A stretch of DNA of 64,000 nt from a virus, in the IMG/VR virus record IMGVR_UViG_3300045988_173816, positions 128,001 to 192,000 of that record; one strand, written 5' to 3'. The translations under genes were made by a program, and so were the position numbers. Positions within the stretch are counted from its first letter, which is position 1; every line of letters begins with the position of its first letter. Below, one piece after another: positions 1 through 64,000 of this stretch. Under the pieces are notes generated by a model. That model was not told where the DNA came from. It saw nothing but the letters and a program-made list of their open reading frames with translations, and did not search any database.

Positions 1-1199
1 CTGTTCTATTTGGAGTAAATGATGCTTTTTGGGTTATTCTTTCTTCGACTTATTACACTGCTCGTACTTCAATGACTGCAACATTGCCTAAATTGATTGA
101 GCAACAAGGTTTGAGCATAGAGTCTAAAGTAGTTAAAAATCATATCTACTTATTTTATCTGATGCTCTTACCGTCAGCAGTTGGTAGTTTTATGTTTCTA
201 CCTAAATTACTGCTCATTCTAGGTGTGCCTCCAACAGATTTACCGTTCTACATACCTTATTTTCAATTATCGATTGTTTCGATTTTAATTGCAGCGCCTT
301 GGTCAATATTTATCCCATCGTATCTTAGAACTAGAGGTAGAAGTAAAGAAGCTACGGTTTTAGACCACGCTAATGCTTGGTTTATGTTATTCGGTATTTT
401 CTTCACAACTCATATCTTACATTTGGGTGTAAATACCGCTTTAGTTGTAAATATGATAACTAATGCCATTCCTTTGTATTGGTTCTTGTGGAAGAAGCCT
501 ATACCTCAGTTCTTCTCTAAAGGTTTTGAGTTTTCTTGGAAAGAAATTAAAACCTATTGGAAAATCGTTAAATGGGAACTTGTCAGACGACTTGCTCCAA
601 GGGTATCCGCTATTATTGGGGTAGGTCTTACAATTACAATCAATCCAATTTACGCAGCCATTAAATATTGGATTTCAAACCTAATGATGTTACCTGAAGG
701 TTGGGTAGACTCAATGGCTGGGTTGCTCAATAGTCACGTTTCTCGAAATGCCGGTCTGAATGAATCAATTCCATATAAAGATAATAAATTTGTCTTTTGG
801 AAAGCTTCTATTGGAGCAATTCTTTCGATAGGTCTTATTTACCTAATTGCTTATTTTGGGTTATCTTGGCTACCAGAGTCGATTTATCAAGGTATTATAT
901 CTCCAATTATTTGGTTATTATTACCTATTGAGATTATAACTAAACTCCGTTACTACATGTGGCTTTCTATTAGTCGTTCATACCGACATGATTTAAATGG
1001 GGTTGCTCAACTTATTTATGCAATTCCAACTGCAATATTAACTCCTACTTTGTTATGGTTGTTCCTACATCACTTACAATTTAGTTTTGAGTCTATTTTC
1101 GCCGTTGGAGCTATTATCGGAACAGTTCAGTGGTTAGGTACAGAGATTTATTTTAGAGCTAAGTTATCGAAAGGAGATTTATGCACTCAGCAGATTTAA
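1..1199 (+). CDS. Polytopic membrane protein, MOP/MATE-flippase-like, 5' end outside window
   Basis: The frame is open from nt 3 to the listed ATG at 72, so the gene is cut by the window edge. About 10 hydrophobic helices in a two-halves layout. Family assigned by eye only. Confidence 0.5.
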   Translation, partial: VLFGVNDAFWVILSSTYYTARTSMTATLPKLIEQQGLSIESKVVKNHIYLFYLMLLPSAVGSFMFLPKLLLILGVPPTDLPFYIPYFQLSIVSILIAAPWSIFIPSYLRTRGRSKEATVLDHANAWFMLFGIFFTTHILHLGVNTALVVNMITNAIPLYWFLWKKPIPQFFSKGFEFSWKEIKTYWKIVKWELVRRLAPRVSAIIGVGLTITINPIYAAIKYWISNLMMLPEGWVDSMAGLLNSHVSRNAGLNESIPYKDNKFVFWKASIGAILSIGLIYLIAYFGLSWLPESIYQGIISPIIWLLLPIEIITKLRYYMWLSISRSYRHDLNGVAQLIYAIPTAILTPTLLWLFLHHLQFSFESIFAVGAIIGTVQWLGTEIYFRAKLSKGDLCTQQI

Positions 1200-2167
1200 C
1201 TTGCGCATCTTTCTTTGCAGGAGTAGGTGGTATTGATTTAGGGTTTAAAGAGCAAGGTTTTCGTACAATTTATGCAAATGAATTTGATGCGAAAGCAAGA
1301 GAAACCTTTTCTTTGAATTTTCCTCATGTTCAGTTGGATGGTAGAGATATTCGAGAAGTGTCTGCTTCTGAGGTTCCTACTGTAGATGTTATTGTTGGTG
1401 GCTTTCCTTGTCAAGCTTTCTCTATTGAGGGGTATCGGCAAGGTTTCCGTGATGAAAAAGGTCGAGGAACTTTGTTCTTTGAGTTAGCTCGTATTATAGA
1501 AGAAAAGCAACCGCAAGCTATTTTCTTGGAAAATGTAAAGAATTTAGTGAACCATGATAAAGGAAATACTTTTAAAGTAATTTTAAAGACTTTAGAAGAC
1601 TTAGGTTATTATGTGACTTATAAAGTGATGAACGCTGCTGAGTTTGGCAATATTCCACAAGGTCGCGAGCGTATTTACATTGTAGGGTTTAAAGATAAGG
1701 CGGTATCCGAATCTTTTCAATTTCCTGAGAAAATCCCTTTATCTAAGACTGTCTTTGATGTTATTGATTTCAAAACTCAAGTAGATGAGCAGTATTACTA
1801 CAGAGAAGATAAGCATTATTATCCTTTGTTGAGAGATAATATTGTATCTGTAGGTGGTATTTATGAGTACCGCAGAGGACTTACAATTAGAGAGAACAAA
1901 AGCGGTGTAGTTCCTACCTTGTTAGCTTCTATGGGTACAGGTGGTAATAATGTACCCTTGATTTTGACAGAGAGTGGTGAAATTCGGAAACTGACACCAA
2001 GAGAGTGTTTCAATACTCAAGGTTTTCCTGGTTCTTATCAATTTCCAGAGAAAATGGCTAATAGTCACTTATACAAACAAGCAGGAAATAGCGTAGCAGT
2101 TCCAGTGGTATCAAGAATTGCGAAGCAGATTAAATTGGATTTAGAAAGTGAGCAAGTAGATGAGTAA
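1181..2167 (+). CDS. DNA (cytosine-5)-methyltransferase
   Basis: All C5-MTase motifs in order: FFAGVGG (I), GFPCQAFS (IV, catalytic Cys), ENVKNL (VI), QGRERIYIVG (VIII), TPRECFNTQGFP (IX), GNSVAVPV (X). Overlaps the upstream gene by 19 nt. Confidence 0.93.
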   Translation: MHSADLTCASFFAGVGGIDLGFKEQGFRTIYANEFDAKARETFSLNFPHVQLDGRDIREVSASEVPTVDVIVGGFPCQAFSIEGYRQGFRDEKGRGTLFFELARIIEEKQPQAIFLENVKNLVNHDKGNTFKVILKTLEDLGYYVTYKVMNAAEFGNIPQGRERIYIVGFKDKAVSESFQFPEKIPLSKTVFDVIDFKTQVDEQYYYREDKHYYPLLRDNIVSVGGIYEYRRGLTIRENKSGVVPTLLASMGTGGNNVPLILTESGEIRKLTPRECFNTQGFPGSYQFPEKMANSHLYKQAGNSVAVPVVSRIAKQIKLDLESEQVDE

Positions 2168-2567
2168 AAATAAAAGAAAACAACTTCAACAAGCTTTAGA
2201 GAAGACTTTTGATAAAGTTATTGGTTTAGCAGATAGTGTAAATGGTGAAACTATTGAGGTTTCTGCTAAATATTTGGTTTATGTAGAACTTGCAAAAGAC
2301 TTAATTTATTTATCTTTAGAAAACAAAAAGTCAGGTAAAAGAGTTCATGACTTGCATATTTCAGTATCAAAAGACTTGGATGTTTTCTTCGCAGGTAGTG
2401 TTTATAGACCAGAAAGTTCTTTACCTGCAAGTTCAAGGGAGCACATAGTTCCATATTCTGCTAAAGATACTCGATTTTTCACATACGGTTTTGAACTTTT
2501 GGTAGAGTCTATTACAACAGACTTCCAAGTAGCTTGTTTCTTGAGTGCTTTGGAAGAGTTTATCTAA
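2160..2567 (+). CDS. Hypothetical protein (distant member of paralogue family A)
   Basis: ORF overlapping the MTase stop by 8 nt. Its VSAKYLVYVELAKD..HDLHISV pattern resembles the ORFs at 3093, 3561 and 4042. Confidence 0.6.
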   Translation: MSKNKRKQLQQALEKTFDKVIGLADSVNGETIEVSAKYLVYVELAKDLIYLSLENKKSGKRVHDLHISVSKDLDVFFAGSVYRPESSLPASSREHIVPYSAKDTRFFTYGFELLVESITTDFQVACFLSALEEFI

Positions 2568-2584
2568 TTACGGAGGGTTTTGGT

Positions 2585-2932
2585 ATGGCTTACGGAAAGA
2601 GTAGGTACAATGCGTATAGAAAACGCAGTTTTAACAGAAGTGATACTCAACGAAGGGTTTACGCACAAGCTATGGATGAGCTAGAACAATCAATCATTTG
2701 AGTTATTAGCACAAGAGGGTTGGTCAATATCGAGTCATTTAGATAGTGCTTACAAGAATTATGAGTATTTTCAAGTACGCTTGTCCAACCACTCAGCAGA
2801 TAATCAATATCATGATATTCATGAAGGTTATTTGATTATCAATATTAAAGCTAGTAAACAAGATTTCGTATGGCTTATTGAGAGTTATTTAGACCATTTG
2901 TTGTCATACATAGATACGTTGGGACTTAAGTA
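2585..2932 (+). pseudogene. Fragmented ORF (three pieces in two frames), probable decayed gene
   Basis: ATG at 2585 with a GGAGGG RBS gives 38 codons to TGA at 2699. Coding-like sequence continues in the +1 frame (2685-2891, no start codon), then returns to the first frame to TAA at 2930-2932. Confidence 0.35.
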
Positions 2933-3092
2933 AATATAGGTTTATCAATGTAACTAATAGAGGTAAGAAAATTACGTGCTATTACAGAGATTTTAAAACT
3001 AAGAAAGACGTAATCGACAAAAGGTATGGGTTTGATTTTAAAGAACACGCTGAGGATTAAACTATGAAAGATATAATTGAGGTTTAAGTGAA

Positions 3093-3557
3093 ATGGTAAA
3101 ACTAGCAAACAAACAGACAATTGAGTTATGGAACCACTTAAGACAAGGTTTTGAAGAGACTTTGAATTTTGATGAGAACCGTTTACCAGTAAAGTCAGTT
3201 AATCAAGTTTCTTCTAGGTATAAGTGTTCTGTTTTATTGAGTGGTTATGTTTTTCAAATAAGACTATTGAAAAACACACTTGAAACTAATTTAGATACGG
3301 ATTTAGTTCACGAAATTGAGCTTTATTACGATAGAGAGTTAGGTAGAATTTCCTTTAAGAGTGTTACGTGTAACCAAAAGACAGGTAAACGGAACGTGGT
3401 ATCTGCGCAAGCTTACTTACCTAGTTTAGTTGAATATACTATCTTTAAACAGATTTTAACTGATTTAGTTGAAAATATAGCAACAATTAAGCAAGTTGAT
3501 TACTTAAACTTAGGTGTTCAGTTATCAGGTTTTGGTTTTGATGTGATAGAGGGTTAA
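3093..3557 (+). CDS. Hypothetical protein, paralogue family A
   Basis: ORF with a GAGG RBS. Shares VSSRYKCSVLLSG..LVHEIELYYDRE with the next gene. Confidence 0.7.
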   Translation: MVKLANKQTIELWNHLRQGFEETLNFDENRLPVKSVNQVSSRYKCSVLLSGYVFQIRLLKNTLETNLDTDLVHEIELYYDRELGRISFKSVTCNQKTGKRNVVSAQAYLPSLVEYTIFKQILTDLVENIATIKQVDYLNLGVQLSGFGFDVIEG

Positions 3558-3560
3558 GGT

Positions 3561-4034
3561 ATGATTAATTTTAAATCTCATCAACGAGAAGAACTTTGGC
3601 GGACTTTGATGAATGCGTGTGACTTAATTCTCGATTCGGAGAAGAATAAAGAGCCTTGCAAAGCGGTATCTGAGGTTTCGCCTAAGTATAGTTGTTCGGT
3701 TGAACTTTCAGGGAAACATATTCAGTTACAATTATTGAAATACAATCCACAAACAAAATTGAACTCAGACTTGATTCACGAAATCGAAATTCGATTGGAT
3801 GTGGAAAGGGATAGTATATTTTTTAGAAGTCACCGTCCTTTTGTAAAAACAAATTATTCTGGATTGTCTTCTGGGCTTTCCGTATCTGAAATGACTTCTT
3901 CTCAGTTGGCTAACTCAGTAACTCAACTTGTAAACCATATTCCAACGGTTGAGCTGGTTGAGCGATTCAATTCAGGACTACAGAGCTTTATGTGGAGCAA
4001 AGAATATTTTAATGCAGCTATAGGAAAGAAGTAG
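3561..4034 (+). CDS. Hypothetical protein, paralogue family A
   Basis: ORF 3 nt after the previous stop. VSPKYSCSVELSG..LIHEIEIRLDVE is a clear paralogue of 3093-3557. Confidence 0.7.
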   Translation: MINFKSHQREELWRTLMNACDLILDSEKNKEPCKAVSEVSPKYSCSVELSGKHIQLQLLKYNPQTKLNSDLIHEIEIRLDVERDSIFFRSHRPFVKTNYSGLSSGLSVSEMTSSQLANSVTQLVNHIPTVELVERFNSGLQSFMWSKEYFNAAIGKK

Positions 4035-4041
4035 GTAGTTT

Positions 4042-4491
4042 ATGAGCAAATACAATGGTTTAAAAAGAGACCAATTAGAGAAGTTGGTTTTAGAAAGGTT
4101 AACTTGGTTTTTTAAGTATTTAGAGGGTCAGTCGTCTTATCCTATGGGTAAGTTCTCCACGGGTATCCCTTCTCCGAATGGGGGAGAATATTTAGTTTGG
4201 GTAGGTTGCTCTGAGGGTACGATTTCTTTTACTTTGCAAGATACTACTGGAGTTGATTATCACAATATCAAGATTGATAAGTTTGGTGGTGCTAGACAAG
4301 TTGTAGAGATTGCAAGTAGACCTTTTAGAGAAACAGGTGTTATTTGGTTTGGTAAAAGTTTCAGTCTTCGTTGTGATTGGGATGACTTGAAGAGCAGCCC
4401 AACTATGTTCCTAACACAAGCTCTACGTGTGGTTAGAAAGAAAGACCAAGTATTAGCTTATTGGTTAGGGTTGGTTCACATTTTACAATAA
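4042..4491 (+). CDS. Hypothetical protein, paralogue family A (divergent)
   Basis: ORF with an RBS, same size class and same C-terminal helix pattern as the family members. Confidence 0.65.
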   Translation: MSKYNGLKRDQLEKLVLERLTWFFKYLEGQSSYPMGKFSTGIPSPNGGEYLVWVGCSEGTISFTLQDTTGVDYHNIKIDKFGGARQVVEIASRPFRETGVIWFGKSFSLRCDWDDLKSSPTMFLTQALRVVRKKDQVLAYWLGLVHILQ

Positions 4492-4990
4492 TGAGGAGAT
4501 GCCTTAAAGCCTTTTTGCTACAACGTAGGATGAAAATTCAAGCGTGAAGGTAGCGAAAGCAGAAAGAAGAAACAGGATGTTGATACAACTTAGTAGTTGA
4601 TACAAAAGTGAACGGTTATAAAGCTGAAATAAAAGCTAATCAGTGTCTAGTAAATAAAATAGTGACTGCTAGAAAACGTTAGTGCTAAGTCAATACAAAC
4701 AAGGGTAAGTTTCGGTAGGAATGTCCTAAGTTTCAAAAAAAATGAGATATGGTTAACCTCTAACGACTATCTTCTGATGGGGGAGTAAAGCCACAAGCTA
4801 AAGGTGGAAGAAAAATCTTTGGTCTAACTACTCATAAAAGTTGTGTTAGAGTAGTTCAGATTGACATATAGTCTGCGCACAGTTTGTAATGGAAGTGTCT
4901 AGGAATTGACCTAGCTGTTAGGGGTTGCGCCTTAATGGAAACTATCAAAAGTACGAAAAGCACATTGAAAACTGAATAACACGATAAAAA
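4492..4990 (+). ncRNA. Candidate structured RNA upstream of RHH-tnpB (group-I-intron-like?)
   Basis: No ORF >20 codons. 8-bp hairpin 4826-4833/4849-4856, nested hairpin 4875-4930, 10-nt direct repeat GTTGATACAA at 4579 and 4596. GACTA (4765) and TAGTC (4869) loosely resemble group I R/S core elements. Confidence 0.3.
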
Positions 4991-4994
4991 TTTG

Positions 4995-5023
4995 TTGCAT
5001 TAAATTCAATAATATGATACAAT
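4995..5023 (+). promoter_or_regulatory. Sigma-A-type promoter for RHH-tnpB
   Basis: TTGCAT, 17-nt spacer, TACAAT. Confidence 0.55.
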
Positions 5024-5055
5024 AGGTTTATCAAATGTTTAAGGAGAAAATCGAT

Positions 5056-5232
5056 ATGACAGGAAGACCTAAATCTAAAAAGGGAGTTAAGGTACATACT
5101 GCTTTCAAAATTTATCCAAAGGATAAAGAAAGAGCACAAGTTATGGCAGATAAACTTGATATGAGTCTGTCAGCGTACATTAATAAAGCTGTTTTGGAGA
5201 AGTTAGACTATGATGAGAAGTCAGAAGCTTAG
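5056..5232 (+). CDS. Ribbon-helix-helix (CopG/Arc-like) DNA-binding protein
   Basis: AAGGAG RBS 9 nt before the ATG at 5056; the listed start at 5035 has no RBS. Basic N-terminus, beta strand VHTAFKIY, then two helices (KERAQVMADKLDMSLSAYINKAVLEKL). Confidence 0.65.
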   Translation: MTGRPKSKKGVKVHTAFKIYPKDKERAQVMADKLDMSLSAYINKAVLEKLDYDEKSEA

Positions 5233-6451
5233 ACTAAAACTAACCATGGAGCAAGAAAGTCTTGCATGGTGGTATAGTAAGGTCTCACGCAACTATTGGA
5301 ACCTCTTAGTTGATATTGATAAACGTAATAATAAAGGTGAATTTGATGAAATTTTGAGTAGAAATGGGAATAAAACTTATTACTCAAAATTCTATGATAG
5401 AGATATTTATAGTCTCAGTCAATCCGATTATCTCAACCTTGCTAAGATTGTTGTCGCTAAAAACTATGATGAAGATGATGAAGCATGGTCTTGGTATTAT
5501 CAACCGAATCAATCGTTTATCTATGCTTTTCTTGTTAAAGAATTAGTAAAAATTAAGATACAAAATAAAGGTAGATTAAAATTTAGAAGTATCGATAAGA
5601 TTCGACCAAGCTTCAATGTTCGTTGTGATATTTCAGCTGATAAGAAACGCTCTAGTCGTATTTATCTAAAAGATAACGGTAAACTTCAAATTCCGACTCT
5701 CGGAGATGTTAATTTCGGTTCCACTAGAAAAGATTTCGATTTATCAGGTAAGAAACAAGTTGCTAATATTTCCTTTGATGGGAAGTATTGGTACTTGTCA
5801 TACATGGTAGAGATTGAAGTTCAAGTTACTGATTTACCAGATTATACAGATGGTGTTGGAGTGGATTTAGGTATTAAAACTCTTGCGACTGTTTCTGATG
5901 GTACTATTGTGCCTAATATCAAGACATTCAGACGAGTTCGTATCTTAAACAAGCGCTTGAAACGATTACAACGTAAAGTTTCTCGTAAATACCTTATCAA
6001 TAAATGCAACAAACACAATAAAACAAAGAACATTATTAAGCTAGAAAGAGAAATTAAATTGATACACCGTTCACTAAGGAACATTCGTATCAATCATATT
6101 CGTAAATTTGTCTCAGAGTTGGTTAAGAAACAACCACAATATATTGCAATCGAGGACTTGAACGTAAAAGGAATGATGAAGAACAAACGTCTTGCAAAAG
6201 ATATTGCGAATTGTTCCTTTTATACTATCAGAGAACACCTTATTAGAAAGGCGAAAGAGCGCCAAATAGCGGTTAGGTTGGTAGATAGGTTTTATCCTTC
6301 TAGTAAGACTTGTTCAAAGTGTGGTAGTTACAAACAGGATTTAAAACTCAGTCAAAGAGTGTATCCTTGTAATAACTGCCAAGAGAAGATAGATAGAGAT
6401 TTCAACGCTTCGATAAATATTGCAAGAACAGACAGATATATCCTAGCTTAA
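5210..6451 (+). CDS. tnpB: TnpB-family RNA-guided endonuclease (IS200/IS605 accessory protein)
   Basis: Complete RuvC triad: VDLGIKT (D), IAIEDLNVKGM (E), DRDFNASINI (D). Zinc finger CSKCG..CNNC. Typical N-terminus KLRLKLTMEQ. Confidence 0.9.
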   Translation: MMRSQKLRLKLTMEQESLAWWYSKVSRNYWNLLVDIDKRNNKGEFDEILSRNGNKTYYSKFYDRDIYSLSQSDYLNLAKIVVAKNYDEDDEAWSWYYQPNQSFIYAFLVKELVKIKIQNKGRLKFRSIDKIRPSFNVRCDISADKKRSSRIYLKDNGKLQIPTLGDVNFGSTRKDFDLSGKKQVANISFDGKYWYLSYMVEIEVQVTDLPDYTDGVGVDLGIKTLATVSDGTIVPNIKTFRRVRILNKRLKRLQRKVSRKYLINKCNKHNKTKNIIKLEREIKLIHRSLRNIRINHIRKFVSELVKKQPQYIAIEDLNVKGMMKNKRLAKDIANCSFYTIREHLIRKAKERQIAVRLVDRFYPSSKTCSKCGSYKQDLKLSQRVYPCNNCQEKIDRDFNASINIARTDRYILA

Positions 6452-6684
6452 TTGATTTGTTTTATTGCCTTTGGAAACTAGAGGTAACTAGTTTCAGTGG
6501 TAGGTCAGCCGTAAAGCCGAACCACTATAATACACACGCCCTGAAAATTATGAGTATAGCAAACAAAGAGTAGCTTTGGCAAAATTTGGCTCAATATGGG
6601 AATGTCAACTGTGTTATTCAATTTTTGATTTTTAGCACTTTTGACTGACGGTTAACTTATCGAACTTCACAAAGCGAAAACGCT
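6452..6684 (+). ncRNA. Putative omega-RNA / right-end region of the TnpB element
   Basis: ORF-free tail with perfect hairpins 6474-6495 (8 bp) and 6670-6687 (7 bp), plus stem 6496-6501/6531-6536. TnpB guide RNAs are normally encoded at the 3' end of tnpB. Confidence 0.35.
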
Positions 6685-6945
6685 TTGTATATAGACTTAG
6701 TTACGTTAGATAACCAAGCCCTTCAACCGTTTACTATTCAAGTGTATGTGAAGGATAATATTCCTTGGGTGCATTTGTACTATTTTGATAAGAATAAGGT
6801 AAATAAAACAGTGGATGAACCTCTAACTGAGGTTCAAACTACTTTGGCAGATTTAATTAGTGGTATACCAAGTCAAAGTCGTGTGGTAGCTTTTAGAGAC
6901 GCATTATATCTCAATTTAAGAAGTTTTGTTTATTGGGAAGATTAG
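6685..6945 (+). pseudogene. 5'-truncated family A paralogue
   Basis: Only a TTG start, and it lies inside hairpin 6670-6687. Lacks the ~50 N-terminal residues seen in paralogues. The frame is open back to 6649 only. Directly abuts the TnpB element. Confidence 0.35.
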
Positions 6946-7128
6946 AGGTGTAAAGTTAGGGTATTCAAAAGCAAAGTAAAAGAAGAATTATTACAAGAGC
7001 TTAAAGATTTTATCTTTTGGTATCGATCTCAACTCGCAAAGGATTTAGTAGGACCTGTATATATTGACGAACCTTTAACTCGTCAAACAGTAGCTAGTGT
7101 AACGGTTTATAATGATTTTTCTGTATCT

Positions 7129-7386
7129 GTGGGTTTAACTGACCTTAAAGAAAATCCGTTATTTGAATTTGAGATTGATTTTAGGACTACTCTCAATTCA
7201 GAGTATGTAGTTATTAAATACTGTAGTGAAGAAGGGTTGAGTTCTGTTGATACTTTAAGGTTAACTGACACTGAGGGTATCGACCGTTTTCTAGTTCAAG
7301 CTATTAAGGTTATTCCGTCTGAAACTTACATCAAGCATTACTTGAATATTTTCCAAAACCACATTCGTGGTTGGTTAGTTTTATAA
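7129..7386 (+). CDS. Family A paralogue; frame open from 6946 but no canonical start before GTG 7129
   Basis: 147 sense codons run from 6946, in frame with the upstream ORF and separated from it by a single TAG. An AGAGGTG RBS at 6944-6950 suggests a lost or non-canonical start near 6955-6961. Confidence 0.5.
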   Translation: MGLTDLKENPLFEFEIDFRTTLNSEYVVIKYCSEEGLSSVDTLRLTDTEGIDRFLVQAIKVIPSETYIKHYLNIFQNHIRGWLVL

Positions 7387-7406
7387 ATAGAATTGAGGTA
7401 AAAACA

Positions 7407-7685
7407 ATGGAAAATCAAACAATTTCAACACGCGGAGTAAGATTGAAGTACAAAGATAGTTATGTCCAAGCAGTCATTCTTCCAGATGGTCGCAAACTAG
7501 CGATTACAGGTAGCACTTATGGTATGGGTGCTCCAATCTCAGCTTTGACAGATATTGCATTGGCTAAGAAGTCAGATTTGAAGTGGGTGTTAAGTGATTT
7601 ATTGACTTATGGGTATCAGGAAGTTGATGGCTCTGCGCATTATGAAGAATTGCGAAATATCGGTAACACTTTACCTTGGAACTAA
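7407..7685 (+). CDS. Hypothetical protein, paralogue family B
   Basis: ATG at 7407 with a GAGG RBS. VQAVILPDGRKLAITGS matches the next gene. Confidence 0.7.
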   Translation: MENQTISTRGVRLKYKDSYVQAVILPDGRKLAITGSTYGMGAPISALTDIALAKKSDLKWVLSDLLTYGYQEVDGSAHYEELRNIGNTLPWN

Positions 7686-7706
7686 GTAAAGAAAGTAGGT
7701 AAATAT

Positions 7707-7985
7707 ATGAACAACATTCAATTTCGTTTTGAAACTTCATACGGTTATGATTTTGTCCAATTTGTGATTTTGGATGACGGTCGTAAGTTTGCAATTAAAG
7801 GGCAGATGGGAGTAGGTTTTGCTATTCACCCTAGTTACACAATTTATGTGAAGAAGAAGTCCGAATTGAAAGATTTCTTGGATAAAGCTATTCAATATGA
7901 TGGATATGTTTTAAAAGATAATTACACTGATAGATTAGAACTTCAAACATACGAAGACCATGTTTTTCGTTTCTCATCTAACTAG
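7707..7985 (+). CDS. Hypothetical protein, paralogue family B
   Basis: VQFVILDDGRKFAIKGQ, a paralogue of 7407-7685. Confidence 0.7.
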   Translation: MNNIQFRFETSYGYDFVQFVILDDGRKFAIKGQMGVGFAIHPSYTIYVKKKSELKDFLDKAIQYDGYVLKDNYTDRLELQTYEDHVFRFSSN

Positions 7986-8000
7986 AAAAGGCGGTATCCT

Positions 8001-8210
8001 ATGCGAAATTTTGCCTTATATAATCCGAGTAATGATTTATATGTGTCTTATGTCGTTTTCAATCGTAAGACAAAGAGTTATGATATTGAGTTTACACGTG
8101 ACTTACACTCTATTCGTTTTTGGAAGATTAAGTCAAGTGCAGAAGCTCAGGCACAACGTGTTTTCGATTGGAATAGGAATGTTGCTTTAGAAGTGAGAGA
8201 GCTTCGTTAA
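8001..8210 (+). CDS. Hypothetical protein
   Basis: Short ORF with an RBS, last gene of its operon. Confidence 0.55.
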   Translation: MRNFALYNPSNDLYVSYVVFNRKTKSYDIEFTRDLHSIRFWKIKSSAEAQAQRVFDWNRNVALEVRELR

Positions 8211-8217
8211 AATGGGC

Positions 8218-8246
8218 TTGACACATTTAGTTTTATTTGTTAAACT
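8218..8246 (+). promoter_or_regulatory. Sigma-A-type promoter
   Basis: TTGACA, 17 nt, TAAACT. Followed by a ~150-nt structured leader. Confidence 0.6.
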
Positions 8247-8395
8247 AATAAAAGTAAAAAACTTAGCTTATTAGGTCTATAACCTAATGGTTGTAGGTCT
8301 ACATAAACTAAGTTTAGTTTATTCTATTCTATTTTATTCTATTCACACTAAACCTTAGTAAAAAATAATATTTTTATTCTAAGGAGGTTTATCTT

Positions 8396-9460
8396 ATGGA
8401 TAAACAACAGTTCACAGTGCGTAGGTTCTCACACCTTGTACCTTTACTCAAAACATCTGAGTTGGTTCAAGGGGTTTCACCTTTTAGCCCATTTTCTAGG
8501 TCTACACCGAGCAATGGGTTTCCAAAACCAAGGTTCAATCCTTCAGTACATAAACCTATTTACCTTATGGAGTATGGTGGTCGAACTTATTACTCTAAAA
8601 ACTATACTAGATTTGGTATTTTAGGAACTAAGGTTGTTTTCGGACACCCAGTCGACCTAAAACATAAAGAGTTGAGTTTCTTGGTTCATGACTTTTTGGA
8701 AGTTGATGATGATTTAACCGCTGAAAACATAAAACCACTCACATGGTTCGGTATCCACTCGTTGAATGTAGTCAATAATTTGAGAAGTTTAATTTCGCCT
8801 TTATTTGCTTTGTTAAATTTCTTTAGTAACCTTATTGGGTATCGAGGTTTTGAAGATGCCTTTCTAATTTTTGCCTTGGGTTATTTATATAATTACTATA
8901 TTGGGTTAACTGAACTTTCCATTTGGATTTTTGGTATTTTCTTTGGTTTAAACCTTTTGATAAATTTATTGAATAAGTTTTCTTGGCTTAGAGCTATTAC
9001 TTATTTCCAAGCGTATTTAAACCTTAGAAGTAACCGATTTAAAGAATTTGTAGATAGTCCATTTAATTTAGGTTCAAGTCATAGTTACGTTTCATTTGGG
9101 ACAAATGCTACTTTCCGTAAACCTTGGTATAACTCTACATCAATAATTTCGACTGAGTTGAGCGTTTATGCTTTGGAAGAACAGTTATTCCATACAGTAG
9201 ATTATTACACACACCCTTATAAAGCAACGAAAGATGATTACATAAAAGCCTTTTCTAACTATGAAACTGGGTTTACTCATCTTAATCTTTCAGATTGGTC
9301 TGAGGTTTCATACGTTCTTGAAAAAGCTTTTCAATCAAGAGATTCTGAGTTATTTGGTGCTTTCTTAGAACACTTAGGTCTACCACAAGATGATGAAAAC
9401 TTTAAAACGTGCTTAGTAAATCTAAGAAAGATTGCAGGTTATAAGAGAACAGATGATTAG
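8396..9460 (+). CDS. Membrane protein, unknown function
   Basis: AGGAGG RBS. Central block of 3-4 hydrophobic helices (residues ~125-200). Confidence 0.7.
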   Translation: MDKQQFTVRRFSHLVPLLKTSELVQGVSPFSPFSRSTPSNGFPKPRFNPSVHKPIYLMEYGGRTYYSKNYTRFGILGTKVVFGHPVDLKHKELSFLVHDFLEVDDDLTAENIKPLTWFGIHSLNVVNNLRSLISPLFALLNFFSNLIGYRGFEDAFLIFALGYLYNYYIGLTELSIWIFGIFFGLNLLINLLNKFSWLRAITYFQAYLNLRSNRFKEFVDSPFNLGSSHSYVSFGTNATFRKPWYNSTSIISTELSVYALEEQLFHTVDYYTHPYKATKDDYIKAFSNYETGFTHLNLSDWSEVSYVLEKAFQSRDSELFGAFLEHLGLPQDDENFKTCLVNLRKIAGYKRTDD

Positions 9461-9473
9461 AAATGAGGTTAAG

Positions 9474-9677
9474 GTGACTTTGAAATATAGAACAAAACAT
9501 GTTTCTTCTAAGTCTTCTGACCTTTTAACAGAGCGACTTGATGAAGCTTTTGCAGATGTACAAGATAGAGGTGGTGTTCCTGACTTATCTAGTCTTACGA
9601 TAACGTACACACCGAACCGACTTGAGGGTGAGCAAGGGTATATTGATGCTTACTTTGTTTACATTTTAGAAGATTAG
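9474..9677 (+). CDS. Hypothetical protein
   Basis: GTG at 9474 is preceded by GAGG with a 5-nt spacer. The listed ATG at 9432 would overlap the upstream gene and has no RBS. Confidence 0.5.
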   Translation: MTLKYRTKHVSSKSSDLLTERLDEAFADVQDRGGVPDLSSLTITYTPNRLEGEQGYIDAYFVYILED

Positions 9678-9764
9678 AACGGAGTCTTGATTATCAAGCA
9701 AACACTCAATAATCAAGACTTCTTTTGCTATACTGAATACAATAAAAATTTGAGGTACAAAATT

Positions 9765-10220
9765 ATGCTCGAAACAAATCGAACAAATGCAAATAATTTT
9801 ATCATTTCCCAAGCGGTATCCGAAGCGGTGGCTTATACTCTTGGTATTGAGGGTTTGACTTTACTTCGAACTGACGTTGGTGGACTGAATGGTTACACTC
9901 AAGTTTATTATTTCTCAAATAATATTCTTTCTCAACTACCAGTTAAGTCTAGTGATAAAACTTTGTTTGATGTTAAACTAATCTTTTTACGACGCGAAGA
10001 TTTAAACATTGAAGAAACATGGAACGGTGAACCTTTATATCTTTATGGAACGGAGCATTACGTTCTTTCTCAAACTTATGTGGACAATCAAGTGGCGGCA
10101 ACTTCTTTCTTTGATACTTTGTATAAGAGTGTAGAACACGAGGTTCTTGCTGAGTTTTATATCTATGACAACGTACTTTATTTAAGTTATGAAGCACTTT
10201 TGGTAGCGAACCAACATTAA
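9765..10220 (+). CDS. Hypothetical protein
   Basis: ATG at 9765 with a GAGG RBS. The listed TTG at 9687 lacks proper RBS spacing. Confidence 0.6.
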   Translation: MLETNRTNANNFIISQAVSEAVAYTLGIEGLTLLRTDVGGLNGYTQVYYFSNNILSQLPVKSSDKTLFDVKLIFLRREDLNIEETWNGEPLYLYGTEHYVLSQTYVDNQVAATSFFDTLYKSVEHEVLAEFYIYDNVLYLSYEALLVANQH

Positions 10221-10307
10221 TAGAAAACACACCTCTAAAACCTCTCAGATTGCCTCAGATTTAATTTTAAATGCTTATTCGATAATTTTATAAGGTTTAA
10301 ATTTAAA

Positions 10308-10613
10308 ATGGAGCAGAGAGCGTTTTATGAGGTTTTAGAAAGTTGGTTTAAAATGGTTGGTTCCTACATTGAAATAAAGTATAAAACCAAAGGTGGAGAG
10401 ATTTATTATTCTACTCAAGAAGTCCTTCAGTATGGTTACAGTGAACATTATGGCTGTAAAGTAGCGGTAGTAGATAAAGATTCACCTATGTACTTCTCGT
10501 ATCCCTCTGGTAAATTGTTACTTTCTTTGAACTATGAGTCACAAATTGCAAAGGCACGTGTTACCTCATGGTCTGTTTCTCATAGAGATTTATACGATGC
10601 TTATTACTATTAA
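10308..10613 (+). CDS. Hypothetical protein
   Basis: ORF followed by a terminator. Weak RBS. Confidence 0.55.
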   Translation: MEQRAFYEVLESWFKMVGSYIEIKYKTKGGEIYYSTQEVLQYGYSEHYGCKVAVVDKDSPMYFSYPSGKLLLSLNYESQIAKARVTSWSVSHRDLYDAYYY

Positions 10614-10619
10614 ATCAGT

Positions 10620-10650
10620 AAACTCCTTGACTTTCGAGGAGTTTTGTGTT
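10620..10650 (+). terminator. Intrinsic terminator
   Basis: 8-bp stem AAACTCCT/AGGAGTTT followed by a T-rich tail. Confidence 0.6.
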
Positions 10651-10655
10651 ATACT
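10627..10655 (+). promoter_or_regulatory. Sigma-A promoter with -35 inside the terminator hairpin
   Basis: TTGACT, 17 nt, TGtTATACT (extended -10). Confidence 0.6.
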
Positions 10656-10687
10656 AAAAGAAATTTAGATAGGTGGTTTAGACTTAA

Positions 10688-11128
10688 ATGACAAAGAAGT
10701 TTGTTGAAAATGAAGTATTGAAACATCCAAGTCGATATAATGAGAATAAAGTTGAAGCATGGGATTTCACGACTTTTTCTTTGTTCCCTCATACGATTGG
10801 AACAGTCGTTGAATATGTAATTCGTTACAAACATAAAGGTGGTATCCAAGATTTAGAGAAAGCTAAACGTTGGTTGAAGAAAGCTAAACAGTCTTATAAG
10901 TACCTAGCATTGTGTGCTCCTAAACTGAGTGTAACTGAATATTTAGAACTAGCACCAGAGGTGACTAAAGAAAACTTTGCAGATTTGTCTGAGTACCAGT
11001 TGGGTATTTTACGGACTGCTCAAACTTTAACTATGGACTTAGGTAATGAACGATTTTTCAATGAGTGCGTTGGTATTATCGATAATTATTTGAACTTGTT
11101 GATTAAGGTGGAGAAAGAGGGTATTTGA
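10688..11128 (+). CDS. DUF3310-like phage protein
   Basis: Pattern EAWDF..GTVVEYVIRYKHKGGIQDLEKAKRWL resembles the DUF3310/SaV-like family. Recognition by eye only. Confidence 0.5.
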   Translation: MTKKFVENEVLKHPSRYNENKVEAWDFTTFSLFPHTIGTVVEYVIRYKHKGGIQDLEKAKRWLKKAKQSYKYLALCAPKLSVTEYLELAPEVTKENFADLSEYQLGILRTAQTLTMDLGNERFFNECVGIIDNYLNLLIKVEKEGI

Positions 11129-11421
11129 TGTTTCTAGCTTTACTTCAATTTATGGTTGTTTTTATCTACTGCGCGCATGGTTTTGCTTTAGCTTTTGGTT
11201 TAATTGCTCGAAGAGATTCTTTGATTGAGTTGGGTTTAGGTGTCCGTCCAGTTTCGATGTGGTTACTTGCCTTTGCTCTTTACACTGTATTGCTAATTGG
11301 TGTAGATTTCCTTTTAAGTCAACTTCAAATCTCAGATTTGATTTTCTTTCTTACACTGAACGGTTCTGTGTTTTTATTTATGGCTTTGTTGGATATTTGG
11401 TTATTTAAGAAGGTACGGTAA
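11128..11421 (+). CDS. Small membrane protein
   Basis: Three predicted TM helices; ATG overlaps the previous stop. Confidence 0.6.
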   Translation: MFLALLQFMVVFIYCAHGFALAFGLIARRDSLIELGLGVRPVSMWLLAFALYTVLLIGVDFLLSQLQISDLIFFLTLNGSVFLFMALLDIWLFKKVR

Positions 11422-11422
11422 C

Positions 11423-11716
11423 ATGATTCAAGTTTTATCCAGTGGTATCGCTATTTTGTACCTAACCAATTTCTTTATTTTAGCTTTTGTTTATGTAAGT
11501 CCATATTTGCAAACTAAGTTTAAGGTGTCTTCAAAAGATGTGTTTAATGCGATTCTTGTTACTATTCTTTACACACTTAGTTTAGTAACTTTGTTTTATG
11601 TAGTGAAAGAATTAGGAATATCAGAGTCTAAGTTGCTTTACACATTTGACGGATTATTATGGTTTTATTTAGTTTGCTTATACGGTTGGTTTATGTTAAG
11701 AGAGGAAAAGAAATGA
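11423..11716 (+). CDS. Small membrane protein
   Basis: Three predicted TM helices; starts 1 nt after the previous stop. Confidence 0.6.
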   Translation: MIQVLSSGIAILYLTNFFILAFVYVSPYLQTKFKVSSKDVFNAILVTILYTLSLVTLFYVVKELGISESKLLYTFDGLLWFYLVCLYGWFMLREEKK

Positions 11717-11916
11717 ACGTTTCAGAATTGATAGCTTATTTATCACAATTTCCACCAACTAGTTCTGTGGAAGTAAAGATTTCAGGGTTTGATGACTCTG
11801 AGGATGGTCGTCTAAATTTATTTGGAATGGTACATGGTGCTATAAAAACAGAGATTGGGCATCCTCAGTTGATTGCAGAGTTTGATACCTCTGAGCCTTA
11901 TGACTGGAGTAATTAA
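11713..11916 (+). CDS. Hypothetical protein
   Basis: ATGA start/stop overlap with the upstream gene. Confidence 0.55.
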   Translation: MNVSELIAYLSQFPPTSSVEVKISGFDDSEDGRLNLFGMVHGAIKTEIGHPQLIAEFDTSEPYDWSN

Positions 11917-11917
11917 A

Positions 11918-12235
11918 ATGTTTAGTGATTATTTTAAACATAGATTTAATACTTTTAAGAGTTCTTTAATAGGCTCCTTTTTGTATATTTTACTATCATA
12001 CTTTATGTTGCGTATCTTAGTTAGCTCAAGGTTTTTGTTTACAACTATTTCCTTTGTTTATAACTTTTTAGTAATTGGGTTATTACTCTTCCTTATTCTC
12101 AGTTCTACTGTGTTTTGTGTTGGTTTCCTATACATAATATTTGGTGATGGGGTTCGACAAGACTTTTACGGTGAGGTTGAAATCGATTTTATGAACCTTT
12201 TTAATCTATATGTTTCTATAGTTTTTCCAAAGTAA
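11918..12235 (+). CDS. Small membrane protein
   Basis: ATG at 11918 directly after the previous stop; 2-3 TM helices. Confidence 0.6.
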   Translation: MFSDYFKHRFNTFKSSLIGSFLYILLSYFMLRILVSSRFLFTTISFVYNFLVIGLLLFLILSSTVFCVGFLYIIFGDGVRQDFYGEVEIDFMNLFNLYVSIVFPK

Positions 12236-12273
12236 TTTAATGAGTCTATTAAGTTTTTAGAGAAGGATTTATA

Positions 12274-12609
12274 ATGTTTACATGGTTTTTATTACTGAGA
12301 GCAATCCACATAACTGTTGTAGCTTTCTTTTATTTTGTTTGCTGGGCATTTATGTTTTGGACAGATACTAAAGGGTACTTTCGATATTATAGTAAAGTCA
12401 GATTTACGTTAAAATCGCTCTTATCTATCCTTTACTTTGTAGATTTCTCTGAACTCCACTCTGTATCTGAGGTTTCAAGTTTCCATATTTGGGTATCCGC
12501 TTTGCTAGTTCTGCTTGACATTGCTGAAATGTGGTCTAGGAGTTATCGAACACTTGGTTTCAAAGAGTTTAAGAAAAACTTTGGTAAAGCAGCTTACTTT
12601 TTCATTTGA
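12274..12609 (+). CDS. Small membrane protein
   Basis: ORF with an AGAAGGA RBS and 3 TM helices. Confidence 0.6.
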   Translation: MFTWFLLLRAIHITVVAFFYFVCWAFMFWTDTKGYFRYYSKVRFTLKSLLSILYFVDFSELHSVSEVSSFHIWVSALLVLLDIAEMWSRSYRTLGFKEFKKNFGKAAYFFI

Positions 12610-12626
12610 TATAGAAAGTTGGTATT

Positions 12627-12869
12627 TTGGTTATGATTCATGAGTTAAAAATCGCTCCTAACTACTTTGAGAAAGTTGTCTCTAAAGAAAAATCTTTTGA
12701 AGTCCGTTATAATGATAGAAATTTCCAAGTTGGGGATATTCTAAAGTTGATGGAATATACTGAGGGTTCTTATACAGGACGTTCTGTTTATGCTAAAGTA
12801 ACCTATATTCTTCAAGATTTTGAGGGTCTACAACCAAATTTTGTAGCTCTTTCGATTGAATTGATTTAG
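12627..12869 (+). CDS. ASCH/DUF3850-like (PUA-fold) protein
   Basis: HELKIAPNYFEKV..KSFEVRYNDRNFQVGDIL..YTGR matches the DUF3850 pattern. Confidence 0.6.
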   Translation: MVMIHELKIAPNYFEKVVSKEKSFEVRYNDRNFQVGDILKLMEYTEGSYTGRSVYAKVTYILQDFEGLQPNFVALSIELI

Positions 12870-12883
12870 AAAAGAGGTTTTAC

Positions 12884-13210
12884 ATGAATTTCAATTCTGA
12901 GTTAAATACTATTCTCAATGCTGGTTTATTCATTGGTTTTGCTAGTCTTTGGATTTTCCACGTGCTATGTTTTTATATTCCTCTTCTTGTTCCTTCTTGT
13001 AGAGACTTAATTAAACTTAAAGACAGCGATTTGAATACAATTTCAAATTTCACAAGTGAAGTAGGAGTTGGGTTTATTATAGGTTTAGGTACAGTTTCTT
13101 CATTGTCTTCTAAAGTTTATGATGCTTCAGGTTACATTTACGCACTCGTTTCCACTCTAGCTTTTTGCTTAATTTGGAGATACGTTAGAGGACATTGGGT
13201 TTCTGATTAG
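12884..13210 (+). CDS. Small membrane protein
   Basis: ORF with an RBS and 3 TM helices. Confidence 0.6.
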   Translation: MNFNSELNTILNAGLFIGFASLWIFHVLCFYIPLLVPSCRDLIKLKDSDLNTISNFTSEVGVGFIIGLGTVSSLSSKVYDASGYIYALVSTLAFCLIWRYVRGHWVSD

Positions 13211-13225
13211 AGGATGAGGTATCTA

Positions 13226-13576
13226 ATGATTATTTTAGGTTTATTTTGGATTTATTGGTTTGCTGTCTTGTTTACTCTAATGAGAAGTCCAGAATTACAA
13301 CATTATTTAAGACTTAGTGATATTCAAGCAACTAAATCTTTAACTTTCAGTTTAGTTTTTGTAGGTTTGTCTTGCTTAAGTTTGTTAGTGGTTACTAGTA
13401 TAGGCTTAACTTATTACTTAGAGTTTATAGCTCTTAGTTTAACTGTAATAGGTTCTCTAATTTCTCTATTGGTTTTACAAACAGGAGGTTGTAAATGGCA
13501 CAAAAGAAAAAGAAATACTACGCAGTCAGAAACACTAATCAAATCTTCGAAGATTGGTCTGATTGTGAGAAAGTAG
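13226..13576 (+). CDS. Small membrane protein
   Basis: ATG at 13226 has a GAGG RBS (alternative ATG at 13214). 3 TM helices. The 3' end overlaps the RNase H start. Confidence 0.5.
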   Translation: MIILGLFWIYWFAVLFTLMRSPELQHYLRLSDIQATKSLTFSLVFVGLSCLSLLVVTSIGLTYYLEFIALSLTVIGSLISLLVLQTGGCKWHKRKRNTTQSETLIKSSKIGLIVRK

Positions 13577-14223
13577 TAAAAGGGGTTAAGGGTGTTGAGT
13601 TCAAAAGTTTTCCTACAAGAGAACAAGCTGAAGCTTATTTGAGAGGTGAGGAACCAGTATTGTCCACAAAGAAAACCTCCGAAGTTGTTCCTTATGTCTC
13701 AGATTGTGGGATAAAAGGTACAATTCGTATGGCAGAAGACTCTGACCCACTCCTTTGGGGTATCGAGGGTTTCGTTTATTCGATTGACGGCTCTTTCAAT
13801 ACACAAACTCAAACTTACGGTGGTGCTTTTGCTTGCTATGAAAATAGTGTATTGTTAGATGCTCAAGCAGTTGCAAATAATAAACCAAATTTCGCTGCTT
13901 CAAGAAATGTAGCAGGAGAGGTTTGTGGTTTTGGTTTGGCGATTGAAGATGCGATTAAGCGCCAACTTAGTAAAGTAACTATTGTTTGTGACTATGAGGG
14001 TATCTTTCGTTGGTCTGCACCTAAGTCTGTAAAGGTTAATGAACAAGCTTGTTGGGGAACATCATTGAAGAAATCAGTTGGGAAGTACCATGCTTATATC
14101 TTGCAAAGAGCCAAAGAACATGGAATTGAAGAGGTTGATTTCATTTGGGTTAGGGGACATAGGGGTTTAAAAATCAATCAAACAGTTGATAAGTTGGTGA
14201 AGAAAGTTGTCGGATTGAAGTAA
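13495..14223 (+). CDS. Ribonuclease H (type 1) with N-terminal hybrid-binding domain
   Basis: AGGAGG RBS. N-terminal KYYAVRN..W..C...V.G..G..FKSFPTREQAEAYL is the RNase H1 / caulimovirus-type HBD. C-terminal DGS..AGE..CDYEG..H..N..VD acidic residues fit the RNase H fold. Confidence 0.8.
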   Translation: MAQKKKKYYAVRNTNQIFEDWSDCEKVVKGVKGVEFKSFPTREQAEAYLRGEEPVLSTKKTSEVVPYVSDCGIKGTIRMAEDSDPLLWGIEGFVYSIDGSFNTQTQTYGGAFACYENSVLLDAQAVANNKPNFAASRNVAGEVCGFGLAIEDAIKRQLSKVTIVCDYEGIFRWSAPKSVKVNEQACWGTSLKKSVGKYHAYILQRAKEHGIEEVDFIWVRGHRGLKINQTVDKLVKKVVGLK

Positions 14224-14265
14224 AAGGGATAGGTGTTCTTTTGTTATCTACTAAATCATACAGTC

Positions 14266-14294
14266 TTGTCATTTTGGGTTATTTCTGATATAAT
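14266..14294 (+). promoter_or_regulatory. Sigma-A promoter for orphan tnpB-like gene
   Basis: TTGTCA, 17 nt, TGaTATAAT. Confidence 0.55.
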
Positions 14295-14326
14295 ATAAAT
14301 ATGTTAAAAAGAAAGGAGTTACCGAT

Positions 14327-15691
14327 GTGAAAATACTGTCTAGCTATAGAATTAAGTTAACTGGCGATTTGAACGCTTTAGATAATTCTATTGCTATCTA
14401 TCGTGAAGCACTTCATTTTATTATCCCTATTGTAAGTACGCATTGGGATGAAATGAAAGATTTTAAGTATGTGAACCAACGTATGAGTTATATTGAGAAA
14501 CTGATTCATTCCACCAAAGTAAGTCATTCTCTTTATAACTTCGACAAGGATTTTCCTAAATTTCCTTCTTATTTACGTAGAGCGGTTATTATGAAGTCAG
14601 TGGGTATCGTCTCTTCTTATCACAGTAACTTAGCAAATTGGGAAGAAAAGAAAGTAGAACTAGAGGTAAATGGTGAGAAAATACCTCAACGTCCTCGTTT
14701 GGAGACTCATCATTTTGACTATCCAGCTTATTACAAAGGAAACCTTTTCCGCAATTTCAACCCTATCACCCAAACTATTGATCTCAAAGTCTTTAAAAGG
14801 GGAGACTGGGTTTATGAAACTTATACTTTAAAAACTTCTGATTGTAATTACTATCAGAAAAACCTTGCAAATAAGAAACAAAATGTTCCAGTAATTACGA
14901 AGAGAGGTCGTCGTTTTTACGCTACTTTCTCTTATGAGGAAAACGTTCCTTTAATAGCAGAGGATAAGATTGAAAAGATTTGCGCTATTGATTTAGGTTT
15001 GACTACAGATGCTACTTGTTGCATTATGGGTGCCGATGGTACGGTTTACGCTCGAAAGTTCATTCAGTTCAGCGAAGAACACGACCAATTAAATACTCAG
15101 TTGGGTCGCATTAAGCGAAATCAAAAACGAGGTAACAAGAAGAATACTCGGCTTTGGAAGAGAGTTTCCGGTATCTCTCAAAATATTGCAGATAAAACTG
15201 CTCAAGCTATTTTTGAGTTTGGAAGTCAATATGGAGTTGATGTTTTCGTACTTGAGTTTTTAGACTTTAAAGGAAAACAAACGGTTAAACGCGCGCATTT
15301 TTGGCGCTATAAACGTATCTTTTCTGTTTTGGGTATGAAAGCTCACAGACATGGTTTACGGATTTCGAGAGTTTGTGCTTATAACACCAGTCGCTTGGCT
15401 TTTGACGGTTCAGGATTTGTAAAACGGGGGTGTAAACTCAGTAAGGAAACCCCTTATAGCATTATCCAGTTTGCAAGTGGTAAAGTCTATAATGCAGATT
15501 TAAATGCTACATATAACATCGGTGCGCGTTATTGGATACGACACCTATTAAAAACCGTTACGGTGACGCAACGGTTAGCACTTGAGGCAAAAGTTCCTCA
15601 AGTAGCTAAGAGGAACACCTGCACCTTGTCTCACCTCATTAGTCTAAGAAGTGAACTTCTTGCGTTAAACGTGAAGAGAAATCAGGTTTAG
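14327..15691 (+). CDS. tnpB: TnpB-like RuvC nuclease lacking the zinc finger (orphan, no TnpA)
   Basis: GTG start with an AAGGAG RBS. Acidic triad retained: CAIDLGLTTD (D), VFVLEFLDFKG (E), NADLNATYNI (D). The usual CxxC..CxxC segment is replaced by YNTSRLAFDGSG. FPSYLRRAVI resembles the OrfB N-terminal domain. Confidence 0.8.
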   Translation: MKILSSYRIKLTGDLNALDNSIAIYREALHFIIPIVSTHWDEMKDFKYVNQRMSYIEKLIHSTKVSHSLYNFDKDFPKFPSYLRRAVIMKSVGIVSSYHSNLANWEEKKVELEVNGEKIPQRPRLETHHFDYPAYYKGNLFRNFNPITQTIDLKVFKRGDWVYETYTLKTSDCNYYQKNLANKKQNVPVITKRGRRFYATFSYEENVPLIAEDKIEKICAIDLGLTTDATCCIMGADGTVYARKFIQFSEEHDQLNTQLGRIKRNQKRGNKKNTRLWKRVSGISQNIADKTAQAIFEFGSQYGVDVFVLEFLDFKGKQTVKRAHFWRYKRIFSVLGMKAHRHGLRISRVCAYNTSRLAFDGSGFVKRGCKLSKETPYSIIQFASGKVYNADLNATYNIGARYWIRHLLKTVTVTQRLALEAKVPQVAKRNTCTLSHLISLRSELLALNVKRNQV

Positions 15692-16065
15692 ACTGTATGG
15701 AGAGAAAAGGAGTCAATACCGGGCAGAGGTTGAAACACCGAACCTGTTATTGAAGCTCCATTTAAACGTAGTTTAGGTGGTGAGGTTTCACCCGTTTGAG
15801 TTGAAATTTGTTTGGAGAACATTTATACTTAATGAGAATGATAGAATTTTATTCAATGGCAACTCTTATCAGTTGGTTACTCAGAACTATCAAAGTGGTT
15901 GGTATGCTGCAACTCCAAAGTTAGCGAAAACTAAAGCTAAGAAATATATATATATATATTAAACAAGGGTATCTCGTAGAAGGGTCAAAAACTCAAAGTC
16001 ATGGAATTCCTATGATTTATTATCGTTTCACAGGTTGTCCAAAAGATTAGAGTTATAGTTTAGAA
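15692..16065 (+). ncRNA. Candidate guide/omega-RNA region downstream of orphan tnpB-like gene
   Basis: 370-nt ORF-poor tail; the listed ORF 15777-15962 has no RBS. Small hairpins are present. Proposed by positional analogy with TnpB systems only. Confidence 0.25.
15944..15959. repeat. (AT)8 microsatellite
   Basis: atatatatatatatat read directly from the sequence. Confidence 0.9.
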
Positions 16066-16087
16066 GAGAGGTGTAGACCTCTTTTTA
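16066..16087 (+). terminator. Intrinsic terminator
   Basis: AGAGGT-gtag-ACCTCT followed by TTTTT. Confidence 0.6.
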
Positions 16088-16089
16088 TC

Positions 16090-16118
16090 TTGACAAAAAT
16101 AACTTATTTTGTTATAAT
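16090..16118 (+). promoter_or_regulatory. Consensus sigma-A promoter (cassette type 1)
   Basis: TTGACA, 17 nt, TATAAT, followed by AAAGAAAAT. Near-identical to the cassettes at 20188 and 22615. Confidence 0.7.
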
Positions 16119-16150
16119 AAAGAAAATGAATGATTTGAGGTAAAAATTAG

Positions 16151-16588
16151 ATGGATTTAACTCACTTAAACGAAGAGGGGTATAACTTAGCATTACTTGG
16201 TTCGTTTTTACAGACGACAATTATAGAGCCTACTTCAATATCTGCATCTTTGTACGATGATGAACTTACTGAAGGTTTTAAACGAGTTGACTCAAATTGG
16301 ACGCAATATCAAGTATTATATTTAGCTTTAAGTGAGTTTAACACTTTATACTTAACTACTTCAACTGAGGGTGCTATTGCTTATATTCCAGTTACAAATA
16401 TCTATGAGTATTCTTTCCCAAGGGACGGTGAAATCCGAGAGGAAATGAACCGTATGGCAAGAGAATATTTTAGGGAACTAAAACAATTTGTATTTAATCA
16501 TACACACAAATTTAGTGTGGCATTGGCTTATGGTGGTGTCGAAGAAGTTGGTGTAGTTTTCGCAAAAGAGAACAAAGGTGGTAAGTAG
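16151..16588 (+). CDS. Hypothetical protein, paralogue family C
   Basis: YQVLYLALSEFNTLYLTTSTEG..IPVTNIYEYSFP matches the next gene. Confidence 0.7.
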   Translation: MDLTHLNEEGYNLALLGSFLQTTIIEPTSISASLYDDELTEGFKRVDSNWTQYQVLYLALSEFNTLYLTTSTEGAIAYIPVTNIYEYSFPRDGEIREEMNRMAREYFRELKQFVFNHTHKFSVALAYGGVEEVGVVFAKENKGGK

Positions 16589-16589
16589 T

Positions 16590-17042
16590 ATGGTTAAACT
16601 ATTTAAAACAAAAGAAGAGCGTGATTTAGCGTTCGTTTCAAATATGTGGGAGAGACTTAAGCGAAAGGATAAATTACGGGAAGTTTTGAGTTATTCTCAG
16701 ACACCTTATGAGATTAAAGCTTACTTATCTGACCCAGAGTTGAATAAAAGTTTCCGTTATATTGGTTGGGGTCACAAGTACCAAGTCCTTTATTTGGCGG
16801 TAGATGAGACTTATAATTTAGTTTTGACAACATCATGCTCAGGGTATCAAGCTTGGTTTCCGATTTCCGTAATTTATTCTGAGTTCTTCCCTCAACATGG
16901 CACTTTGAGAAGACGTATGGAAAAGTTGGCAAGTCGGTATCTTTTTGAGTTCAACCAATTATTGAGTGAAGTTTCTCCTTTGGAGTTGAAGGTTTATAGT
17001 TCTAACTTAAATCATGTTATTTTAAAGTTTGACTGCTTATAA
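16590..17042 (+). CDS. Hypothetical protein, paralogue family C
   Basis: ATG at 16590 with an AAAGGTGG RBS. YQVLYLAVDETYNLVLTTSCSG..FPISVIYSEFFP. Confidence 0.7.
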   Translation: MVKLFKTKEERDLAFVSNMWERLKRKDKLREVLSYSQTPYEIKAYLSDPELNKSFRYIGWGHKYQVLYLAVDETYNLVLTTSCSGYQAWFPISVIYSEFFPQHGTLRRRMEKLASRYLFEFNQLLSEVSPLELKVYSSNLNHVILKFDCL

Positions 17043-17066
17043 TGGTTGATACTAAGTTTCTGCTTC

Positions 17067-17095
17067 TTGATAATTTAGTGTAATTATGTTAAAAT
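17067..17095 (+). promoter_or_regulatory. Sigma-A promoter
   Basis: TTGATA, 17 nt, TGtTAAAAT. Confidence 0.55.
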
Positions 17096-17140
17096 AGATT
17101 TACTTTAAGTTAGAGTTTTAAGAGAAAGAGGTTTATTGTT

Positions 17141-17827
17141 ATGGTGAATTTATTTCAACAATATGTTTCAGATAATCGCTTGGAATTAGTTCGTAGGTCT
17201 ACGGTCTTAGAAGGGTATATGTTATCCAAGTTAGATACTGAAACGATTATAAATAAAGGGGTTGTGCAAAAACTTGGGTTTGTACAAATGAAAGAAGTAG
17301 TGAACTTAAATCGAGCTTGGGATTGGGTTTGTCAACCACATACCTTCACCAAAACTATATTAGAAGATTTACATGAAATTATTTCAGATGAAGTAACTAA
17401 TTATAGATATTTAGAGGGTTACTTTAGGTCTGAGACTTATGAAGTCAAAATATCAGGATCTTCTTATGTACCTCCATGCATGAGTAGAAATGACGCCTTA
17501 AATGAGTTCGGGTATCACCTTGAACACTTACTTCCTTTTCTTAATTCTTCTAACTCTATAGAGCAGAAAAGAGATAAATGTTTACAATTTTATCTATATT
17601 TGATGAAACGGCAGTTCTTCCATGATTGTAATAAGCGGACTTCTTACTTGTTTTTAAATTATCTGTTTAATGCTTTTGATTTAGGTTGTATTATGTATTT
17701 ACCTAAACTTTCAGCAGAAGGTACATATTTGAAACATTTGAAGAATTTTTATGAAAGTGAGGATAATCAATATGTCCAACAATTTGTCACTTACCTCAAA
17801 AAATACTATGTCAAATCAGTACATTGA
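17141..17827 (+). CDS. Fic/Doc-family-like protein with divergent core motif
   Basis: FFHDCNKRTSYLFLNYLF resembles the Doc/Fic core Hx(F)xD(A/G)N(K/G)RT, but His is displaced by three positions (directly precedes the Asp). Confidence 0.45.
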   Translation: MVNLFQQYVSDNRLELVRRSTVLEGYMLSKLDTETIINKGVVQKLGFVQMKEVVNLNRAWDWVCQPHTFTKTILEDLHEIISDEVTNYRYLEGYFRSETYEVKISGSSYVPPCMSRNDALNEFGYHLEHLLPFLNSSNSIEQKRDKCLQFYLYLMKRQFFHDCNKRTSYLFLNYLFNAFDLGCIMYLPKLSAEGTYLKHLKNFYESEDNQYVQQFVTYLKKYYVKSVH

Positions 17828-18200
17828 AGATAATACGGTATATGAGGATGTTGTACCTAACACTTCTCATGTTGAAGTTTCTCAGTTGAGTTTACCTTCT
17901 CAAATTGCTTATTTTAGTGGGTTATCTTATGATTTAGTTGTTACTTTTTTACATAATGAAACTAGTTTTGATTTACCTTATGAAAGTTTAGCGTTAGATT
18001 ACTCTAAGTTTAATTTAGTTAAACAAGCACTGACAACAGACTTAGTGAAGAAACATTTCTCTTTCTTTAAAGAGTGGTATATTCAGGTTTTTGGTATTGG
18101 TTCTTCTCTTGTTGAAAAAAGTTCATTGGTTCAGTTTTTAACGAAAGGTAAACTAACAGTAAGTGATTACTTTAGATGCACACAACTTAAGTTTTTGTAG
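17772..18200 (+). CDS. Hypothetical protein
   Basis: ATG at 17772 with a GTGAGGA RBS. Overlaps the upstream gene by 56 nt. Confidence 0.5.
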   Translation: MSNNLSLTSKNTMSNQYIEDNTVYEDVVPNTSHVEVSQLSLPSQIAYFSGLSYDLVVTFLHNETSFDLPYESLALDYSKFNLVKQALTTDLVKKHFSFFKEWYIQVFGIGSSLVEKSSLVQFLTKGKLTVSDYFRCTQLKFL

Positions 18201-18219
18201 AAGTATTTTAAACATTAGT

Positions 18220-18244
18220 AAACCCTTGAAAGTCAAGGGTTTTT
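18220..18244 (+). terminator. Intrinsic terminator
   Basis: Perfect 10-bp stem AAACCCTTGA/TCAAGGGTTT followed by a T run. Confidence 0.65.
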
Positions 18245-18254
18245 GTGATATACT
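18226..18254 (+). promoter_or_regulatory. Sigma-A promoter with -35 inside the terminator hairpin
   Basis: TTGAAA, 17 nt, TGaTATACT. Confidence 0.6.
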
Positions 18255-18286
18255 AAAGGAAATTTACATGAGAAATGGAGTACAAA

Positions 18287-18610
18287 ATGGACATAAACTA
18301 TTGCAAATATCTAACAACTTTACCTTTGATGATTCGTCCTTTGAGTGGTTACGGTTCTTGGCGAGGTATCTACGCTGAACCAGCCTTGTTTTTTGATTTG
18401 GATTCTGACTATGTACCTATTTCAACATTAGCAGATGCACTTGATGATTTAAGTTCTGGAAGACCGTTTGACGGTTATAAGGGTGGTCGTTACTTGTACA
18501 ACGATAGCTCTCCTTTACACTTTGAAAGTAGTTATAGAAGTTGTTCTGACAATCCTCTTTCACTCTATTTGTCGCCAGAGTCGGTTGCATCTTTGAATGG
18601 TATGGTTTAA
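18287..18610 (+). CDS. Hypothetical protein
   Basis: ATG at 18287 lies 7 nt after GGAG. Immediately upstream of the methyltransferase. Confidence 0.6.
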   Translation: MDINYCKYLTTLPLMIRPLSGYGSWRGIYAEPALFFDLDSDYVPISTLADALDDLSSGRPFDGYKGGRYLYNDSSPLHFESSYRSCSDNPLSLYLSPESVASLNGMV

Positions 18611-18613
18611 CTT

Positions 18614-19438
18614 ATGACTTCCATTGATTTACAACAAGGCGACTGCTTAGAGTTGATGAAGGGCATCCCAAGCAAAAGTATCGACTTAATTTTGTGTGAT
18701 TTACCTTACGGAACGACAAGAAACAAGTGGGATAGCGTTATTGACTTAGAGTTGTTGTGGGAACAGTATAACCGTGTTATTAAAGACTGTGGGGCGATTC
18801 TTTTATTCGCACAAACTCCATTTGATAAGGTCTTAGGGTATTCTAATCTTAAACACCTAAGATATGAGATTATTTGGCAAAAGACTGCCCCAACAGGATT
18901 TCTAAATGCAAAGAAAATGCCCATGAAGGCTCATGAGAATATTTTAGTGTTTTACAAGAAATTACCAACTTACAATCCTCAAATGACTCAGGGTCATCCA
19001 AGAAAGGTTTCAAGTAAATCTAGTAGGAAGAACTCTGTAGAAAGACATCAAGGGAAGTCAGAAGTATTAGCTTCTAACTATAATTCGTATGGTGAAAGTC
19101 GAGTTGATTACGACTCAACAGAGCGATATCCACTAAGCGTTCAAGTTTTCGCAAAGGACCAGCAAAAAGAAAATTACCATCCTACTCAAAAACCCGTTGC
19201 TTTGTTGGAGTGGTTAATTAAAACCTATACTAATGAAGGTGACTTGGTTTTAGATAATTGTATGGGTTCAGGTTCAACAGGAGTAGCTTGCGTAAATACT
19301 AATCGTAATTTTATTGGTATGGAGTTAACTGAGCAATATTTTGAGATTGCCAAAGAAAGAATAGGGAAAGTATTAGAGAAGAAAGATGAACAAAAGACAG
19401 AAAAAGAAGATAGGTCTCATTCTTCCAAAGAAGATTAA
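18614..19438 (+). CDS. DNA methyltransferase, N6-adenine/N4-cytosine type (beta class)
   Basis: N-terminal motif IV LILCDLPYG (DPPY-like). C-terminal HPTQKPVALLEWLI and AdoMet motif VLDNCMGSGSTG. Confidence 0.9.
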   Translation: MTSIDLQQGDCLELMKGIPSKSIDLILCDLPYGTTRNKWDSVIDLELLWEQYNRVIKDCGAILLFAQTPFDKVLGYSNLKHLRYEIIWQKTAPTGFLNAKKMPMKAHENILVFYKKLPTYNPQMTQGHPRKVSSKSSRKNSVERHQGKSEVLASNYNSYGESRVDYDSTERYPLSVQVFAKDQQKENYHPTQKPVALLEWLIKTYTNEGDLVLDNCMGSGSTGVACVNTNRNFIGMELTEQYFEIAKERIGKVLEKKDEQKTEKEDRSHSSKED

Positions 19439-19847
19439 GAGCTTGGTACGAAGATATTCTACCTTGCACTTGAACCAAGATGAATTAGGTGGTACATTCG
19501 AGTATGGGTATTCTTTTAATTCTGAGGGTTTCGGAAATGGTTTAGCTCCGTATAGCACTTTGACTGACCAAACTAATACGCAGATTTATAACGAGTGTGC
19601 TACTTTGTACGACTATGTGAGTCATTTGATAGGTACTTGGTACGGAGATTACTCTTGCGGTTCTGTTGAGAATTGTAGGAATTATCGGATTGTCAAAGAG
19701 TTTGAAACACAAGTTGTTTTTGTAGAACAAACTCCACCTTCGGTATCCTATTATGTCCACCAAACAGGTTTTGAAGACTATTACAGCGGTACTATTTATA
19801 TTCCACTACGAAATGGTAAGTTCTTGGCTTACGATTTTAATTGTTAA
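19386..19847 (+). CDS. Hypothetical protein
   Basis: ORF overlapping the MTase 3' end. Confidence 0.55.
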   Translation: MNKRQKKKIGLILPKKIKSLVRRYSTLHLNQDELGGTFEYGYSFNSEGFGNGLAPYSTLTDQTNTQIYNECATLYDYVSHLIGTWYGDYSCGSVENCRNYRIVKEFETQVVFVEQTPPSVSYYVHQTGFEDYYSGTIYIPLRNGKFLAYDFNC

Positions 19848-19862
19848 TGAGGTTTTTATATT

Positions 19863-20153
19863 ATGTTTTATGTTATTAGCTTAGAAAAACTAACCGATTT
19901 GCGTTTAAACTTATGGTCTCATGATGTTTTAGGTGTAGTATCGTCAACACATGCAGTCCCTAAAGTCTTATTAGACCTTACATTACAACAATTCCCTGAA
20001 TATGTAGAGTCTGAGTTTCACTTGGATTTGCTATTGCGTTTGCAAAACGCTTTTTGGAATAGAAAAGATAAGAATTATTTCAAATATACGGTAGAAGATA
20101 ATAATTCATTTAAAGGTAACTTCTACGTTGAACTTGTTCCGAAACTAGACTAG
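19863..20153 (+). CDS. Hypothetical protein
   Basis: ORF with an RBS, followed by a terminator. Confidence 0.6.
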   Translation: MFYVISLEKLTDLRLNLWSHDVLGVVSSTHAVPKVLLDLTLQQFPEYVESEFHLDLLLRLQNAFWNRKDKNYFKYTVEDNNSFKGNFYVELVPKLD

Positions 20154-20160
20154 ATTGAAA

Positions 20161-20187
20161 AAAGTAGGTGTCAAGCCTACTTTTTAT
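20161..20187 (+). terminator. Intrinsic terminator
   Basis: AAGTAGG-tgtcaag-CCTACTT followed by TTTT. Confidence 0.7.
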
Positions 20188-20216
20188 TTGACAAAATTTA
20201 TTATTTTTGATATAAT
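20188..20216 (+). promoter_or_regulatory. Consensus sigma-A promoter (cassette type 1)
   Basis: TTGACA, 17 nt, TGaTATAAT, then AAAGAAAAT. Confidence 0.7.
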
Positions 20217-20249
20217 AAAGAAAATAAATTAGAAAAGGGTTGAATAATT

Positions 20250-20645
20250 ATGTCAGAAAAACAAGCGAAATACACAAAGAAAGACTTTCAAGTAGGGCAG
20301 ACTGTTTATATTGAACAAATTGGAGCTTCAGTACATTACTTAAAAGATACTATAGGTAAAGTAACTGAGGAAATAATTGAGAAAATTGGGGTCAAGTTCG
20401 TAACGACCAACAAAGGTCGGTATCGTTTAGATGATGGCTTGGATGATTGTGATACAAGTAAGGATTTTTTACTTCACTTAACGGAACAAGAAGCTAAGGA
20501 TAGTGCATTAGAGCGAAAATTGAAGAAAGAAATTTTATCTAAAGTAAAGTTTGATTTAGTTAAAACTTTAACTTTAGAGGAACTACAAACGATAGGATCA
20601 ATTTTAACTGATGCAGAAGAACGCTTGAACGGAGGTCTTAAATGA
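20250..20645 (+). CDS. Hypothetical protein
   Basis: ORF with an RBS, first gene of an operon. Confidence 0.65.
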   Translation: MSEKQAKYTKKDFQVGQTVYIEQIGASVHYLKDTIGKVTEEIIEKIGVKFVTTNKGRYRLDDGLDDCDTSKDFLLHLTEQEAKDSALERKLKKEILSKVKFDLVKTLTLEELQTIGSILTDAEERLNGGLK

Positions 20646-20953
20646 AACCAATAGAATTTACATTAGCACCTACCGTGGTAATTGAAACGCCACAAACACT
20701 TGAGGATTTACTTAAAGAATTAGGACTTTTCACTTATACAGTTCAAATTTTGGAATTTAAGTCTTTAGAACAAGTTAGTGCTTACCGTATTCAAAAAGCA
20801 CACTTAGAACGTGAAGATAAAGTTTATCTACTTAACAAAGAGACCTTAGAGTTGGCTTACATTCCAAAGGTTGGGGTAGATGCTATGACATTGCTACTCA
20901 GCACCAAGGGTATCTTAGTTCTCGAAACCCTCGAAGCAAATCCAGTTATTTAA
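20642..20953 (+). CDS. Hypothetical protein
   Basis: ATGA overlap with the upstream gene. Confidence 0.65.
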   Translation: MKPIEFTLAPTVVIETPQTLEDLLKELGLFTYTVQILEFKSLEQVSAYRIQKAHLEREDKVYLLNKETLELAYIPKVGVDAMTLLLSTKGILVLETLEANPVI

Positions 20954-20965
20954 AGGAGTCTCAGT

Positions 20966-21328
20966 ATGAAATTAGAGGAAATTAAACAGTACAAAGTTGG
21001 CTCAAAGGTTTTTGAAACGAAAGAGGAAGCAGAAGCTTACCTAAAAGAACAAGAAATAGAAAAACTTCGCCAAAACAATCCTCAAGTTAACTTTCCATTT
21101 ACTTCGACTGTTTATTATGAAAACCTTGTCTCTACAGATGACCGTGGAAATCTGCAAATTAAGGCTCGTTGGTTTAGTTTGGACGATGCTATAGCTGCTA
21201 TGGACGATTATGCAGATTATTTCCGAGAAAAAGGGACTGGTTCTATTAGAAAAGTTACAATCTCTTTATCTGATAACCCATCTCAAGGTACTGTTTCAGT
21301 CCATTTCGAGACAGTGGTAAGAAAGTAG
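20966..21328 (+). CDS. Hypothetical protein
   Basis: AAGGAG RBS. Confidence 0.65.
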   Translation: MKLEEIKQYKVGSKVFETKEEAEAYLKEQEIEKLRQNNPQVNFPFTSTVYYENLVSTDDRGNLQIKARWFSLDDAIAAMDDYADYFREKGTGSIRKVTISLSDNPSQGTVSVHFETVVRK

Positions 21329-21339
21329 GTAAAAATTAA

Positions 21340-22233
21340 ATGAACAAACGAATTAAGCGAAAACACATAGCAAAACAAAACAAAAACATGATAGAAAGCA
21401 CATTGAAGTATTTAAAGCAATTAGGTCTTACTCCATTTAATATTGAATATCCTAACGGTTACTTTGTTTTTGAAAATAAAAACTCTTATGAAATGATGCA
21501 CTTCCAACTCAAAGAGAACCCGGATTTCTTATTTGGTGTATGGTACAAGGAATATACTCTTGAAAATCCAAGTCGAGTAGTAAAATTGCCCCTTATTTTT
21601 GGTGAACGTTTGAGTATTTTGGATAAGTTCAAACCTTCACGTGCAGAGTGGTCTCCACTTTACAACACTTACATTGATAAGAATTTAGAGTATGACTTAT
21701 CAGAGTATTGGTCTATTTTGCGTTTGTTACCTGATTTCGTAAAAGCTCCTTGGCGCTATATTCCTTATGAGTCAGAAGAAGAGTTCCAAAAGCTAGAGAA
21801 CTACTTTGAGTTGACAGCTAAGTACACGGAGGGAGTTTTAAAAGCTCTTTGCACTAAGGTAGAACACAAGTTCAAAGAGTTACATATCCCTTTCGGTATC
21901 CTTGTAAAAGATCCTTATTGGTCTCACAAAAATTTGTATTTGATTTTTGAAGAGGGTACTCCTCAAGAGCAAATTGACTTAGTTTTTGAGAGTTTGGATA
22001 AGTTTGTTCGATTTGATTTGGATGATGAAGTGAAAGAGTTAACTAAATCTTTGAATTGCACGGAATACGTTAATGGTTATGAATATGATTTTAATTGGCA
22101 TTTAGATTATTATTGGACAGCTTCAAAAGAAACGCTCAAAAAAGCCAAATCTATGAACTTCATGGAGTTGAACAAAGCGTTTAAAGAGATGAACCTCAAA
22201 GGTTCAAATTTCACACGATTGATTGGAGATTAA
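21340..22233 (+). CDS. Hypothetical protein
   Basis: 297-codon ORF with an RBS. Confidence 0.7.
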   Translation: MNKRIKRKHIAKQNKNMIESTLKYLKQLGLTPFNIEYPNGYFVFENKNSYEMMHFQLKENPDFLFGVWYKEYTLENPSRVVKLPLIFGERLSILDKFKPSRAEWSPLYNTYIDKNLEYDLSEYWSILRLLPDFVKAPWRYIPYESEEEFQKLENYFELTAKYTEGVLKALCTKVEHKFKELHIPFGILVKDPYWSHKNLYLIFEEGTPQEQIDLVFESLDKFVRFDLDDEVKELTKSLNCTEYVNGYEYDFNWHLDYYWTASKETLKKAKSMNFMELNKAFKEMNLKGSNFTRLIGD

Positions 22234-22235
22234 GC

Positions 22236-22574
22236 ATGGAAAAGAGATATGACAGCGAAATTTTTCAGATTTTGCACTATTTCAACAATTACCTAGACAC
22301 TAAATCTAAGGTAGAACTTAGAAAAGCAGAAGTTTGGGTATCCTTGCTACAAAAATCGGTTGAAGAATTGGATATTTTCACTGAGTTTTATGTAGATGTT
22401 TTCTACCGTTCTGTTCTATATAGGTTCTTAAATGAATCGAATATTGAACTGACAGACACCCAAGTTTCTTTGATTCAACGTATTCATGCAAAACGCAGAG
22501 TTTCGTCTTATACTGATTACATTTTGTTAGCTAACTTACTTTCTGAGCTATACAAAAGATTTTCTAACAGATAA
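22236..22574 (+). CDS. Hypothetical protein
   Basis: Starts 2 nt after the previous stop and is followed by a terminator. Confidence 0.65.
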   Translation: MEKRYDSEIFQILHYFNNYLDTKSKVELRKAEVWVSLLQKSVEELDIFTEFYVDVFYRSVLYRFLNESNIELTDTQVSLIQRIHAKRRVSSYTDYILLANLLSELYKRFSNR

Positions 22575-22581
22575 AATACAT

Positions 22582-22612
22582 GAGAGAATATTTTGGGGTA
22601 TTCTCTCTTTTT
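22582..22612 (+). terminator. Intrinsic terminator
   Basis: 9-bp stem GAGAGAATA/TATTCTCTC followed by TTTTT. Confidence 0.75.
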
Positions 22613-22614
22613 AT

Positions 22615-22643
22615 TTGACAAAACGAGCAAGTTTTAGTATAAT
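22615..22643 (+). promoter_or_regulatory. Consensus sigma-A promoter (cassette type 1)
   Basis: TTGACA, 17 nt, TATAAT, then AAAGAAAAT. The listed TTG start at 22615 is the -35 hexamer itself. Confidence 0.7.
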
Positions 22644-22674
22644 AAAGAAAATTGATGAGAGAGTAGTAAATGAT

Positions 22675-23496
22675 ATGAACACAGTGACAGTAAAACAATC
22701 TGACATTCAAGAGCTTCTATTTTATGCTCAACAAAATAAAATTGATTTCTTTATCGCAGGGTATGGAAAGAACCCCTTAATTGCCTTTTTGGAACAGTAC
22801 GCAAATTACTTCACCTTTAAAACTTATAAGATTGGTGATTTATATTGTACTGAGAAATCAGATTTTAAATCCACTTTTTACAAAGGATTTTGCACCTTTG
22901 AAGAATTTCAAGCAGAGCGCCAACAGGCTGAGGATTCTAAATTTGGTGTAACTGAGATTATAGACTTCGAGGATTACTCTTACTTGACCAGAGATGAAAC
23001 AGGTACTTTCCTTATTGACTTTTACGACAGTGGTATCCAAAACTCCAATGAGTTCGCTGAAATTCCAGTTGCGGACTTAGAAAGTTTAGTTAGTTTTGCA
23101 GAGAAAAGTAGCACTCCAAAATACCTAGTTTTGGAAGATGGTAGTTTCGCTTTAAATGTGTTCTTCGCATTTGTTTCTGCATATACTCCAAGAGAGTTGC
23201 ATTATTGTACAGTAGAGTCTACAGATAAAACTACAGGTTTCACTACTCAAACCGTCTCACTTATGTCTTTAGCTAAGTTCAAAGAGATGTGGTACAAACT
23301 AGATCGAAAATATGAGTGTGAATGTAAGCATGATTGGGGGCGAAACTGTGACTGTGACGGTTACGAAGACGGTTATGATTTAACTTATATTCGCAAAGTT
23401 AAGTCATTAAAAGATGGTCACACCTTTAACTTCGAGAATCCTACAACTTTAGGGAAGTACACTCATTGGGTATCTTTACCTTCTGAGTTGTCCTAA
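22675..23496 (+). CDS. Hypothetical protein with Cys-rich C-terminal patch
   Basis: First ATG downstream of the promoter. Contains KYECECKHDWGRNCDCDGYEDGYD. Confidence 0.65.
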   Translation: MNTVTVKQSDIQELLFYAQQNKIDFFIAGYGKNPLIAFLEQYANYFTFKTYKIGDLYCTEKSDFKSTFYKGFCTFEEFQAERQQAEDSKFGVTEIIDFEDYSYLTRDETGTFLIDFYDSGIQNSNEFAEIPVADLESLVSFAEKSSTPKYLVLEDGSFALNVFFAFVSAYTPRELHYCTVESTDKTTGFTTQTVSLMSLAKFKEMWYKLDRKYECECKHDWGRNCDCDGYEDGYDLTYIRKVKSLKDGHTFNFENPTTLGKYTHWVSLPSELS

Positions 23497-23654
23497 TTCG
23501 TTCTCAGACTGTCCTAATTTGCCCCAGTTTCGTCTTAGTTTAGTCTGAGGTAGAAATATACTTTAAAGATTTAAAATGCGATACGGAGCAAATTAGAGGG
23601 TTTTAAGATTAAGTTTTAAAAATACAAATAAACAAATAAAAGGGAGATTTTATT

Positions 23655-24098
23655 ATGCAAAAATATTCACAGGTTTCTATAGCAGGTTTACTGTCAGAGT
23701 CAGACTTTTTAGATTTTCTAACTTCACATGGAGTTGAAATCATTGAAGGTTCTATTGCAAATGTGGATTTAGAGTTAGAACGTCAGAGAAATTCTTGTAA
23801 AGAGCTTCATCGTACAGAGTTAAAAGGGGTTATATCAGGTAAATACCTAGTTCGGTATCGAGGTAAGAAGTTTGCTCTGTCTTACTTTTACGAAGACACT
23901 TCTTATGTTGATAAAACTAAATTTCAATTTACTAGTGCTGAGGAAGATTCGCATTTTGTTTCGTCAAGAGCTTACATTAGTGCCTTGACACATGAAGTTA
24001 CGATAGACTTATTGAGAAAGTTGGCTTTGCATTTTGATGCTTACATTTTTGAAAACTTTGACAACTCTGTTGAAAGAGTCTTTCGTAAGGTTAAATAA
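23655..24098 (+). CDS. Hypothetical protein
   Basis: AAGGGAG RBS; followed by a terminator. Confidence 0.65.
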   Translation: MQKYSQVSIAGLLSESDFLDFLTSHGVEIIEGSIANVDLELERQRNSCKELHRTELKGVISGKYLVRYRGKKFALSYFYEDTSYVDKTKFQFTSAEEDSHFVSSRAYISALTHEVTIDLLRKLALHFDAYIFENFDNSVERVFRKVK

Positions 24099-24117
24099 AA
24101 ATTTTTAGTTATTAAGA

Positions 24118-24140
24118 AAAACAAGCATTGCGCTTGTTTT
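24118..24140 (+). terminator. Intrinsic terminator
   Basis: 9-bp stem AAAACAAGC/GCTTGTTTT. A possible promoter TTGCGC-17-TGgTAAACT overlaps it. Confidence 0.65.
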
Positions 24141-24185
24141 CTGTTTGTGGTAAACTAAACTAAAAGACAGTAAAGAGGTTTCAGT

Positions 24186-24434
24186 ATGTCGGAGTTGAGT
24201 CTAATCGAAAAAATGCGCCTAATTCTAAGGCACGAAGTTCTTTATTTTTCTTTGGATAAACCAAGGCAAGAAGAGACGCTTGATGCTTTAGAGTGGCTTG
24301 AGTCTGAGGAGAATTGTAGATTGGTTTCAGAGGATTTTGTAGGTTTACCAAAGAGAATTTGGGTAACAAGAACCGTAGCAATAAAGGGGAGGTATAAAGA
24401 TGTTTTTAGGCTTACCAACGTTGTCTCTTTCTAA
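24186..24434 (+). CDS. Hypothetical small protein upstream of the NTase gene
   Basis: ORF with a GAGG RBS. Overlaps the next gene by 35 nt. Confidence 0.55.
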   Translation: MSELSLIEKMRLILRHEVLYFSLDKPRQEETLDALEWLESEENCRLVSEDFVGLPKRIWVTRTVAIKGRYKDVFRLTNVVSF

Positions 24435-25131
24435 TATTTTAGAGAACTTAAAGTCTTTAAATGAACACTTACAAGGGCTAGGTCAAACTGCTAAAATTAT
24501 TATAACAGGTGGTTCAGCGGTATCCATACTTTCCGGAGGTTTGCGACAAACCTCTGATATTGATTACCTTGGGTCTCTGCCTTTGACAGAAAAAGAACTA
24601 TATCAATTTCAGATGTCCAATGACGTAGAAAAGATTTTCGTAGTCCCAGATATTTCTGAGGTCTCATTCGATAAAGAATTGAACTATTCAAACTTAACTG
24701 TTTTGGTTTTATCTTGGGAAGATTTAGCAATTATGAAATTCTACTCAACACGTGAAAAAGACCTCCAAGATTTGAAAAACTTTATCTTGCCTAATATCTA
24801 TGACTTCAAGAAATTGAAAACTAGGTTGGATTACTATAAAGCTGACTACATTTTTGACTTGGATAACCCAGATTTGAACTTAAATCAATATATTCAAATT
24901 TTAGCTGAGTTAAAACAATTACATCATATCTTGGTAGTAGACCCAACTCAAACTTTAGAACAAGTCTTGAAAACAAATAGGCTCTACAGTAAGTTTATCA
25001 GATTTGCTGACAACTATGTTATCCCTCTAAACTTAGAGGTTTGGCTCCCCAATTCGGTATCTTTTTGCCTATCCGATTATGGTTTTGCTGAGTTCTTTCA
25101 AGCAGCGACAACTTATCAACTTAGAATTTAA
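24400..25131 (+). CDS. Nucleotidyltransferase-fold protein (AbiEii / MNT / DUF6036-like)
   Basis: GGGAGG RBS. NTase signature ITGGSAVSIL..(8)..SDIDYL (GS-x-n-DxD) and downstream WEDLAIMKFYSTREKDLQDL. Confidence 0.6.
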   Translation: MFLGLPTLSLSNILENLKSLNEHLQGLGQTAKIIITGGSAVSILSGGLRQTSDIDYLGSLPLTEKELYQFQMSNDVEKIFVVPDISEVSFDKELNYSNLTVLVLSWEDLAIMKFYSTREKDLQDLKNFILPNIYDFKKLKTRLDYYKADYIFDLDNPDLNLNQYIQILAELKQLHHILVVDPTQTLEQVLKTNRLYSKFIRFADNYVIPLNLEVWLPNSVSFCLSDYGFAEFFQAATTYQLRI

Positions 25132-25134
25132 CTA

Positions 25135-25182
25135 GAAAAGCGAAGAAAGTCCTTATAATTATTGACTTTCTTTTCGTTTTTT
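25135..25182 (+). terminator. Imperfect long hairpin / probable terminator
   Basis: GAAAGTC/GACTTTC core with extended imperfect arms, followed by a T run. Confidence 0.4.
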
Positions 25183-25190
25183 GGTACAAT
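25162..25190 (+). promoter_or_regulatory. Sigma-A promoter with -35 in the hairpin 3' arm
   Basis: TTGACT, 17 nt, TGgTACAAT. Confidence 0.6.
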
Positions 25191-25226
25191 AATAACAATA
25201 AAACATGAAAGTTAGGTTTAGGTGAT

Positions 25227-25658
25227 TTGAAAAGACAAACTAAGAGAAAGCATAATATTTTAGGTAGAGACTGGCGCAAAGAGTTGGATCAAAAGTTTGC
25301 AAAACTACCTCGAAATGTTGAGCAAGAAAAAGTTGAAATTGGACATTTAGATGCTTATTTTACCGATTTCCAAGATACAGAGTTTACAACTGTATTCTCT
25401 GCGTTCGGGTATCATACAACTTTTGATGGGTTTAGTTTCCGACCAGAAGCAGAAGTGTCTCTTTTGCATACAGATAAAGATTTTTATTTAAAAATTCGTG
25501 GGTTTTTTGAAACCTTTGAGTTTACTGATTCTGATAAAGCAGAATTATGGTTATTAAGAAGAGCTGAAACTGCTTACTTCATGAAAAAGAAGTTGGTTGA
25601 AAATTACTTACTTTCTCTAGTTGTGATGATTCGTAGTATGAAAGCTCGCAGAGGGTAG
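25227..25658 (+). CDS. Hypothetical protein
   Basis: TTG start with an AGGTGA RBS. Confidence 0.55.
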   Translation: MKRQTKRKHNILGRDWRKELDQKFAKLPRNVEQEKVEIGHLDAYFTDFQDTEFTTVFSAFGYHTTFDGFSFRPEAEVSLLHTDKDFYLKIRGFFETFEFTDSDKAELWLLRRAETAYFMKKKLVENYLLSLVVMIRSMKARRG

Positions 25659-25661
25659 TAT

Positions 25662-27428
25662 ATGCTTTATTTAGTTGGAGATTCCAATACTGCTAAGAGT
25701 TTTGTCTTAATTGATGCTAAGTCTCAGCACTATTATAAATCAAATATGCAAACAACTTGGAAGTCTTTAGATGCTTACCTTTACTCAGTAAATCCCTACA
25801 ACTTAAGTAAACTTTACAAGCTGAGAGAACAAGTTGAATTAGGTTTGGAAGTATTGTTTTTACCTATTGAGCCTTATGTAACAGGACAAGCTAAGTATTT
25901 AGCTCTAGAAAAGTTCAGGAACTATTATGTGTATAAACCTTGGGAGGGTGTTCCTAGCTTTATTTTCTTAGATAAGTTCATTGACCTTTGGGTATCCCAA
26001 GGTGGTTGCACTCACGAAGAGTTGCAGAACTTTTTAAAGCAGTCTTATGTAAAGTTGGATTCTAAGTCTTTTGACCCTTATGAATACGAAAATAAGAAGA
26101 CAGAGAAACGCCCAAATTCCTCTGTTTCAGGTCAATCGAAGGATTCCACTGTGATTGATGAGTTTCAACGAACTCGTCAACTAAAACTATTGAGGAACGG
26201 TCTGAAGAATATAGTTTCAAAAAGAACTGCACAAGTCGAATTAGAGATACAAAAGAGTCTTGAAAAAGCCGAGGAGACTAAACGACTTAAGCAAGCATCT
26301 GAGAACAAAAGACTGCGGTATCAACGAAAAGCTGAGAGAGGTTTACGTTCTACTATTGAGAATAAGCTCAATCGTTTGAGTAGTTACACTATTCGTAAGA
26401 ACAGAGATATAGAAACTGCGGTATTCACTAATATCAAAGGTGAAGTAGTTTCTGTGAAAGACTTCTTACTAAGTGAATTTGGTTCTAGTTACTTAAATGT
26501 GCCATTTACAACTCATGAGATTGTAATTGGAAGTGAGGTTATAGGTGGTCTTTTAACTTTAAATTTAACTGAGTTATCACGTACAAAGATTACAGATTTT
26601 GTTTACTATTACTATAATATGTACCTCTATACTTTCAAGTATGAAAGATTTTCTTTCAAGGATTTAAAGGACTCTGAGTTCAAACGTTTACAGACTATGT
26701 TTGATTTTAGATGTGAGTTTGACCACTTTAAAGATAGCGGTTTATTCTTCAAGTTAGGTTTAGTAAATAATCATAACCCTTTTGCAAAGTGGGATGATAC
26801 GGCAGAACGTTATGAAAATACAGTATTTACTATATGTGAACTTAGCAGAGAACTGACAAAAACGGATATTTACTTTTCCGTATCTTATTGGTTTGAAAGA
26901 CACACTGATACTGTGACTTCTGTTAAATACAAAGAACGCCAATGGTTGAACAGAGAAGTGATTGAGTCAGAAATTCCTAAGAACAACACTAATATTGTCT
27001 ATGTTTGTTATTTACCAGATAGCCAAGTTATAAAAGTTGGTAGAACTGAGAATTGGGTATCTCGAAGAGGGGTATACACTCGTTCTAGTGGTAACAATCC
27101 TAAAACAAATGGTCGTATGAGACTCTGTTACTTTTGGGAAACGTTTAAAACAGGAGATTCTGTGATTGATAAATACATAATGTTCTGCGCAGAAGACCAT
27201 TTAAAGCGTTTGGCTAATGAGAAGATGAGTTTGGTTGAAGGTAAAGAATACTTTGAGGGTTGTGATATAAATGAGTTTGTAACCTTAGTGAAAGATTATT
27301 TCTCTAAACTTGATTTAGAGACTCTTTTACAGATTAGAAGTTTAAGTAAACTCAAGCACTTTGCACAAAATGAACGTTATAATACAGAATGCCTAATTGT
27401 CGAGTTAAGACGATTAGCGAACTTATAA
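25662..27428 (+). CDS. Large protein with C-terminal T5orf172 (GIY-YIG-related) domain
   Basis: C-terminal IVYVCYLPDSQVIKVGRTENWVSRRGVY fits the T5orf172 pattern (hydrophobic-YV..KIG.T....R). The N-terminal 450 aa are unassigned. Confidence 0.6.
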   Translation: MLYLVGDSNTAKSFVLIDAKSQHYYKSNMQTTWKSLDAYLYSVNPYNLSKLYKLREQVELGLEVLFLPIEPYVTGQAKYLALEKFRNYYVYKPWEGVPSFIFLDKFIDLWVSQGGCTHEELQNFLKQSYVKLDSKSFDPYEYENKKTEKRPNSSVSGQSKDSTVIDEFQRTRQLKLLRNGLKNIVSKRTAQVELEIQKSLEKAEETKRLKQASENKRLRYQRKAERGLRSTIENKLNRLSSYTIRKNRDIETAVFTNIKGEVVSVKDFLLSEFGSSYLNVPFTTHEIVIGSEVIGGLLTLNLTELSRTKITDFVYYYYNMYLYTFKYERFSFKDLKDSEFKRLQTMFDFRCEFDHFKDSGLFFKLGLVNNHNPFAKWDDTAERYENTVFTICELSRELTKTDIYFSVSYWFERHTDTVTSVKYKERQWLNREVIESEIPKNNTNIVYVCYLPDSQVIKVGRTENWVSRRGVYTRSSGNNPKTNGRMRLCYFWETFKTGDSVIDKYIMFCAEDHLKRLANEKMSLVEGKEYFEGCDINEFVTLVKDYFSKLDLETLLQIRSLSKLKHFAQNERYNTECLIVELRRLANL

Positions 27429-27449
27429 ATTTAGAGAGATGATAAAAAC

Positions 27450-27893
27450 ATGGCAAACAAACTAAGAGAGATGGGTTCTCTTTCAGCGGGTAAACGCGAG
27501 GAAAACATTTATAAGGTCTTCGCTTACTTGCATACAAGGGAACAATTTCACCCAGTAAACTTACGAAGTAAGGTTCAGGTTTCGGATAGGACAATTCTAT
27601 CTTATCTAAACCAAATTCAAGAAGCGCAGCTTTTAACTGAGTCTTATCGAGAACGGTTATTAGAGTTGAAAGCAACAGAACAGTTCCGTCAAGGGTCTAA
27701 AACTGATAAAGAGCTTTCTATTTTGGATCAGTTGGAAAATAAGTGGCTTTCACTTGCTGAAAACACCAAGGGTATCAAGGAAGAACGTAAGCGCCAATTA
27801 GAGCAGTTTGTGTTTACACGTGAAAATGAATTAGAAATGTTGTGGCAGCGTTTGGAGTTCTCTATCTTGTTTTTTGAGATGGTAAAGGGGTAG
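27450..27893 (+). CDS. Hypothetical protein, possible wHTH
   Basis: Contains the segment VSDRTILSYLNQIQEAQLL. Weak call. Confidence 0.55.
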   Translation: MANKLREMGSLSAGKREENIYKVFAYLHTREQFHPVNLRSKVQVSDRTILSYLNQIQEAQLLTESYRERLLELKATEQFRQGSKTDKELSILDQLENKWLSLAENTKGIKEERKRQLEQFVFTRENELEMLWQRLEFSILFFEMVKG

Positions 27894-27897
27894 CCGA

Positions 27898-28587
27898 GTG
27901 GAAGATAAAGTGTTTGAAACTGTAGAAACTAAAGATTCGGTTTTGATTGAAGAAATACCTAACGATTTAGGTTCTTTTTGGTCTCAATTCAATTTGAATT
28001 TACCTTATACTTTTTGGATTTGTTTCGGTTTAAGTATACTTGCGTTACTGTTTGTTTTACCTTATGTTTTTTATGGGAGGGAATTACTTTGGTATTTAGT
28101 AGGTCTTTGGGTACTTGTTACGATATACTTAGTTCTTGCAATTAGGTTGAGCTTTTCCTTTACAAGCTCTAAGCTTGTCAAAATTTCAATTATCCCACTG
28201 TCTATTGTAGTTTTAGGTTTAGGTTTTAGAATGTTGAACTTAGATGCTCATGTTAAAGTGAATTATCAGGAGCAAGTTGCGGGGTTTCCTTACGATATTA
28301 TAACTAGTGAAATTGCTAATCCACTTGTAGGAGATAGTGAGTCATTCACTATTTCAGTAAAATCTGAAGACTTTAAATTTAAAGGTCCAGATTTTGAAAG
28401 TTTAGCTACTAAGGTTCGTAGTGGTTCAAAAGAGTATTATAAGGGTTCACTCGAAGAATTTAAACCATTCACGATTTACTATGGTTTAGACGCTCAAGGT
28501 AAAGTTGGCGACATTAGAGGTAAACGTACAGTTTACGGTTGGTTCGGTTCAACCTCTACGGATTTTGTAATTGAGTTAGAAAGGTAA
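27898..28587 (+). CDS. Membrane protein
   Basis: GTG start. Three TM helices followed by a soluble C-terminal domain. Confidence 0.6.
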   Translation: MEDKVFETVETKDSVLIEEIPNDLGSFWSQFNLNLPYTFWICFGLSILALLFVLPYVFYGRELLWYLVGLWVLVTIYLVLAIRLSFSFTSSKLVKISIIPLSIVVLGLGFRMLNLDAHVKVNYQEQVAGFPYDIITSEIANPLVGDSESFTISVKSEDFKFKGPDFESLATKVRSGSKEYYKGSLEEFKPFTIYYGLDAQGKVGDIRGKRTVYGWFGSTSTDFVIELER

Positions 28588-28592
28588 ATAAT

Positions 28593-28922
28593 ATGAGTAA
28601 GCAACTTATTATTTCCTTTGATGTTTCCTCTATACCAATCACAAGTGAGTTTTTAGCTTTATCTTTCTTACACGCATTTGAGAAAGAACTTAAAGAACCT
28701 ATTCCGAAATTGGAGAGCTTTAGAGTTACTTCAGTCTACAAAGTATTAACTTGGTTAGAGTTTCATTACTTAAATGATTTATTTTTAACAGAAGACGAGC
28801 GGTATCACTTACGTTACGTACACTTTATGTTATACAATCTTAACCGAAGTGGTGCAATAACTGAGGTTCATTTTCGAGTCTTGCAAAACGATTTTACACA
28901 TGAAATTACAATTAGAAAGTGA
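28593..28922 (+). CDS. Hypothetical protein
   Basis: ORF with an RBS, overlapping the nrdF start. Confidence 0.6.
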   Translation: MSKQLIISFDVSSIPITSEFLALSFLHAFEKELKEPIPKLESFRVTSVYKVLTWLEFHYLNDLFLTEDERYHLRYVHFMLYNLNRSGAITEVHFRVLQNDFTHEITIRK

Positions 28923-31917
28923 GAATGATTTGACACAAGAAACAGAATACTACAAAGCTATAAACTGGAACGCCATTGAGGATGTAGTCGATAAGGCGAC
29001 TTGGGAGAAACTAACTGAACAGTTTTGGTTAGACACTCGTATTCCTTTATCTAATGATTTAGATGATTGGCGCAGATTATCTGAGAAAGAGCGAGACTTG
29101 GTAGGTAAAGTATTTGGTGGGTTGACTTTGCTTGACACTTTGCAGTCGGTGGATGGGGTATCTGCAATAAAACCTGATGTTCGCACTCAACATGAAGAAG
29201 CAGTGTTGAACAATATTGAGTTTATGGAGTGTTATACGAAAGACCATAAACTTCTAACGATTGATAGAGGTTGGGTTCCTGTAAATCAGATTAAAGAAGG
29301 AGACATTGTTTTAGCTTATAATAAAGAGACTGAGACAACTCGATTTGAGAGAGTAAGTCAAACTTCTAGTCATTTTGCGGAGTCTATTTACCATATTCAT
29401 GCGAAGAATTTTGATTTGAGAGTTTCAGGCGGTCACCGTATGTTATTTGAGAAAGCCCAGAACTCTCGTTACCGTAAAGATTCGTGGGATACTTATACTT
29501 CTCATGTATTAGAAGCGCGAGAGTTTGCAGATTTACCTAAAAACCCCTCTAGACGTTTGGTGTTAGCTCGCTCCTTTGAATCTGAAAAGAAGATTCCTTT
29601 AAGCTTACAGGAACAATTCTATATTCTATTAAGAGAGCGTTCCCACATTAACCCTACAGATCAGATTAGAATCAATCGCTATATAGAGAATAAAGGTAAG
29701 GTTCGAGCAAACACTTGTACAGTTATATTTACTTTTCAGTCAGAAGATAAGATTCAAAATTTGTATAATTTGTGTGAGGCTTTAGGTTATTCAGTTAAAT
29801 TAAGTTCCTTAGAGGTGAGGTCTGAGACTTATAAAAGATTTCTGGTATCAATTCCTTTGGAGGATTATATAAAGAACCACTATGACATTTTAACTTACCA
29901 AGACTTCTTTTCTTTAGATGACTTTGATAGTAATAAAGCAGATTCTTTTATTCAATATTTAACTTATTGGTGTACTCGACAAGAAGTTGGAGTTGAGGGT
30001 ACTTTGAGGAGAGTTCTCTACTATACACGAAGTTATGAAGATTGGAATTTTGTACAAGCACTTGCAACTTTAGCGGGTCATGCTTTCAGAAAAATGATTA
30101 CAGATTCCACATCTAAGTTATCGAAAGCTAAATTGTACACAGTTGGAATCTGTATGACTGAGAAACAGAACTATCTGCAGTTGACAAGAGTAAAAACAGA
30201 TATACTTGAAGGAGAGCAAGTTTACGGTATCGAGGTTCCGTCTAGTTTCTTGGTGGTCTTAGCGGGAGATAAACCTGTAATTTCAGGCAACTGTGTCCAC
30301 GCTAAATCTTACTCATCAATTTTCTCCACTTTGAACACAAAATCAGAAATTGAAGAAATTTTTGAGTGGACTGCAAACAATCAACACCTCCAAAAGAAAG
30401 CTGAAATTATCAAGCGTATTTATGACACAGGAACGCCTTTACAGAAGAAAGTCGCAAGTGTGTTTTTAGAGTCTTTCCTTTTCTATTCAGGTTTCTTTAC
30501 ACCTTTGTGGTACTTAGGAAACAATAAACTTCCGAATGTAGCTGAGATTATTAAGCTTATTATTCGAGATGAGTGTCTGACAAAAGACCAAGAGGTACTA
30601 ACCCCTAAAGGTTGGGTATCCGTTGCGGATATTCGCCTTCAAGACTTGGTTTTGCAATTCGATAGAGAAACTCGCAGAACAAACTTCGCCCCAGTTTTAA
30701 CAATTTCCACAGACTATGCTCCTAAGCTTTACAATTTCAAATCTCAACTTGGTTATGTCGATTTGACTTGTAGCCCTAAGCATAGATTGATTCGGAAAGC
30801 CATTACAAGTGACGGTTTAGTAACTCGAACTGCTGAGACAAATTTCGGACAAACTTCTTCTTGGTTACATTCAACCCCTTTGCTTACAAAGGTTGACGGA
30901 GCAACTTCGCTAACGGATTGGGAGAAGTTCTACCTCCTTATGTCTCGTTATGGTACACTCACTCAACAAGCTCAACAGATTGATTTAGTTGTAAGTAGTG
31001 GTAAGGCGGATGAGATTGAACGCTTTAAAGCTCTATTTGACCGTTTAGGTTTAGACTATGTAGCTTATAATTACAAATACGGAAACGGCAATATGATTCG
31101 TATTTCTGATGTTCCTAATCAGGGTATCGACATAAACAAGCTCAAATTGCTACCTAAAAGAAATTTAAACGAAGTTACTTTAGAGTGGTGCCAAGATTAT
31201 CTGAATACTTTATTTGAGTGGGTAGGTTCAAATGAGTGTGAAACTTCTCTCAACTACTATTCAACACATAAGCAGTACATTGATTATGTTCAAAGCTTGT
31301 GTACACTGGTTGGGTATAAAACAAGAATTTCTGTTGTAAAAGGTAGTGACCCTTATACAGTTGAGGGTGTTAAGAACTACTGTCTTCACGTTATTAAAAA
31401 CTGTTCACTCACTGCAGGAACCTCAGTTGTTCGTACTGAGGTTAAAGGTGCGCAAGTCTACGGTATCCAAGTTCCGTCAGGGTATTTGGTAACACGTGGA
31501 AAAGGTGGTTCTGTAGTTATAACAGGTAATAGTGTCCACGGAACCTACATTGGTTACAAGTTCCAATTAGCCTTTAATGAGTTGTCTGAGGAAGAGCAAG
31601 AAGAGTTAAAAGCTTGGACTTATGATTTACTTTACGAACTTTATGAGAATGAAGAAAAATACACCGAAGAGCTATATGATGATATTGGTTGGACAGAAGA
31701 AGTGAAGACTTTCCTTCGTTACAATGCTAACAAAGCACTTATGAATTTAGGACTTGACCCTCTGTTCCCAGAGAGTGCAGAAGATGTCAATCCAATTATC
31801 ATGAATGGTATTTCGACAGGAACTTCTAACCATGATTTCTTCTCACAAGTTGGGAATGGGTATCTGTTGGGGCAAGTGGAAGCTATGACCGATGAGGATT
31901 ACACTGTTGGTTTATAA
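28900..31917 (+). CDS. nrdF: Class Ib ribonucleotide reductase beta subunit (NrdF) precursor carrying two inteins
   Basis: Extein sequence YYKAINWN..FW..IPLSNDLDDW, NIEFME|..|CVHAKSYSSIF and IIRDE|..|SVHGTYIGY reconstitutes a ~330-aa R2F with both ExxH iron-ligand motifs. Confidence 0.9.
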   Translation: MKLQLESENDLTQETEYYKAINWNAIEDVVDKATWEKLTEQFWLDTRIPLSNDLDDWRRLSEKERDLVGKVFGGLTLLDTLQSVDGVSAIKPDVRTQHEEAVLNNIEFMECYTKDHKLLTIDRGWVPVNQIKEGDIVLAYNKETETTRFERVSQTSSHFAESIYHIHAKNFDLRVSGGHRMLFEKAQNSRYRKDSWDTYTSHVLEAREFADLPKNPSRRLVLARSFESEKKIPLSLQEQFYILLRERSHINPTDQIRINRYIENKGKVRANTCTVIFTFQSEDKIQNLYNLCEALGYSVKLSSLEVRSETYKRFLVSIPLEDYIKNHYDILTYQDFFSLDDFDSNKADSFIQYLTYWCTRQEVGVEGTLRRVLYYTRSYEDWNFVQALATLAGHAFRKMITDSTSKLSKAKLYTVGICMTEKQNYLQLTRVKTDILEGEQVYGIEVPSSFLVVLAGDKPVISGNCVHAKSYSSIFSTLNTKSEIEEIFEWTANNQHLQKKAEIIKRIYDTGTPLQKKVASVFLESFLFYSGFFTPLWYLGNNKLPNVAEIIKLIIRDECLTKDQEVLTPKGWVSVADIRLQDLVLQFDRETRRTNFAPVLTISTDYAPKLYNFKSQLGYVDLTCSPKHRLIRKAITSDGLVTRTAETNFGQTSSWLHSTPLLTKVDGATSLTDWEKFYLLMSRYGTLTQQAQQIDLVVSSGKADEIERFKALFDRLGLDYVAYNYKYGNGNMIRISDVPNQGIDINKLKLLPKRNLNEVTLEWCQDYLNTLFEWVGSNECETSLNYYSTHKQYIDYVQSLCTLVGYKTRISVVKGSDPYTVEGVKNYCLHVIKNCSLTAGTSVVRTEVKGAQVYGIQVPSGYLVTRGKGGSVVITGNSVHGTYIGYKFQLAFNELSEEEQEELKAWTYDLLYELYENEEKYTEELYDDIGWTEEVKTFLRYNANKALMNLGLDPLFPESAEDVNPIIMNGISTGTSNHDFFSQVGNGYLLGQVEAMTDEDYTVGL
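29230..30291 (+). other. Intein 1 (354 aa) in the first ExxH metal site of NrdF
   Basis: Starts with Cys (CYTKDHKLLT), block B VSGGHRM, ends VISGN with +1 Cys. Central ~200-aa insert resembles a degenerate homing-endonuclease domain. Confidence 0.8.
30574..31530 (+). other. Intein 2 (319 aa) in the second ExxH metal site of NrdF
   Basis: Starts CLTKDQEVLT, block B TCSPKHRL, ends VITGN with +1 Ser. A paralogue of intein 1 (VYGIQVPSGYLV vs VYGIEVPSSFLV). Confidence 0.8.
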
Positions 31918-31941
31918 AATGACTTAAATTAAAGTTTCCCC

Positions 31942-31970
31942 TTGACAACTCCTCTAATTTGTGCTATACT
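31942..31970 (+). promoter_or_regulatory. Consensus sigma-A promoter
   Basis: TTGACA, 17 nt, TGcTATACT. Confidence 0.7.
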
Positions 31971-31976
31971 ATAAAC

Positions 31977-32225
31977 ATACTTGGCATAAGGGTGTTCCTT
32001 TACCGAAAACATAAAGCAGATGAATTTACATCCCGCCAGAATAAATTGATTGCACAAAGTCGTTCCTTTATTTGGATATATTTAATATTCGTAGTAAGTG
32101 GTACTTGGTAAGACGTACTGCCCTTTACTACGAATGGTTTATTACGACTCGCACAGGTTGGCTCTAAATCATTTGGTTTAGGGCTTTACTTTCGCTTTGG
32201 AAAGATAGAAAGAAGTAGGTTAGAA
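31977..32225 (+). promoter_or_regulatory. Long structured 5' leader (candidate attenuator/riboregulator)
   Basis: ~250 nt between promoter and ATG. 11-12-bp stem 32087-32098/32123-32135 enclosing a GTAC..GTAC hairpin. Terminator-like hairpin 32160-32185 with a broken T tract. Confidence 0.4.
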
Positions 32226-34019
32226 ATGAACTACGCACAAATTGAAACTTTAGCAAAATATTTAAAAGTTGTAGAAAGCACAAAAGAAGTAGGAGACCTT
32301 AAAAACACTCAGTTGTGTTTAACTTACGGTATCCTCGTAAATCCTTTGGAGCCGATTTCTAAGGAGACAGCAGATGCTTTGATTAAACTTTACGGGGTTG
32401 ATTTAAGAAACTCTAATGCTACTTTTTATGAGAGCTTCGAAGTTCGTAAAGGTTTAAGTTGGGAAGAAGTGGTATTTGACCGTCTTTGTCATTATGCAAT
32501 GACTTACGGTGGGTTGAAAGAGTTTTTTGGTACGGACTTCATTCCTAATTCCGAGGAAAAAGCCTTTCAAACTGCCTTGAATACACATTTAACAACGATT
32601 AAAATTAAATCTTACATGGAAGTTCGAGAAGATTTAGGAGTCTTTCTAAATCAACCTTTGGCTTTACCTACAAGTGATATTTCAATCTTGGCAGACTTAG
32701 TTGAGCATTATGGTGTAGATATTACTGAGAAAGCTAATAAAGAGCTTCAAATTGAGTTCGGGTATCGCTATAAAGTCGCACCTAAAAACCCAGAGTTGTT
32801 AGTTCGTTTGTTGGTTCGTATCTTACTTGGTACAACCGACTATTACAAGAACGCTATGACTTTCAGTCATTTACGCTTTGAAGTGTCACATTTAAGCCAA
32901 GACAAGAAAGACTTGATTGTTTCTCTAGTTAAAAACTATGCTTCAAAATATGGTCTTCAACCATTAGCAGACCATTTTCGACCAAACAAGCAGTTGTGGT
33001 TGACCTTGCGCAAACTAGGTCTTCAAAGAGAAGTAAACGCTATGAAGCGCTTGTCTGAGGTTTCTCGTAAAGACCACACCTTTAAAACTCTAATTACTGA
33101 GTTTCCAAAAGATTTGAGCGGTATCACTAATTACCAGTTAATTCGTTACTACAACTATTTAAGTGAATTGCTTGTGTTGGTTGAGGGTGATTACCAAGTT
33201 TATCGTATTCGTAACGGTAAAACTTATGTAAAAGCTCTTAAACACACTCCGATTAGTGGCTTAGAGTACACGTTGGCTAATTTGTACTTGGAGCGTATTG
33301 GAGAAGAGTTCAAGTCTCGCTTTGCAGAAAAAGAGTTGAAATTCTATCAACCAGAAGAGCATATTTCGATTGCACTTCCAACAACTGCTAAGTCTTTCAT
33401 TGGTTCTTACCCTATGTATACTCGTATTGAAGTTCCAGATAACTACCAAATCGGTATTTATTGGAATCAAGATGGTGACTTGGATTTACACGCACAAAGT
33501 GTAGACGGTCGCCACGTTGGTTACTATTCTGAGAACATCAGTGGTGTCACTTACACAGGTGACATGACTTGTCTAAACCGTCAAGGTTTAGCAGCTGAAG
33601 GGTTGTTAATTGAGGGTGTGCAAGGGTTAACCTTTAGTATGAATCCATATAGCCAACTAGGTTCAGATGCTTGTAAGATTTACCTTTCTAAATCTTTGGA
33701 CAAGAAAGCAACTTCTGTTGTAGAAGATGGTTCTCTTTTGTTCCAAGCAAGTATTCCAACAGATAAAGCGATGGTCTTTGCGACTAACGTTGAGGGTGCA
33801 GTAGTTTTAACAAACTTGTCAGTAGGTGGTCGAGTTCCAAATGAACAAGCAAGTGAGAAATTGACTTTAGCAGTCGAGCGTAAGTCACAAACTGCTCTGA
33901 ATTTGAAAGATTTCGCAGACTTTGTAGGTGCTGAATTTGTGGACTCTGTAGAGGAAGCAACACATGACTTCTCTCAACAAGGGGTATCCGTTGCTACTTT
34001 TACGGATTTGTTGGGTTAA
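32226..34019 (+). CDS. Large protein: helical N-terminal region plus TerD-like beta-sandwich C-terminal domain
   Basis: GIYWNQDGDLDLHAQSVDGRHVGYYSE..TYTGDM..AEGLLIE..TFSMNPY resembles the TerD family (DLD and GD acidic motifs). By eye only. Confidence 0.6.
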   Translation: MNYAQIETLAKYLKVVESTKEVGDLKNTQLCLTYGILVNPLEPISKETADALIKLYGVDLRNSNATFYESFEVRKGLSWEEVVFDRLCHYAMTYGGLKEFFGTDFIPNSEEKAFQTALNTHLTTIKIKSYMEVREDLGVFLNQPLALPTSDISILADLVEHYGVDITEKANKELQIEFGYRYKVAPKNPELLVRLLVRILLGTTDYYKNAMTFSHLRFEVSHLSQDKKDLIVSLVKNYASKYGLQPLADHFRPNKQLWLTLRKLGLQREVNAMKRLSEVSRKDHTFKTLITEFPKDLSGITNYQLIRYYNYLSELLVLVEGDYQVYRIRNGKTYVKALKHTPISGLEYTLANLYLERIGEEFKSRFAEKELKFYQPEEHISIALPTTAKSFIGSYPMYTRIEVPDNYQIGIYWNQDGDLDLHAQSVDGRHVGYYSENISGVTYTGDMTCLNRQGLAAEGLLIEGVQGLTFSMNPYSQLGSDACKIYLSKSLDKKATSVVEDGSLLFQASIPTDKAMVFATNVEGAVVLTNLSVGGRVPNEQASEKLTLAVERKSQTALNLKDFADFVGAEFVDSVEEATHDFSQQGVSVATFTDLLG

Positions 34020-34055
34020 TTTAGAGTTACTAAACAGGTAAAGGTTGGTTAAAAT

Positions 34056-34328
34056 ATGCTTAAATATCATGAGTTCGATACTATCTTGAAACAGTTACAT
34101 GAACTTAAAATTTTAGGAGAGATTGAGTTTGTGTATCCAACCTCTGTGAAGGTTGCACCATTCAAAGATAGAGAAGATGGTACTTATGTAGGAATTTTGA
34201 AAGTAGATTGCAATAACAAACCTCGGTATAAGTTATTCAAAGTTGTCTTTAATTGGAGACCTTTGGAACGGAAATCGGACGTTCTCGCTTACATGTGTCG
34301 TTGTTTGATGGATTATGATTTAATGTAG
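34056..34328 (+). CDS. Hypothetical protein
   Basis: ORF with an RBS. Confidence 0.6.
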   Translation: MLKYHEFDTILKQLHELKILGEIEFVYPTSVKVAPFKDREDGTYVGILKVDCNNKPRYKLFKVVFNWRPLERKSDVLAYMCRCLMDYDLM

Positions 34329-34339
34329 GGGTAAAAATT

Positions 34340-34771
34340 ATGAGTATTGTAAATGAGCTTTTCGCAGATAGTAAACCACGTTTAGAGAATTTCCAAAATA
34401 CTTATTTTGAAGAATTCTTCAAACGTTCTTCTATCTTGCAATGTTTAAAGCAGATGCGTAGAACAATTGCAGTTTCTAAGAATGGTGAACCTGTTGTTTT
34501 TCGTGATTCCTTTGTTGATTCTTTGGGAAGAGTGCAACATATTTTAGTGACATTTTATATAAATAGTAATAGTACCTACACTCTTGCTATTGACTTGATT
34601 TCAGAAGATTACTATGATTATGGTAAATACGATCGAAGTGGCACTAGAGAAGAAGGTTTCTACTTTACTTTTAGTGAAGTAACTAAGAACTTGCAAGTGC
34701 AGTTTGTAAACCGCGCTAATTGGTTTGATAGAAAAGAAATTCTTCGAGCTTTAGAAATTTTATTTAGTTAA
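34340..34771 (+). CDS. Hypothetical protein
   Basis: ORF with an RBS, followed by a terminator. Confidence 0.65.
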   Translation: MSIVNELFADSKPRLENFQNTYFEEFFKRSSILQCLKQMRRTIAVSKNGEPVVFRDSFVDSLGRVQHILVTFYINSNSTYTLAIDLISEDYYDYGKYDRSGTREEGFYFTFSEVTKNLQVQFVNRANWFDRKEILRALEILFS

Positions 34772-34779
34772 CAGTTAAA

Positions 34780-34808
34780 GGTATCCAGCTTCGGTTGGAT
34801 ACTTTTTG
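34780..34808 (+). terminator. Intrinsic terminator
   Basis: GTATCCA-gcttcggt-TGGATAC followed by TTTTT. The 5' arm contains the GGTATC motif. Confidence 0.75.
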
Positions 34809-34815
34809 TTTCTAC

Positions 34816-34844
34816 TTGTAATAACTAACTTTTTATGATATACT
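34816..34844 (+). promoter_or_regulatory. Sigma-A promoter
   Basis: TTGTAA, 17 nt, TGaTATACT. Confidence 0.55.
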
Positions 34845-34873
34845 AAATTCATTAAAGGTTAAGAGGTTTTCAA

Positions 34874-35404
34874 ATGAAATTCAAAGATTTAGACGAACCA
34901 AACAAACTCCAAATTAAATTTCATTATCTATGTAGTTTGCTAGTTGATTTAGTACATAGTTCTGCTGATGATTCACCTTTACAAGTTATATACAACTTAA
35001 GAAAAGTGAAAAATTCTCACACGTTTGTAGAGTTAGATTACTGTGATCCAGACTTTAGGGATATAGTCAAAGTAAGACAAGGTAAGATTTATCAACATAT
35101 TCAGTTGAGACAAACTCCTACAAGTTGGGTGTTAGGTTTCTTTGGCAGCTCTAGTCAATATGAAGATGATTGGATTGAATTTAAGTTAGCAGATATAAAT
35201 GACACTGATGATTTCTATTCGATTGACTTGAATGAAGAACTAAGTTTGATTGCTTATGTTAATTTAGAAACTCCTCTATTCTTAGAATTGGTATCCTTAA
35301 CAGTTTCATTGGCTACAGCTTTGGGTTATTCTCAAAAGAAAATAACACAAGAATTAAACAGATTAACTGTGATTTATAACAATACAAATAAGTTGTGGGT
35401 TTAG
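34874..35404 (+). CDS. Hypothetical protein, paralogue family D
   Basis: N-terminal MKFKDLDEPNKLQIKFHYL and C-terminal ..LATALGYSQKKITQELN are shared with 35419, 36009 and 37140. Confidence 0.7.
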   Translation: MKFKDLDEPNKLQIKFHYLCSLLVDLVHSSADDSPLQVIYNLRKVKNSHTFVELDYCDPDFRDIVKVRQGKIYQHIQLRQTPTSWVLGFFGSSSQYEDDWIEFKLADINDTDDFYSIDLNEELSLIAYVNLETPLFLELVSLTVSLATALGYSQKKITQELNRLTVIYNNTNKLWV

Positions 35405-35418
35405 TTAGAAGGTATTAG

Positions 35419-35994
35419 ATGAGTTACACAGAGTTAAAAACAGAGGATAAAGTATTTCTATCTTTCGCTGCTTTCATGGACTTACTAAGTTTAGGTTTAA
35501 AAGAACCTCACCGATTTTCTGAGTTAAGAGATTTTCAATATGTCTCAACGTTCACCAATGGAGGTTTTGCAGGGGAACAAAATGGAGAATTTTATGATTT
35601 AATTCTATTTCGCTCCAATGGGTTTCCGAAATTGAAAGTTAGTTTATCTTTAGACAACTTTGAGTATTTAGATGTCAGTTTTTGGACTTATAAGCGTGGG
35701 GTATCCAGTGATGAAACTAACTTTTTACTTCCTTTAACTAAGTTAGGTTCTTACGGTGATTGGGATGAGAGCAAACTCCTTACTTATTTGAGAGCCTTTG
35801 AAACAGTTGTCTCTAAGGAATTAGAGTCTTCCTTTGGTATCGGAGTTGGTTTTGATAGTTTATTTGTAAAATTGGCTCACGCTTTAGGTTTTGATAGGGA
35901 CACAATAACACGTGAAGCTGCAACGATTGCTTATTATCTAGGTCAATACAACGAAAAGGTATTGAGGGGTTTAGGTAGTTTTAAAGCTGAATAG
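35419..35994 (+). CDS. Hypothetical protein, paralogue family D
   Basis: YTELKTEDKVFLSFAAF.. and ..LAHALGFDRDTITREA. Confidence 0.7.
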   Translation: MSYTELKTEDKVFLSFAAFMDLLSLGLKEPHRFSELRDFQYVSTFTNGGFAGEQNGEFYDLILFRSNGFPKLKVSLSLDNFEYLDVSFWTYKRGVSSDETNFLLPLTKLGSYGDWDESKLLTYLRAFETVVSKELESSFGIGVGFDSLFVKLAHALGFDRDTITREAATIAYYLGQYNEKVLRGLGSFKAE

Positions 35995-36008
35995 GTTGAG
36001 GTAAAGAT

Positions 36009-36545
36009 ATGGTAAAATACAAAGATTTAAATGAAACAGAAAAGAAAGTAATCAAGTTTGCTTACTTTACAAAATTGTTGGTTATGTTGAGTCGCCTAAA
36101 TGAACGAGATATTCCTTTACATAGGTCTATTACTGCTTATGATAGAGGTTGGACACATTGGAGTGTTGAACGTGCTGATGAATACACACTATATCTTCGA
36201 CTTTACACTAAGAACTCTAATCTTTCTAAGTTTATTTGTCTTAAAGTTCAAGATAGAGAATTATTTGCAGAGTACAAAGCTAATAAACGTGGTTTATCCG
36301 AAAATGAGTCTTTTGTCTATAAAATTGCAGATGTTGTATTTAATGAATATGGGGATGTCGCCTTTGAAAGTACACTAAACTGGCACCTCTTAGCTTATGA
36401 GAGTATGGGTAACGTTCTCTTTGAAGACTTGGTAGATCAAGCATTAAAACTGGCTAAAGATATGAAAATTTCAACTAATGAAATTAACAAAGAACTAGAC
36501 TTCAAAACATATCTTTACGAGAAGTTAGGTTACTTTCGGAAGTAA
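36009..36545 (+). CDS. Hypothetical protein, paralogue family D
   Basis: VKYKDLNETEKKVIKFAYF.. and ..LAKDMKISTNEINKEL. Confidence 0.7.
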   Translation: MVKYKDLNETEKKVIKFAYFTKLLVMLSRLNERDIPLHRSITAYDRGWTHWSVERADEYTLYLRLYTKNSNLSKFICLKVQDRELFAEYKANKRGLSENESFVYKIADVVFNEYGDVAFESTLNWHLLAYESMGNVLFEDLVDQALKLAKDMKISTNEINKELDFKTYLYEKLGYFRK

Positions 36546-36570
36546 GTATTGAGACAGAAAGAGGTAAAGC

Positions 36571-37128
36571 ATGAGTGATTCTAATTGGATGGGTATCCTC
36601 GGTGGATTTTGGTTGGCAAAGAATATATTAGATGAGGAGTCTCCCACGTCTAACTCAGTTTCAACAGTAAACAATTGTTCTAGTGATGGATTTGTTGAAA
36701 ATATTCCTTATATTCCAGAGAGTGAGGAGTCTCGTGCTCGACACTTTGTACATAGATATGCAACGGATGGTAAAACTGTTTTTACTCAAGATCAATTTTG
36801 TTTATTTATCCATCGATTAGGTGTTGTGTATTTTGTTGGTCAAGATGAAAATGGTCATAATATCTATGATATTCACCCTTGTAGAAAGTCACAGTTAGGG
36901 GAAATTTTAAATCATGGTGTATTTTGGGATGAACCTTTAACTGTGGGTTCTAGGAATAAGTTAGTAGATGAAGTTATTTATAGTTTATCTCGAAGAGGTT
37001 ATCCAATAAACACTTCTAGGTTTCGATTTTTATATAAATTTGATTTAATGGAGAAAGCTTTTCCGAACACTTTTAGATACTTGAGCACAGAAGAATCTTA
37101 CTATCATTGGCGTTCTTTAGGAAATTAG
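36571..37128 (+). CDS. Hypothetical protein, paralogue family E
   Basis: LGVVYFVG..IHPCRKS..LSRRGYPINTSRF..AFPNTF is paralogous to 37718-38146. Confidence 0.7.
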   Translation: MSDSNWMGILGGFWLAKNILDEESPTSNSVSTVNNCSSDGFVENIPYIPESEESRARHFVHRYATDGKTVFTQDQFCLFIHRLGVVYFVGQDENGHNIYDIHPCRKSQLGEILNHGVFWDEPLTVGSRNKLVDEVIYSLSRRGYPINTSRFRFLYKFDLMEKAFPNTFRYLSTEESYYHWRSLGN

Positions 37129-37139
37129 GGGATAAATAA

Positions 37140-37721
37140 GTGTTATATAAAGATTTAGATGAAAGAACAAAAGAGTTAGTTAAGTTCGCAGATTTCTTAA
37201 CACGTTTAGTTGTAATAGCAAAGTCGAATTACTTAGCTTTAATGCAAGCTTTCCCGGATAAACAGATTAAGAAGAACTGCTTTGTTTTCTCTTATGACAA
37301 GTTGGGTTACATCTTAACTTATTACAAACCATCAGGTGTATTAGGGTATCAACTTAAACTGTTCCGAACTACTGCAAAGACTGAGTTTAGAACAAACAGT
37401 AAAAACTATCAAAATACTGCTAACTTAACTGTGAATGTCAATTCTCGCATGAAAGGTAAGTCCTATGAGTTACAGTTTGCAGAGGGTGATGGTAATGGTG
37501 GTTGGCTCTTTGAAGAGTTAGACCCTATTACAGATTTATGTTGGTTGGGTGAGCTTTACAATGATTTAACTTGGTTCGGTAGAACTTATGATTCAGAAGA
37601 AGCTTTATTAGAGTTAATTCAGAAAAGTTATTATCCATTAGCTAAACAGTTAGGTTTTTCTCGAATTGAGTATAACGCAAGTTTGCGGGTCGTGGCTAAG
37701 AAATTGAGGTGTTTATCATGA
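37140..37721 (+). CDS. Hypothetical protein, paralogue family D
   Basis: GTG start. LYKDLDERTKELVKFADF.. and ..LAKQLGFSRIEYNASL. Confidence 0.65.
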   Translation: MLYKDLDERTKELVKFADFLTRLVVIAKSNYLALMQAFPDKQIKKNCFVFSYDKLGYILTYYKPSGVLGYQLKLFRTTAKTEFRTNSKNYQNTANLTVNVNSRMKGKSYELQFAEGDGNGGWLFEELDPITDLCWLGELYNDLTWFGRTYDSEEALLELIQKSYYPLAKQLGFSRIEYNASLRVVAKKLRCLS

Positions 37722-38146
37722 GTTTATCAGATTTAGTTATGTTAGGTGCTATTCGGAATCATTACAATGAAGATTTCTCAAAGTCTTCAAATTCAAGTTC
37801 TTTTGATTATTTGGGGGATTCTTCAAATAAAGGTATTTATATTGATAAGACATACTTTTTTGTTGAAGGTTATGGTGTAGTTATCCGAAGCGGAAGCACT
37901 TTTATGATTTTACCATGTTCGCGAGATAATTATACAACTATAGTAGATAATGCGGCTTGTTTCCATAAAAGTGATTCTGACTGTATTTATGGTGACCCTA
38001 AGTCGGATATTTTACTTTACCTTAGAGATAATGGGTATAATATAAAATCTTCGGATTTATTACGTTTAAGTATTCCTGCAATCTTTAGAAAAGCCTATCC
38101 AGACTTTATCGTTCACAACGGTTACGCAGAATATGTAGGGGAATAA
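37718..38146 (+). CDS. Hypothetical protein, paralogue family E
   Basis: ATG at 37718 with a GAGG RBS. YGVVIRSG..ILPCSRD..LRDNGYNIKSSDL..AYPDF. Confidence 0.65.
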   Translation: MSLSDLVMLGAIRNHYNEDFSKSSNSSSFDYLGDSSNKGIYIDKTYFFVEGYGVVIRSGSTFMILPCSRDNYTTIVDNAACFHKSDSDCIYGDPKSDILLYLRDNGYNIKSSDLLRLSIPAIFRKAYPDFIVHNGYAEYVGE

Positions 38147-38150
38147 TAAC

Positions 38151-38178
38151 AAACCAAAGCTACTTGCTTTGGTTTTCT
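38151..38178 (+). terminator. Intrinsic terminator
   Basis: 10-bp stem AAACCAAAGC/GCTTTGGTTT. Confidence 0.7.
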
Positions 38179-38180
38179 TC

Positions 38181-38209
38181 TTGCATTTTTCTTGTAGCAG
38201 TGCTATAAT
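38181..38209 (+). promoter_or_regulatory. Sigma-A promoter
   Basis: TTGCAT, 17 nt, TGcTATAAT. Confidence 0.65.
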
Positions 38210-38265
38210 AAAGTCAATCTTACACATAAGTAAGTTAAATTAAGTGTAAACAAAGGATTTCTATT

Positions 38266-39219
38266 ATGAAAAAGATTAAATTACTCTCGGTATCCGCTTT
38301 ATCTATCCTAGCTCTTGGGTTTGGAACACAAGTAGCACACGCAAGTATTCAAACTGACACGATTGATGAGAAATGGGGCAAACCCACTTTGGTTTATGGT
38401 GGTAGCTTGACTGACTCTCAGGTTGAGGAAGTAAACAAGTCCTTTAATATTTCTGATGTTGCAAACGTTAAGCGCCAAGTTGTTTCTGATGCTGACTACG
38501 TTAAGTATATGAATGAACCAAACGCTAATGGTTTATCTTTGATTTCATCTACCTTGGTTGCCAAACAAGATAAAGGTAAAGGTATTACAGTCAAGATTGT
38601 AACCCCAGATAATATTACGCGTGTAACTGAGACACAATATCGCAACGCTGCGATTACGGCAGGTGCAACAGATTTGGCGATTGAAGTTTCTGCTCCAGTA
38701 AAAGTAACTGGTGAATCAGCTTTGGTTGGTGTTTCTAAAGCGTTGGAAGCGAATGGTCAAGAAATTGATGCCAAACGAACTGAGCTTGCAAATGAGGAGA
38801 TTTCAACAACCGCTCAAATTGCAGAAGCAAATAAAGATACCAAAGGTTTTGACAGTCAATTGTTAGATAATGCTTTAATTCAGATTAAGACTGAGTTAGC
38901 TAAAGAAAAACAAAACAAGGGTCAAGTTGCTGATGATAATAAAGTAGAGAAGATTGTTAAGAAAGCTCTTAAAGACAATAAACTTGATGATATTATCTCA
39001 GAGGATCAAGTGTCTCAGTTGGTTCAATTTGCCAAAGGGTATCAGTCTACATCTGCGGTTGACTCTAAAGAAGTATTGAATCAACTAGGTGATTTGAAAG
39101 ATGCTATTTCTGAGGGGGTAGGTAAGTTCTTGAAGTCTGCTGAAGAGCATGGTGTGTTTGAGAAAGCGGTTGATTGGGTTAAATCTTTGTGGGAATCTTT
39201 AGTTAGTGCTTTCCACTAA
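38266..39219 (+). CDS. Secreted protein, DUF1002-like
   Basis: Signal peptide MKKIKLLSVSALSILALGFGTQVAHA|S. WGKPTLVYGGSLTDSQVEEV.. resembles the extracellular YpuA/DUF1002 family. Confidence 0.6.
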   Translation: MKKIKLLSVSALSILALGFGTQVAHASIQTDTIDEKWGKPTLVYGGSLTDSQVEEVNKSFNISDVANVKRQVVSDADYVKYMNEPNANGLSLISSTLVAKQDKGKGITVKIVTPDNITRVTETQYRNAAITAGATDLAIEVSAPVKVTGESALVGVSKALEANGQEIDAKRTELANEEISTTAQIAEANKDTKGFDSQLLDNALIQIKTELAKEKQNKGQVADDNKVEKIVKKALKDNKLDDIISEDQVSQLVQFAKGYQSTSAVDSKEVLNQLGDLKDAISEGVGKFLKSAEEHGVFEKAVDWVKSLWESLVSAFH

Positions 39220-39242
39220 TTACAGTTTAAGGGTTTAAGTTT

Positions 39243-39377
39243 ATGAATTTCATAACTGTGTTATGTTTAGGTTTTCTCCTTGGTTTAATTCTAAAATTGG
39301 TTAAGAAAAGCTTTCGTTTTATATTTTTTGTTGTAGTGGTTTTTGCACTAGTTGCATACCTTTTACAAATCCTATAA
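39243..39377 (+). CDS. Small (44 aa) two-helix membrane peptide
   Basis: Unlisted ORF MNFITVLCLGFLLGLILKLVKKSFRFIFFVVVVFALVAYLLQIL. Weak RBS. Confidence 0.4.
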   Translation: MNFITVLCLGFLLGLILKLVKKSFRFIFFVVVVFALVAYLLQIL

Positions 39378-39385
39378 AATCAGTA

Positions 39386-39414
39386 AGTCAAGGGTATCCA
39401 CTCTTGACTTTTTG
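39386..39414 (+). terminator. Intrinsic terminator
   Basis: AGTCAAG-ggtatccact-CTTGACT followed by TTTT. The loop carries GGTATC. Confidence 0.7.
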
Positions 39415-39432
39415 TTTGGTTTGTGGTAAAAT
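39404..39432 (+). promoter_or_regulatory. Sigma-A promoter with -35 in the terminator 3' arm
   Basis: TTGACT, 17 nt, TGgTAAAAT. The listed GTG start at 39423 lies inside it. Confidence 0.65.
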
Positions 39433-39467
39433 ATACTTCATTGAATGAAGAAGTAGGAGGAAACTTT

Positions 39468-40640
39468 ATGCTTGAAACGGCACACTTTATGTACTTAGAT
39501 ACACCTTTGCTAGAATTGACTTATGAGGATGGAAAGTTAATTAAGTCAGTAGATTTAGGTGTTCGTACTAACATACCTCATGTAGATCAGATTTTAGAGT
39601 TACCTTTGCGTTCTTTAGGTTTGTACTTATTGAGTCGTAGACATTCATCAGGAAGACTGAACCGTTCTGAGTTATTTGGTGGTGAACGATTAACTCCATG
39701 TGAAGAGTTAAAAGTTTACGGTGGTGCAGATTTAGATGATAACTGCTACGTTCGTTTTGCTTGGTTTCCTTACACTTCTGATGATTTATTTGGTTTACCT
39801 AGCTCAACAAATCGAGGTAGTTCAAGTCCAAAAGGCAATCAACCTAAGTGGGAAACTGGTACTAAGTTCTATAAGAAAGATAACTTCCCTAACGAATGTT
39901 TGGCTGAGTATTTGGTTTCCTTGTTCTTAGAATCTTCTAATTGTCCAGTACCATTTATACCTTACAGACTCGAAACTAGAACTATTTGTAGCTCTCCAAA
40001 CTACAAACCTCGGTATCTCATGTTTCCATTTGCTCAAATGTTAATTTTTGAACTGTCATTTAATGAGTCTAAACTAAGAGTTGGTAAAGGTTCTCCTACA
40101 TTTAACTATTGGTATAAAAGAATATGGTCTCATTTGTCTGCTGAAGGTCGTGTAAACTATTTAATTGATTTGTTTGCAAAATATGGAGTTCCACAAGAAG
40201 AGAGTTTAGCTTATTTAACAACTATGGTTGAACTCGATACTTTGGTTTTCAATACCGACAGACATTTCAACAACTTTGGTTTAGTTTATGATTTAGAAGA
40301 ACAACACTACAAACCTATGTTTCTATTTGACCAAGGGTTTTCCTTGGCAGTAGGTGAGGGTATCTTCGGTTCCGTTCGAAAACTGACTGACCCTTATCGA
40401 ATTAAGATGCAACCATTTAGTACAACCTTGTCTAAAAATCGCAGAGCTTTACCTAACTTTAAATTTGAATTTGATGTTCTCAAGTTTATTTTGTTGCTAG
40501 ATGAAACGAACATATTAACAAAAGAAGAACTCAAAGAAACAACTCAGTTTCGCATTTTAAAACGCAGATTAGCTACGGAATATCAAACAGATGTTCATGG
40601 TAGAGATATATTAAAAACACTTATTAGTTGTGGTTATTGA
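39468..40640 (+). CDS. HipA-like Ser/Thr kinase (toxin-type)
   Basis: ATG at 39468 with an AGGAGG RBS. GSSSPKGNQPKW resembles the HipA GaQpK loop, and VFNTDRHFNNFGLVYD the catalytic NxDxHxxN motif. Confidence 0.7.
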   Translation: MLETAHFMYLDTPLLELTYEDGKLIKSVDLGVRTNIPHVDQILELPLRSLGLYLLSRRHSSGRLNRSELFGGERLTPCEELKVYGGADLDDNCYVRFAWFPYTSDDLFGLPSSTNRGSSSPKGNQPKWETGTKFYKKDNFPNECLAEYLVSLFLESSNCPVPFIPYRLETRTICSSPNYKPRYLMFPFAQMLIFELSFNESKLRVGKGSPTFNYWYKRIWSHLSAEGRVNYLIDLFAKYGVPQEESLAYLTTMVELDTLVFNTDRHFNNFGLVYDLEEQHYKPMFLFDQGFSLAVGEGIFGSVRKLTDPYRIKMQPFSTTLSKNRRALPNFKFEFDVLKFILLLDETNILTKEELKETTQFRILKRRLATEYQTDVHGRDILKTLISCGY

Positions 40641-40693
40641 TTTAAACTAAGTAGTAACTAAAACTTATTATATTAGGTTTCTGCCACTAGTTG

Positions 40694-40736
40694 AAAAAAA
40701 AAATGGAGTTAGACGAAAAATCTTGACTCCATTTTA
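40694..40736 (+). terminator. Intrinsic terminator (A-run / hairpin / T-run)
   Basis: AAATGGAGT..16 nt..ACTCCATTT, flanked by A10 upstream. Confidence 0.6.
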
Positions 40737-40751
40737 AATTTATGTTAAACT
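40723..40751 (+). promoter_or_regulatory. Sigma-A promoter with -35 in the terminator 3' arm
   Basis: TTGACT, 17 nt, TGtTAAACT. Confidence 0.65.
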
Positions 40752-40868
40752 AAAATTTAGAAACAACTTGGTTTCTTATTTTTGTTAAGATTAAGTTTGT
40801 TTAGATGGTTTAGTAAAGTAAGATTTAAGTCTTACATATTTCAGTACAGAAAGGGAAGATATAAGTAC

Positions 40869-43800
40869 ATGAATAGAAGTGCAGAAACAAAAAGTTTTGG
40901 TTCAATTCGTAAGTACAAACAAGCCGGTACTTGTGGTGTTATTTTAGGTTTGGCAGCTTTAAGTTTAGCTTTCACAGGAGGTACTGTAAGTGCGGATGAA
41001 AGAGTAAATCCAAATCCAGCTACTAATGCACAGAGCTTACAAGAATCTCCAACTGTAGAATCTACAAAAGACCAAGGTAGTACAGGGAAATCAACAGGTT
41101 CTGTTGAAGTTACTGTGGGTCGAGATAAAGTTGAGTCCGCGGTATCTGCTGCTAAAGAAGCAGGTTTAACTGTTAAGGAAAAAGAAGTTGATGGTGGTTT
41201 AGTAGCTAACCCAGATGAGTTAGCTAAGAAAACAGCTGAGATTGAGTCTAGTTATGATAAACAAGCAAGCACTGTTGTAGATGAGTCTAAGAAGTATAAA
41301 GAGGAAGTAGCTAATCGTAAAGAAGAGATTAAAACGATTACTACTGAGAACAAGGAAAAACAAGACTCTTATGACAAAGCAAAAGCTCAGTATGATAAAG
41401 ACTTATCAGATGCTACTACAAAAAATGCTCAAATTGATAAGGAAAACCGAGAGAAGAATGAGCGTTTAAAAGCTGAAAAAGAGCGTGTAGCTAAAGAAAA
41501 TGAGCGTATCAAACAAGAAAATGCTTTAGCTAAAACTATGTATGAAAAAGCTTTAGCAGATAAAGCTAAGAAAGACGCTGATATTGATAAAGAAAATGCT
41601 GCTGCTAAGAAAAAATATGAGTCTGAATTAAATACGTGGACTATTGAAAAAGGTAAGTATGATGCAGATTTAACTAAGTATAACGAAGAGTTAGAAAAGT
41701 ATAAGAAAGCATTAGCTGAGGCAAAACGTAGGAACGAAGAGATTGCTAAGAAGAATCTTTCAGATAAGGAAGCTTATGCAAAAGCAGTAGAAGCTCGTAA
41801 GAAAGAAAACGAAGCTATTCTAAAAGCGAATAAAGAAGCTTTAGATGCTTATGAAAAAGCTTTAGCTGAGTTAAAACGTAAAAACGAGCAGGTTGATAAA
41901 GATAATGGTATCGCTACTTCGGAATATAACGATGCTATGCGTGATTATCAGAAAAGGTTTGCTCAGTATAAAGAAGACTTAGCTGAGTACAATCGTAAGT
42001 TAGCTGAGTATAATAAGCAAAATCTGAAGGCTCAAGGTGGTGGAGTTAAAATAGTAGGTGAGTTCGATGAGTCTAAACGAGGTTCATTGGATTATTACTC
42101 TAAATTAACCGCAGTTTTTGATGAAGATAAAACTCTTGAAGTTGTAAGTGGTGCTTTAGGTGCTAATGCTAATACTACTATGACTTTAGATACCAACCTA
42201 ACGAGAGATACTTCCTTTAGCAGTAGTGAAGACCCTAGCAAGTGGGGTGGTATGAATATCCGAGATATTCAACAAGGTTCAAAATTTACACTTCATAATG
42301 TAGGTAGAACTGCGACAGGTAAAATTATTTCTGCTACATTTACTTCACGTTCAACTCCAGTACCAGAACATAGAGTTAACGGAAATAAAGATGTGTACAC
42401 TAGCATGTGGGTTTGGTGGAATAAAGTAAGTGGGGGTAGTGTATCTGAGGTTGGTTTCTATCCTCGAAACTACTTGAATGTAGAGTGGGATATTTCGTTC
42501 TTCGATGAAACTACTAAAAAACCTTTAAACTTAGGTGTCATAAACATTTACTCAGATTTAGATTATGCTCAAGCGATTAGATATACTTATGGAGATAATA
42601 ACACGGGAGCTATTGTTAATCCATTAGGGTCTAAAGTTAAGGAAGTTACAACTCGTGGTTTAACTTATTGGGCAGGTGTTAAAACTGATGGAGTTCATGA
42701 TTCTGATGATTCAAGTCCTTTAAATCGGTGGAAGGCAGGGGATCCTTGGTATACTAACGTTGGCGATGTATCTGCAACACCAGAAGGCTCTCTTATTAGT
42801 GTAGGTAAAGGTACTACTCACCACTTAACTTATTTAGCTCGATATAATTGGAACTTAGTTCCTTATACAGAAGCTCAGTCTTTAGCTTATAAGAAGTATG
42901 TACAAGATAATGATAGAGCGGAAGGTAAAGCAATATCTACAGATAAAGACATTTTTGAAACGGGATATGCTTTTCAACTATGGGGAGGTAAATCCGTAAT
43001 TGATAAGATAGTACCTCCTATTGAGCCCGAACAACCAAATCCACCTAAGTTAACTCAAAAAGATAAAGAAACTCTTGAGAAACCAACACCTAAACCGTTG
43101 CTTCCTGATGTACCACCTACACCTGCAGATGGAGATGTTCCTCTTCCAAAAGAGCCACCTAAACCGGGTGAGTTTCTAAAGAAAAAACCAAATGAACCTA
43201 ATTATAAGGAAAAGGATAAAACTCCGATTGCACCTCCAGTTGCGAAACCCTTGGTACTTCCTCCTAAAGATGTACCAGATACACCTCATGTTCCTACCCC
43301 AAATGAACCTCCTAAACCAGAGTTAAGAACTGTTCCAAATGAAGTAACACCAAGAGAGGTTGAGGTTACTTATACACGTTTGAGAACTACCCCTACGGTT
43401 GAGAAGTTAGTTAAAAACTCAGGAGGTATAAATGTAAATAACTCATCTGTACCTAAACTTTCTGAGGTGGTTTGGGAGCTTGAAACTAAACCTCTCGCGG
43501 CAAATCGTAAAGAAACTACGATTTATGAATTAACCGATAATTTACCACAAGGGTATCATCTTGACTTAGCGAAAACTATTGCTCAAAACTCAGATTTTAC
43601 AGTGACTTATAATAAGGCTAAACATCAATTAAAAGGTGTATTGAAGTCTGAGGGGTTAGCTAAAGTTAACGCAGATTTAACTAAAGCATATACTGTTTCA
43701 GTTCTTAAGATTTATGGTACTGTAACAAATGATGCAGCTACTTATAAGAATAACTTCCGTTTGAATTTGAATAATGAGTTTGAGTCTTATTCAAATGTTG

Positions 43801-46073
43801 TTAAAGTAACTACACCAGGTGACCCACATCGTCCAGGCGATAGTGAGATTAAACCAGTTAAAGTGAACTATAACAAAGATGGTGTCAAAATCAACGATAA
43901 GCAAGTATTACCAGGTTCTATAAATTACTACCATGTACTTTTAGATTATGACCAATACATAGGTATTAAGAGTGGTAAAGATGCAATTCAAAAAGGATTT
44001 GGAGCTATTGAGGTTTACCCTAGTGAAGCCGTAGATTTAATGCCTAGTGAAATTCGTTATGTAGACTCTAACGGAAAAGAAGTGAAAGGTATTAGTGCTT
44101 ACCATTTCAATTCGGTATCTGAGGTTAAAGATGCTCGTATTCTTTCAATTTTGAATACAAGTAACATTAAACCTAAAGGTGCGTTCCAAGTCTTTATGGC
44201 AGATGATCCACAGTCTTACTTTGACAACTATGTTTCTAAGGGTATTTCAGTTACTGTAATTGACCCTATGAAGGTAAAAGAGTCTTTAGGTAAAACTGGA
44301 GGTTCTTATGAAAATAAAGCTTATCAAGTAGATTTTGGTAATGGTTATGAAGCTGATGTTGTGAAAAATAAGGTTCCATCACCTAAACCAACAAAACAGA
44401 ACTTGAATGAACAAGGTGAAGACATTAACAATAAACCAGTTCTTGCAGGTACTGTGAACTACTATACTGTAAAAGCTGACTATAGAGATTATAAAGGTAT
44501 TGAAGCAGATAAAGAAACTATTAAGCGTGGTTTCTATATTGTCGATGATTATCCAGAAGATAAAGTTACAATCAATGAGAAAGATGTTGTAGTGACTGAT
44601 TCTAAAGGGAATAAAGTCACAGGTTTAACTGCTCATATCTACAATTCGGTATCTGATGCTCCTAAAGGAGTTCAAGATGCTTTAGCAAAACAAGGGTTTA
44701 AACCTAAAGGGGTAATCCAAGTCTTTAGCGCAACTAACCCAGAAGAATATTACGCTAAGTATGTTCAAACAGGTGATGTTGTAACTATTAAAAACCCAAT
44801 GACTTTGAAGAAAGAGTTCTTAGGTAAGGTTGGAGAATATGAAAATACAGCTTATCAGTTAGACTTTGGTCTTGCTAAAGTGACTGAAACTGTTAAAAAC
44901 AATTTTGTTAAACCAACTCCTAAGAAAGCCAACTTCAATAAAGATGGTGTAAACATTGATGGTAAAGAAGTCTTAGCAGGTTCTATCAATTACTACCATG
45001 TAACTGCTGACTACTCATCTTATAAGGGTATCAAAGCTGATAAATCTCGTATTGCACAAGGTTTCTTTATTGCTGATGACTATCCAGAAGATGTGTTAGA
45101 GGTACTTTCTGAGGGTATTAAACTTGTTGACTCTAAAGGTCAAGAAGTTAAAGGTTTAAAATACGCTATTTACGAAAGTGTGGAGAAAGCACCAGAGGTG
45201 GTTCGTAACGCTTTAATTACTCGTGGTTTTAATCCTAAAGGAGCATTCCAAGTTTGGGAAGCTGAAAACCAAGAAGAGTATTATGCAAAATATGTTCAAA
45301 CTGGAGATAAGGTTATGATTATTAACCCTATGAAGGTTAAAGAACAGTTTGCTAAGACAGGTGGTAAGTATGAAAACACTGCGTATCAAATTGATTTTGG
45401 TGTAGCTGATGTGACTGTAACTGTTGTGAATAATATTCCTAAGTTAGAGACTAAGAAAGATGTTATTATCAAGATTGGTGATACAGATTCACAAGATGGT
45501 AAGACTTTAGTATTAGGACAAACTTTCTATTATTCATTTGCAGGGTCTCTTATTCCAGGTAATCGTGCAGATGACTTGTTTGAGTACAAATTTGTCGATG
45601 ATTACCAAGAAACTCATGATCGATTTGATGGTGTTTATAAAGTAATTGCAAAACGTGACTTTGTAACTATTGACGGTAAACACTTCAAAGCAGGTGATGA
45701 CTTAACTGCTTACTCTTGGTTGAAAGAGGATAAAGCTAAAGGTCAACTTGAAGTTGGTTTGAAAGAAGATTTCTTACGTTCTATTACGAAAGAATCTGAG
45801 TTCCAAGCTGATGTATTTGTTGAGATGACTCGTATTCAAGCAGGTGAAGTTGAAAATACTGAGTCTCATGTTGTTAATGGTGTAACAGTATCCTCAAATA
45901 CTGTTAAAACTCGCACAGAGTTACCACCAACTCCTACTACACCTACACCACAACAACCAGTATTACCAAATACAGGAGCAGAAACTACTTCTGCAGTGGC
46001 AGTGGCAGGGTATGGTTTGTTAGCTTTAGCATCACTATCGCTTTCTACAAGAAAACGTAAAGAAGAAGATTAG
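40869..46073 (+). CDS. Antigen I/II-family LPXTG-anchored adhesin (PrgB/SspB-like)
   Basis: ATG at 40869. YSIRK-type signal (FGSIRKYKQAGTCGV), Ala/Lys-rich heptad A-repeats, V-like domain, Pro-rich P region. Three C-terminal repeats (VL(P/A)GS(I/V)NYY..DY..YKGI..GF...DDYPE), then LPNTG, a hydrophobic segment and RKRKEED. Confidence 0.85.
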   Translation: MNRSAETKSFGSIRKYKQAGTCGVILGLAALSLAFTGGTVSADERVNPNPATNAQSLQESPTVESTKDQGSTGKSTGSVEVTVGRDKVESAVSAAKEAGLTVKEKEVDGGLVANPDELAKKTAEIESSYDKQASTVVDESKKYKEEVANRKEEIKTITTENKEKQDSYDKAKAQYDKDLSDATTKNAQIDKENREKNERLKAEKERVAKENERIKQENALAKTMYEKALADKAKKDADIDKENAAAKKKYESELNTWTIEKGKYDADLTKYNEELEKYKKALAEAKRRNEEIAKKNLSDKEAYAKAVEARKKENEAILKANKEALDAYEKALAELKRKNEQVDKDNGIATSEYNDAMRDYQKRFAQYKEDLAEYNRKLAEYNKQNLKAQGGGVKIVGEFDESKRGSLDYYSKLTAVFDEDKTLEVVSGALGANANTTMTLDTNLTRDTSFSSSEDPSKWGGMNIRDIQQGSKFTLHNVGRTATGKIISATFTSRSTPVPEHRVNGNKDVYTSMWVWWNKVSGGSVSEVGFYPRNYLNVEWDISFFDETTKKPLNLGVINIYSDLDYAQAIRYTYGDNNTGAIVNPLGSKVKEVTTRGLTYWAGVKTDGVHDSDDSSPLNRWKAGDPWYTNVGDVSATPEGSLISVGKGTTHHLTYLARYNWNLVPYTEAQSLAYKKYVQDNDRAEGKAISTDKDIFETGYAFQLWGGKSVIDKIVPPIEPEQPNPPKLTQKDKETLEKPTPKPLLPDVPPTPADGDVPLPKEPPKPGEFLKKKPNEPNYKEKDKTPIAPPVAKPLVLPPKDVPDTPHVPTPNEPPKPELRTVPNEVTPREVEVTYTRLRTTPTVEKLVKNSGGINVNNSSVPKLSEVVWELETKPLAANRKETTIYELTDNLPQGYHLDLAKTIAQNSDFTVTYNKAKHQLKGVLKSEGLAKVNADLTKAYTVSVLKIYGTVTNDAATYKNNFRLNLNNEFESYSNVVKVTTPGDPHRPGDSEIKPVKVNYNKDGVKINDKQVLPGSINYYHVLLDYDQYIGIKSGKDAIQKGFGAIEVYPSEAVDLMPSEIRYVDSNGKEVKGISAYHFNSVSEVKDARILSILNTSNIKPKGAFQVFMADDPQSYFDNYVSKGISVTVIDPMKVKESLGKTGGSYENKAYQVDFGNGYEADVVKNKVPSPKPTKQNLNEQGEDINNKPVLAGTVNYYTVKADYRDYKGIEADKETIKRGFYIVDDYPEDKVTINEKDVVVTDSKGNKVTGLTAHIYNSVSDAPKGVQDALAKQGFKPKGVIQVFSATNPEEYYAKYVQTGDVVTIKNPMTLKKEFLGKVGEYENTAYQLDFGLAKVTETVKNNFVKPTPKKANFNKDGVNIDGKEVLAGSINYYHVTADYSSYKGIKADKSRIAQGFFIADDYPEDVLEVLSEGIKLVDSKGQEVKGLKYAIYESVEKAPEVVRNALITRGFNPKGAFQVWEAENQEEYYAKYVQTGDKVMIINPMKVKEQFAKTGGKYENTAYQIDFGVADVTVTVVNNIPKLETKKDVIIKIGDTDSQDGKTLVLGQTFYYSFAGSLIPGNRADDLFEYKFVDDYQETHDRFDGVYKVIAKRDFVTIDGKHFKAGDDLTAYSWLKEDKAKGQLEVGLKEDFLRSITKESEFQADVFVEMTRIQAGEVENTESHVVNGVTVSSNTVKTRTELPPTPTTPTPQQPVLPNTGAETTSAVAVAGYGLLALASLSLSTRKRKEED

Positions 46074-46074
46074 T

Positions 46075-46106
46075 AAAAGAGAGGTTACCCTCTCTTTTTA
46101 TTTTTT
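46075..46106 (+). terminator. Intrinsic terminator
   Basis: AGAGAGG-ttac-CCTCTCT followed by TTTTTATTTTTT. Confidence 0.75.
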
Positions 46107-46127
46107 GCTTAAACTTTAAATTTTAGC

Positions 46128-46156
46128 TTGCAAAGTTTTTAAACTTCTGTTATTAT
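46128..46156 (+). promoter_or_regulatory. Promoter 1 of 3 (tandem)
   Basis: TTGCAA, 17 nt, TATTAT. Confidence 0.45.
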
Positions 46157-46198
46157 AGTTGTTGTACTAATGAGTTAAGAAAAACTTTAGAAAACTAC

Positions 46199-46227
46199 TT
46201 GACTTTTGTAAACATTTTTGATATAAT
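46199..46227 (+). promoter_or_regulatory. Promoter 2 of 3 (tandem)
   Basis: TTGACT, 17 nt, TGaTATAAT, followed by a..TTATCAA. Confidence 0.65.
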
Positions 46228-46290
46228 ATAGTTATCAAGTTAAGAAATGTTTTGATTTCAAAGGTTTGAAAAAAAAATAAAAGAAAACAC

Positions 46291-46319
46291 TTGACAAAAC
46301 AAAATTAGTTTGATATAAT
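46291..46319 (+). promoter_or_regulatory. Promoter 3 of 3 (tandem)
   Basis: TTGACA, 17 nt, TGaTATAAT, followed by a..TTATCAA. Confidence 0.7.
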
Positions 46320-46354
46320 AGACTTATCAAAAATAAAGAAAGAGGTAATACCTA

Positions 46355-49024
46355 ATGAAAAAACAACTAATCGCAACCGCTGCAATCGCAGCAACTGGTC
46401 TTGTCGGAACAATCGGAACAGCTCACGCAGATACGGTAGAGCTTCCATTACCTACAACTGCTAAAACTGAACCAGCTTTGGTAGAGAAAGAAGCGCCTAA
46501 GAAAGTGGAAGTGAAAACTCCTACTAAGGAAGAAGTCGCTGAACTTGGTGCTACTGCTAAACAAACTCAAGAAGATGCAGATAAAGCAAAAGAAGTCTTG
46601 GATCAAGCCAACGAAAAATCTGACAAAGCAGAAAAGAAAGTTGCAGACTTGAAACAAGCTAAAGATGATGCTCAAAAGATTGCTGACAAAGCAACTCCTG
46701 AGGTTATCCAAGGTGCAGAGAAGAAAGTGGAAACTGCGAAAGCAAGCGTTCTTACCAAAGAACAAACGGTATCCTCTGCGCAACAAGAACAAGACGATGC
46801 AGACCGTAAGGTTGCTATCCAAGGTAAAACTGTTGGTACAAAACAAGCAGAAGTGACTCAAGCGCAAAATGGTGTTACTGATGCTAAAGCGGAAGTGAAA
46901 ACTGCTGAGGATGCTTTGAAAGGCGAAGGTCTTGCAGAAGCTAAAGAAGCGCAAGATAAAGCTATTAAAGAAGAAGCTACAAGCAAACAAGCCCAAGCAG
47001 ATGCACAGATTGCTCTTAATGCCGCTAAGAAGTTGGACGGTGAGCTTGCTGAACAACTAACCCAAGCAGAAGCAACTGTTAAAACGGCTACAAAAGATGT
47101 AGAAGCTAAAGAAGCAGAAGCTAAAGAAGCGAAAACTAACCTTGATAATGCTCTTGCTACTTACAACCAAGCGGTATCTACTCTTGACGCTCTTCAAGAT
47201 AGCTCTAAGAAACAAACGATTACTCTTTCTCCAGCTTTCATTCAAGCAGTGAAAGATAAAATGGAGTTCCTTCGTCAAATCCGTTCAGGTGTCGAAATGA
47301 CTGAGGAAGAACGTAACGCTAAGAGCGATGATATTTATGACCGTATCGTTGGTTCACAAGTAGAACACAAGAAACTGAACAAATACGTTCCAAGTAAAGC
47401 AGACCAAGCGGATAAAACTCGCTACGACATTAACAATCTCCCACAAGAGATTAAAGATGAGTTGAATTACTACGTGGTTGACCTTATTAACCAAATGCGC
47501 CGTCAACTTGGACTTCCAGATGTTGTTCTTTCAAAAACTTCTCTTGAATTTGCTGATAAGGTTGCTAAAGAGTATGTGAAAGCGAACTTCTCTAAAGCAA
47601 TGAAAGATGACTACCGTGCTAAAGGTGGTGTCGGACACTACGCTATCGGTATCAACAAGGTTGCCAAAGAATATGGCATGCCTACAACAGATGCAGAAGA
47701 AGAAAGCAAGGGTCAACAGTATTATGAAAATACTGTAACTACTTATGTTTACCATAACTTCGATGATGCTGATGGGGTTTACCGTAAGACTCTTGGTGAA
47801 ATGAAAGAGAAGTTGTACGAAGACCTTGTAATGCTCGTTTCAACTAAAGGTGATTACGGACACACAGAGGGTATCCTTCAATTTACTCACGCAAATGAAA
47901 CCATCTACTTTGGTGGTGTAGCGCAAAGCAAGACTGATGATTTCTATACTACTCACTTCTTGACTGCTATTCGTAATGAAGAAGTGAAGGACTCTAAATG
48001 GGATAAAACACCTATTGCAAACCCACTTAGTGATGAAGTGATTGAGCGCAAATTGAGTGAAGCTCGTCAAGCGCTTGCTGATGCTATGACTACTCGCGAC
48101 AATGCAAAAACTACTTATGAAGCAAAAGCGAAAGCAGAGTCAGATGCGAAACTTGCTCTTACAAACGCACAAGCAAACTTGACTGCCTTGAAGAAAGGTG
48201 AAAGTCCACTTGCAAATGCACAAAAGGCTTTTGATGAAGCAAAAGACCGTCATGATAAAGCAGTAGTAACACTTGCTAATGCTAATGCCCTCGTCAACAA
48301 CTTGACTGCTTCAAAAGCTACAAAAGAAGAAGCTCTTACAAATGCACAAGCAAAACTTAAAGACGCTGAGCAAGTTCTTAAAACTGCACAAGAAGCTCTT
48401 AAAGCAGAAGAAGATAAGATGAAAGAGCTTGAAGCGATTGCTACAAGCAAAGCCCAAGCGGTATCTACTGCTAAGAAAGCACTTCAAGCTGCACAAAAAG
48501 AAGTTAAACAAGCCGAAAAAGAACTTGCAAACCTTAAAGGTGCGCATACTCGCTTGGCAGAAGTAAAAGCAGAGCTTGAAAAAGCTGAAACCGAGCTTAA
48601 AGATGCGTATAAGGCACAAAACAAAGCTAAACTAGATTATGAAACTAAGAGCCTTGCAGCAGACCAAGCTAAGACTGCTTTTGAAACTGCCAAAGTTCAA
48701 TATGAAGAAGCAGAAGCAAAACGCTTGGCTGAACTTGCAGATGCTAAACGTAAAGAGCTTGAAAAAGTAGGTTACAAACCAGTTCCAGTAGTAGATGGTA
48801 AAGGGAATGTGGTTGATTACAAAGTTCCACAAGCACCTGTAACAGTAGCTAATGTTACTACACCTCAAAATACTTCTGTAAATGAAGTTAAAGAGGTTAA
48901 AGGGAAAGAAGTTGCTCAAAATAACTTGCCAGAAACAGGAACTAAACAAACCTCTTGGGGTATCCTTGGTTTCCTTGGACTTACACTTGGTTTGGTGGGT
49001 TTCAAAAATCGCAAAGAAAATTAA
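46355..49024 (+). CDS. LPXTG-anchored coiled-coil surface protein with central CAP/SCP domain (PrgA/Sec10 surface-exclusion-like)
   Basis: Signal peptide ..GTAHA|D. Long Ala/Lys/Glu coiled coils flank a globular domain (VVDLINQMRRQLGLPDVVLS..ADKVAKEY..GHYAIG). LPETG, hydrophobic segment, KNRKEN. 889 aa. Confidence 0.75.
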   Translation: MKKQLIATAAIAATGLVGTIGTAHADTVELPLPTTAKTEPALVEKEAPKKVEVKTPTKEEVAELGATAKQTQEDADKAKEVLDQANEKSDKAEKKVADLKQAKDDAQKIADKATPEVIQGAEKKVETAKASVLTKEQTVSSAQQEQDDADRKVAIQGKTVGTKQAEVTQAQNGVTDAKAEVKTAEDALKGEGLAEAKEAQDKAIKEEATSKQAQADAQIALNAAKKLDGELAEQLTQAEATVKTATKDVEAKEAEAKEAKTNLDNALATYNQAVSTLDALQDSSKKQTITLSPAFIQAVKDKMEFLRQIRSGVEMTEEERNAKSDDIYDRIVGSQVEHKKLNKYVPSKADQADKTRYDINNLPQEIKDELNYYVVDLINQMRRQLGLPDVVLSKTSLEFADKVAKEYVKANFSKAMKDDYRAKGGVGHYAIGINKVAKEYGMPTTDAEEESKGQQYYENTVTTYVYHNFDDADGVYRKTLGEMKEKLYEDLVMLVSTKGDYGHTEGILQFTHANETIYFGGVAQSKTDDFYTTHFLTAIRNEEVKDSKWDKTPIANPLSDEVIERKLSEARQALADAMTTRDNAKTTYEAKAKAESDAKLALTNAQANLTALKKGESPLANAQKAFDEAKDRHDKAVVTLANANALVNNLTASKATKEEALTNAQAKLKDAEQVLKTAQEALKAEEDKMKELEAIATSKAQAVSTAKKALQAAQKEVKQAEKELANLKGAHTRLAEVKAELEKAETELKDAYKAQNKAKLDYETKSLAADQAKTAFETAKVQYEEAEAKRLAELADAKRKELEKVGYKPVPVVDGKGNVVDYKVPQAPVTVANVTTPQNTSVNEVKEVKGKEVAQNNLPETGTKQTSWGILGFLGLTLGLVGFKNRKEN

Positions 49025-49132
49025 GACTTTAATTTGGAGTAATTATTTAGCACACTTATTTATTAGCAATCTTATACAAACATAGTAAACTATCTTTGAA
49101 AGGTAGTTTTACTTTATGTTAGTACAAAATAC

Positions 49133-49742
49133 ATGAAGCAGTAGAGCAGTAGAGAAGTGGGGAGTCACTGTAAAAGTTCTTCAAAGGTGGGGTAATACTG
49201 AGGTTCTTAAAGCTAGAAGAACGCCCATAAACCATAGATATTATACAGATGAATATATTTTAAATTACTAATGTTTAAGTCTTGATAAACCAACGTGTAA
49301 ACTTGTAGCCTATGCAGTGGTGTTCTCATGAGGTTAATGCTCTGAATTTCATCATTAGATTGAAATTATTCGTAGTTTTGTTAACCATAAAAGAGTTATT
49401 CTAGATGAAATATTTGAAGAGGTCGATAGTGGGTTGAATTATAACAGACATAAGTGGAATGAACTACGGCAAGTGGTTCTGAAAGATGATGAAGTAGATA
49501 AACTATATATCAATTATTAAGATCATGTTGTTCGATTTGGATTTGATGGCTTTGAGCTATTATATAACCAACATCAAACAGAAATTAGTGTGTTAAATTT
49601 AGTGTGTTAAATAATGAAACTACAAGCCTAGAGAAAGAGCTTGTAGAGGATTTAACGTCTATTGTTGATGAATTTTCTTGTCGTTTGGATGGTCTTCGTA
49701 AGTACAAGAAAGCCTTGAGAGAAGATAAGGAGGTTCTAACAA
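49133..49742 (+). pseudogene. tnpA: IS607-type serine recombinase TnpA, decayed
   Basis: MerR-like HTH remnant GVTVKVLQRWGNTEVLKARRTPINHRYYTDEYI, a VAYAVVFS* remnant of the catalytic YARVSS box, EVDSGLNYNRHKW, VVRFGFDGFE, FSCRLDGLRKYKK. Spread over several frames with stops. 14-nt tandem duplication at 49585-49612. Confidence 0.75.
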
Positions 49743-50966
49743 ATGAAATTGACTCGCAAAGTAGTTCTTAAACCAAATAAGACTATGAAGCAAGTTTTAG
49801 ATTCTCTTTGTGACTACAGACGATATTGTTGGAACGAAGCACTTGAAGTGTGGAATACTTTGTATGAGCAACGTTTAATAGGTTTAACTGAGAAAGAGCG
49901 TTCTGCAATTCAAGAGTTAGTTAAATCAAAACAACCATTGACTGATGAGTTACAAGAGTTAAATGCTTTATACCCTTCACCCAGTTATTATACAGTTAGA
50001 AATATATTAACTTCTCAAAAAGAGGATTGGCAATACTTGTTATCTTCAAGAGTATTACAACTTGCAGTAAAGGATTTATCAGACTCTTGGTTTCGTTTCT
50101 ATGAGAACTCTAAGGAGTTTGGGAAACCTACTTATAAAAGTAGCAAAGCACCAAAGCAAGGTTTTAAAACAGACCGTAGTCGTATTATAAATGGTAAATT
50201 AGTTTTAGATAAACCTCAACCTTACAAAGAAACTTGGTACCCTATCTCGTTTAGAGGTGCTAATTTATCCGATGGTAAAATTACTTTGTGTTCTATAACC
50301 CGTGTAAATGGTAAGTATTATGCATCTTTAGTGGTTGAAATTGAACTTCTTAACTTGACTAAAACTGATAAAGTCAACGCAGTTGATTTAAACGTAGACC
50401 ATTTTGACACGTTAGATGGTCGTTTCAACCTACAATCTAAGCTTTTAAATAAACTCTATAATAGAGTTAAACATTACCAAAAAGTGTTAGCTCGTAAGCG
50501 TTTAGAAAATCCTGATTACAAAAACTCAAAAGGGTATCAAGCAACGAGAGTCAAGTTGCAAGCTACTTATGAGCGTATTCGGAATATTCAAGATGACTTA
50601 CTACATAAGTTTACAACTTCACTCTTTGTAAATTACGATACTGTAGTTCTTGAAGACTTAGATGTAAGGAAAATGCAAATGAAGAAACAAGCAAAGAATT
50701 TGCATCGTTCCTTATTTGGTCGTTTTCGTCAGTATATGGAGTATAAAGCTATTAAGTTTGATAAAAAGCTTATTATAGCTGATAGGTTCTATCCTTCAAC
50801 CCAACGTTGTTCTTCTTGTGGTTTTGTAAAAACTGGTGAAGATAAGATAACTCTTGAAGGGAATAAGAAACACGGTACAAAACATCATGAGTATGTTTGT
50901 TATGGGTGTGGATTTACTACGGATAGAGACTACAATGCGGTATTAAATTTGTTAGCTTTAGCTTAA
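49743..50966 (+). CDS. tnpB: TnpB-family RNA-guided endonuclease (IS607-associated)
   Basis: AAGGAGG RBS. RuvC residues NAVDLNV (D), VVLEDLDVRKM (E), DRDYNAVLNL (D). Zinc finger CSSCG..CYGCG. Confidence 0.9.
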   Translation: MKLTRKVVLKPNKTMKQVLDSLCDYRRYCWNEALEVWNTLYEQRLIGLTEKERSAIQELVKSKQPLTDELQELNALYPSPSYYTVRNILTSQKEDWQYLLSSRVLQLAVKDLSDSWFRFYENSKEFGKPTYKSSKAPKQGFKTDRSRIINGKLVLDKPQPYKETWYPISFRGANLSDGKITLCSITRVNGKYYASLVVEIELLNLTKTDKVNAVDLNVDHFDTLDGRFNLQSKLLNKLYNRVKHYQKVLARKRLENPDYKNSKGYQATRVKLQATYERIRNIQDDLLHKFTTSLFVNYDTVVLEDLDVRKMQMKKQAKNLHRSLFGRFRQYMEYKAIKFDKKLIIADRFYPSTQRCSSCGFVKTGEDKITLEGNKKHGTKHHEYVCYGCGFTTDRDYNAVLNLLALA

Positions 50967-51300
50967 GATATAAAAGAAATTTGGAGGTTGGCTCAACCTC
51001 AAGGGTTATAGAACTAACTCTTTAGATGCGTTAAGAGGTTGTCTCTGTCGTTACCCACAAGTTGGATACGGGAATGCAACTGTTGACGGACGTGAGAAAA
51101 ACTTTAGAGGTAAAGTAATGTTAGATAAACTTATTTATGTCTAGCATTATCTAGGTTTTTCGGAGCAGAGTGAGGGGGAGTTTCTTCCTTTCGTTTTCTA
51201 TTTTAAGGCTCATATTTTGCCCTCTGTTCGCTTTTAAGTTAAAGATTGATAATTTATATCTCTTAAATTTAAACCTCAGTACAGAGCAAAGGAAAGCCAT
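50967..51300 (+). ncRNA. Putative omega-RNA / right end of the IS607-like element
   Basis: ORF-free tail with hairpin GGAGGTTGgctCAACCTC. Proposed from position only. Confidence 0.25.
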
Positions 51301-51320
51301 TTAAACTATGTGGTAAAATT

Positions 51321-51794
51321 ATGCAGAATAAAACAAAAGTTAAATTTTACTTGTGGAAACCGATGCTTCAGTTTTTGATTGGTTTAGCTTTCTTTGGGTT
51401 CTCTTTTTGGGGTGCAAAGACTATTATTCAGGAGAATAAGGTTCGAGAATATCGCAGTATTGTTGAACAGTTTACGCCTTCTACGGTCGAAGAGGTTATA
51501 GCAAAAGTTGATAGAGGTGATACTTTTTATATCTTTGTAGGGGTATCCACTTGTCCAGATTGTCAGAAGTTTGCAAAACGTTTAGACGCTAATTTACACG
51601 ATACGGATATTGATACTAAAACCATTTATTATGTAGGTTTTGATTCTGTAAAGGATTTTAAAGGTTTTTCAGAAGAGAGTCTTGACAGATTAACCGAGGG
51701 TTCAGAAGGTGTACCTATTTTCCGAAAGGTTTATAAAGGTAAATTGCAAAAGCCTTTTGATGATTTAGACAGTTTGATTGGTTATATATATTAA
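51321..51794 (+). CDS. Membrane-anchored thioredoxin-fold protein (CxxC)
   Basis: N-terminal TM helix, then FYIFVGVSTCPDCQKFAKRL (CPDC redox motif). Resembles streptococcal bacteriocin-accessory thioredoxins. Confidence 0.65.
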   Translation: MQNKTKVKFYLWKPMLQFLIGLAFFGFSFWGAKTIIQENKVREYRSIVEQFTPSTVEEVIAKVDRGDTFYIFVGVSTCPDCQKFAKRLDANLHDTDIDTKTIYYVGFDSVKDFKGFSEESLDRLTEGSEGVPIFRKVYKGKLQKPFDDLDSLIGYIY

Positions 51795-51808
51795 GTCAAT
51801 AAAGGTAA

Positions 51809-51842
51809 GTGAGAGGTTTTAAGGCTTCTCATTTATTTTTCT
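51809..51842 (+). terminator. Intrinsic terminator
   Basis: TGAGAGG-ttttaagg-CTTCTCA followed by TTTATTTTT. Confidence 0.6.
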
Positions 51843-51938
51843 TTCATTTAGTAGGGGGTATGCTCCTAAAATTTGGGCATGCACTCTGATAAGTTATGAT
51901 TCAATAAAAGAAATTAAATTTAAGTGAGGTTAGAAAAC

Positions 51939-52592
51939 ATGGCTAACAAGAAACTATCAGCAACAGGTCAAATGGCACTTGCTTTACCAACTATGCACGG
52001 TCAAAACAACCTTGAACTCGGTATCACTTGGTCTCCGATTCCTCGTAGCTTTTTGGAGTCTGATGTATTAGTTCAGGGAACGGACGAAACTATTAAGAGC
52101 GTATTGGATAACGAAGATTACTTCCAATATCACTTTGTAAATGACAAGTTAGTTCTTGCTTCGATTGATTTTAGTCGAGCCATTCAAGCTTATGAGTATT
52201 TGACAGAAGATAAGAGCATGAGAGAGAAAGCTATTGCTCAACGTAAAAAGACTGCTGAAGCTTTCCGTAAGTTTTTAGAGAAGTTAGCAAAACAACCTTT
52301 GGGAACAAAGGTTGAGGTTGGTATTTACTGTACTAACTCTCTCCCACAAGCAACTAAATTGAGTGGTGAGAAGATTCCAGCTTTTGCAGTAGATTTCCAA
52401 GCACTTGCAAATTTATCTGTGAATATTTTAGGAATGAGCGATTACAACTTAGTTGTGGAATTAGGTGGTCGCAGACTTCCTTTGGCAGTAGAGCTTTTTG
52501 GTATCCCTAATAAGCAGCATTTTGCCGGAGCTGAGATGACACGAGACAACAACGCTTTGGTAGTGGTGATGTCTTTAGAACCCAAAAGTTAA
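51939..52592 (+). CDS. Hypothetical protein (first gene of 13-gene ORFan block)
   Basis: ATG at 51939 with a GTGAGG RBS. Confidence 0.65.
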   Translation: MANKKLSATGQMALALPTMHGQNNLELGITWSPIPRSFLESDVLVQGTDETIKSVLDNEDYFQYHFVNDKLVLASIDFSRAIQAYEYLTEDKSMREKAIAQRKKTAEAFRKFLEKLAKQPLGTKVEVGIYCTNSLPQATKLSGEKIPAFAVDFQALANLSVNILGMSDYNLVVELGGRRLPLAVELFGIPNKQHFAGAEMTRDNNALVVVMSLEPKS

Positions 52593-52606
52593 GTTGAGAG
52601 GTTTAT

Positions 52607-53503
52607 ATGTTTGAGGAAGAATTAGAACACTTCTCAGATACAGCTAATTTGAGTGAGGGCTTTGAAGAGGAGAGGGTATCTCAAATCCCCTCTCACTTCC
52701 CTCAGTCTCCTTTTATGGATAAGGTATTTGAGAGAGAGTTCAAACAAACAATGGCTTATATTAAGTCTATGAGTCCAACGGTTTTTGGGTTGCACCACTT
52801 GGAACTAACTCAAAGTCCGATAGGTTCTGAATTGCTTTCCTTTGTAAAAATTAAAGGACTTAGTTCGGAGAATTTGTTCAAAGAGTTAGAAGATTGTGAA
52901 TTTGTCTTTATTTCAACTAAGAAAGAGTTTAGTGAGAAAGGTCATTTAGCATATTCTAAATTGAATTTACAATCCATAAAAGCACCAAAAGGTTATCGCT
53001 TGGTTGCTTGTGCGAGTGCCATTCCTATTCCGAATGGGTACAAAAGCCCAGACCCTCAGATTGAATATGTAGGTCAAGATGAGATTATGGAAGGTGCAGT
53101 CCTACAGTATTTTTGGATTTCAGAAGAGTTTTTATATAGAGTAGAAACTGAGGTTGTAACGGTGTCTCTCAAAAGGGTATCTGACCACCTTGGGGGTCGC
53201 TCTGTTGTTTTAACGAACGGAATTGCTGTGTATTTGGTTGTCCAAGACCGTTCTCGAATGAGAAACACAGAGACAAAGAACATTTACTTTGTTGGAAACA
53301 CAGTTGAAGAGTGTAAAGAGCAGATTGTGTCTATGTACAATCGCTTAGTTGAATTTGGTCTAGCTTTTCCTAGTGATGAGTTCACTATTCAAAAAGAGAT
53401 TGGCGGTATTCTAACAACAGTCAACTTGGCTTACAAAGAGTTAGAACCTACGATGGATTTAGACCCAGTAGCGTTTGAGGTCTCGTTAGCAGAAGAAGGA
53501 TAA
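52607..53503 (+). CDS. Hypothetical protein
   Basis: GAGAGG RBS. Confidence 0.7.
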   Translation: MFEEELEHFSDTANLSEGFEEERVSQIPSHFPQSPFMDKVFEREFKQTMAYIKSMSPTVFGLHHLELTQSPIGSELLSFVKIKGLSSENLFKELEDCEFVFISTKKEFSEKGHLAYSKLNLQSIKAPKGYRLVACASAIPIPNGYKSPDPQIEYVGQDEIMEGAVLQYFWISEEFLYRVETEVVTVSLKRVSDHLGGRSVVLTNGIAVYLVVQDRSRMRNTETKNIYFVGNTVEECKEQIVSMYNRLVEFGLAFPSDEFTIQKEIGGILTTVNLAYKELEPTMDLDPVAFEVSLAEEG

Positions 53504-53508
53504 GAAAT

Positions 53509-53952
53509 ATGAGTAAAGAGTATTTAGCATTATTAGAGTTTCCGAGTGAGAAACCCACAGAATTGGTAGGTTATGCATTAGCAAGTTTTGATACAGAAGA
53601 GGGTATCCTCAGATTTCGTATGAAACAGTTAGCGCGAAACGTAGCTTTGAGTCAATATTCAGACGAAGCAGTTGTACGAGTTTTTGATGCAACTCCTTTG
53701 GCATTTAAAGTGTCCCCAGAGGTATTTACACGCTTTATCGGTGCTACACCAGATGCACTTGGAGATAAGATTTTCAGAGCTTTACATGTGGTTTTAAAAC
53801 AGTGTTATCAGTTGGGGTATGATTTAGATTTCGTTCGCTTAACCTCTGTTTTAGAAGAAAAAGTAAGTTATGATCAGTGGAAAATGATTTTACGTTTATT
53901 ATCTAAAGGTGACGGTACGTTTGAGAAGTGGGGTGTAGCTTATGGTTCATAG
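53509..53952 (+). CDS. Hypothetical protein
   Basis: ORF with an RBS, 5 nt after the previous stop. Confidence 0.65.
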   Translation: MSKEYLALLEFPSEKPTELVGYALASFDTEEGILRFRMKQLARNVALSQYSDEAVVRVFDATPLAFKVSPEVFTRFIGATPDALGDKIFRALHVVLKQCYQLGYDLDFVRLTSVLEEKVSYDQWKMILRLLSKGDGTFEKWGVAYGS

Positions 53953-55516
53953 AAAACCAGTTCGAGAAATTGAAAGTAAATTAACCGATGGTGGAGCTAA
54001 ATTATTAACTGAGTTTGAAAGTTTAGCTGACGTTGGTGTTGAAAGTCCTAAGCAAGTCGTTTGTATTCACTTTAAAGAGAAAGACCGCTATGGTTTTTAT
54101 ATGCAGAGTGGTAAGAAATTGAAGTCTTTTAGTGTACCTACTGCTTTTATTGATAAGAGTCGAGTCTTGTCGGAACAAGTTTTGAACCATATTAAAGAGA
54201 GTGGTCTCTACTTTGAAGAGGGTGAGAATAGTACAATTAAGGTACCAGTCCTAGCTCGTACAACAAGTACAGTCTTAAAGAATTTCCAAGGTTCCCAATA
54301 TCCAGTGGTATCCTCTTATGTTCGTTATTTTTCAGAGACATTTAGTGAAGAACAGAGAAAACTCTTGTCTCGTTGGTTCTTGCAAGAGAGTTTCTACGAG
54401 GAGGGACTTCAGAGGATTGAACTGGAGTTAAATACTGATACAGACTACTTTAGAGAGAAAGCTGCTAAACTCGCAACTCTCATGGGTGGTGGAACTTGGT
54501 TTTTTAAAGAGTTGAATTACTTTGAAACGGGCGCTAAGTGTACCCTTGGTCACGACATTAAATGGGAATTTGTGGCGGAGGAAGAAGCCACGGGAGAAGT
54601 GTTGAAATTCGGAGTGGATTGTGTACAGGATTTCTTCAATATTGAAGGTCAAGTACAGAACCAGTTGGTACGATTCCGTACTCGCTATTTCAATGAAATG
54701 TTGACCTATGCTTATTCTTATAGTCAGCAGTTAGGGTATCAGAAAAACTTTGGTCTGGCTTTACCTAGTTTTTGGCAAAGTTTAGTTGATGGTGGTTTTG
54801 CAAAACCGACTTCAAAAATTGAGTATTTGTTGAAGTTTGTAAGTGAGTTTAACCGCTTGAACATGCCTTTACCAGTTTCTCTTCGTTTACAGTTCTTAAA
54901 AGAGTTAGAGCAACAGAGAGCACACAATTTAAGATATAGGTTTATGGAAGATACCTTCGGTGCGGTATCCTTGTATAATATGTATTCTCTTTTAGGTGAT
55001 TTAGTTCCATTTATTAGTGAGAATGATAAAGATAAAGGTGCTTGGTCGTCTATTAAAGGTTCTATGGTGAGCGAACATGGTTTGTTACTTCCAGAGAAAG
55101 AGTTAGTTCTTAACTTTTTAGAGCATGGTTTCTTTGCTAGGGTTGATAATTTGTATGCAACTTTAGAGACCTATGGTGACTTAGTTCGTGGTGTACTGGC
55201 TAATTCTACTAGTGAGTTAGATTTTCAACGAACTTATAACAAACTATCTTGGTTTTCGAGTATTCAAAACCGAAGAAGTGGTGAAGAAGTTCCTCACTTA
55301 ATTGGAGGTATTGTACAACATAAATATAGCTCTCCTAGTGTCTTTGGTTTAGGTTCTGCTGGACTTATTGAGAAAGGTGGTAAGCTCGAAGTAGATTTTA
55401 GCAATATTGATAGGTTCTATGAAGGTGTTCTTAATTTGACGGTTAGTTTAGAAGACCTTATGTCTGTATATAACTTATTTGTTAAGAAATTAGAAGAACA
55501 ACGTGCTAAAAGTTAA
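53942..55516 (+). CDS. Hypothetical protein (524 aa)
   Basis: Overlaps the upstream gene by 11 nt. Confidence 0.7.
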   Translation: MVHRKPVREIESKLTDGGAKLLTEFESLADVGVESPKQVVCIHFKEKDRYGFYMQSGKKLKSFSVPTAFIDKSRVLSEQVLNHIKESGLYFEEGENSTIKVPVLARTTSTVLKNFQGSQYPVVSSYVRYFSETFSEEQRKLLSRWFLQESFYEEGLQRIELELNTDTDYFREKAAKLATLMGGGTWFFKELNYFETGAKCTLGHDIKWEFVAEEEATGEVLKFGVDCVQDFFNIEGQVQNQLVRFRTRYFNEMLTYAYSYSQQLGYQKNFGLALPSFWQSLVDGGFAKPTSKIEYLLKFVSEFNRLNMPLPVSLRLQFLKELEQQRAHNLRYRFMEDTFGAVSLYNMYSLLGDLVPFISENDKDKGAWSSIKGSMVSEHGLLLPEKELVLNFLEHGFFARVDNLYATLETYGDLVRGVLANSTSELDFQRTYNKLSWFSSIQNRRSGEEVPHLIGGIVQHKYSSPSVFGLGSAGLIEKGGKLEVDFSNIDRFYEGVLNLTVSLEDLMSVYNLFVKKLEEQRAKS

Positions 55517-55536
55517 TTTTCTTTCTTGTCTAAGTC

Positions 55537-55565
55537 TTGCATTTTCCCTCTAAATATGATAAAAT
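55537..55565 (+). promoter_or_regulatory. Internal sigma-A promoter
   Basis: TTGCAT, 17 nt, TGaTAAAAT. Confidence 0.55.
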
Positions 55566-55599
55566 TGAGAAAATGTAGTTTAGATAGGATTTTAAAAGT

Positions 55600-55974
55600 A
55601 TGTTAGTTCGTAGCCGACCTTTTAATGCAGGTTTGGAGTTTATCGTAGATTCTACCGTGTACACCTTAGCTCATAAGAGTCATAGTTTAATTCAGAAAAT
55701 GGATTTAGAAGACTTAGATAGCAATAGTCTTCTACGGTACAAACCTGTACAGGTATTTTCTGTTTTATATTTGAAAGGGGTATCTACTTCGGTTGCGGTA
55801 ACTGTTTATAGTGAGAGAGAGGGTTGCAAAAATGCAAACCCTTTGTCTGCTAAAACTTACCAAGTAGTGAGAGAACAGTGGTTGAGAAATAGCAAACTTC
55901 AAGGTTTCTCTCGTATGGAAACACCTACACCAGATGGTGTGATTGTACAAGAAATACTGGTGGTAGGTCTATGA
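55600..55974 (+). CDS. Hypothetical protein
   Basis: ORF with a weak RBS. Confidence 0.55.
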   Translation: MLVRSRPFNAGLEFIVDSTVYTLAHKSHSLIQKMDLEDLDSNSLLRYKPVQVFSVLYLKGVSTSVAVTVYSEREGCKNANPLSAKTYQVVREQWLRNSKLQGFSRMETPTPDGVIVQEILVVGL

Positions 55975-57197
55975 ACACAGTGGTAAAAACTAAGATAACA
56001 CCAAAAGACTTGTATGAGCGTTACTTACAGATGCGTAGTGCAGTTGAGGTTTTAAAGGTTATGTTGTATGACTACGGAATAACTTACTCTCCAACTGTTG
56101 TGCGTAAATTTGAATTGTCTCAGTATGTGGTGGCTCAATTAAAAGACTTAGGTTTTACAAACTATACAGATACGCGTAGTGCTGTGTCCTTGGTGTTAAA
56201 CCTCAATTATTTGGAGTATGTTCAGAAGGTTGTTAGTCCTAAACACCCATTTCAAGTAGGTTTAAATTTGGTAGTTTCTTACTTGCAGTATAAACAAGAG
56301 GTGGACTACTTAGAGAATTTGTATTCCTTTAATGATTTGAAAAATAGAGGGTTTCTTAAAGGGAAAGCTCAAACTCGTCAAGTTAAAGTTTCTGAGGGTA
56401 AACAAAAAGGAGAAGTACCCTTATGGTTGCCTAAGACTTTGAATGATGATATTTCTGTTCATGATGGATATACTGAAGTTGAAGAGTCTTTACACAATGT
56501 ATATTATCAATTTCTAACGAGGGTTGCTAAAGCACAAGGAGTATCCTTATTTACAGGTTGGACTTTTTTAAAAGGTGTTAAAAGAGCGCAAGAGTCTTCT
56601 TTACTGCCTTTAATTCTAAGAGGTTCAATTGAAGTTCAGAATGATAAAATACGCAAAGTTTTAGATTCTTTGTGGACAGATAAAGGTAAGTTTCCTTACT
56701 TTTTAGTTTATGATGATTTATTGAAAGCCCAAACTACGGTGTTAGAGAAGTATACAAAAGAAGAGCCTGACTTGATGGTTCGGAGTATTACTCCGTTTAA
56801 GGTTTCCTTTTCAAGTGGTGGTTTAAAGAATTACCCTTTGTACTACAACTACATTTGTTGGGACTATGATAATAACAAACCATTACCTTCTGCAAATTGT
56901 TTCAAAGGGTTAGGTGGAGAGTTCACACGGGTATCCTTTGTTGGCGCAACCCCTTATTACCTACGAAATGAAGATGGGAAACAAGAAATCTTTTACAAAA
57001 TGGTTAGTAAGTCTCAACTCCATAGTGGTAATGTTCACTTAGAGGAATATTTAAAAGAGTTTTCTCAGATGTTTGGTAGGTACTTTGGCGGGGAAGGTTT
57101 GTTAATTCCTTTAGCTCCAACTCGCACTAATTTAATTAAACAAAGTTTAGAACGATTAGAAAAGAAAGGGGTCTATTTAGTTGACTCGGATAGTTAG
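55971..57197 (+). CDS. Hypothetical protein (408 aa)
   Basis: ATGA overlap with the upstream gene. Confidence 0.7.
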   Translation: MNTVVKTKITPKDLYERYLQMRSAVEVLKVMLYDYGITYSPTVVRKFELSQYVVAQLKDLGFTNYTDTRSAVSLVLNLNYLEYVQKVVSPKHPFQVGLNLVVSYLQYKQEVDYLENLYSFNDLKNRGFLKGKAQTRQVKVSEGKQKGEVPLWLPKTLNDDISVHDGYTEVEESLHNVYYQFLTRVAKAQGVSLFTGWTFLKGVKRAQESSLLPLILRGSIEVQNDKIRKVLDSLWTDKGKFPYFLVYDDLLKAQTTVLEKYTKEEPDLMVRSITPFKVSFSSGGLKNYPLYYNYICWDYDNNKPLPSANCFKGLGGEFTRVSFVGATPYYLRNEDGKQEIFYKMVSKSQLHSGNVHLEEYLKEFSQMFGRYFGGEGLLIPLAPTRTNLIKQSLERLEKKGVYLVDSDS

Positions 57198-57645
57198 TTG
57201 TGGGAGAGGTTTGCAGTTAGCAGCTTCTACCTTTAAGCAGTTAGATTCAGATGATATTGAATTGATTCATTATCTAGGTTCTGACTTCAAGTTATTACCA
57301 GTTTACTTTAGTGTAGGGGGTTCTTACCCACTTGAAGTAGAGGGTATTCTACCTAGTCAATCAAGAATTGGTGCTAGGCTTGGAGATGTGTCTTACTGTG
57401 TAAAAAGTGTTATTTCCTCTAAATTTGGAGGACTTGATATTCAAAGTAGTATTTCCATAGTTGTACCAAGTACAGAGAGAGGTCGGTTAAGTTTAGATAC
57501 TTTGCATGAAGGTTTTGGTGGTTTATCTCTTCCTTTCCTAGAGTTGAAAATATCTGAGGACTTGCGTTCTATCTTTTCTGAGGTCGGAGATATAGAGGAC
57601 TTTTGGGGGACTTTGAATAGCATTCGAAAAGAGAATAGGTGGTAG
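57181..57645 (+). CDS. Hypothetical protein
   Basis: TTG start (uncertain), overlapping the upstream gene. Confidence 0.5.
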   Translation: MTRIVSCGRGLQLAASTFKQLDSDDIELIHYLGSDFKLLPVYFSVGGSYPLEVEGILPSQSRIGARLGDVSYCVKSVISSKFGGLDIQSSISIVVPSTERGRLSLDTLHEGFGGLSLPFLELKISEDLRSIFSEVGDIEDFWGTLNSIRKENRW

Positions 57646-57648
57646 AAA

Positions 57649-58962
57649 ATGCAAAACAAAATGGTTGTTTTGGCTTTGTTGGATAGCGCAAATCTTACAA
57701 ATACTGAGCATTCGTATAGCCCAAGTGGTTATGCTCTGGCTCTTGCGGTATCCAACATTTCTCGAAAATTTAAACAAAAGTCAGTACAAGCTGAGATTGA
57801 GAAACAGTTGAAGTCAGAAGAAGAGTTGACTTATACGATTATTCAAGGTTCTTCATTCCCTTTAGCTGTAAGTGATAATTTGTGGGAGTGCTTGAGCACT
57901 TTGCGAGTTGCACAAGATGATGACTTATCTGACTATGATTTGGAGTTGAATGACTCTGAGGGTGGAGTTATTTTCAGAGTTGAAGGTGTATTCACAGATA
58001 AACGAGGACTTCTTAAAGGGGTATCAAATTTCAAATCGGTCGCAGACCGATTGATTGATAAAGATTCTATTGATTTAACTGAAGACCAAGAAGAGTTTAT
58101 TGAAGATGTTAAGTCCAACATTAGATCGTTGGAAGAACTTGAATTAGCTCTCAATGAAGGTTCAAACGGTGGTTCTTTATCTCGTATTTCTGATGAGATG
58201 GAAGAGTTACTAAGTTCTCGAAAATATAACTCTGAATTTCGTAAGTCTTGGGAAGCTCTTCATAAACAACTTTTAGAAGGGAACTCTAAGAACTTTATTG
58301 GTAATGTACCATCTCATTTGTTGGTTGAGGTTGAGAGTCCTTTTGATGTTTATGAAGACTTTGATGAAAGTGTTGATTTAGAGGATGTTCGCACTATTTT
58401 GGAAGCTCAGTTGAGTGGACTTTTACCTTACCAATATGGTGTAGGTGGTTCTATGTACTTGCATTTGCAAGGGTCTGTATTACGAGAAAATGCTTATAAG
58501 CAGTTTGCAGATAAAGGGGTGCGTTATGATGAAGACCATATCAGCACTCTTCAATCTGAGTACAGTTTAAAACCTTATTTGACTTATGGTGAAGCAGTTT
58601 TCCTTTACCTTTTGTCTAAAGGTGGGGTTATAAAGTTACCAACAACAGAAATTGATAGTGTGTTTAAGTCTGTACTTAAGGTTGGTTTTGAGAGTCAACT
58701 TGATTTCTTAAATATTTGGTTCTATAAACCAGGTGGTACCTTTTCTAACTTTGCTGAGATTTATGCTAAAGCGAAACAGATTTCAGCACAAAGTTATGTG
58801 AAGTTTTGTGATAGTTATTTACCTTTTGTGCTTTACTTTGGTTTCTTGTATGTTTTGTACAGTGATAACTTGTTTAACTGTATTCAAGAAGGTTTACCTG
58901 ACTTCACAAGTGAGATTCCAAGACTTGAGTTTGCTAAGTTGATGCAGAAGATTGCAGATTAG
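57649..58962 (+). CDS. Hypothetical protein (437 aa)
   Basis: GGTGG RBS. Confidence 0.7.
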   Translation: MQNKMVVLALLDSANLTNTEHSYSPSGYALALAVSNISRKFKQKSVQAEIEKQLKSEEELTYTIIQGSSFPLAVSDNLWECLSTLRVAQDDDLSDYDLELNDSEGGVIFRVEGVFTDKRGLLKGVSNFKSVADRLIDKDSIDLTEDQEEFIEDVKSNIRSLEELELALNEGSNGGSLSRISDEMEELLSSRKYNSEFRKSWEALHKQLLEGNSKNFIGNVPSHLLVEVESPFDVYEDFDESVDLEDVRTILEAQLSGLLPYQYGVGGSMYLHLQGSVLRENAYKQFADKGVRYDEDHISTLQSEYSLKPYLTYGEAVFLYLLSKGGVIKLPTTEIDSVFKSVLKVGFESQLDFLNIWFYKPGGTFSNFAEIYAKAKQISAQSYVKFCDSYLPFVLYFGFLYVLYSDNLFNCIQEGLPDFTSEIPRLEFAKLMQKIAD

Positions 58963-58980
58963 AATAGGTGGTTTAGACGA

Positions 58981-60243
58981 TTGGTATTTAAAATTGAACA
59001 AGAGCAGCTATTGTGGAAAGTTGGGGAGTTTCTAGCAGAGAGTGGAAAACCTTTAGGATTTTTAAACTCAGCAGGTTTTAATCCTAGTTTCTCGGTATCG
59101 GATACTCAATTGGGGATTTTGTTGGAGAAGATGCGAGCACAAGCTCTTCATGATTTACCGTTTGAGATTGGTTCTTCTAAAAAGTTTGAGGACTTGCGTT
59201 TTGCTTTATGGTTGCTTGCAAACACTTATTGTTATGTGGTCACTTCCCCACATAAGTCAAAAGAATTGCAAGGGTTTAACTTAGGTAAACAAGATGTTCG
59301 ATTTGGTTCTTTGGCTTTACCTTTGTTAGAGAGTGCAGTTGAAGTAACTGATAGACAAAAGACAAGTTTAAGTAAGATTTACAAGGAGTTCGGAGATACA
59401 CTTAATCAAGGGTTACTCGCTTTCCCTACAATTAGTATGTCTAAAGGTAAACTATCTTTCCCTAGAAAGAAAGTCTCTTTCGTAGAGGGTGAGTATATGG
59501 TACTACCGGTATCCGTAGTGAACGGTTATGTTTCTAAGCTCAAGGAAAAGTCAAAACAAGGTATTGTCACTATTGATGCACACCGTGTAGGAGGTTCTTT
59601 ACGAGAGTTTAATATGACTGCTGATACTTCAATAGCAGTTCAACTTTATACAGGGTCATTGATTTTGGAAGATTTTGAGACTGTAGGTTATTCTTTGTCT
59701 GCTACTTCGGTTTATCAAGAGAGTAAAGTAAAGATTATGAAAGGTCTTACACGCTTGTTACTAACATTTTATGACTTAGGAATTTCTGAGGATGACTATC
59801 CTCAAAGGCAACTCTCTTTGAGTCGTATTCGAAATATAACTTATTTGAATAAAGAGCAACAAGAGAAGAAAATTCGTCAGTTGAAACGCTATGCTCTCAT
59901 GTCCGAGGACGCTATGGTTCGTCAGATTAACCACTTAGCTAAAGATTGGACATTTGAAAGACAAACAGAGTTCTTGGTTGAGAGTTTAGCTCGATTAAAG
60001 CGTGTGTCTGATGTAGATACAAGTGTAAGCAAGTTTGAGATTAAGTCTCTAATTGAGTTTCAAATGCGCTTTAGTGAGTGTATCGAGTATTACTCTACTG
60101 CATACTTAAGAGTTATATATGATATGATTCAAGAAGAACCAGAGCGTTATAACTTTATCACAGGTCGTAGTACAGATTTATCTAACTTAGGTGGTGTGGT
60201 ATCCACAGAGTCGGTAGTGATTCCAGATACGCTTGAATTTTAA
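58981..60243 (+). CDS. Hypothetical protein (420 aa)
   Basis: TTG start 9 nt after GGTGG. Confidence 0.65.
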   Translation: MVFKIEQEQLLWKVGEFLAESGKPLGFLNSAGFNPSFSVSDTQLGILLEKMRAQALHDLPFEIGSSKKFEDLRFALWLLANTYCYVVTSPHKSKELQGFNLGKQDVRFGSLALPLLESAVEVTDRQKTSLSKIYKEFGDTLNQGLLAFPTISMSKGKLSFPRKKVSFVEGEYMVLPVSVVNGYVSKLKEKSKQGIVTIDAHRVGGSLREFNMTADTSIAVQLYTGSLILEDFETVGYSLSATSVYQESKVKIMKGLTRLLLTFYDLGISEDDYPQRQLSLSRIRNITYLNKEQQEKKIRQLKRYALMSEDAMVRQINHLAKDWTFERQTEFLVESLARLKRVSDVDTSVSKFEIKSLIEFQMRFSECIEYYSTAYLRVIYDMIQEEPERYNFITGRSTDLSNLGGVVSTESVVIPDTLEF

Positions 60244-60262
60244 CAGTTGAGGTATAAATTTC

Positions 60263-61246
60263 ATGGATAAAATTAAAGAATTGTGGAGTAAAAAGGGTAT
60301 TCGATACACTATTTTAGGTGTTCTTGCTCTTGTGTTATTACTGTTTGGAGTACGTGCATGTAACCAAGCTAAGAAGTCGAATACTGACACCTCAGAAAGT
60401 ACAGAGAAGGTAAGTCGTAGAGATAAGTCTGTTGCGTTAACTCCATTTGAGGAAGAACAAAAACGTTTGATTCGTAAATATGGTGAAGCTGGTGAAGGGT
60501 ATTATTGGTCAGAAGATGGTACTCGTATGGCTTTAGGGGATCAAAACCTTTCTGAGACTGAGGTTATTCGTACATTTTTACGTTCTCTTTCTACGTTAGA
60601 TTTTGCAACTGCTCAAAAATATGCGTATAAAGACCAAGTATTGAAGACTTTGAATGCTTATTATAATTCTGAGTCTGAGTTTACTTACTCTGAATCGTTT
60701 AAGAAAGCTATGTACCAACAATTTTTATTGAGTATGGAGATTGAGGGTATCGAAAGTCAAGCAACTTTTGCGGACGATAAGAGTAGTGTAACTGTTAAGA
60801 TTAAAGCTTTGGATTTGTCGAATAAAGACTTTTGGAAAGAAGATAAGGACGCTTTGATGAAAGGTATTTATTCTTATCGTAAAACAGAAGCGGACTCAAC
60901 TAAAGCTCGAAACTTCTTATATGAGTATGTAACAAATTACTGGAAGTCTGAGGTTGCACAGAAGAAAGCTATTACGATTAACTTGACCTTAACAAAAACT
61001 GGTGCAGGTGGTTGGCTTATTTCAAATGATATGGACTTAGATAACTACGCTAAGTATAGTGAGGGTGAGACTGTTATTAACAATATTCTAAAAGACTATG
61101 ATTTAGAGATTGCTAAACGCCCTAAAGCGTTTGAAGATTCTTCGTTTGACCCAAGTAGTGTGTTGAATAAAGATAGAAAGTTGAAGTCAACTACAACACC
61201 TTCAAGTTCAACTACAACTTCAAGTTCAACTGAAAGTGGTTCATAA
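60263..61246 (+). CDS. Membrane-anchored protein with Ser/Thr-rich C-terminus
   Basis: Single N-terminal TM helix (ILGVLALVLLLFGV). The tail ends STTTPSSSTTTSSSTESGS. Confidence 0.65.
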   Translation: MDKIKELWSKKGIRYTILGVLALVLLLFGVRACNQAKKSNTDTSESTEKVSRRDKSVALTPFEEEQKRLIRKYGEAGEGYYWSEDGTRMALGDQNLSETEVIRTFLRSLSTLDFATAQKYAYKDQVLKTLNAYYNSESEFTYSESFKKAMYQQFLLSMEIEGIESQATFADDKSSVTVKIKALDLSNKDFWKEDKDALMKGIYSYRKTEADSTKARNFLYEYVTNYWKSEVAQKKAITINLTLTKTGAGGWLISNDMDLDNYAKYSEGETVINNILKDYDLEIAKRPKAFEDSSFDPSSVLNKDRKLKSTTTPSSSTTTSSSTESGS

Positions 61247-61247
61247 G

Positions 61248-61841
61248 ATGAGTGTAGAAAAAGTACAAGCTTATGTAGACCGAAGTGTGAAGTCTAAGTA
61301 CCGCAAAGGGTATTTAGACTTACTTGGTTTAGTTCAAGATAACGATACAGTACAAGGGTTACATGCCTTAGGTTCTATTGACCGTGTGACTCAGTTAGTT
61401 GGTATTGGTACAAATAACAGAGCAGATAATTTTCCATTTGACACTAAGTATTTAAGTGTTGTCGAGAAGTTGGAACAACGTGCTCAACAAGACTTTAATA
61501 GAGATTATATGCATCGAATTGAAGAATTGGATAAGTTGCGTATTTCCGATGCGGTAACCCAAATTTCTCAGAGTTTGCAAGATTCCTCTATTGGTTCGAT
61601 TCAAGATTTAAAGGTTGAACTACAAAAGTCGGAAGATAGTGAGTTAAGAGAGTTATCTAAGGGTAGCTTTGAAATACCTAGTTTCGAAGAAGATGATTAT
61701 GATAGTGAAGAGGGATTTGCAAGTTCGAATGGACTAGCTGAAACTGATTTACTAAGTAAAGAAGATGATGACTTTAAAGTTTCAGATACTGAAACGGGTG
61801 AAAGTTTTTCCTTTTTGTCCTTGTTTCCAGATTTAGAATAG
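61248..61841 (+). CDS. Hypothetical acidic protein
   Basis: ATG at 61248 directly after the previous stop. Acidic C-terminal third. Confidence 0.6.
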   Translation: MSVEKVQAYVDRSVKSKYRKGYLDLLGLVQDNDTVQGLHALGSIDRVTQLVGIGTNNRADNFPFDTKYLSVVEKLEQRAQQDFNRDYMHRIEELDKLRISDAVTQISQSLQDSSIGSIQDLKVELQKSEDSELRELSKGSFEIPSFEEDDYDSEEGFASSNGLAETDLLSKEDDDFKVSDTETGESFSFLSLFPDLE

Positions 61842-61857
61842 TTTAGGTGGTTAGCAA

Positions 61858-62805
61858 ATGATGTTTTATGAGCAGAACGACTTTAAAGTTGTATTAAGTC
61901 CAGATGCCTTGGATGGTTGTTCTGATTTGAGAAGTGCATGTAGAAGGGGGTTTGAGGTTTACTTTCAACGGCTGAATGAGTTACAAACTATTGAAAAGTA
62001 TTCCTTGAAACAACTACGTTTTGTAAAGTCAAGACAGAGAGAAAGTCAGTTTGGTATCTCTTTTAAAGGAGCTTTTCACTTTGCTCTTGCAGCAGATATT
62101 GAACAAGGTACTATGACAGTTAGTCCTTTCCTTTTATCAGATACTGTGTTAGAAGAGATTAAACGAGGTAATTATCTTTCTTTAGTACAATTATTTTTAA
62201 ATGCTTTTGCAGATAAGGTTTTGGCTTACCATAACTTAGAAGTATTAAATATAATTTTGGAGAAATATAAACCTGTAGGTAGTCCTTATACTGTTAGGTT
62301 TGTATTAAATAGTAAAGCGAAAGATAGGTTCTTGTCTCGTTTTGGTGAGAACTTAGTTGAGTGGTGTGTTTTAGATGAATACCCTCAAACGCTCCAGAAT
62401 GTCCTCCCTCGCGATTTAGATTCTCTAAAGGAATTTATACGCAAAAACTTTTACAAAGGATTTGACGCTCTCTCAGAAGCTCTCAGAGGGCAATCTACAC
62501 TTTGGTCTGAATATTTAGCAGGGAGACCTCCAACGGGTGTGACTTATAATCCTATGAGATTGATAAGTGCGTTGGCTTTAGAATTAGAGGAAACGGTTGA
62601 TAAACGTTGTCGTTTCTTATATTCAGAAAGTGAAAGTGGTGAGATTACACTTTACCAACGTGAAGGTGATGTTTATGTTGAGGTTCTTCGTTTTGATAAG
62701 GAAACAGGAGAACTCAGTATTCTTGATAAGAGTTACACTTTAGGTTTTGACTCTAGTGAGCAGAAGATGAAAAGAATGGAGGTGGTTGTAGATGAGTCAG
62801 CGTAA
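61858..62805 (+). CDS. Hypothetical protein
   Basis: GGTGG RBS. Confidence 0.7.
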   Translation: MMFYEQNDFKVVLSPDALDGCSDLRSACRRGFEVYFQRLNELQTIEKYSLKQLRFVKSRQRESQFGISFKGAFHFALAADIEQGTMTVSPFLLSDTVLEEIKRGNYLSLVQLFLNAFADKVLAYHNLEVLNIILEKYKPVGSPYTVRFVLNSKAKDRFLSRFGENLVEWCVLDEYPQTLQNVLPRDLDSLKEFIRKNFYKGFDALSEALRGQSTLWSEYLAGRPPTGVTYNPMRLISALALELEETVDKRCRFLYSESESGEITLYQREGDVYVEVLRFDKETGELSILDKSYTLGFDSSEQKMKRMEVVVDESA

Positions 62806-63802
62806 TTTTGGACAACATCGAGGTAATGATGAGGGTTGGAACAAAGTTCCTGATTGGGGTTCGCCACAACAACCTCAACATCCTCATTCGCCACAAAGAG
62901 TTAACTTCGGTTCTTCTGATTTTGGTTCTGAGTCAACAAGTTCATTGGAGGAAGAACAAGGGTTTAATCCTCCTGGTGGATTGGAGTCTCAAGCTCAACG
63001 AGGGGGTGGTTTTGGCTATGAGCAACCTCAACAACCTTACCCACATGAGTTTCAACAACAAGGCTTTAACCAAGGACAAAATGAGGGTTGGGGTTCACAA
63101 GGTTCTCAAGGGTTTGAACCTAACGGGTATAATCAAAACCCTCAAGGATATCCACAAAACCAGTTCGACTCCAACCACTATGATCAATATGGTCAGATGG
63201 ATAATAGCGCAAGCTCGCACCCAGTTAAGAAGAAATGGTCTCCTTGGTCTGTTATTTTAACGGTTGTTATCGTTGGAGTTTTGATTTTTGGAGTTATGGT
63301 TTTTATTGCAAGTAGAGCAAAACAAAATCCTTCAAGTGAGTTGAAGAGTAAAGTTACTCAAGTTGAGAAAGGTACTACGGATAAGAAATCTACGGTATCC
63401 GACAGCGACCGTATTTTCCCGGAAGGTTCTCAGAAGAAAGAGGAAAAGAAAGAAGAGAAAACTTCTAGTTCAACTTCTGTAGAAGAGAAACCAAACGAGA
63501 AAGTAGAGAACTCAGCTAGCAGTGACTTTAAATCAGCTAATATAATCGTACAAAACCTTGATGGTGCGAAGATTTCCTCTGAGGTTTTAGTTGCAAAAGG
63601 TGTAGTTAAGACTAAAAATTTAGTTGCTGATAATGGTTTAACTGCTTACTATATGCTTGATTTATCTGTAGGTTCAACTTCTTTGAAGGTTTTGGTAAAT
63701 TATGACTTAGCAAGTCAATTAAAAATGGGAGACACAGTAACAGTTCGCTACCATAAATTGATTGATGTAGATAAGGTCATTATTGAGTCTGTCACGAAAT
63801 AA
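62792..63802 (+). CDS. Bitopic membrane protein with Q/N/G-rich low-complexity N-terminal domain
   Basis: GGAGG RBS. ~140 aa rich in Gln/Asn/Gly/Pro (GFNQGQNEGWGSQGSQGFEPNGYNQNPQGYPQNQ), TM helix WSVILTVVIVGVLIFGVMVFIA, Lys/Glu/Ser linker, then a ~90-aa beta-rich C-terminal domain. Confidence 0.7.
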   Translation: MSQRNFGQHRGNDEGWNKVPDWGSPQQPQHPHSPQRVNFGSSDFGSESTSSLEEEQGFNPPGGLESQAQRGGGFGYEQPQQPYPHEFQQQGFNQGQNEGWGSQGSQGFEPNGYNQNPQGYPQNQFDSNHYDQYGQMDNSASSHPVKKKWSPWSVILTVVIVGVLIFGVMVFIASRAKQNPSSELKSKVTQVEKGTTDKKSTVSDSDRIFPEGSQKKEEKKEEKTSSSTSVEEKPNEKVENSASSDFKSANIIVQNLDGAKISSEVLVAKGVVKTKNLVADNGLTAYYMLDLSVGSTSLKVLVNYDLASQLKMGDTVTVRYHKLIDVDKVIIESVTK

Positions 63803-63804
63803 GA

Positions 63805-63842
63805 AAAAAGTCAGGTGGGTATCTATTTCCTCTTGACTTTTT
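63805..63842 (+). terminator. Intrinsic terminator
   Basis: AGTCAGG..loop with GGTATC..CTCTTGACT followed by TTTT. Confidence 0.6.
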
Positions 63843-63862
63843 AATTCAAGGTATGCTATAAT
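63833..63862 (+). promoter_or_regulatory. Sigma-A promoter with -35 in the terminator 3' arm
   Basis: TTGACT, 18 nt, TGcTATAAT. Confidence 0.6.
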
Positions 63863-64000
63863 TACTTCATAATTTCCAAATAGAAGTGAGGTCTTTAAAC
63901 TTATGGTAAGAATGTTAAATCTAGGGAATAGTCCTAAAATGCCTGAGAAAGAAAAGAGCACACAAACTTTATCTGATGCACTAAGTCAGGAGTCAAGTAA

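Follow-up and report, generated by a model that had tools for sequence, protein, structure and literature searches.

What does it mean that one strand of a stretch of DNA repeats the same short word, evenly and almost without exception, along its entire length? The window analysed here, 64,000 nucleotides forming part of a 284-kb human oral metagenomic contig, raises this question through the word GGTATC, usually preceded by G or C. The sections below consider whether the array is real, what maintains it and what might read it.

A one-strand word in the 64-kb window

The original prediction, made by hand count, described about 97 copies of GGTATC on the + strand and four of its complement GATACC. 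Exact counting gives 98 copies on the + strand and 4 on the minus strand, the latter at the very positions predicted:

602..63823, + strand: GGTATC array, 98 copies (exact count), median gap 548 bp
GGTATC starts, + strand (1/4): 602, 1431, 1702, 2107, 3398, 3665, 4162, 7019, 7276, 7612, 7993, 8750, 8838, 9815, 10841, 11444, 12492, 13218, 13759, 13999, 14603, 15170, 15968, 16843, 16936
GGTATC starts, + strand (2/4): 17511, 18365, 19742, 20419, 20909, 21895, 22337, 23032, 23469, 23854, 24519, 25056, 25408, 25991, 26317, 27056, 27771, 28801, 29157, 29844, 30226, 30615, 31123, 31462, 31859
GGTATC starts, + strand (3/4): 32328, 32761, 33120, 33983, 34780, 35290, 35700, 35836, 36592, 37345, 38289, 39038, 39393, 40012, 40359, 41141, 41907, 43552, 44114, 44648, 45027, 46768, 47173, 47648
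GGTATC starts, + strand (4/4): 47870, 48460, 48959, 50533, 51542, 52020, 52500, 52675, 53176, 53602, 54307, 54735, 54964, 55779, 56930, 57747, 58020, 59094, 59508, 60198, 60746, 62053, 63394, 63818
11884..11889, minus strand: inverted copy (GATACC on +; exact count)
38836..38841, minus strand: inverted copy (exact count)
42189..42194, minus strand: inverted copy, within the adhesin gene (exact count)
54950..54955, minus strand: inverted copy (exact count)

The flanking bias noted earlier is also borne out: across the 98 copies the preceding base is G47/C34/T14/A3, and the following base leans mildly towards pyrimidines (C37/T26/A19/G16). The extended form is W-D-S-GGTATC-Y, and a motif logo was built from sites pooled across the element family described below. 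Mononucleotide composition predicts 13.5 copies in the window, where GGTATC ranks first among hexamers in both strand asymmetry and over-representation and none of the one-mismatch variants is similarly enriched. Nor is the word a peptide or codon artefact, as had been argued from its use of all three reading frames. Frames 0/1/2 hold 33/19/40 copies, with 6 more in non-coding DNA, and the 92 copies within genes compare with 21.2 ± 4.1 (maximum 34) in 1000 synonymous-codon shuffles that preserved every protein and with 11.4 ± 3.3 under codon permutation. The predicted strand bias stands in part: the + excess holds, whereas the minus-strand shortage is not significant in the window alone (4 versus a codon-aware expectation of 6.9) and becomes so only when the family is pooled.

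The element family and its hosts

The window belongs to a family of elements of ~230-285 kb from bacteria of the human mouth, one shown to be circular, that carry conjugation genes and their own replication module. The phage-like element with virion DNA first envisaged finds no support here, as the relatives carry VirB4-like and FtsK-like conjugation genes and phage structural families are missing from the matches of the ten large proteins scanned and from the top 25 of the 99 families matched. All relatives have the motif, at 1.0-2.4 per kb and in the same orientation, and 758 kb of unique family sequence holds 1305 + and 51 minus sites, an orientation ratio of 25:1. Across 903 family genes, 1132 sites were counted against 253.8 ± 14.2 in synonymous shuffles, a 4.5-fold excess, while the inverted word is significantly depleted 1.8-fold in the pool (47 versus 85.7 ± 8.0 expected). 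A distant lineage with 35-57% protein identity has the same word, as densely and as regularly placed (40:5, CV 0.53).

The signal is specific to the elements and is not a host signal: Streptococcus mitis/oralis chromosomal loci carry 0.30 copies per kb on + and 0.14 on - (56:27 in 188 kb), and in other large oral elements the densities are 0.13 (+) and 0.08 (-) per kb. GC skew stays positive in each 2-kb window of the stretch and in each 3-kb window across the family loci, every IS200/605 TnpB copy points the same way as this positive-skew (+) strand, and neither a convergence point nor a flip of polarity was seen in the sampled half or so of the family circles. The family encodes at least three C5 methylases and one N6/N4 methylase. 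Our literature search found no report of a genome-wide signal equally dense and regular.

Even spacing and its exceptions

The spacing had been called under-dispersed, and it is far more even than random placement would produce. Gaps in the window average 652 bp, only 4/97 fall below 200 bp (25.6 expected) and the distribution follows a gamma shape of 3.2; the coefficient of variation, 0.617, compares with 0.98 ± 0.10 for random placement and was matched in 0/20,000 such placements. In the family pool the median gap is 508 bp, and both short and long gaps are scarce (50 below 200 bp versus 310 expected; 26 above 1500 bp versus 90 expected). Motif spacing in the window bears no relation to gene boundaries, starts or ends.

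34777..34807, + strand: terminator-like hairpin with a motif (34780) in its 5' arm (sequence and fold)
4493..6652, + strand: RHH-TnpB IS200/605-type insertion, motif-free (segment common to 12 loci with other flanks; TnpB domains)

Sites 34780, 39393 and 63818 do lie in terminator-like hairpins, as reported earlier. In the first of these hairpins the initial G of the motif pairs with T, so that the 3' arm reads GGATACT and contains no inverted motif. The largest gap, 2857 bp (4162 to 7019), encloses the RHH-TnpB insertion with which it had been associated; without that insertion it would shrink to ~700 bp. The insertion, which is no part of the signal, shows by its lack of motifs that recent arrivals do not carry it.

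Conservation and turnover of sites

Comparison with related elements, one of the checks proposed at the outset, gives evidence of selection. In a relative 75-94% identical to the window, 22/26 sites are kept versus 42% of background hexamers (p = 9e-6), sites that are lost are offset by gains close by, and the word and its polarity persist in all relatives. The suggestion that motif density separates backbone from recent arrivals agrees with two observations: IS200/605 units contain no motif copies, and most of the sites in an acquired gene are peculiar to the element.

40782..46073, + strand: AgI/II-type LPXTG adhesin gene, 6 motif copies (Pfam; site-by-site comparison)

Four of the six adhesin sites are absent from the homologous chromosomal genes of S. 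mitis/oralis. At gene position 4245, for example, the element reads GGGTATC where the homologues read GGGCATT or GGGAATT, all encoding Gly-Ile, a difference of two synonymous changes; such changes have created new sites in the acquired gene. The one-strand (G/C)GGTATC is maintained by selection in the family. Since a site of 6-7 nt arises by chance every ~3-5 kb, selection has written one per ~0.5 kb and removes large gaps.

A signal tied to the DNA strand and not to the transcript

Because nearly all genes lie on +, the word occurs in nearly every mRNA and on the non-template strand, and the original prediction accordingly listed a non-template transcription signal and an RNA-level signal among its possible roles. 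The sole clear minus-strand gene speaks against both. This C5-methylase gene (L095:15652-16869; Pfam E = 1e-86) has none of the sites on its sense strand, whereas the + DNA strand, which is antisense to the mRNA of the gene, holds three well-formed TCGGTATCC copies in register with the neighbouring motif series (p = 6e-4). The signal therefore tracks the DNA strand and not transcription. Sites are also positioned independently of gene starts and ends, and intergenic DNA and terminator hairpins hold them too. A signal acting through RNA or coupled to transcription, whether by pairing with 16S rRNA, as an RNase or RNA-binding site or as an ops-like signal for a NusG-family factor, is accordingly very improbable.

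Proposed priming sites on the exposed single strand

We propose that (G/C)GGTATC serves the replicon as a 'coverage' signal that acts at the DNA level and on one strand. Our best explanation, which we advance tentatively, is that the copies are priming sites peculiar to the element, lying on the strand that becomes exposed in single-stranded form, with a family-specific zinc-finger protein as their reader. Primer synthesis would be recognised and started at the motif on this strand, which would be the lagging-strand template of a unidirectionally copied replicon and possibly also the strand transferred by conjugation. The + strand is expected to be the single-stranded one because GC skew is positive throughout and the IS200/605 TnpB copies are co-oriented with it; from these two features we infer the direction of replication. 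Insertion of the IS200/605 family reportedly targets the lagging-strand template. The 3' C of the motif would be an uncopied ('cryptic') base, like that of the T7 site 5'-GTC-3' and the DnaG site 5'-CTG-3', and the primer would begin pppA-U-A-C-C-(G/C). The spacing amounts to coverage on the scale of Okazaki fragments, which suggests priming. Of the roles first listed, a priming signal is thus the one favoured here, with primer start at the motif as its prediction and a stand-alone primase-type zinc finger as its candidate reader.

This reader would be a ~208-aa family-specific DnaG-type CHC2 zinc-binding protein without a catalytic domain. Its zinc-binding domain matches DnaG structures (2AU3, E = 1e-5; 1D0Q, 1e-3), its AlphaFold model (pLDDT 82) has 1D0Q as best fold match (probability 1.00), and PF01807 is precomputed for 19/19 of its homologue clusters, drawn from 5.8 billion proteins. 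All family contigs that were matched contain the gene, as does the distant lineage. It lies downstream of a DnaB-like helicase gene in a tightly packed run whose starts and stops adjoin or overlap; the DnaB_C helicase is followed by proteins of 475, 221 and 95 aa, and these by the zinc-binding protein. The family's replication genes comprise this helicase, a family A polymerase with 5'-3' exonuclease, a pol III delta'-like clamp-loader subunit and RNase H1.

13495..14223, + strand: RNase H1 gene with N-terminal hybrid-binding domain (Pfam PF01693, PF00075)

RNase H1 could serve in primer removal within this machinery and would in that way be linked to the motif. In DnaG and T7 primases, template specificity is set by the zinc-binding domain. 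The sampled half or so of the element yielded no catalytic primase domain (Toprim or AEP), and the partner of the zinc finger would be the catalytic domain of host DnaG or of an unrecognised element protein. The zinc-finger protein might serve another role, and its co-occurrence with the motif may reflect common descent alone. Pure priming does not predict the 1.8-fold depletion of the inverted word, for which avoidance of same-strand pairing with the motif must be invoked. Known primases recognise sites of 3 nt, or of 5 nt in the case of functional T7 sites, versus 6-7 nt here, and we know of none that is visibly enriched genome-wide.

Alternative explanations

The polar translocase or recombination site and the nicking or modification target of the original prediction remain as rivals to priming. 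A guide for a double-stranded DNA translocase, on which an FtsK/SpoIIIE-family ATPase or SNF2/ResIII helicase would load in one orientation and pump the 230-285-kb circle one way during transfer or segregation, would fit a signal that tracks the DNA strand and not transcription. Near-absolute polarity together with a depleted inverted form is what characterises KOPS/SRS (PMC3384302), and an 833-aa FtsK/SpoIIIE-family protein adjoins the VirB4-like ATPase in the family and matches the FtsK motor and a TcpA-type coupling protein in the PDB. That match, however, covers the motor domain only, with no sequence match to the FtsK gamma domain. KOPS/SRS occur at ~1 per 16 kb near dif (PMC3384302), and the motif is 10-25 times denser; moreover, orienting a motor requires no 0.5-kb regularity, and the sampled loci reveal no point at which polarity converges. 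FtsK-like coupling proteins of Firmicute type IV systems are believed to transport single strands, and the polarity of a single strand requires no guide sequence; this counts further against the translocase reading, which we consider unlikely. We judge improbable, too, a Chi-like site that attenuates a helicase-nuclease, either the host's RexAB/AddAB or an enzyme of the element, entering at broken forks and moving back along the replicon, the word protecting the element and starting recombinational repair. Firmicute Chi sites are 5-7 nt long. Like Chi, the word is short, asymmetric, over-represented on the G-rich (leading) strand and co-oriented with replication (PMC3384302), and the family encodes a UvrD-like helicase and a DHH-family protein. 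It is not enriched in the streptococcal chromosomal loci, however, and therefore cannot be the Chi of the host; the sampled part of the element revealed no nuclease-helicase of AddAB or RecBCD type, and even spacing or a comparable density is not known for Chi, whose inverted form is not selected against.

A target for a strand-specific nicking or base-modifying enzyme, producing regular one-strand nicks or marks comparable to the nicked genomes of T5 type or to single-strand phosphorothioation, would suit so sharply defined and asymmetric a word. Candidates are a ParB_N-HNH protein of 547 aa, encoded in the replication module, and one of the several orphan methyltransferases, although their specificities are not assignable from sequence. 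Such an enzyme gives selection no reason to multiply and evenly space its sites, and a circle of 232-284 kb with 1.5-1.7 sites per kb would bear ~400 nicks, a number that would ill suit a plasmid-like replicon; this role is quite unlikely. Escape from restriction enzymes that need two inverse sites (Type III or Type ISP), to which sites in one orientation are uncleavable, would account for the 25:1 ratio and the depleted inverted word, and palindromes such as GATATC are strongly avoided in the window (2+2 versus 21+21 expected), which indicates restriction pressure. Yet escape predicts a neutral or reduced forward word, not a 4.5-fold codon-aware excess, and leaves even spacing, site conservation and site creation in acquired genes unpredicted. 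As the sole explanation it is close to refuted by the enrichment and has very little likelihood; a host Type III enzyme for GGTATC would contribute only to the depletion of the inverted word.

Comparison with known systems

Inocles, giant plasmid-like elements of oral Streptococcus, resemble the family in their human oral niche and streptococcal affinities, their circular genomes of hundreds of kb with mostly unknown genes and many insertion sequences, their VirB4 and coupling-protein genes and their absence from isolate genomes (PMC12340149). They differ in composition and size (32% or 24% G+C and 245-368 kb, versus 34-38% and 232-284 kb) and in switching ORF orientation at origin and terminus (PMC12340149), whereas the family's sampled parts show no switch. 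The marker InoC was not found in the family, and the Inocle paper (PMC12340149) reports no DNA motif.

Several known short words share individual properties with the motif. The 'architecture imparting sequences' KOPS and SRS are over-represented, ~90% or more on one strand, selected against in inverted orientation and tied at the DNA level to replicon polarity (PMC3384302). They are, however, host-encoded 7-8-mers with a density of at most ~1 per 16 kb; their orientation switches at the origin and dif, and the FtsK gamma domain recognises them. The element word, by contrast, is even, reaches 1.0-2.4 per kb, is absent as a signal from host-like chromosomal loci and shows no flip in the sampled half of the circles, where no gamma domain was found. 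The Chi sites of RecBCD and AddAB-RexAB are likewise short, asymmetric, over-represented leading-strand words co-oriented with replication, but they are enriched in the host core genome, in contrast to GGTATC, lack even spacing and have a skew of usually ~65-85% versus 96%. Haemophilus USS and Neisseria DUS match the density (a short exact word found about once per kb, in all gene frames and terminators) but occur in both orientations on host chromosomes and serve natural transformation, whereas the element word is extrachromosomal and biased 25:1. The EcoP15I sites of phage T7, which allow Type III escape, are asymmetric hexamers all facing one way; they show neither enrichment nor regular spacing, unlike the 4.5-fold enriched and conserved element sites.

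Primase sites offer a further parallel. Those of T7 gp4 (5'-GTC-3', extended 5'-(G/T)(G/T)GTC-3') and DnaG (5'-CTG-3'/5'-CTA-3') are read on the single-stranded template by a zinc-binding domain and used many times over the lagging-strand template, and they end in an uncopied 3' base next to a T that templates the initiating ATP, an arrangement that ...TATC-3' fits. The element likewise has a DnaB-like helicase and a DnaG-type zinc-binding domain, which here forms a protein of its own that lacks a catalytic domain. Known primase sites, at 3-5 nt, are frequent by chance, and genome-wide enrichment, even spacing and conservation are unreported for them, whereas the element word is 6-7 nt long and stands at 4.5 times its codon-aware expectation.

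A strand-specific word in the window

By exact count, GGTATC occurs 98 times on the + strand of the window and 4 times on the − strand, and no other hexamer of this sequence is as strand-asymmetric or as over-represented. The four inverted copies (GATACC) are the same four that the original prediction had located, and its neighbouring-base counts and gap statistics are nearly identical to the exact values. Outside the core, information is present only at −1 (G/C in 83% of copies) and +1 (C/T in 64%). No one-mismatch variant shows a comparable excess in the window, and a looser motif was rejected on this ground.

The word had also been predicted to be no artefact of codons or peptides. Among 81 mechanically called + strand ORFs (90% coding), the copies in reading frames 0, 1 and 2 number 33, 19 and 40, and six further copies are non-coding. 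Synonymous-codon shuffles that preserve each protein and the codon usage of each gene (n = 1000) yielded 21.2 ± 4.1 copies, with a maximum of 34, versus the 92 observed inside genes; permutation of codons yielded 11.4. The frame spread, the non-coding copies and the synonymous shuffles rule out a codon or peptide origin. The claim that spacing is under-dispersed was likewise borne out: its coefficient of variation (CV) is 0.617 versus 0.98 ± 0.10 for random placement, none of 20,000 random placements was as even, gaps shorter than 200 bp number 4 where 25.5 would be expected, and the spacing has a gamma shape of 3.2. A tie of the word to gene boundaries was rejected, as no relation between the two was found in the window; 28 window genes lack the word, and long genes hold several copies, evenly spread. 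Three copies, at 34780, 39393 and 63818, are part of hairpins that resemble terminators. In the hairpin at 34777-34807 the first G of the motif stands opposite T, so that no inverted GATACC is created, a pairing in line with avoidance of the inverted word.

Gene content of the window and of the element family

The window corresponds to approximately 140,343-204,342 of a 284,100-bp human oral metagenome contig (ERR589719). Every substantial ORF is on the + strand, and GC skew is positive throughout in 2-kb windows. No tRNAs were found in the window, a megablast of the window against phage and plasmid collections returned no match, on which ground a known phage or plasmid was rejected, and a core protein has no relative among GTDB species representatives. 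The majority of window proteins belong to no Pfam or PHROG family.

Recognisable genes of the window
1181-2167, C5 DNA methylase, orphan
18614-19438, N6/N4 DNA methylase, orphan
28900-31917, ribonucleotide reductase (RNR) small subunit, intein-containing
RNase H1 gene, recognisable
AgI/II-type LPXTG adhesin gene
Two TnpB genes

S. mitis and S. oralis have the nearest homologues of the adhesin (55-65% identity). The RNR small-subunit gene is interrupted by intein or Hint domains, as is a C5 methylase gene in a relative (L082:6391-8613). Tandem paralogous small genes with no assigned function, five of ~176-193 aa and two of ~155 aa, are also present (34874-37721; 3093-4034). The palindrome GATATC is nearly missing from the window (2 per strand versus ~21 expected), and GGGATC, GGAATC and GGTACC are likewise rare; this scarcity looks like restriction-site avoidance beside several orphan methylases. 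ORFs of 454-455 aa (14327-15691 in the window; L115:13053-14417 in a relative), whose position is conserved among relatives, weakly match OrfB_IS605 and a zinc ribbon (E ~1e-3) and may be TnpB genes that were domesticated or have decayed.

The elements of this family measure 230-285 kb. IMG/VR contains about two dozen related contigs (130-278 kb), and a 241-kb NCBI metagenome record also belongs to the family. A contig of 269,044 bp is circular, since one gene is split over both of its ends with overlap, and marker distances close over the whole of three others (232, 240 and 278 kb), indicating near-complete circles. The family encodes CHAP hydrolases and two ATPases, one VirB4-like and the other of coupling type from the FtsK/SpoIIIE family. 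Its replication genes encode a DnaB-like helicase, a family A polymerase with 5'-3' exonuclease, a pol III delta'-like protein, a UvrD-like helicase, SNF2/ResIII, DHH and ParB_N-HNH proteins and an actin-like protein. The ParB N-terminal and McrA-like HNH nuclease domains are joined in one protein of 546-547 aa within the replication module (L026:14248-15888; L160:14064-15704).

In niche and make-up the family resembles the Inocles, whose InoC marker has about 454 aa and belongs to PF13814 (PMC12340149). PF13814 is not among the Pfam families listed for the sampled family loci, and the window ORF at 14327-15691 was rejected as InoC: it is a divergent TnpB-like ORF, not PF13814, and the length merely coincides. 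Because of this and of the difference in G+C content (34-38% in the family versus 32% or 24% in Inocles), we term the family Inocle-like rather than Inocle.

Distribution of the word

In each of the 92 family loci (10-23 kb), GGTATC reaches 1.0-2.4 per kb on the strand that bears the genes, and no locus has more than six inverted copies. Taken together, the 758 kb of unique sequence contain 1305 copies in the forward and 51 in the inverted orientation, a ratio of 25:1. The median gap is 508 bp (CV 0.63); gaps below 200 bp number 50 versus 310 expected, and those above 1.5 kb number 26 versus 90. The extended logo reads W, not-C, S, GGTATC, Y. In 903 family genes the forward word occurs 1132 times versus 253.8 ± 14.2 after synonymous shuffling, a 4.5-fold excess. 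Inverted words number 47 versus 85.7 ± 8.0, a 1.8-fold depletion, and none of 150 shuffles gave fewer than 65 of them. A single + strand gene (613 aa) holds three of the rare inverted copies, clustered in 1.35 kb (L119:14070-15412; the same gene is found in L116 and L120), and in a relative with a 78% identical marker protein (L129) the entire locus lacks inverted copies.

In nine streptococcal chromosomal loci (S. mitis, S. oralis and Streptococcus sp.; 188 kb) the word occurs 56 times forward and 27 times inverted, and its density on the + strand is 0.30 per kb. As far as sequence can check it, the counts, the shuffles, the gaps and these chromosomal loci all came out on the side of the original prediction. 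Other large oral elements sharing related TnpB or RNR genes show background levels of GGTATC and no private word of their own. Within everything sampled, the GGTATC signal occurs throughout the family and nowhere else.

TnpB or RNR similarity led to L055 and L057 (G+C 24%, GC skew 0.36) and to L109 and L110 (G+C 30%, contigs up to 315 kb), very large oral elements without the GGTATC signal, and their G+C contents match the values given for Inocle-delta and for Inocle-alpha/beta/gamma, respectively (PMC12340149). GGTACT in L035 (43:3) was rejected as an analogous signal because it belongs to a coding repeat with 9-bp spacing; this long GGTACT-rich repeat (L035:14000-20800, 9-bp and 87-bp spacing) imitates a strand-specific motif in k-mer scans.

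Maintenance of the word

A relative whose DNA is 75-94% identical keeps 22 of the 26 sites that can be aligned, versus 42% of background hexamers (p = 9e-6), and the four losses and five gains tend to fall within a few hundred bases of one another. One of the six sites in the adhesin gene is common to all chromosomal homologues and one to some; four are found only in the element. At one of these four (gene position 4245), Gly-Ile is encoded as GGGTATC in the element and as GGGCATT or GGGAATT in the chromosomes. The IS200/605 insertions contain no copies, and the largest gap of the window consists of such an insertion plus ~700 bp.

A deeply divergent sister lineage (L156; IMGVR_UViG_3300008589_000004, 161 kb), with 35-57% protein identity and nearly no DNA similarity, still has the word at unchanged density and regularity, with 40 forward and 5 inverted copies in 20.6 kb (CV 0.53). 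This divergence excludes position-by-position inheritance, so the sites must be maintained. The flanks in this lineage are G at −1 in 35 of 40 copies and A/T at +1 in 33 of 40, in place of the S and Y of the main family, a change that may reflect a shifted specificity of the protein that reads the word.

The signal follows the DNA strand

Minus-strand genes are almost absent from the family elements. One relative carries an intact example:

L095:15652-16869, − strand, full-length C5 methylase, 405 aa (Pfam E = 1e-86)

Three TCGGTATCC copies lie on the + DNA strand of this gene, where 0.16 would be expected at the codon-aware rate of inverted copies (p = 6e-4); they are 396 and 345 bp apart and in register with the flanking series, and the gene's own sense strand has none. 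The presence of + strand TCGGTATCC inside a minus-strand gene indicates that the signal goes with the replicon's DNA strand rather than with the direction of transcription. GGTATC is tied to the DNA strand in this test of one gene, which is fragmented in two other loci (L101:15484-16146; L094:19474-20679). The gene opposes two of the roles originally proposed, a NusG/ops-type elongation signal and an RNA-level signal. A reading of the word in RNA would accord with its presence in nearly all mRNAs, yet it is contradicted by this gene, and we regard it as very improbable.

Co-orientation was followed with two TnpB types, the RNR gene, the gene for a 244-aa protein, a zinc-finger gene and two further genes as markers. 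Six markers have identical orientation on every contig, spanning 195-237 kb of 198-278-kb contigs; the maximum of 237 kb is reached on a contig of 278 kb, and in two near-complete circles about half the sequence was covered. No 3-kb window with an inverted majority or negative GC skew occurs in any family locus (about half of each circle sampled), and a second replichore with flipped polarity, sought with the six markers on about 20 contigs, was not found in that half. These observations agree with unidirectional copying or transfer of the replicon, with room for a short second arm.

The + strand is G-rich everywhere, and all IS200/605 TnpB copies are co-oriented with it. Both G-richness and the orientation of IS200/605 elements mark a strand that is often single-stranded. 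GC skew and insertion orientation point to the + strand as the probable lagging-strand template. GGTATC was rejected as the target site of these insertions, as the right flanks of 12 copies lack it.

A stand-alone primase-type zinc-binding protein

A zinc-ribbon scan turned up a candidate for the protein that reads the word, an ORF with CPFHEDLKPS...FNCFGCG:

L026:7872-8492 (in L135-L160 at 10001-10627), stand-alone CHC2 zinc-binding domain protein, 207-208 aa, PF01807

In the PDB its sequence matches the zinc-binding domains of DnaG primases (2AU3, 1e-5; 1D0Q, 1e-3), so that a primase-type zinc-binding domain is present in the family. The top fold match of its AlphaFold model (pLDDT 82) is again 1D0Q, and the C-terminal helices of the model have no fold match. 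Among 5.8 billion proteins, 19 homologue clusters were found, all annotated PF01807; the first 18 are of 188-214 aa, and the most distant, of 324 aa, is the sole one with a Toprim domain. The gene was found in every family contig hit and in the distant lineage. It follows the DnaB-like helicase gene and genes for 475, 221 and 95 aa and precedes one for a RuvC-like protein of 310 aa; the genes behind the helicase, this one included, are tightly packed, with starts and stops adjacent or overlapping.

No Toprim or AEP domain is among the Pfam hits listed for ~140 proteins of the window and family loci, which represent about half of the element and for which two of the family-level scans gave the top 25 families, and no catalytic primase domain was found among the neighbours of the zinc-finger gene. 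The DnaB-like protein was rejected as a primase, having by eye a DnaB-type N-terminus and no zinc finger, as was the 310-aa protein, which has a RuvC-like D-E-D-D pattern; for the 475-, 458- and 897-aa neighbours, a sequence search of the PDB gave no match. Template specificity in DnaG and T7 primases is set by the zinc-binding domain, which can serve the catalytic domain of another subunit in trans. Host DnaG could be the source of the missing catalytic domain.

Possible roles of the word

Any explanation has to account for a sharp 6-7-nt word, apparently placed on the exposed strand and repeated every ~0.5 kb without crowding or gaps, and for its independence of genes and transcription, its restriction to the element, its deep conservation and the depletion of its inverse. 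A "coverage" role at the scale of Okazaki fragments fits most of these facts, and this leads us to favour, tentatively, the view that GGTATC copies are programmed priming sites with an element-encoded specificity factor. By analogy, known primase sites share the grammar of the word, in which the 3' C is presumed uncopied and the T is presumed to template an initiating ATP. Against programmed priming stand the depletion of the inverse word and the lack of a catalytic domain among the Pfam hits listed for about half of the element.

Some competing explanations capture single features well. A KOPS-like guide for a DNA motor would account for the polarity (1305:51) and the inverse depletion (47 versus 85.7 ± 8.0), and the element does encode an FtsK-family ATPase; density and regularity do not fit, however, no convergence point or flip occurs over the sampled half or so of the circles, one contig being circular, and in the 833-aa FtsK-family protein the motor domain alone was matched (Pfam, PDB sequence), with no winged-helix gamma domain found by sequence. 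We consider this guide unlikely, and a Chi-like site equally so: orientation and word length agree, but the word is not that of the host (56:27 in 188 kb of streptococcal loci) and no end-processing enzyme of the RecBCD/AddAB type was seen in the sampled element. A nick or modification site has candidate enzymes encoded in the element but leaves multiplication and even spacing unexplained, and is less probable still. Escape from Type III/ISP restriction alone, to which the single orientation would correspond, is contradicted by the 4.5-fold excess over synonymous shuffles, the conservation and the even spacing, and hardly deserves credence. To some explanation outside those listed we assign about a fifth of the total.

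In one model of programmed priming, several hundred even copies per circle of a 7-nt word would sit on the exposed strand and be read by an orphan primase zinc-finger protein, which would retarget a catalytic primase, possibly that of the host, to the word. Discontinuous synthesis would then start at encoded positions, and only on DNA bearing the "bar code" of the element. That a giant replicon thus writes its own priming programme, read by an orphan zinc finger that retargets a primase, is possible but on the doubtful side. If true, it would be the first genome-wide, sequence-programmed initiation of Okazaki fragments (or of the transferred strand) and a new form of replicon self-recognition: the starts of Okazaki fragments could be hard-wired in sequence, and a free zinc-finger subunit could supply the specificity of a primase. 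If the word is instead a motor guide or a self mark, it would be a new self-recognition code of a mobile element. Either way, it provides a one-line bioinformatic marker with which to find these elements and date acquired DNA inside them, and testable reagents in the form of a 7-mer and a 208-aa protein.

Relation to known systems

There is a substantial chance that the signal represents a new mechanism. To our knowledge, no other word combines such density and even spacing with restriction to a mobile element. A full-text literature search on GGTATC returned nothing relevant, and the family occurs in many human oral metagenome assemblies. Strand-polar, over-represented words as such are a known kind of signal (PMC3384302). 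The Inocle paper reports no DNA motif and describes a two-replichore layout (PMC12340149), whereas the elements studied here carry virtually all genes on one strand, suggestive of a one-direction replicon. KOPS/SRS have a one-strand bias of ~90% or more and a counter-selected inverse, both also seen for GGTATC; their polarity, however, converges on dif/terminus and flips at the origin, while that of GGTATC does not flip in the sampled parts of the family. Host chromosomes show enrichment and skew of Chi, which is not the case for GGTATC in the nine streptococcal loci, and DNA uptake sequences are similarly frequent in both orientations, in contrast to the 25:1 ratio on one strand found here. 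Few sequence signals are known to organise whole replicons, and polar over-represented words such as Chi and KOPS belong to them; GGTATC is an order of magnitude denser than these, even, and private to one family of giant mobile elements.

Follow-up and report, generated by a model that had tools for sequence, protein, structure and literature searches.

Why would a jumbo phage carry a solitary tnpB gene, and whom does that gene serve? The gene in question lies in a 64-kb stretch of viral DNA (the window), taken from bases 128001-192000 of a virus record that is 284,026 bp long and has direct terminal repeats. The G+C content is about 35%, and the + strand carries nearly all of the genes. The original prediction was of a possibly domesticated nuclease: an orphan TnpB lacking the zinc finger, driven by its own promoter, followed by a long noncoding tail, and exapted as an RNA-guided nuclease or regulator. 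The gene is one of three TnpB genes in the window, a number that was counted correctly at the outset, and one of nine in the whole 284-kb genome. Also present are three serine-recombinase genes, which are parts of IS607-type elements located elsewhere.

The analysis described here leads to a different answer. Probably, the segment at ~14227-15791 is a non-autonomous, left-truncated copy of an IS200/IS605-family (IS605-type) element, belonging to a family that circulates in related jumbo phages, and this copy is most likely kept by selfish, RNA-guided homing or retention. The features of the locus are collected in Table 1.

Table 1. Features of the tnpB locus, in window coordinates
Feature	Position	Strand	Details
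Left-end remnant with promoter and ribosome-binding site AAAGGAG	14227..14326	+	
tnpB gene	14327..15691	+	454 aa; zinc-finger-less NADxN-type ("derived") TnpB clade; PF27142 Aq_aa04
Predicted omega-RNA (reRNA) scaffold, ~250 nt	about 15542..15791	+	Synonymous constraint, covariation, sharp boundary
Small phage backbone gene, PHROG 31253 (E=1.9e-16)	15777..16049	+	86 aa in the related phage G001
Putative guide segment (target-site flank), CCGTTTGAGTTGAAATTTGT	15792..15811	+	Directly 3' of the right-end boundary
Terminator-like hairpin AGAGGT-GTAG-ACCTCT and T run, then promoter of the next gene (16090-16118)	16067..16118	+	Read from sequence

The TnpB protein

The open reading frame was delimited correctly in the original prediction and begins with a GTG codon behind its ribosome-binding site. 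Is its product a TnpB? The NCBIfam guided_TnpB model scores it at 87.5 bits, under the 100-bit cut-off, and Pfam OrfB_IS605 and Cas12f TNB match it weakly; PF27142 is a newer Pfam family carried by its homologs. A PDB profile search returns the IS200/IS605 TnpB 9nzp (E=1.4e-16). Foldseek, queried with an AlphaFold2 model (pLDDT 89.3), ranks AsCas12f at the top and then the ISDra2 and ISFba1 TnpBs, so that the structural check proposed together with the domestication idea yields a TnpB/Cas12f fold. Membership in Type V CRISPR-Cas (Cas12) was considered and rejected, as no CRISPR array adjoins tnpB; the tandem repeats found in 13400-17000 are only an (AT)8 tract and a weak 6-7-mer.

All three RuvC acidic residues are kept, just as had been read from the sequence. 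D222 (in AIDLG), E310 (LEFLD), and D391 (NADLNA) are invariant across 33 sequences down to 27% identity, and by this measure the protein still looks capable of DNA cleavage. Purifying selection acts on the gene, with dN/dS values of 0.11-0.20 (0.15 against the copy at the same locus in a related phage, L164).

What should be made of the missing zinc finger? The CxxC..CxxC pattern is indeed absent: in the alignment to 9nzp its positions are occupied by AFDGSG...F.SGK, and the two cysteines in the region are not conserved. The finger is also missing from every other member of the clade, including bacterial relatives of about 30% identity, which are multicopy in Halomonas/Vreelandella, Orrella, and cyanobacteria. 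Judging from these alignments, its loss is a clade-wide trait, and since it is common to multicopy bacterial IS copies, it lends no support to domestication. Altae-Tran et al. 2023 (PMC10691335) report that certain large branches of TnpB have lost their zinc fingers, so a C4 zinc finger is typical of TnpB-omegaRNA elements and not defining. The same study describes NADXN as carried by "derived" TnpBs (PMC10691335). Assignment to its named zinc-finger-less major clade, RIIIr-4, was tried and rejected: that clade has a D-to-H change in RuvC-III, whereas D391 and the NADLN motif are kept here.

A polymorphic insertion and its mobile family

Where does the element begin and end? A related 248-kb phage, G001, matches the window at 12606-14226 and again at 15786-16130, with about 22 nt separating the two matches. 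Its empty site reads ...AAAGTAAGAGAAAGGTGGTATGGTTTATGAAATTTGAA joined to CCTTTTGAGTTAAAAATCGG, with the motif TTGAA directly before CCTTTTGAGTTAAAAATCGG. A second related phage, L170 (238.5 kb), has the same empty site, so that two related jumbo phages offer empty alleles at the exact insertion spot, TTGAA followed by CCTTTTGAG... Homology to G001 ends at 14226, and the inserted unit is 1.56 kb long, from about 14227 to 15791. L164 carries a 95%-identical copy in the same place, with the same filled left junction as the window. The locus is a discrete insertion that is polymorphic between related phages.

These limits dispose of the "~370 nt non-coding tail." Only 15692-15791, the 100 nt past the stop codon, belongs to the element, and 15792-16130 is phage backbone that is also found in G001, which has no element. 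The long tail is not a guide-RNA region. The (AT)8 tract that had been noticed within it is present (15944-15959) and marks the frameshift of the small PHROG 31253 gene, whose called ORF ends at 15962; one extra AT unit would restore the frame. The right end of the element (AGGTGG and GTG) replaces the ribosome-binding site and first four codons of this gene. The insertion thus appears to have damaged it, through the replaced start and the frameshift. The terminator-like hairpin and the promoter of the next gene, which scores 12/12 against the consensus, have equivalents in G001; they are backbone and lie outside the element.

As the original prediction stated, tnpB has no transposase partner. 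The gene adjoining it upstream encodes an RNase H, and no Y1 TnpA is found anywhere in the 284-kb genome. Do its relatives have one? Megablast against GenBank phages gives no match, and tblastn of a phage database finds a sole relative, at 40% identity, on a human faecal phage contig. Homologs number more than 3,400, the best 120 of them at 70-95% identity and on contigs of up to 220-295 kb. A Y1 IS200-like TnpA (PF01797, E=6.8e-34) accompanies 17-20 of 85 siblings, as a 133-aa gene situated about 107 nt upstream and divergently transcribed. Full sibling left ends read TAGTGCCTCGCGCAGACTCCATCCAAACGAAGTTTGGGTGGTGTGAGCGAGG... and form a hairpin that mirrors the right-end hairpin. About 20 of these full left ends are preceded by TTGAT, TTGAC, or TTGAA, giving the motif TTGAH. 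With Y1 TnpA, a full left end with its hairpin, and TTGAH in about one-fifth of the siblings, the family counts, by its sequence features, as a bona fide IS605-type element whose target-adjacent motif is TTGAH.

The siblings are scattered. Gene neighbours vary between relatives, and the flanks of 80 metagenomic copies map to many places in this genome (at least 8 other than the present locus) or to none in it. The conserved synteny that the original prediction proposed to look for was not found. The insertion in L015 has its base-precise empty counterpart in this genome: the empty allele reads ...CTTGAA followed by CTAGAAGAAGC..., and the filled one ...ATTGAA, the element ending in ...GGTTTCAC, and then CTAGAAGAAGC..., without target duplication. 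In some siblings the tnpB ORF is interrupted by stop codons. One candidate property of the family was rejected, namely, that its ends evolved to restart a split gene in frame, the right end supplying a Shine-Dalgarno sequence and GTG and the left end beginning with TAG, TAA, or TGA. Of 72 independent flanks, 20 stay open in frame 0 over 40 codons or more, versus 7 and 1 for the other frames; measured against the phases of TTGAH in the ORFs of this genome (where frame 0 accounts for 60% and TGA rules out frame 2), this surplus does not reach significance (p=0.10).

In what state is the window copy? The original prediction saw no ends, but 80 copies agree on a sharp right end at 15791, and the left-end remnant carries the promoter. 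The latter is the predicted dedicated promoter at 14266-14294, with a -35 TTGTCA (14266-14271), a spacer of 17, and a TG-extended -10 TATAAT (14289-14294), scoring 11/12; together with the ribosome-binding site, it is conserved in sibling copies. A right-end hairpin at about 15755-15781 is retained and covaries (helix 10). The left end has fared worse. Compared with L072 (motif TTGAT), the closest full-length sibling and the reference for left-end loss, the window copy has no TTGAH motif, and its left end has lost the initial ~35-45 nt, which hold the cleavage site and the hairpin; ~27 nt of the flank present in the empty allele are missing beside it as well. No left-end hairpin occurs in the window or elsewhere in the genome, and this hairpin has been lost in seven of the eight examined copies from phages related to the window phage. 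With a truncated left end and no Y1 TnpA in the phage, the copy should be immobile by the TnpA route.

Might it be a fully active, autonomous IS that continues to move by peel-and-paste within its phage? Its family is mobile overall and includes intact siblings that have TnpA. That reading is essentially refuted here by the absence of TnpA from the genome, by the loss of the left-end cleavage site, hairpin, and target-adjacent motif, and by copy number, the genome holding this one copy and neither a second one nor solo ends. On this point the original prediction, which held that the gene was not an active IS, was right.

The omega-RNA and the proposed homing cycle

Does the element still specify a guide RNA? 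The predicted scaffold overlaps the last ~150 nt of tnpB, extends 100 nt beyond the stop codon, and ends in ...GGTGAGGTTTCAC. The evidence for it is 3-fold. (i) From codon ~406 (about nt 15542) onward, synonymous-codon conservation is ~0.9, up from ~0.7. (ii) Per-column identity across 80 copies is 0.8-0.99 up to 15791 and ~0.3 past that position. (iii) RNAalifold, applied to 65 distinct copies, gives 52 pairs, 16 of them with compensatory changes; double-change cells number 144, versus 38.9+/-9 in shuffles (0 of 500 reach 144) and 5-27 in slid-partner controls. The window sequence itself folds with a z-score of -4.1. No Rfam family matches 14100-16200 at E<=1. By its position and its pattern of conservation, the conserved structured RNA is the predicted omega-RNA scaffold of the element.

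Is the whole perhaps an inert relic, a dead and decaying copy whose protein and RNA have no present activity? The truncated left end and missing TnpA partner would suit such a relic, as would the single copy without solo ends elsewhere in the genome and the stop codons found in some siblings. The window copy, however, has a full-length ORF with an invariant triad, its dN/dS against L164 is low, its promoter and ribosome-binding site are conserved, and its scaffold is 92% identical to that of L164, with all covarying helices kept. We consider decay quite improbable, the more so of the two remaining rivals to selfish homing.

What would the RNA target? The guide is expected to be the adjacent flank starting at 15792, its length taken from known TnpBs. 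This would be the default homing arrangement, and not a retargeted one. In the empty-site phages, the corresponding segment, CCTTTTGAGTTAAAAATCGG, stands directly after TTGAA. A self-target search of the phage genome returned a single near match to the guide, with 1 mismatch, at G000 236197, where no target-adjacent motif is present. This search of the phage genome revealed no retargeted guide, the putative guide being the flank of the insertion, and the intact triad does not point to an inactivated nuclease. All empty alleles known to date have mismatches to the guide, at positions 3, 12, and 16, and because of these the guide would probably be unable to cut them; none among them matches it perfectly.

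Two studies show experimentally, for the IS605 TnpBs they treat, guide-RNA homing endonucleases that cut vacant sites, after which recombination restores the element (PMC10055086, PMC10690162). Vacant-site cutting with recombinational restoration is accordingly the most likely activity of the window copy, and its history can be sketched as follows. The element would have inserted 3' of TTGAA, at the fourth codon of the small phage gene. A later deletion would have taken the motif, the ~27 nt of flank, and the left-end hairpin, leaving the copy stranded for TnpA-type excision. Still kept are its own promoter, an intact tnpB with the RuvC D-E-D triad, and the ~250-nt omega-RNA scaffold ending at 15791. 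The transcript may be processed to omega-RNA, with the flank from 15792 to ~15811 as its 3' guide. TnpB and the omega-RNA would then cut TTGAH-flanked empty alleles, with the target TTGAH and CCGTTTGAGTTGAAAT, in co-infecting relatives, and recombinational repair templated by the filled genome would copy the element in.

Do the histories of element and backbone fit such a cycle? Compared with L164, the window copy of the element shows 95.5% identity and the adjacent 3' end of the RNase H gene 79.6%, a contrast drawn from one comparator and 93 nt of flank; at third codon positions, the figures are 369 of 405 (91%) for the element and 17 of 30 (57%) for RNase H. In other same-site pairs, element and flank divergence are likewise discordant, in both directions. 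The discordance fits homing or recombination better than co-divergence, although the flanks compared are short and ordinary phage mosaicism could also produce the contrast.

How long has the element resided in this lineage? The motif SGGTATC occurs 81 times in the window, all on the + strand, versus 4 expected, and tnpB carries it at the backbone-like density originally noted, at 14602 and 15169. Both sites arose by synonymous changes and are lacking from most siblings. They suggest some residence time in the phage lineage, so that part of the original argument from SGGTATC stands, but they do not tell whether its role is selfish or useful; a benefit to the phage is compatible with these gains, which are not evidence for it.

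This brings us back to exaptation, in which the phage would keep TnpB and its omega-RNA for a benefit of its own, such as marker exclusion of element-free co-infecting relatives, or as a regulator. The copy is immobilized by the loss of its left end in a phage without TnpA, a strong promoter of its own drives a tnpB under purifying selection, and SGGTATC was gained through synonymous changes. The same truncated copy sits in the diverged backbone of L164, and copies without the left end predominate in the phage lineage. Yet each of these features is equally expected of a selfish homing element. A fixed syntenic position co-diverging with its flanks was not found, given two relatives that are empty at the locus, siblings at other sites, and discordant divergence. 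The putative guide is just the default flank, the RuvC site has not been lost as it has in exapted TnpBs such as TldR, and the neighbouring small gene is apparently damaged by the insertion. With a polymorphic locus, siblings elsewhere, about 20% of these with TnpA, full ends, and TTGAH, and a guide drawn from the flank, the domesticated TnpB that was originally proposed is unsupported, and exaptation seems unlikely.

Selfish homing remains the preferred reading, and one further speculation builds on it. Possibly, though we hold this only tentatively, the unit of TnpB and omega-RNA, without transposase or left end, maintains itself and passes from one diverged jumbo-phage backbone to another solely by acting as a free-standing RNA-guided homing endonuclease gene that cuts empty alleles at co-infection. 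If true, the protein-guided homing endonucleases of T4-like phages would have an RNA-guided parallel here, and the unit might give the carrier phage a competitive edge. The decoupled histories of element and backbone, along with the left-end loss, make TnpA-independent, RNA-guided homing between co-infecting phages testable.

Comparison with known systems

A candidate domesticated TnpB is thus replaced by a well-delimited element with exact ends, a TTGAH motif, a ~250-nt covarying predicted omega-RNA new to Rfam, and a 454-aa nuclease. It adds a documented IS605-type family that proliferates in jumbo phages, where most copies lack the left-end hairpin, and its zinc-finger-less nuclease may interest those who mine for compact RNA-guided nucleases.

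Which known system does it resemble most? Like the TnpB-omegaRNA (OMEGA) systems of IS200/IS605 elements, such as ISDra2 of Deinococcus radiodurans and IS605/IS608 of Helicobacter pylori, it has the RuvC D-E-D triad and a predicted omega-RNA that overlaps the 3' end of tnpB and stops at the right end, with the flank as the putative guide. At the family level, it shares with them a 5-nt target-adjacent motif (here TTGAH) and insertion without target duplication. The target-adjacent motif of ISDra2 is TTGAT. Hairpins lie near both ends, the left one in siblings and not in the window copy, and intact siblings have a divergent Y1 TnpA, as in IS605. Unlike these systems, it encodes a longer protein (454 aa) of the NADxN "derived" branch, in which the C4 zinc finger between RuvC-II and RuvC-III is absent. 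The window copy itself is without TnpA, motif, and left-end hairpin, its omega-RNA has no Rfam family, and it resides in a virulent-looking jumbo phage and not in a chromosome. With the TnpB branches described in PMC10691335 it shares the missing zinc finger and, as NADLN, the NADXN motif of "derived" TnpBs; the retained RuvC-III aspartate D391 sets it apart from RIIIr-4.

The solitary nuclease gene with its own promoter recalls IS1341-type tnpB-only elements and the homing endonuclease genes of phages, as do a locus that is polymorphic in related phages and an element less diverged than its flanks. Unlike in free-standing homing endonucleases, recognition would be guided by RNA and not protein based, and homing is proposed here from the comparison of genomes. 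With TldR and other exapted TnpB derivatives it has in common that it is an immobilized TnpB homolog in a phage-like genome. In TldR proteins RuvC catalysis has been lost, and their guides are directed at promoters. The present element, by contrast, has an intact triad and a putative guide taken from the insertion flank, and its locus is not conserved. Overall, the window holds a stranded IS605-type TnpB with its omega-RNA, an ordinary representative of a known kind.

Element ends and the small gene downstream

In the sibling loci L072-L151, copies of the window's TnpB element on other contigs, a stop codon (TAG, TAA or TGA) opens the majority of the full left ends, and every right end terminates in AGGTGGTGAGGYTTCAC, which comprises an SD and a GTG start. 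With stop codons on the left and the SD/GTG on the right, translation across an in-phase insertion would end for the part of the split gene that lies upstream and start afresh for the part downstream. Do the insertions favor this phase? Among siblings, the in-frame excess of 20:7:1 is not significant against a codon-phase null (p = 0.10).

The small phage gene downstream of the window's copy would regain its frame if one AT unit were added to the (AT)8 tract. Its frameshift could be post-insertion decay, phase variation through slippage, or a mistake in the assembly. Elsewhere in the genome, CCGTTTGAGTTGGAAT matches the inferred guide, the flank directly 3' of the right end, with 1 mismatch. 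It is preceded on its 5' side by ATTAT, not by TTGAH, the family's target-adjacent motif, and the site may be paralogous to the sequence that encodes the N-terminus of the small gene's product.

Coordinates of the features discussed (window positions unless another sequence is named)
Feature	Position	Product or size	Remark
Small phage gene, PHROG 31253	15777-16049	86 aa in a relative	Frame broken at (AT)8
(AT)8 tract	15944-15959		Site of the frameshift
Guide-like match	G000:C1:236197-236212		Whole phage genome
SGGTATC-free stretch	4168-7274	3.1 kb	Position of the window's other TnpB/IStron insertion
Interval occupied in L073	~4472-8113		Holds the window's other TnpB/IStron remnant in this genome
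L010 element copy	L010:9800-11500		Within a tRNA gene array

TnpB genes and the backbone motif

The whole 284-kb genome carries nine TnpB-family genes, five canonical (~400 aa, with the zinc finger) and four divergent. IS607-type serine recombinases adjoin three of the nine (201438, 252158, and 21476); no Y1 TnpA was found anywhere in this genome. SGGTATC occurs 81 times in the 64-kb window (1-64000), always on the + strand and spaced ~790 nt apart, versus ~4 sites expected by chance, and looks like a strand-specific backbone motif under strong selection.

Insertion sites in relatives

A related 268-kb phage (L073; ODFU01000001.1) carries a copy of the element family in an interval where this genome holds the other TnpB/IStron remnant, and because the two share it, the interval is suggested to be an insertion hot spot for mobile elements. 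The L010 copy, 86% identical, lies in a 265-kb relative; GGGTTCGAATCCCACATCTTCC ends both its flanks, which map to this genome's two ends (about 282.2-282.5 kb and 5.5-5.8 kb).

The sibling pairs L096/L129 and L116/L117 each apparently have the element site in common. Their backbones are near-identical (97-99.6%) and their element variants clearly different (89-96%), a pattern opposite to that of the window and its same-site copy, L164. Since near-identical backbones are paired with differing variants, these sequences suggest that the element is replaced at, or re-invades, fixed sites.
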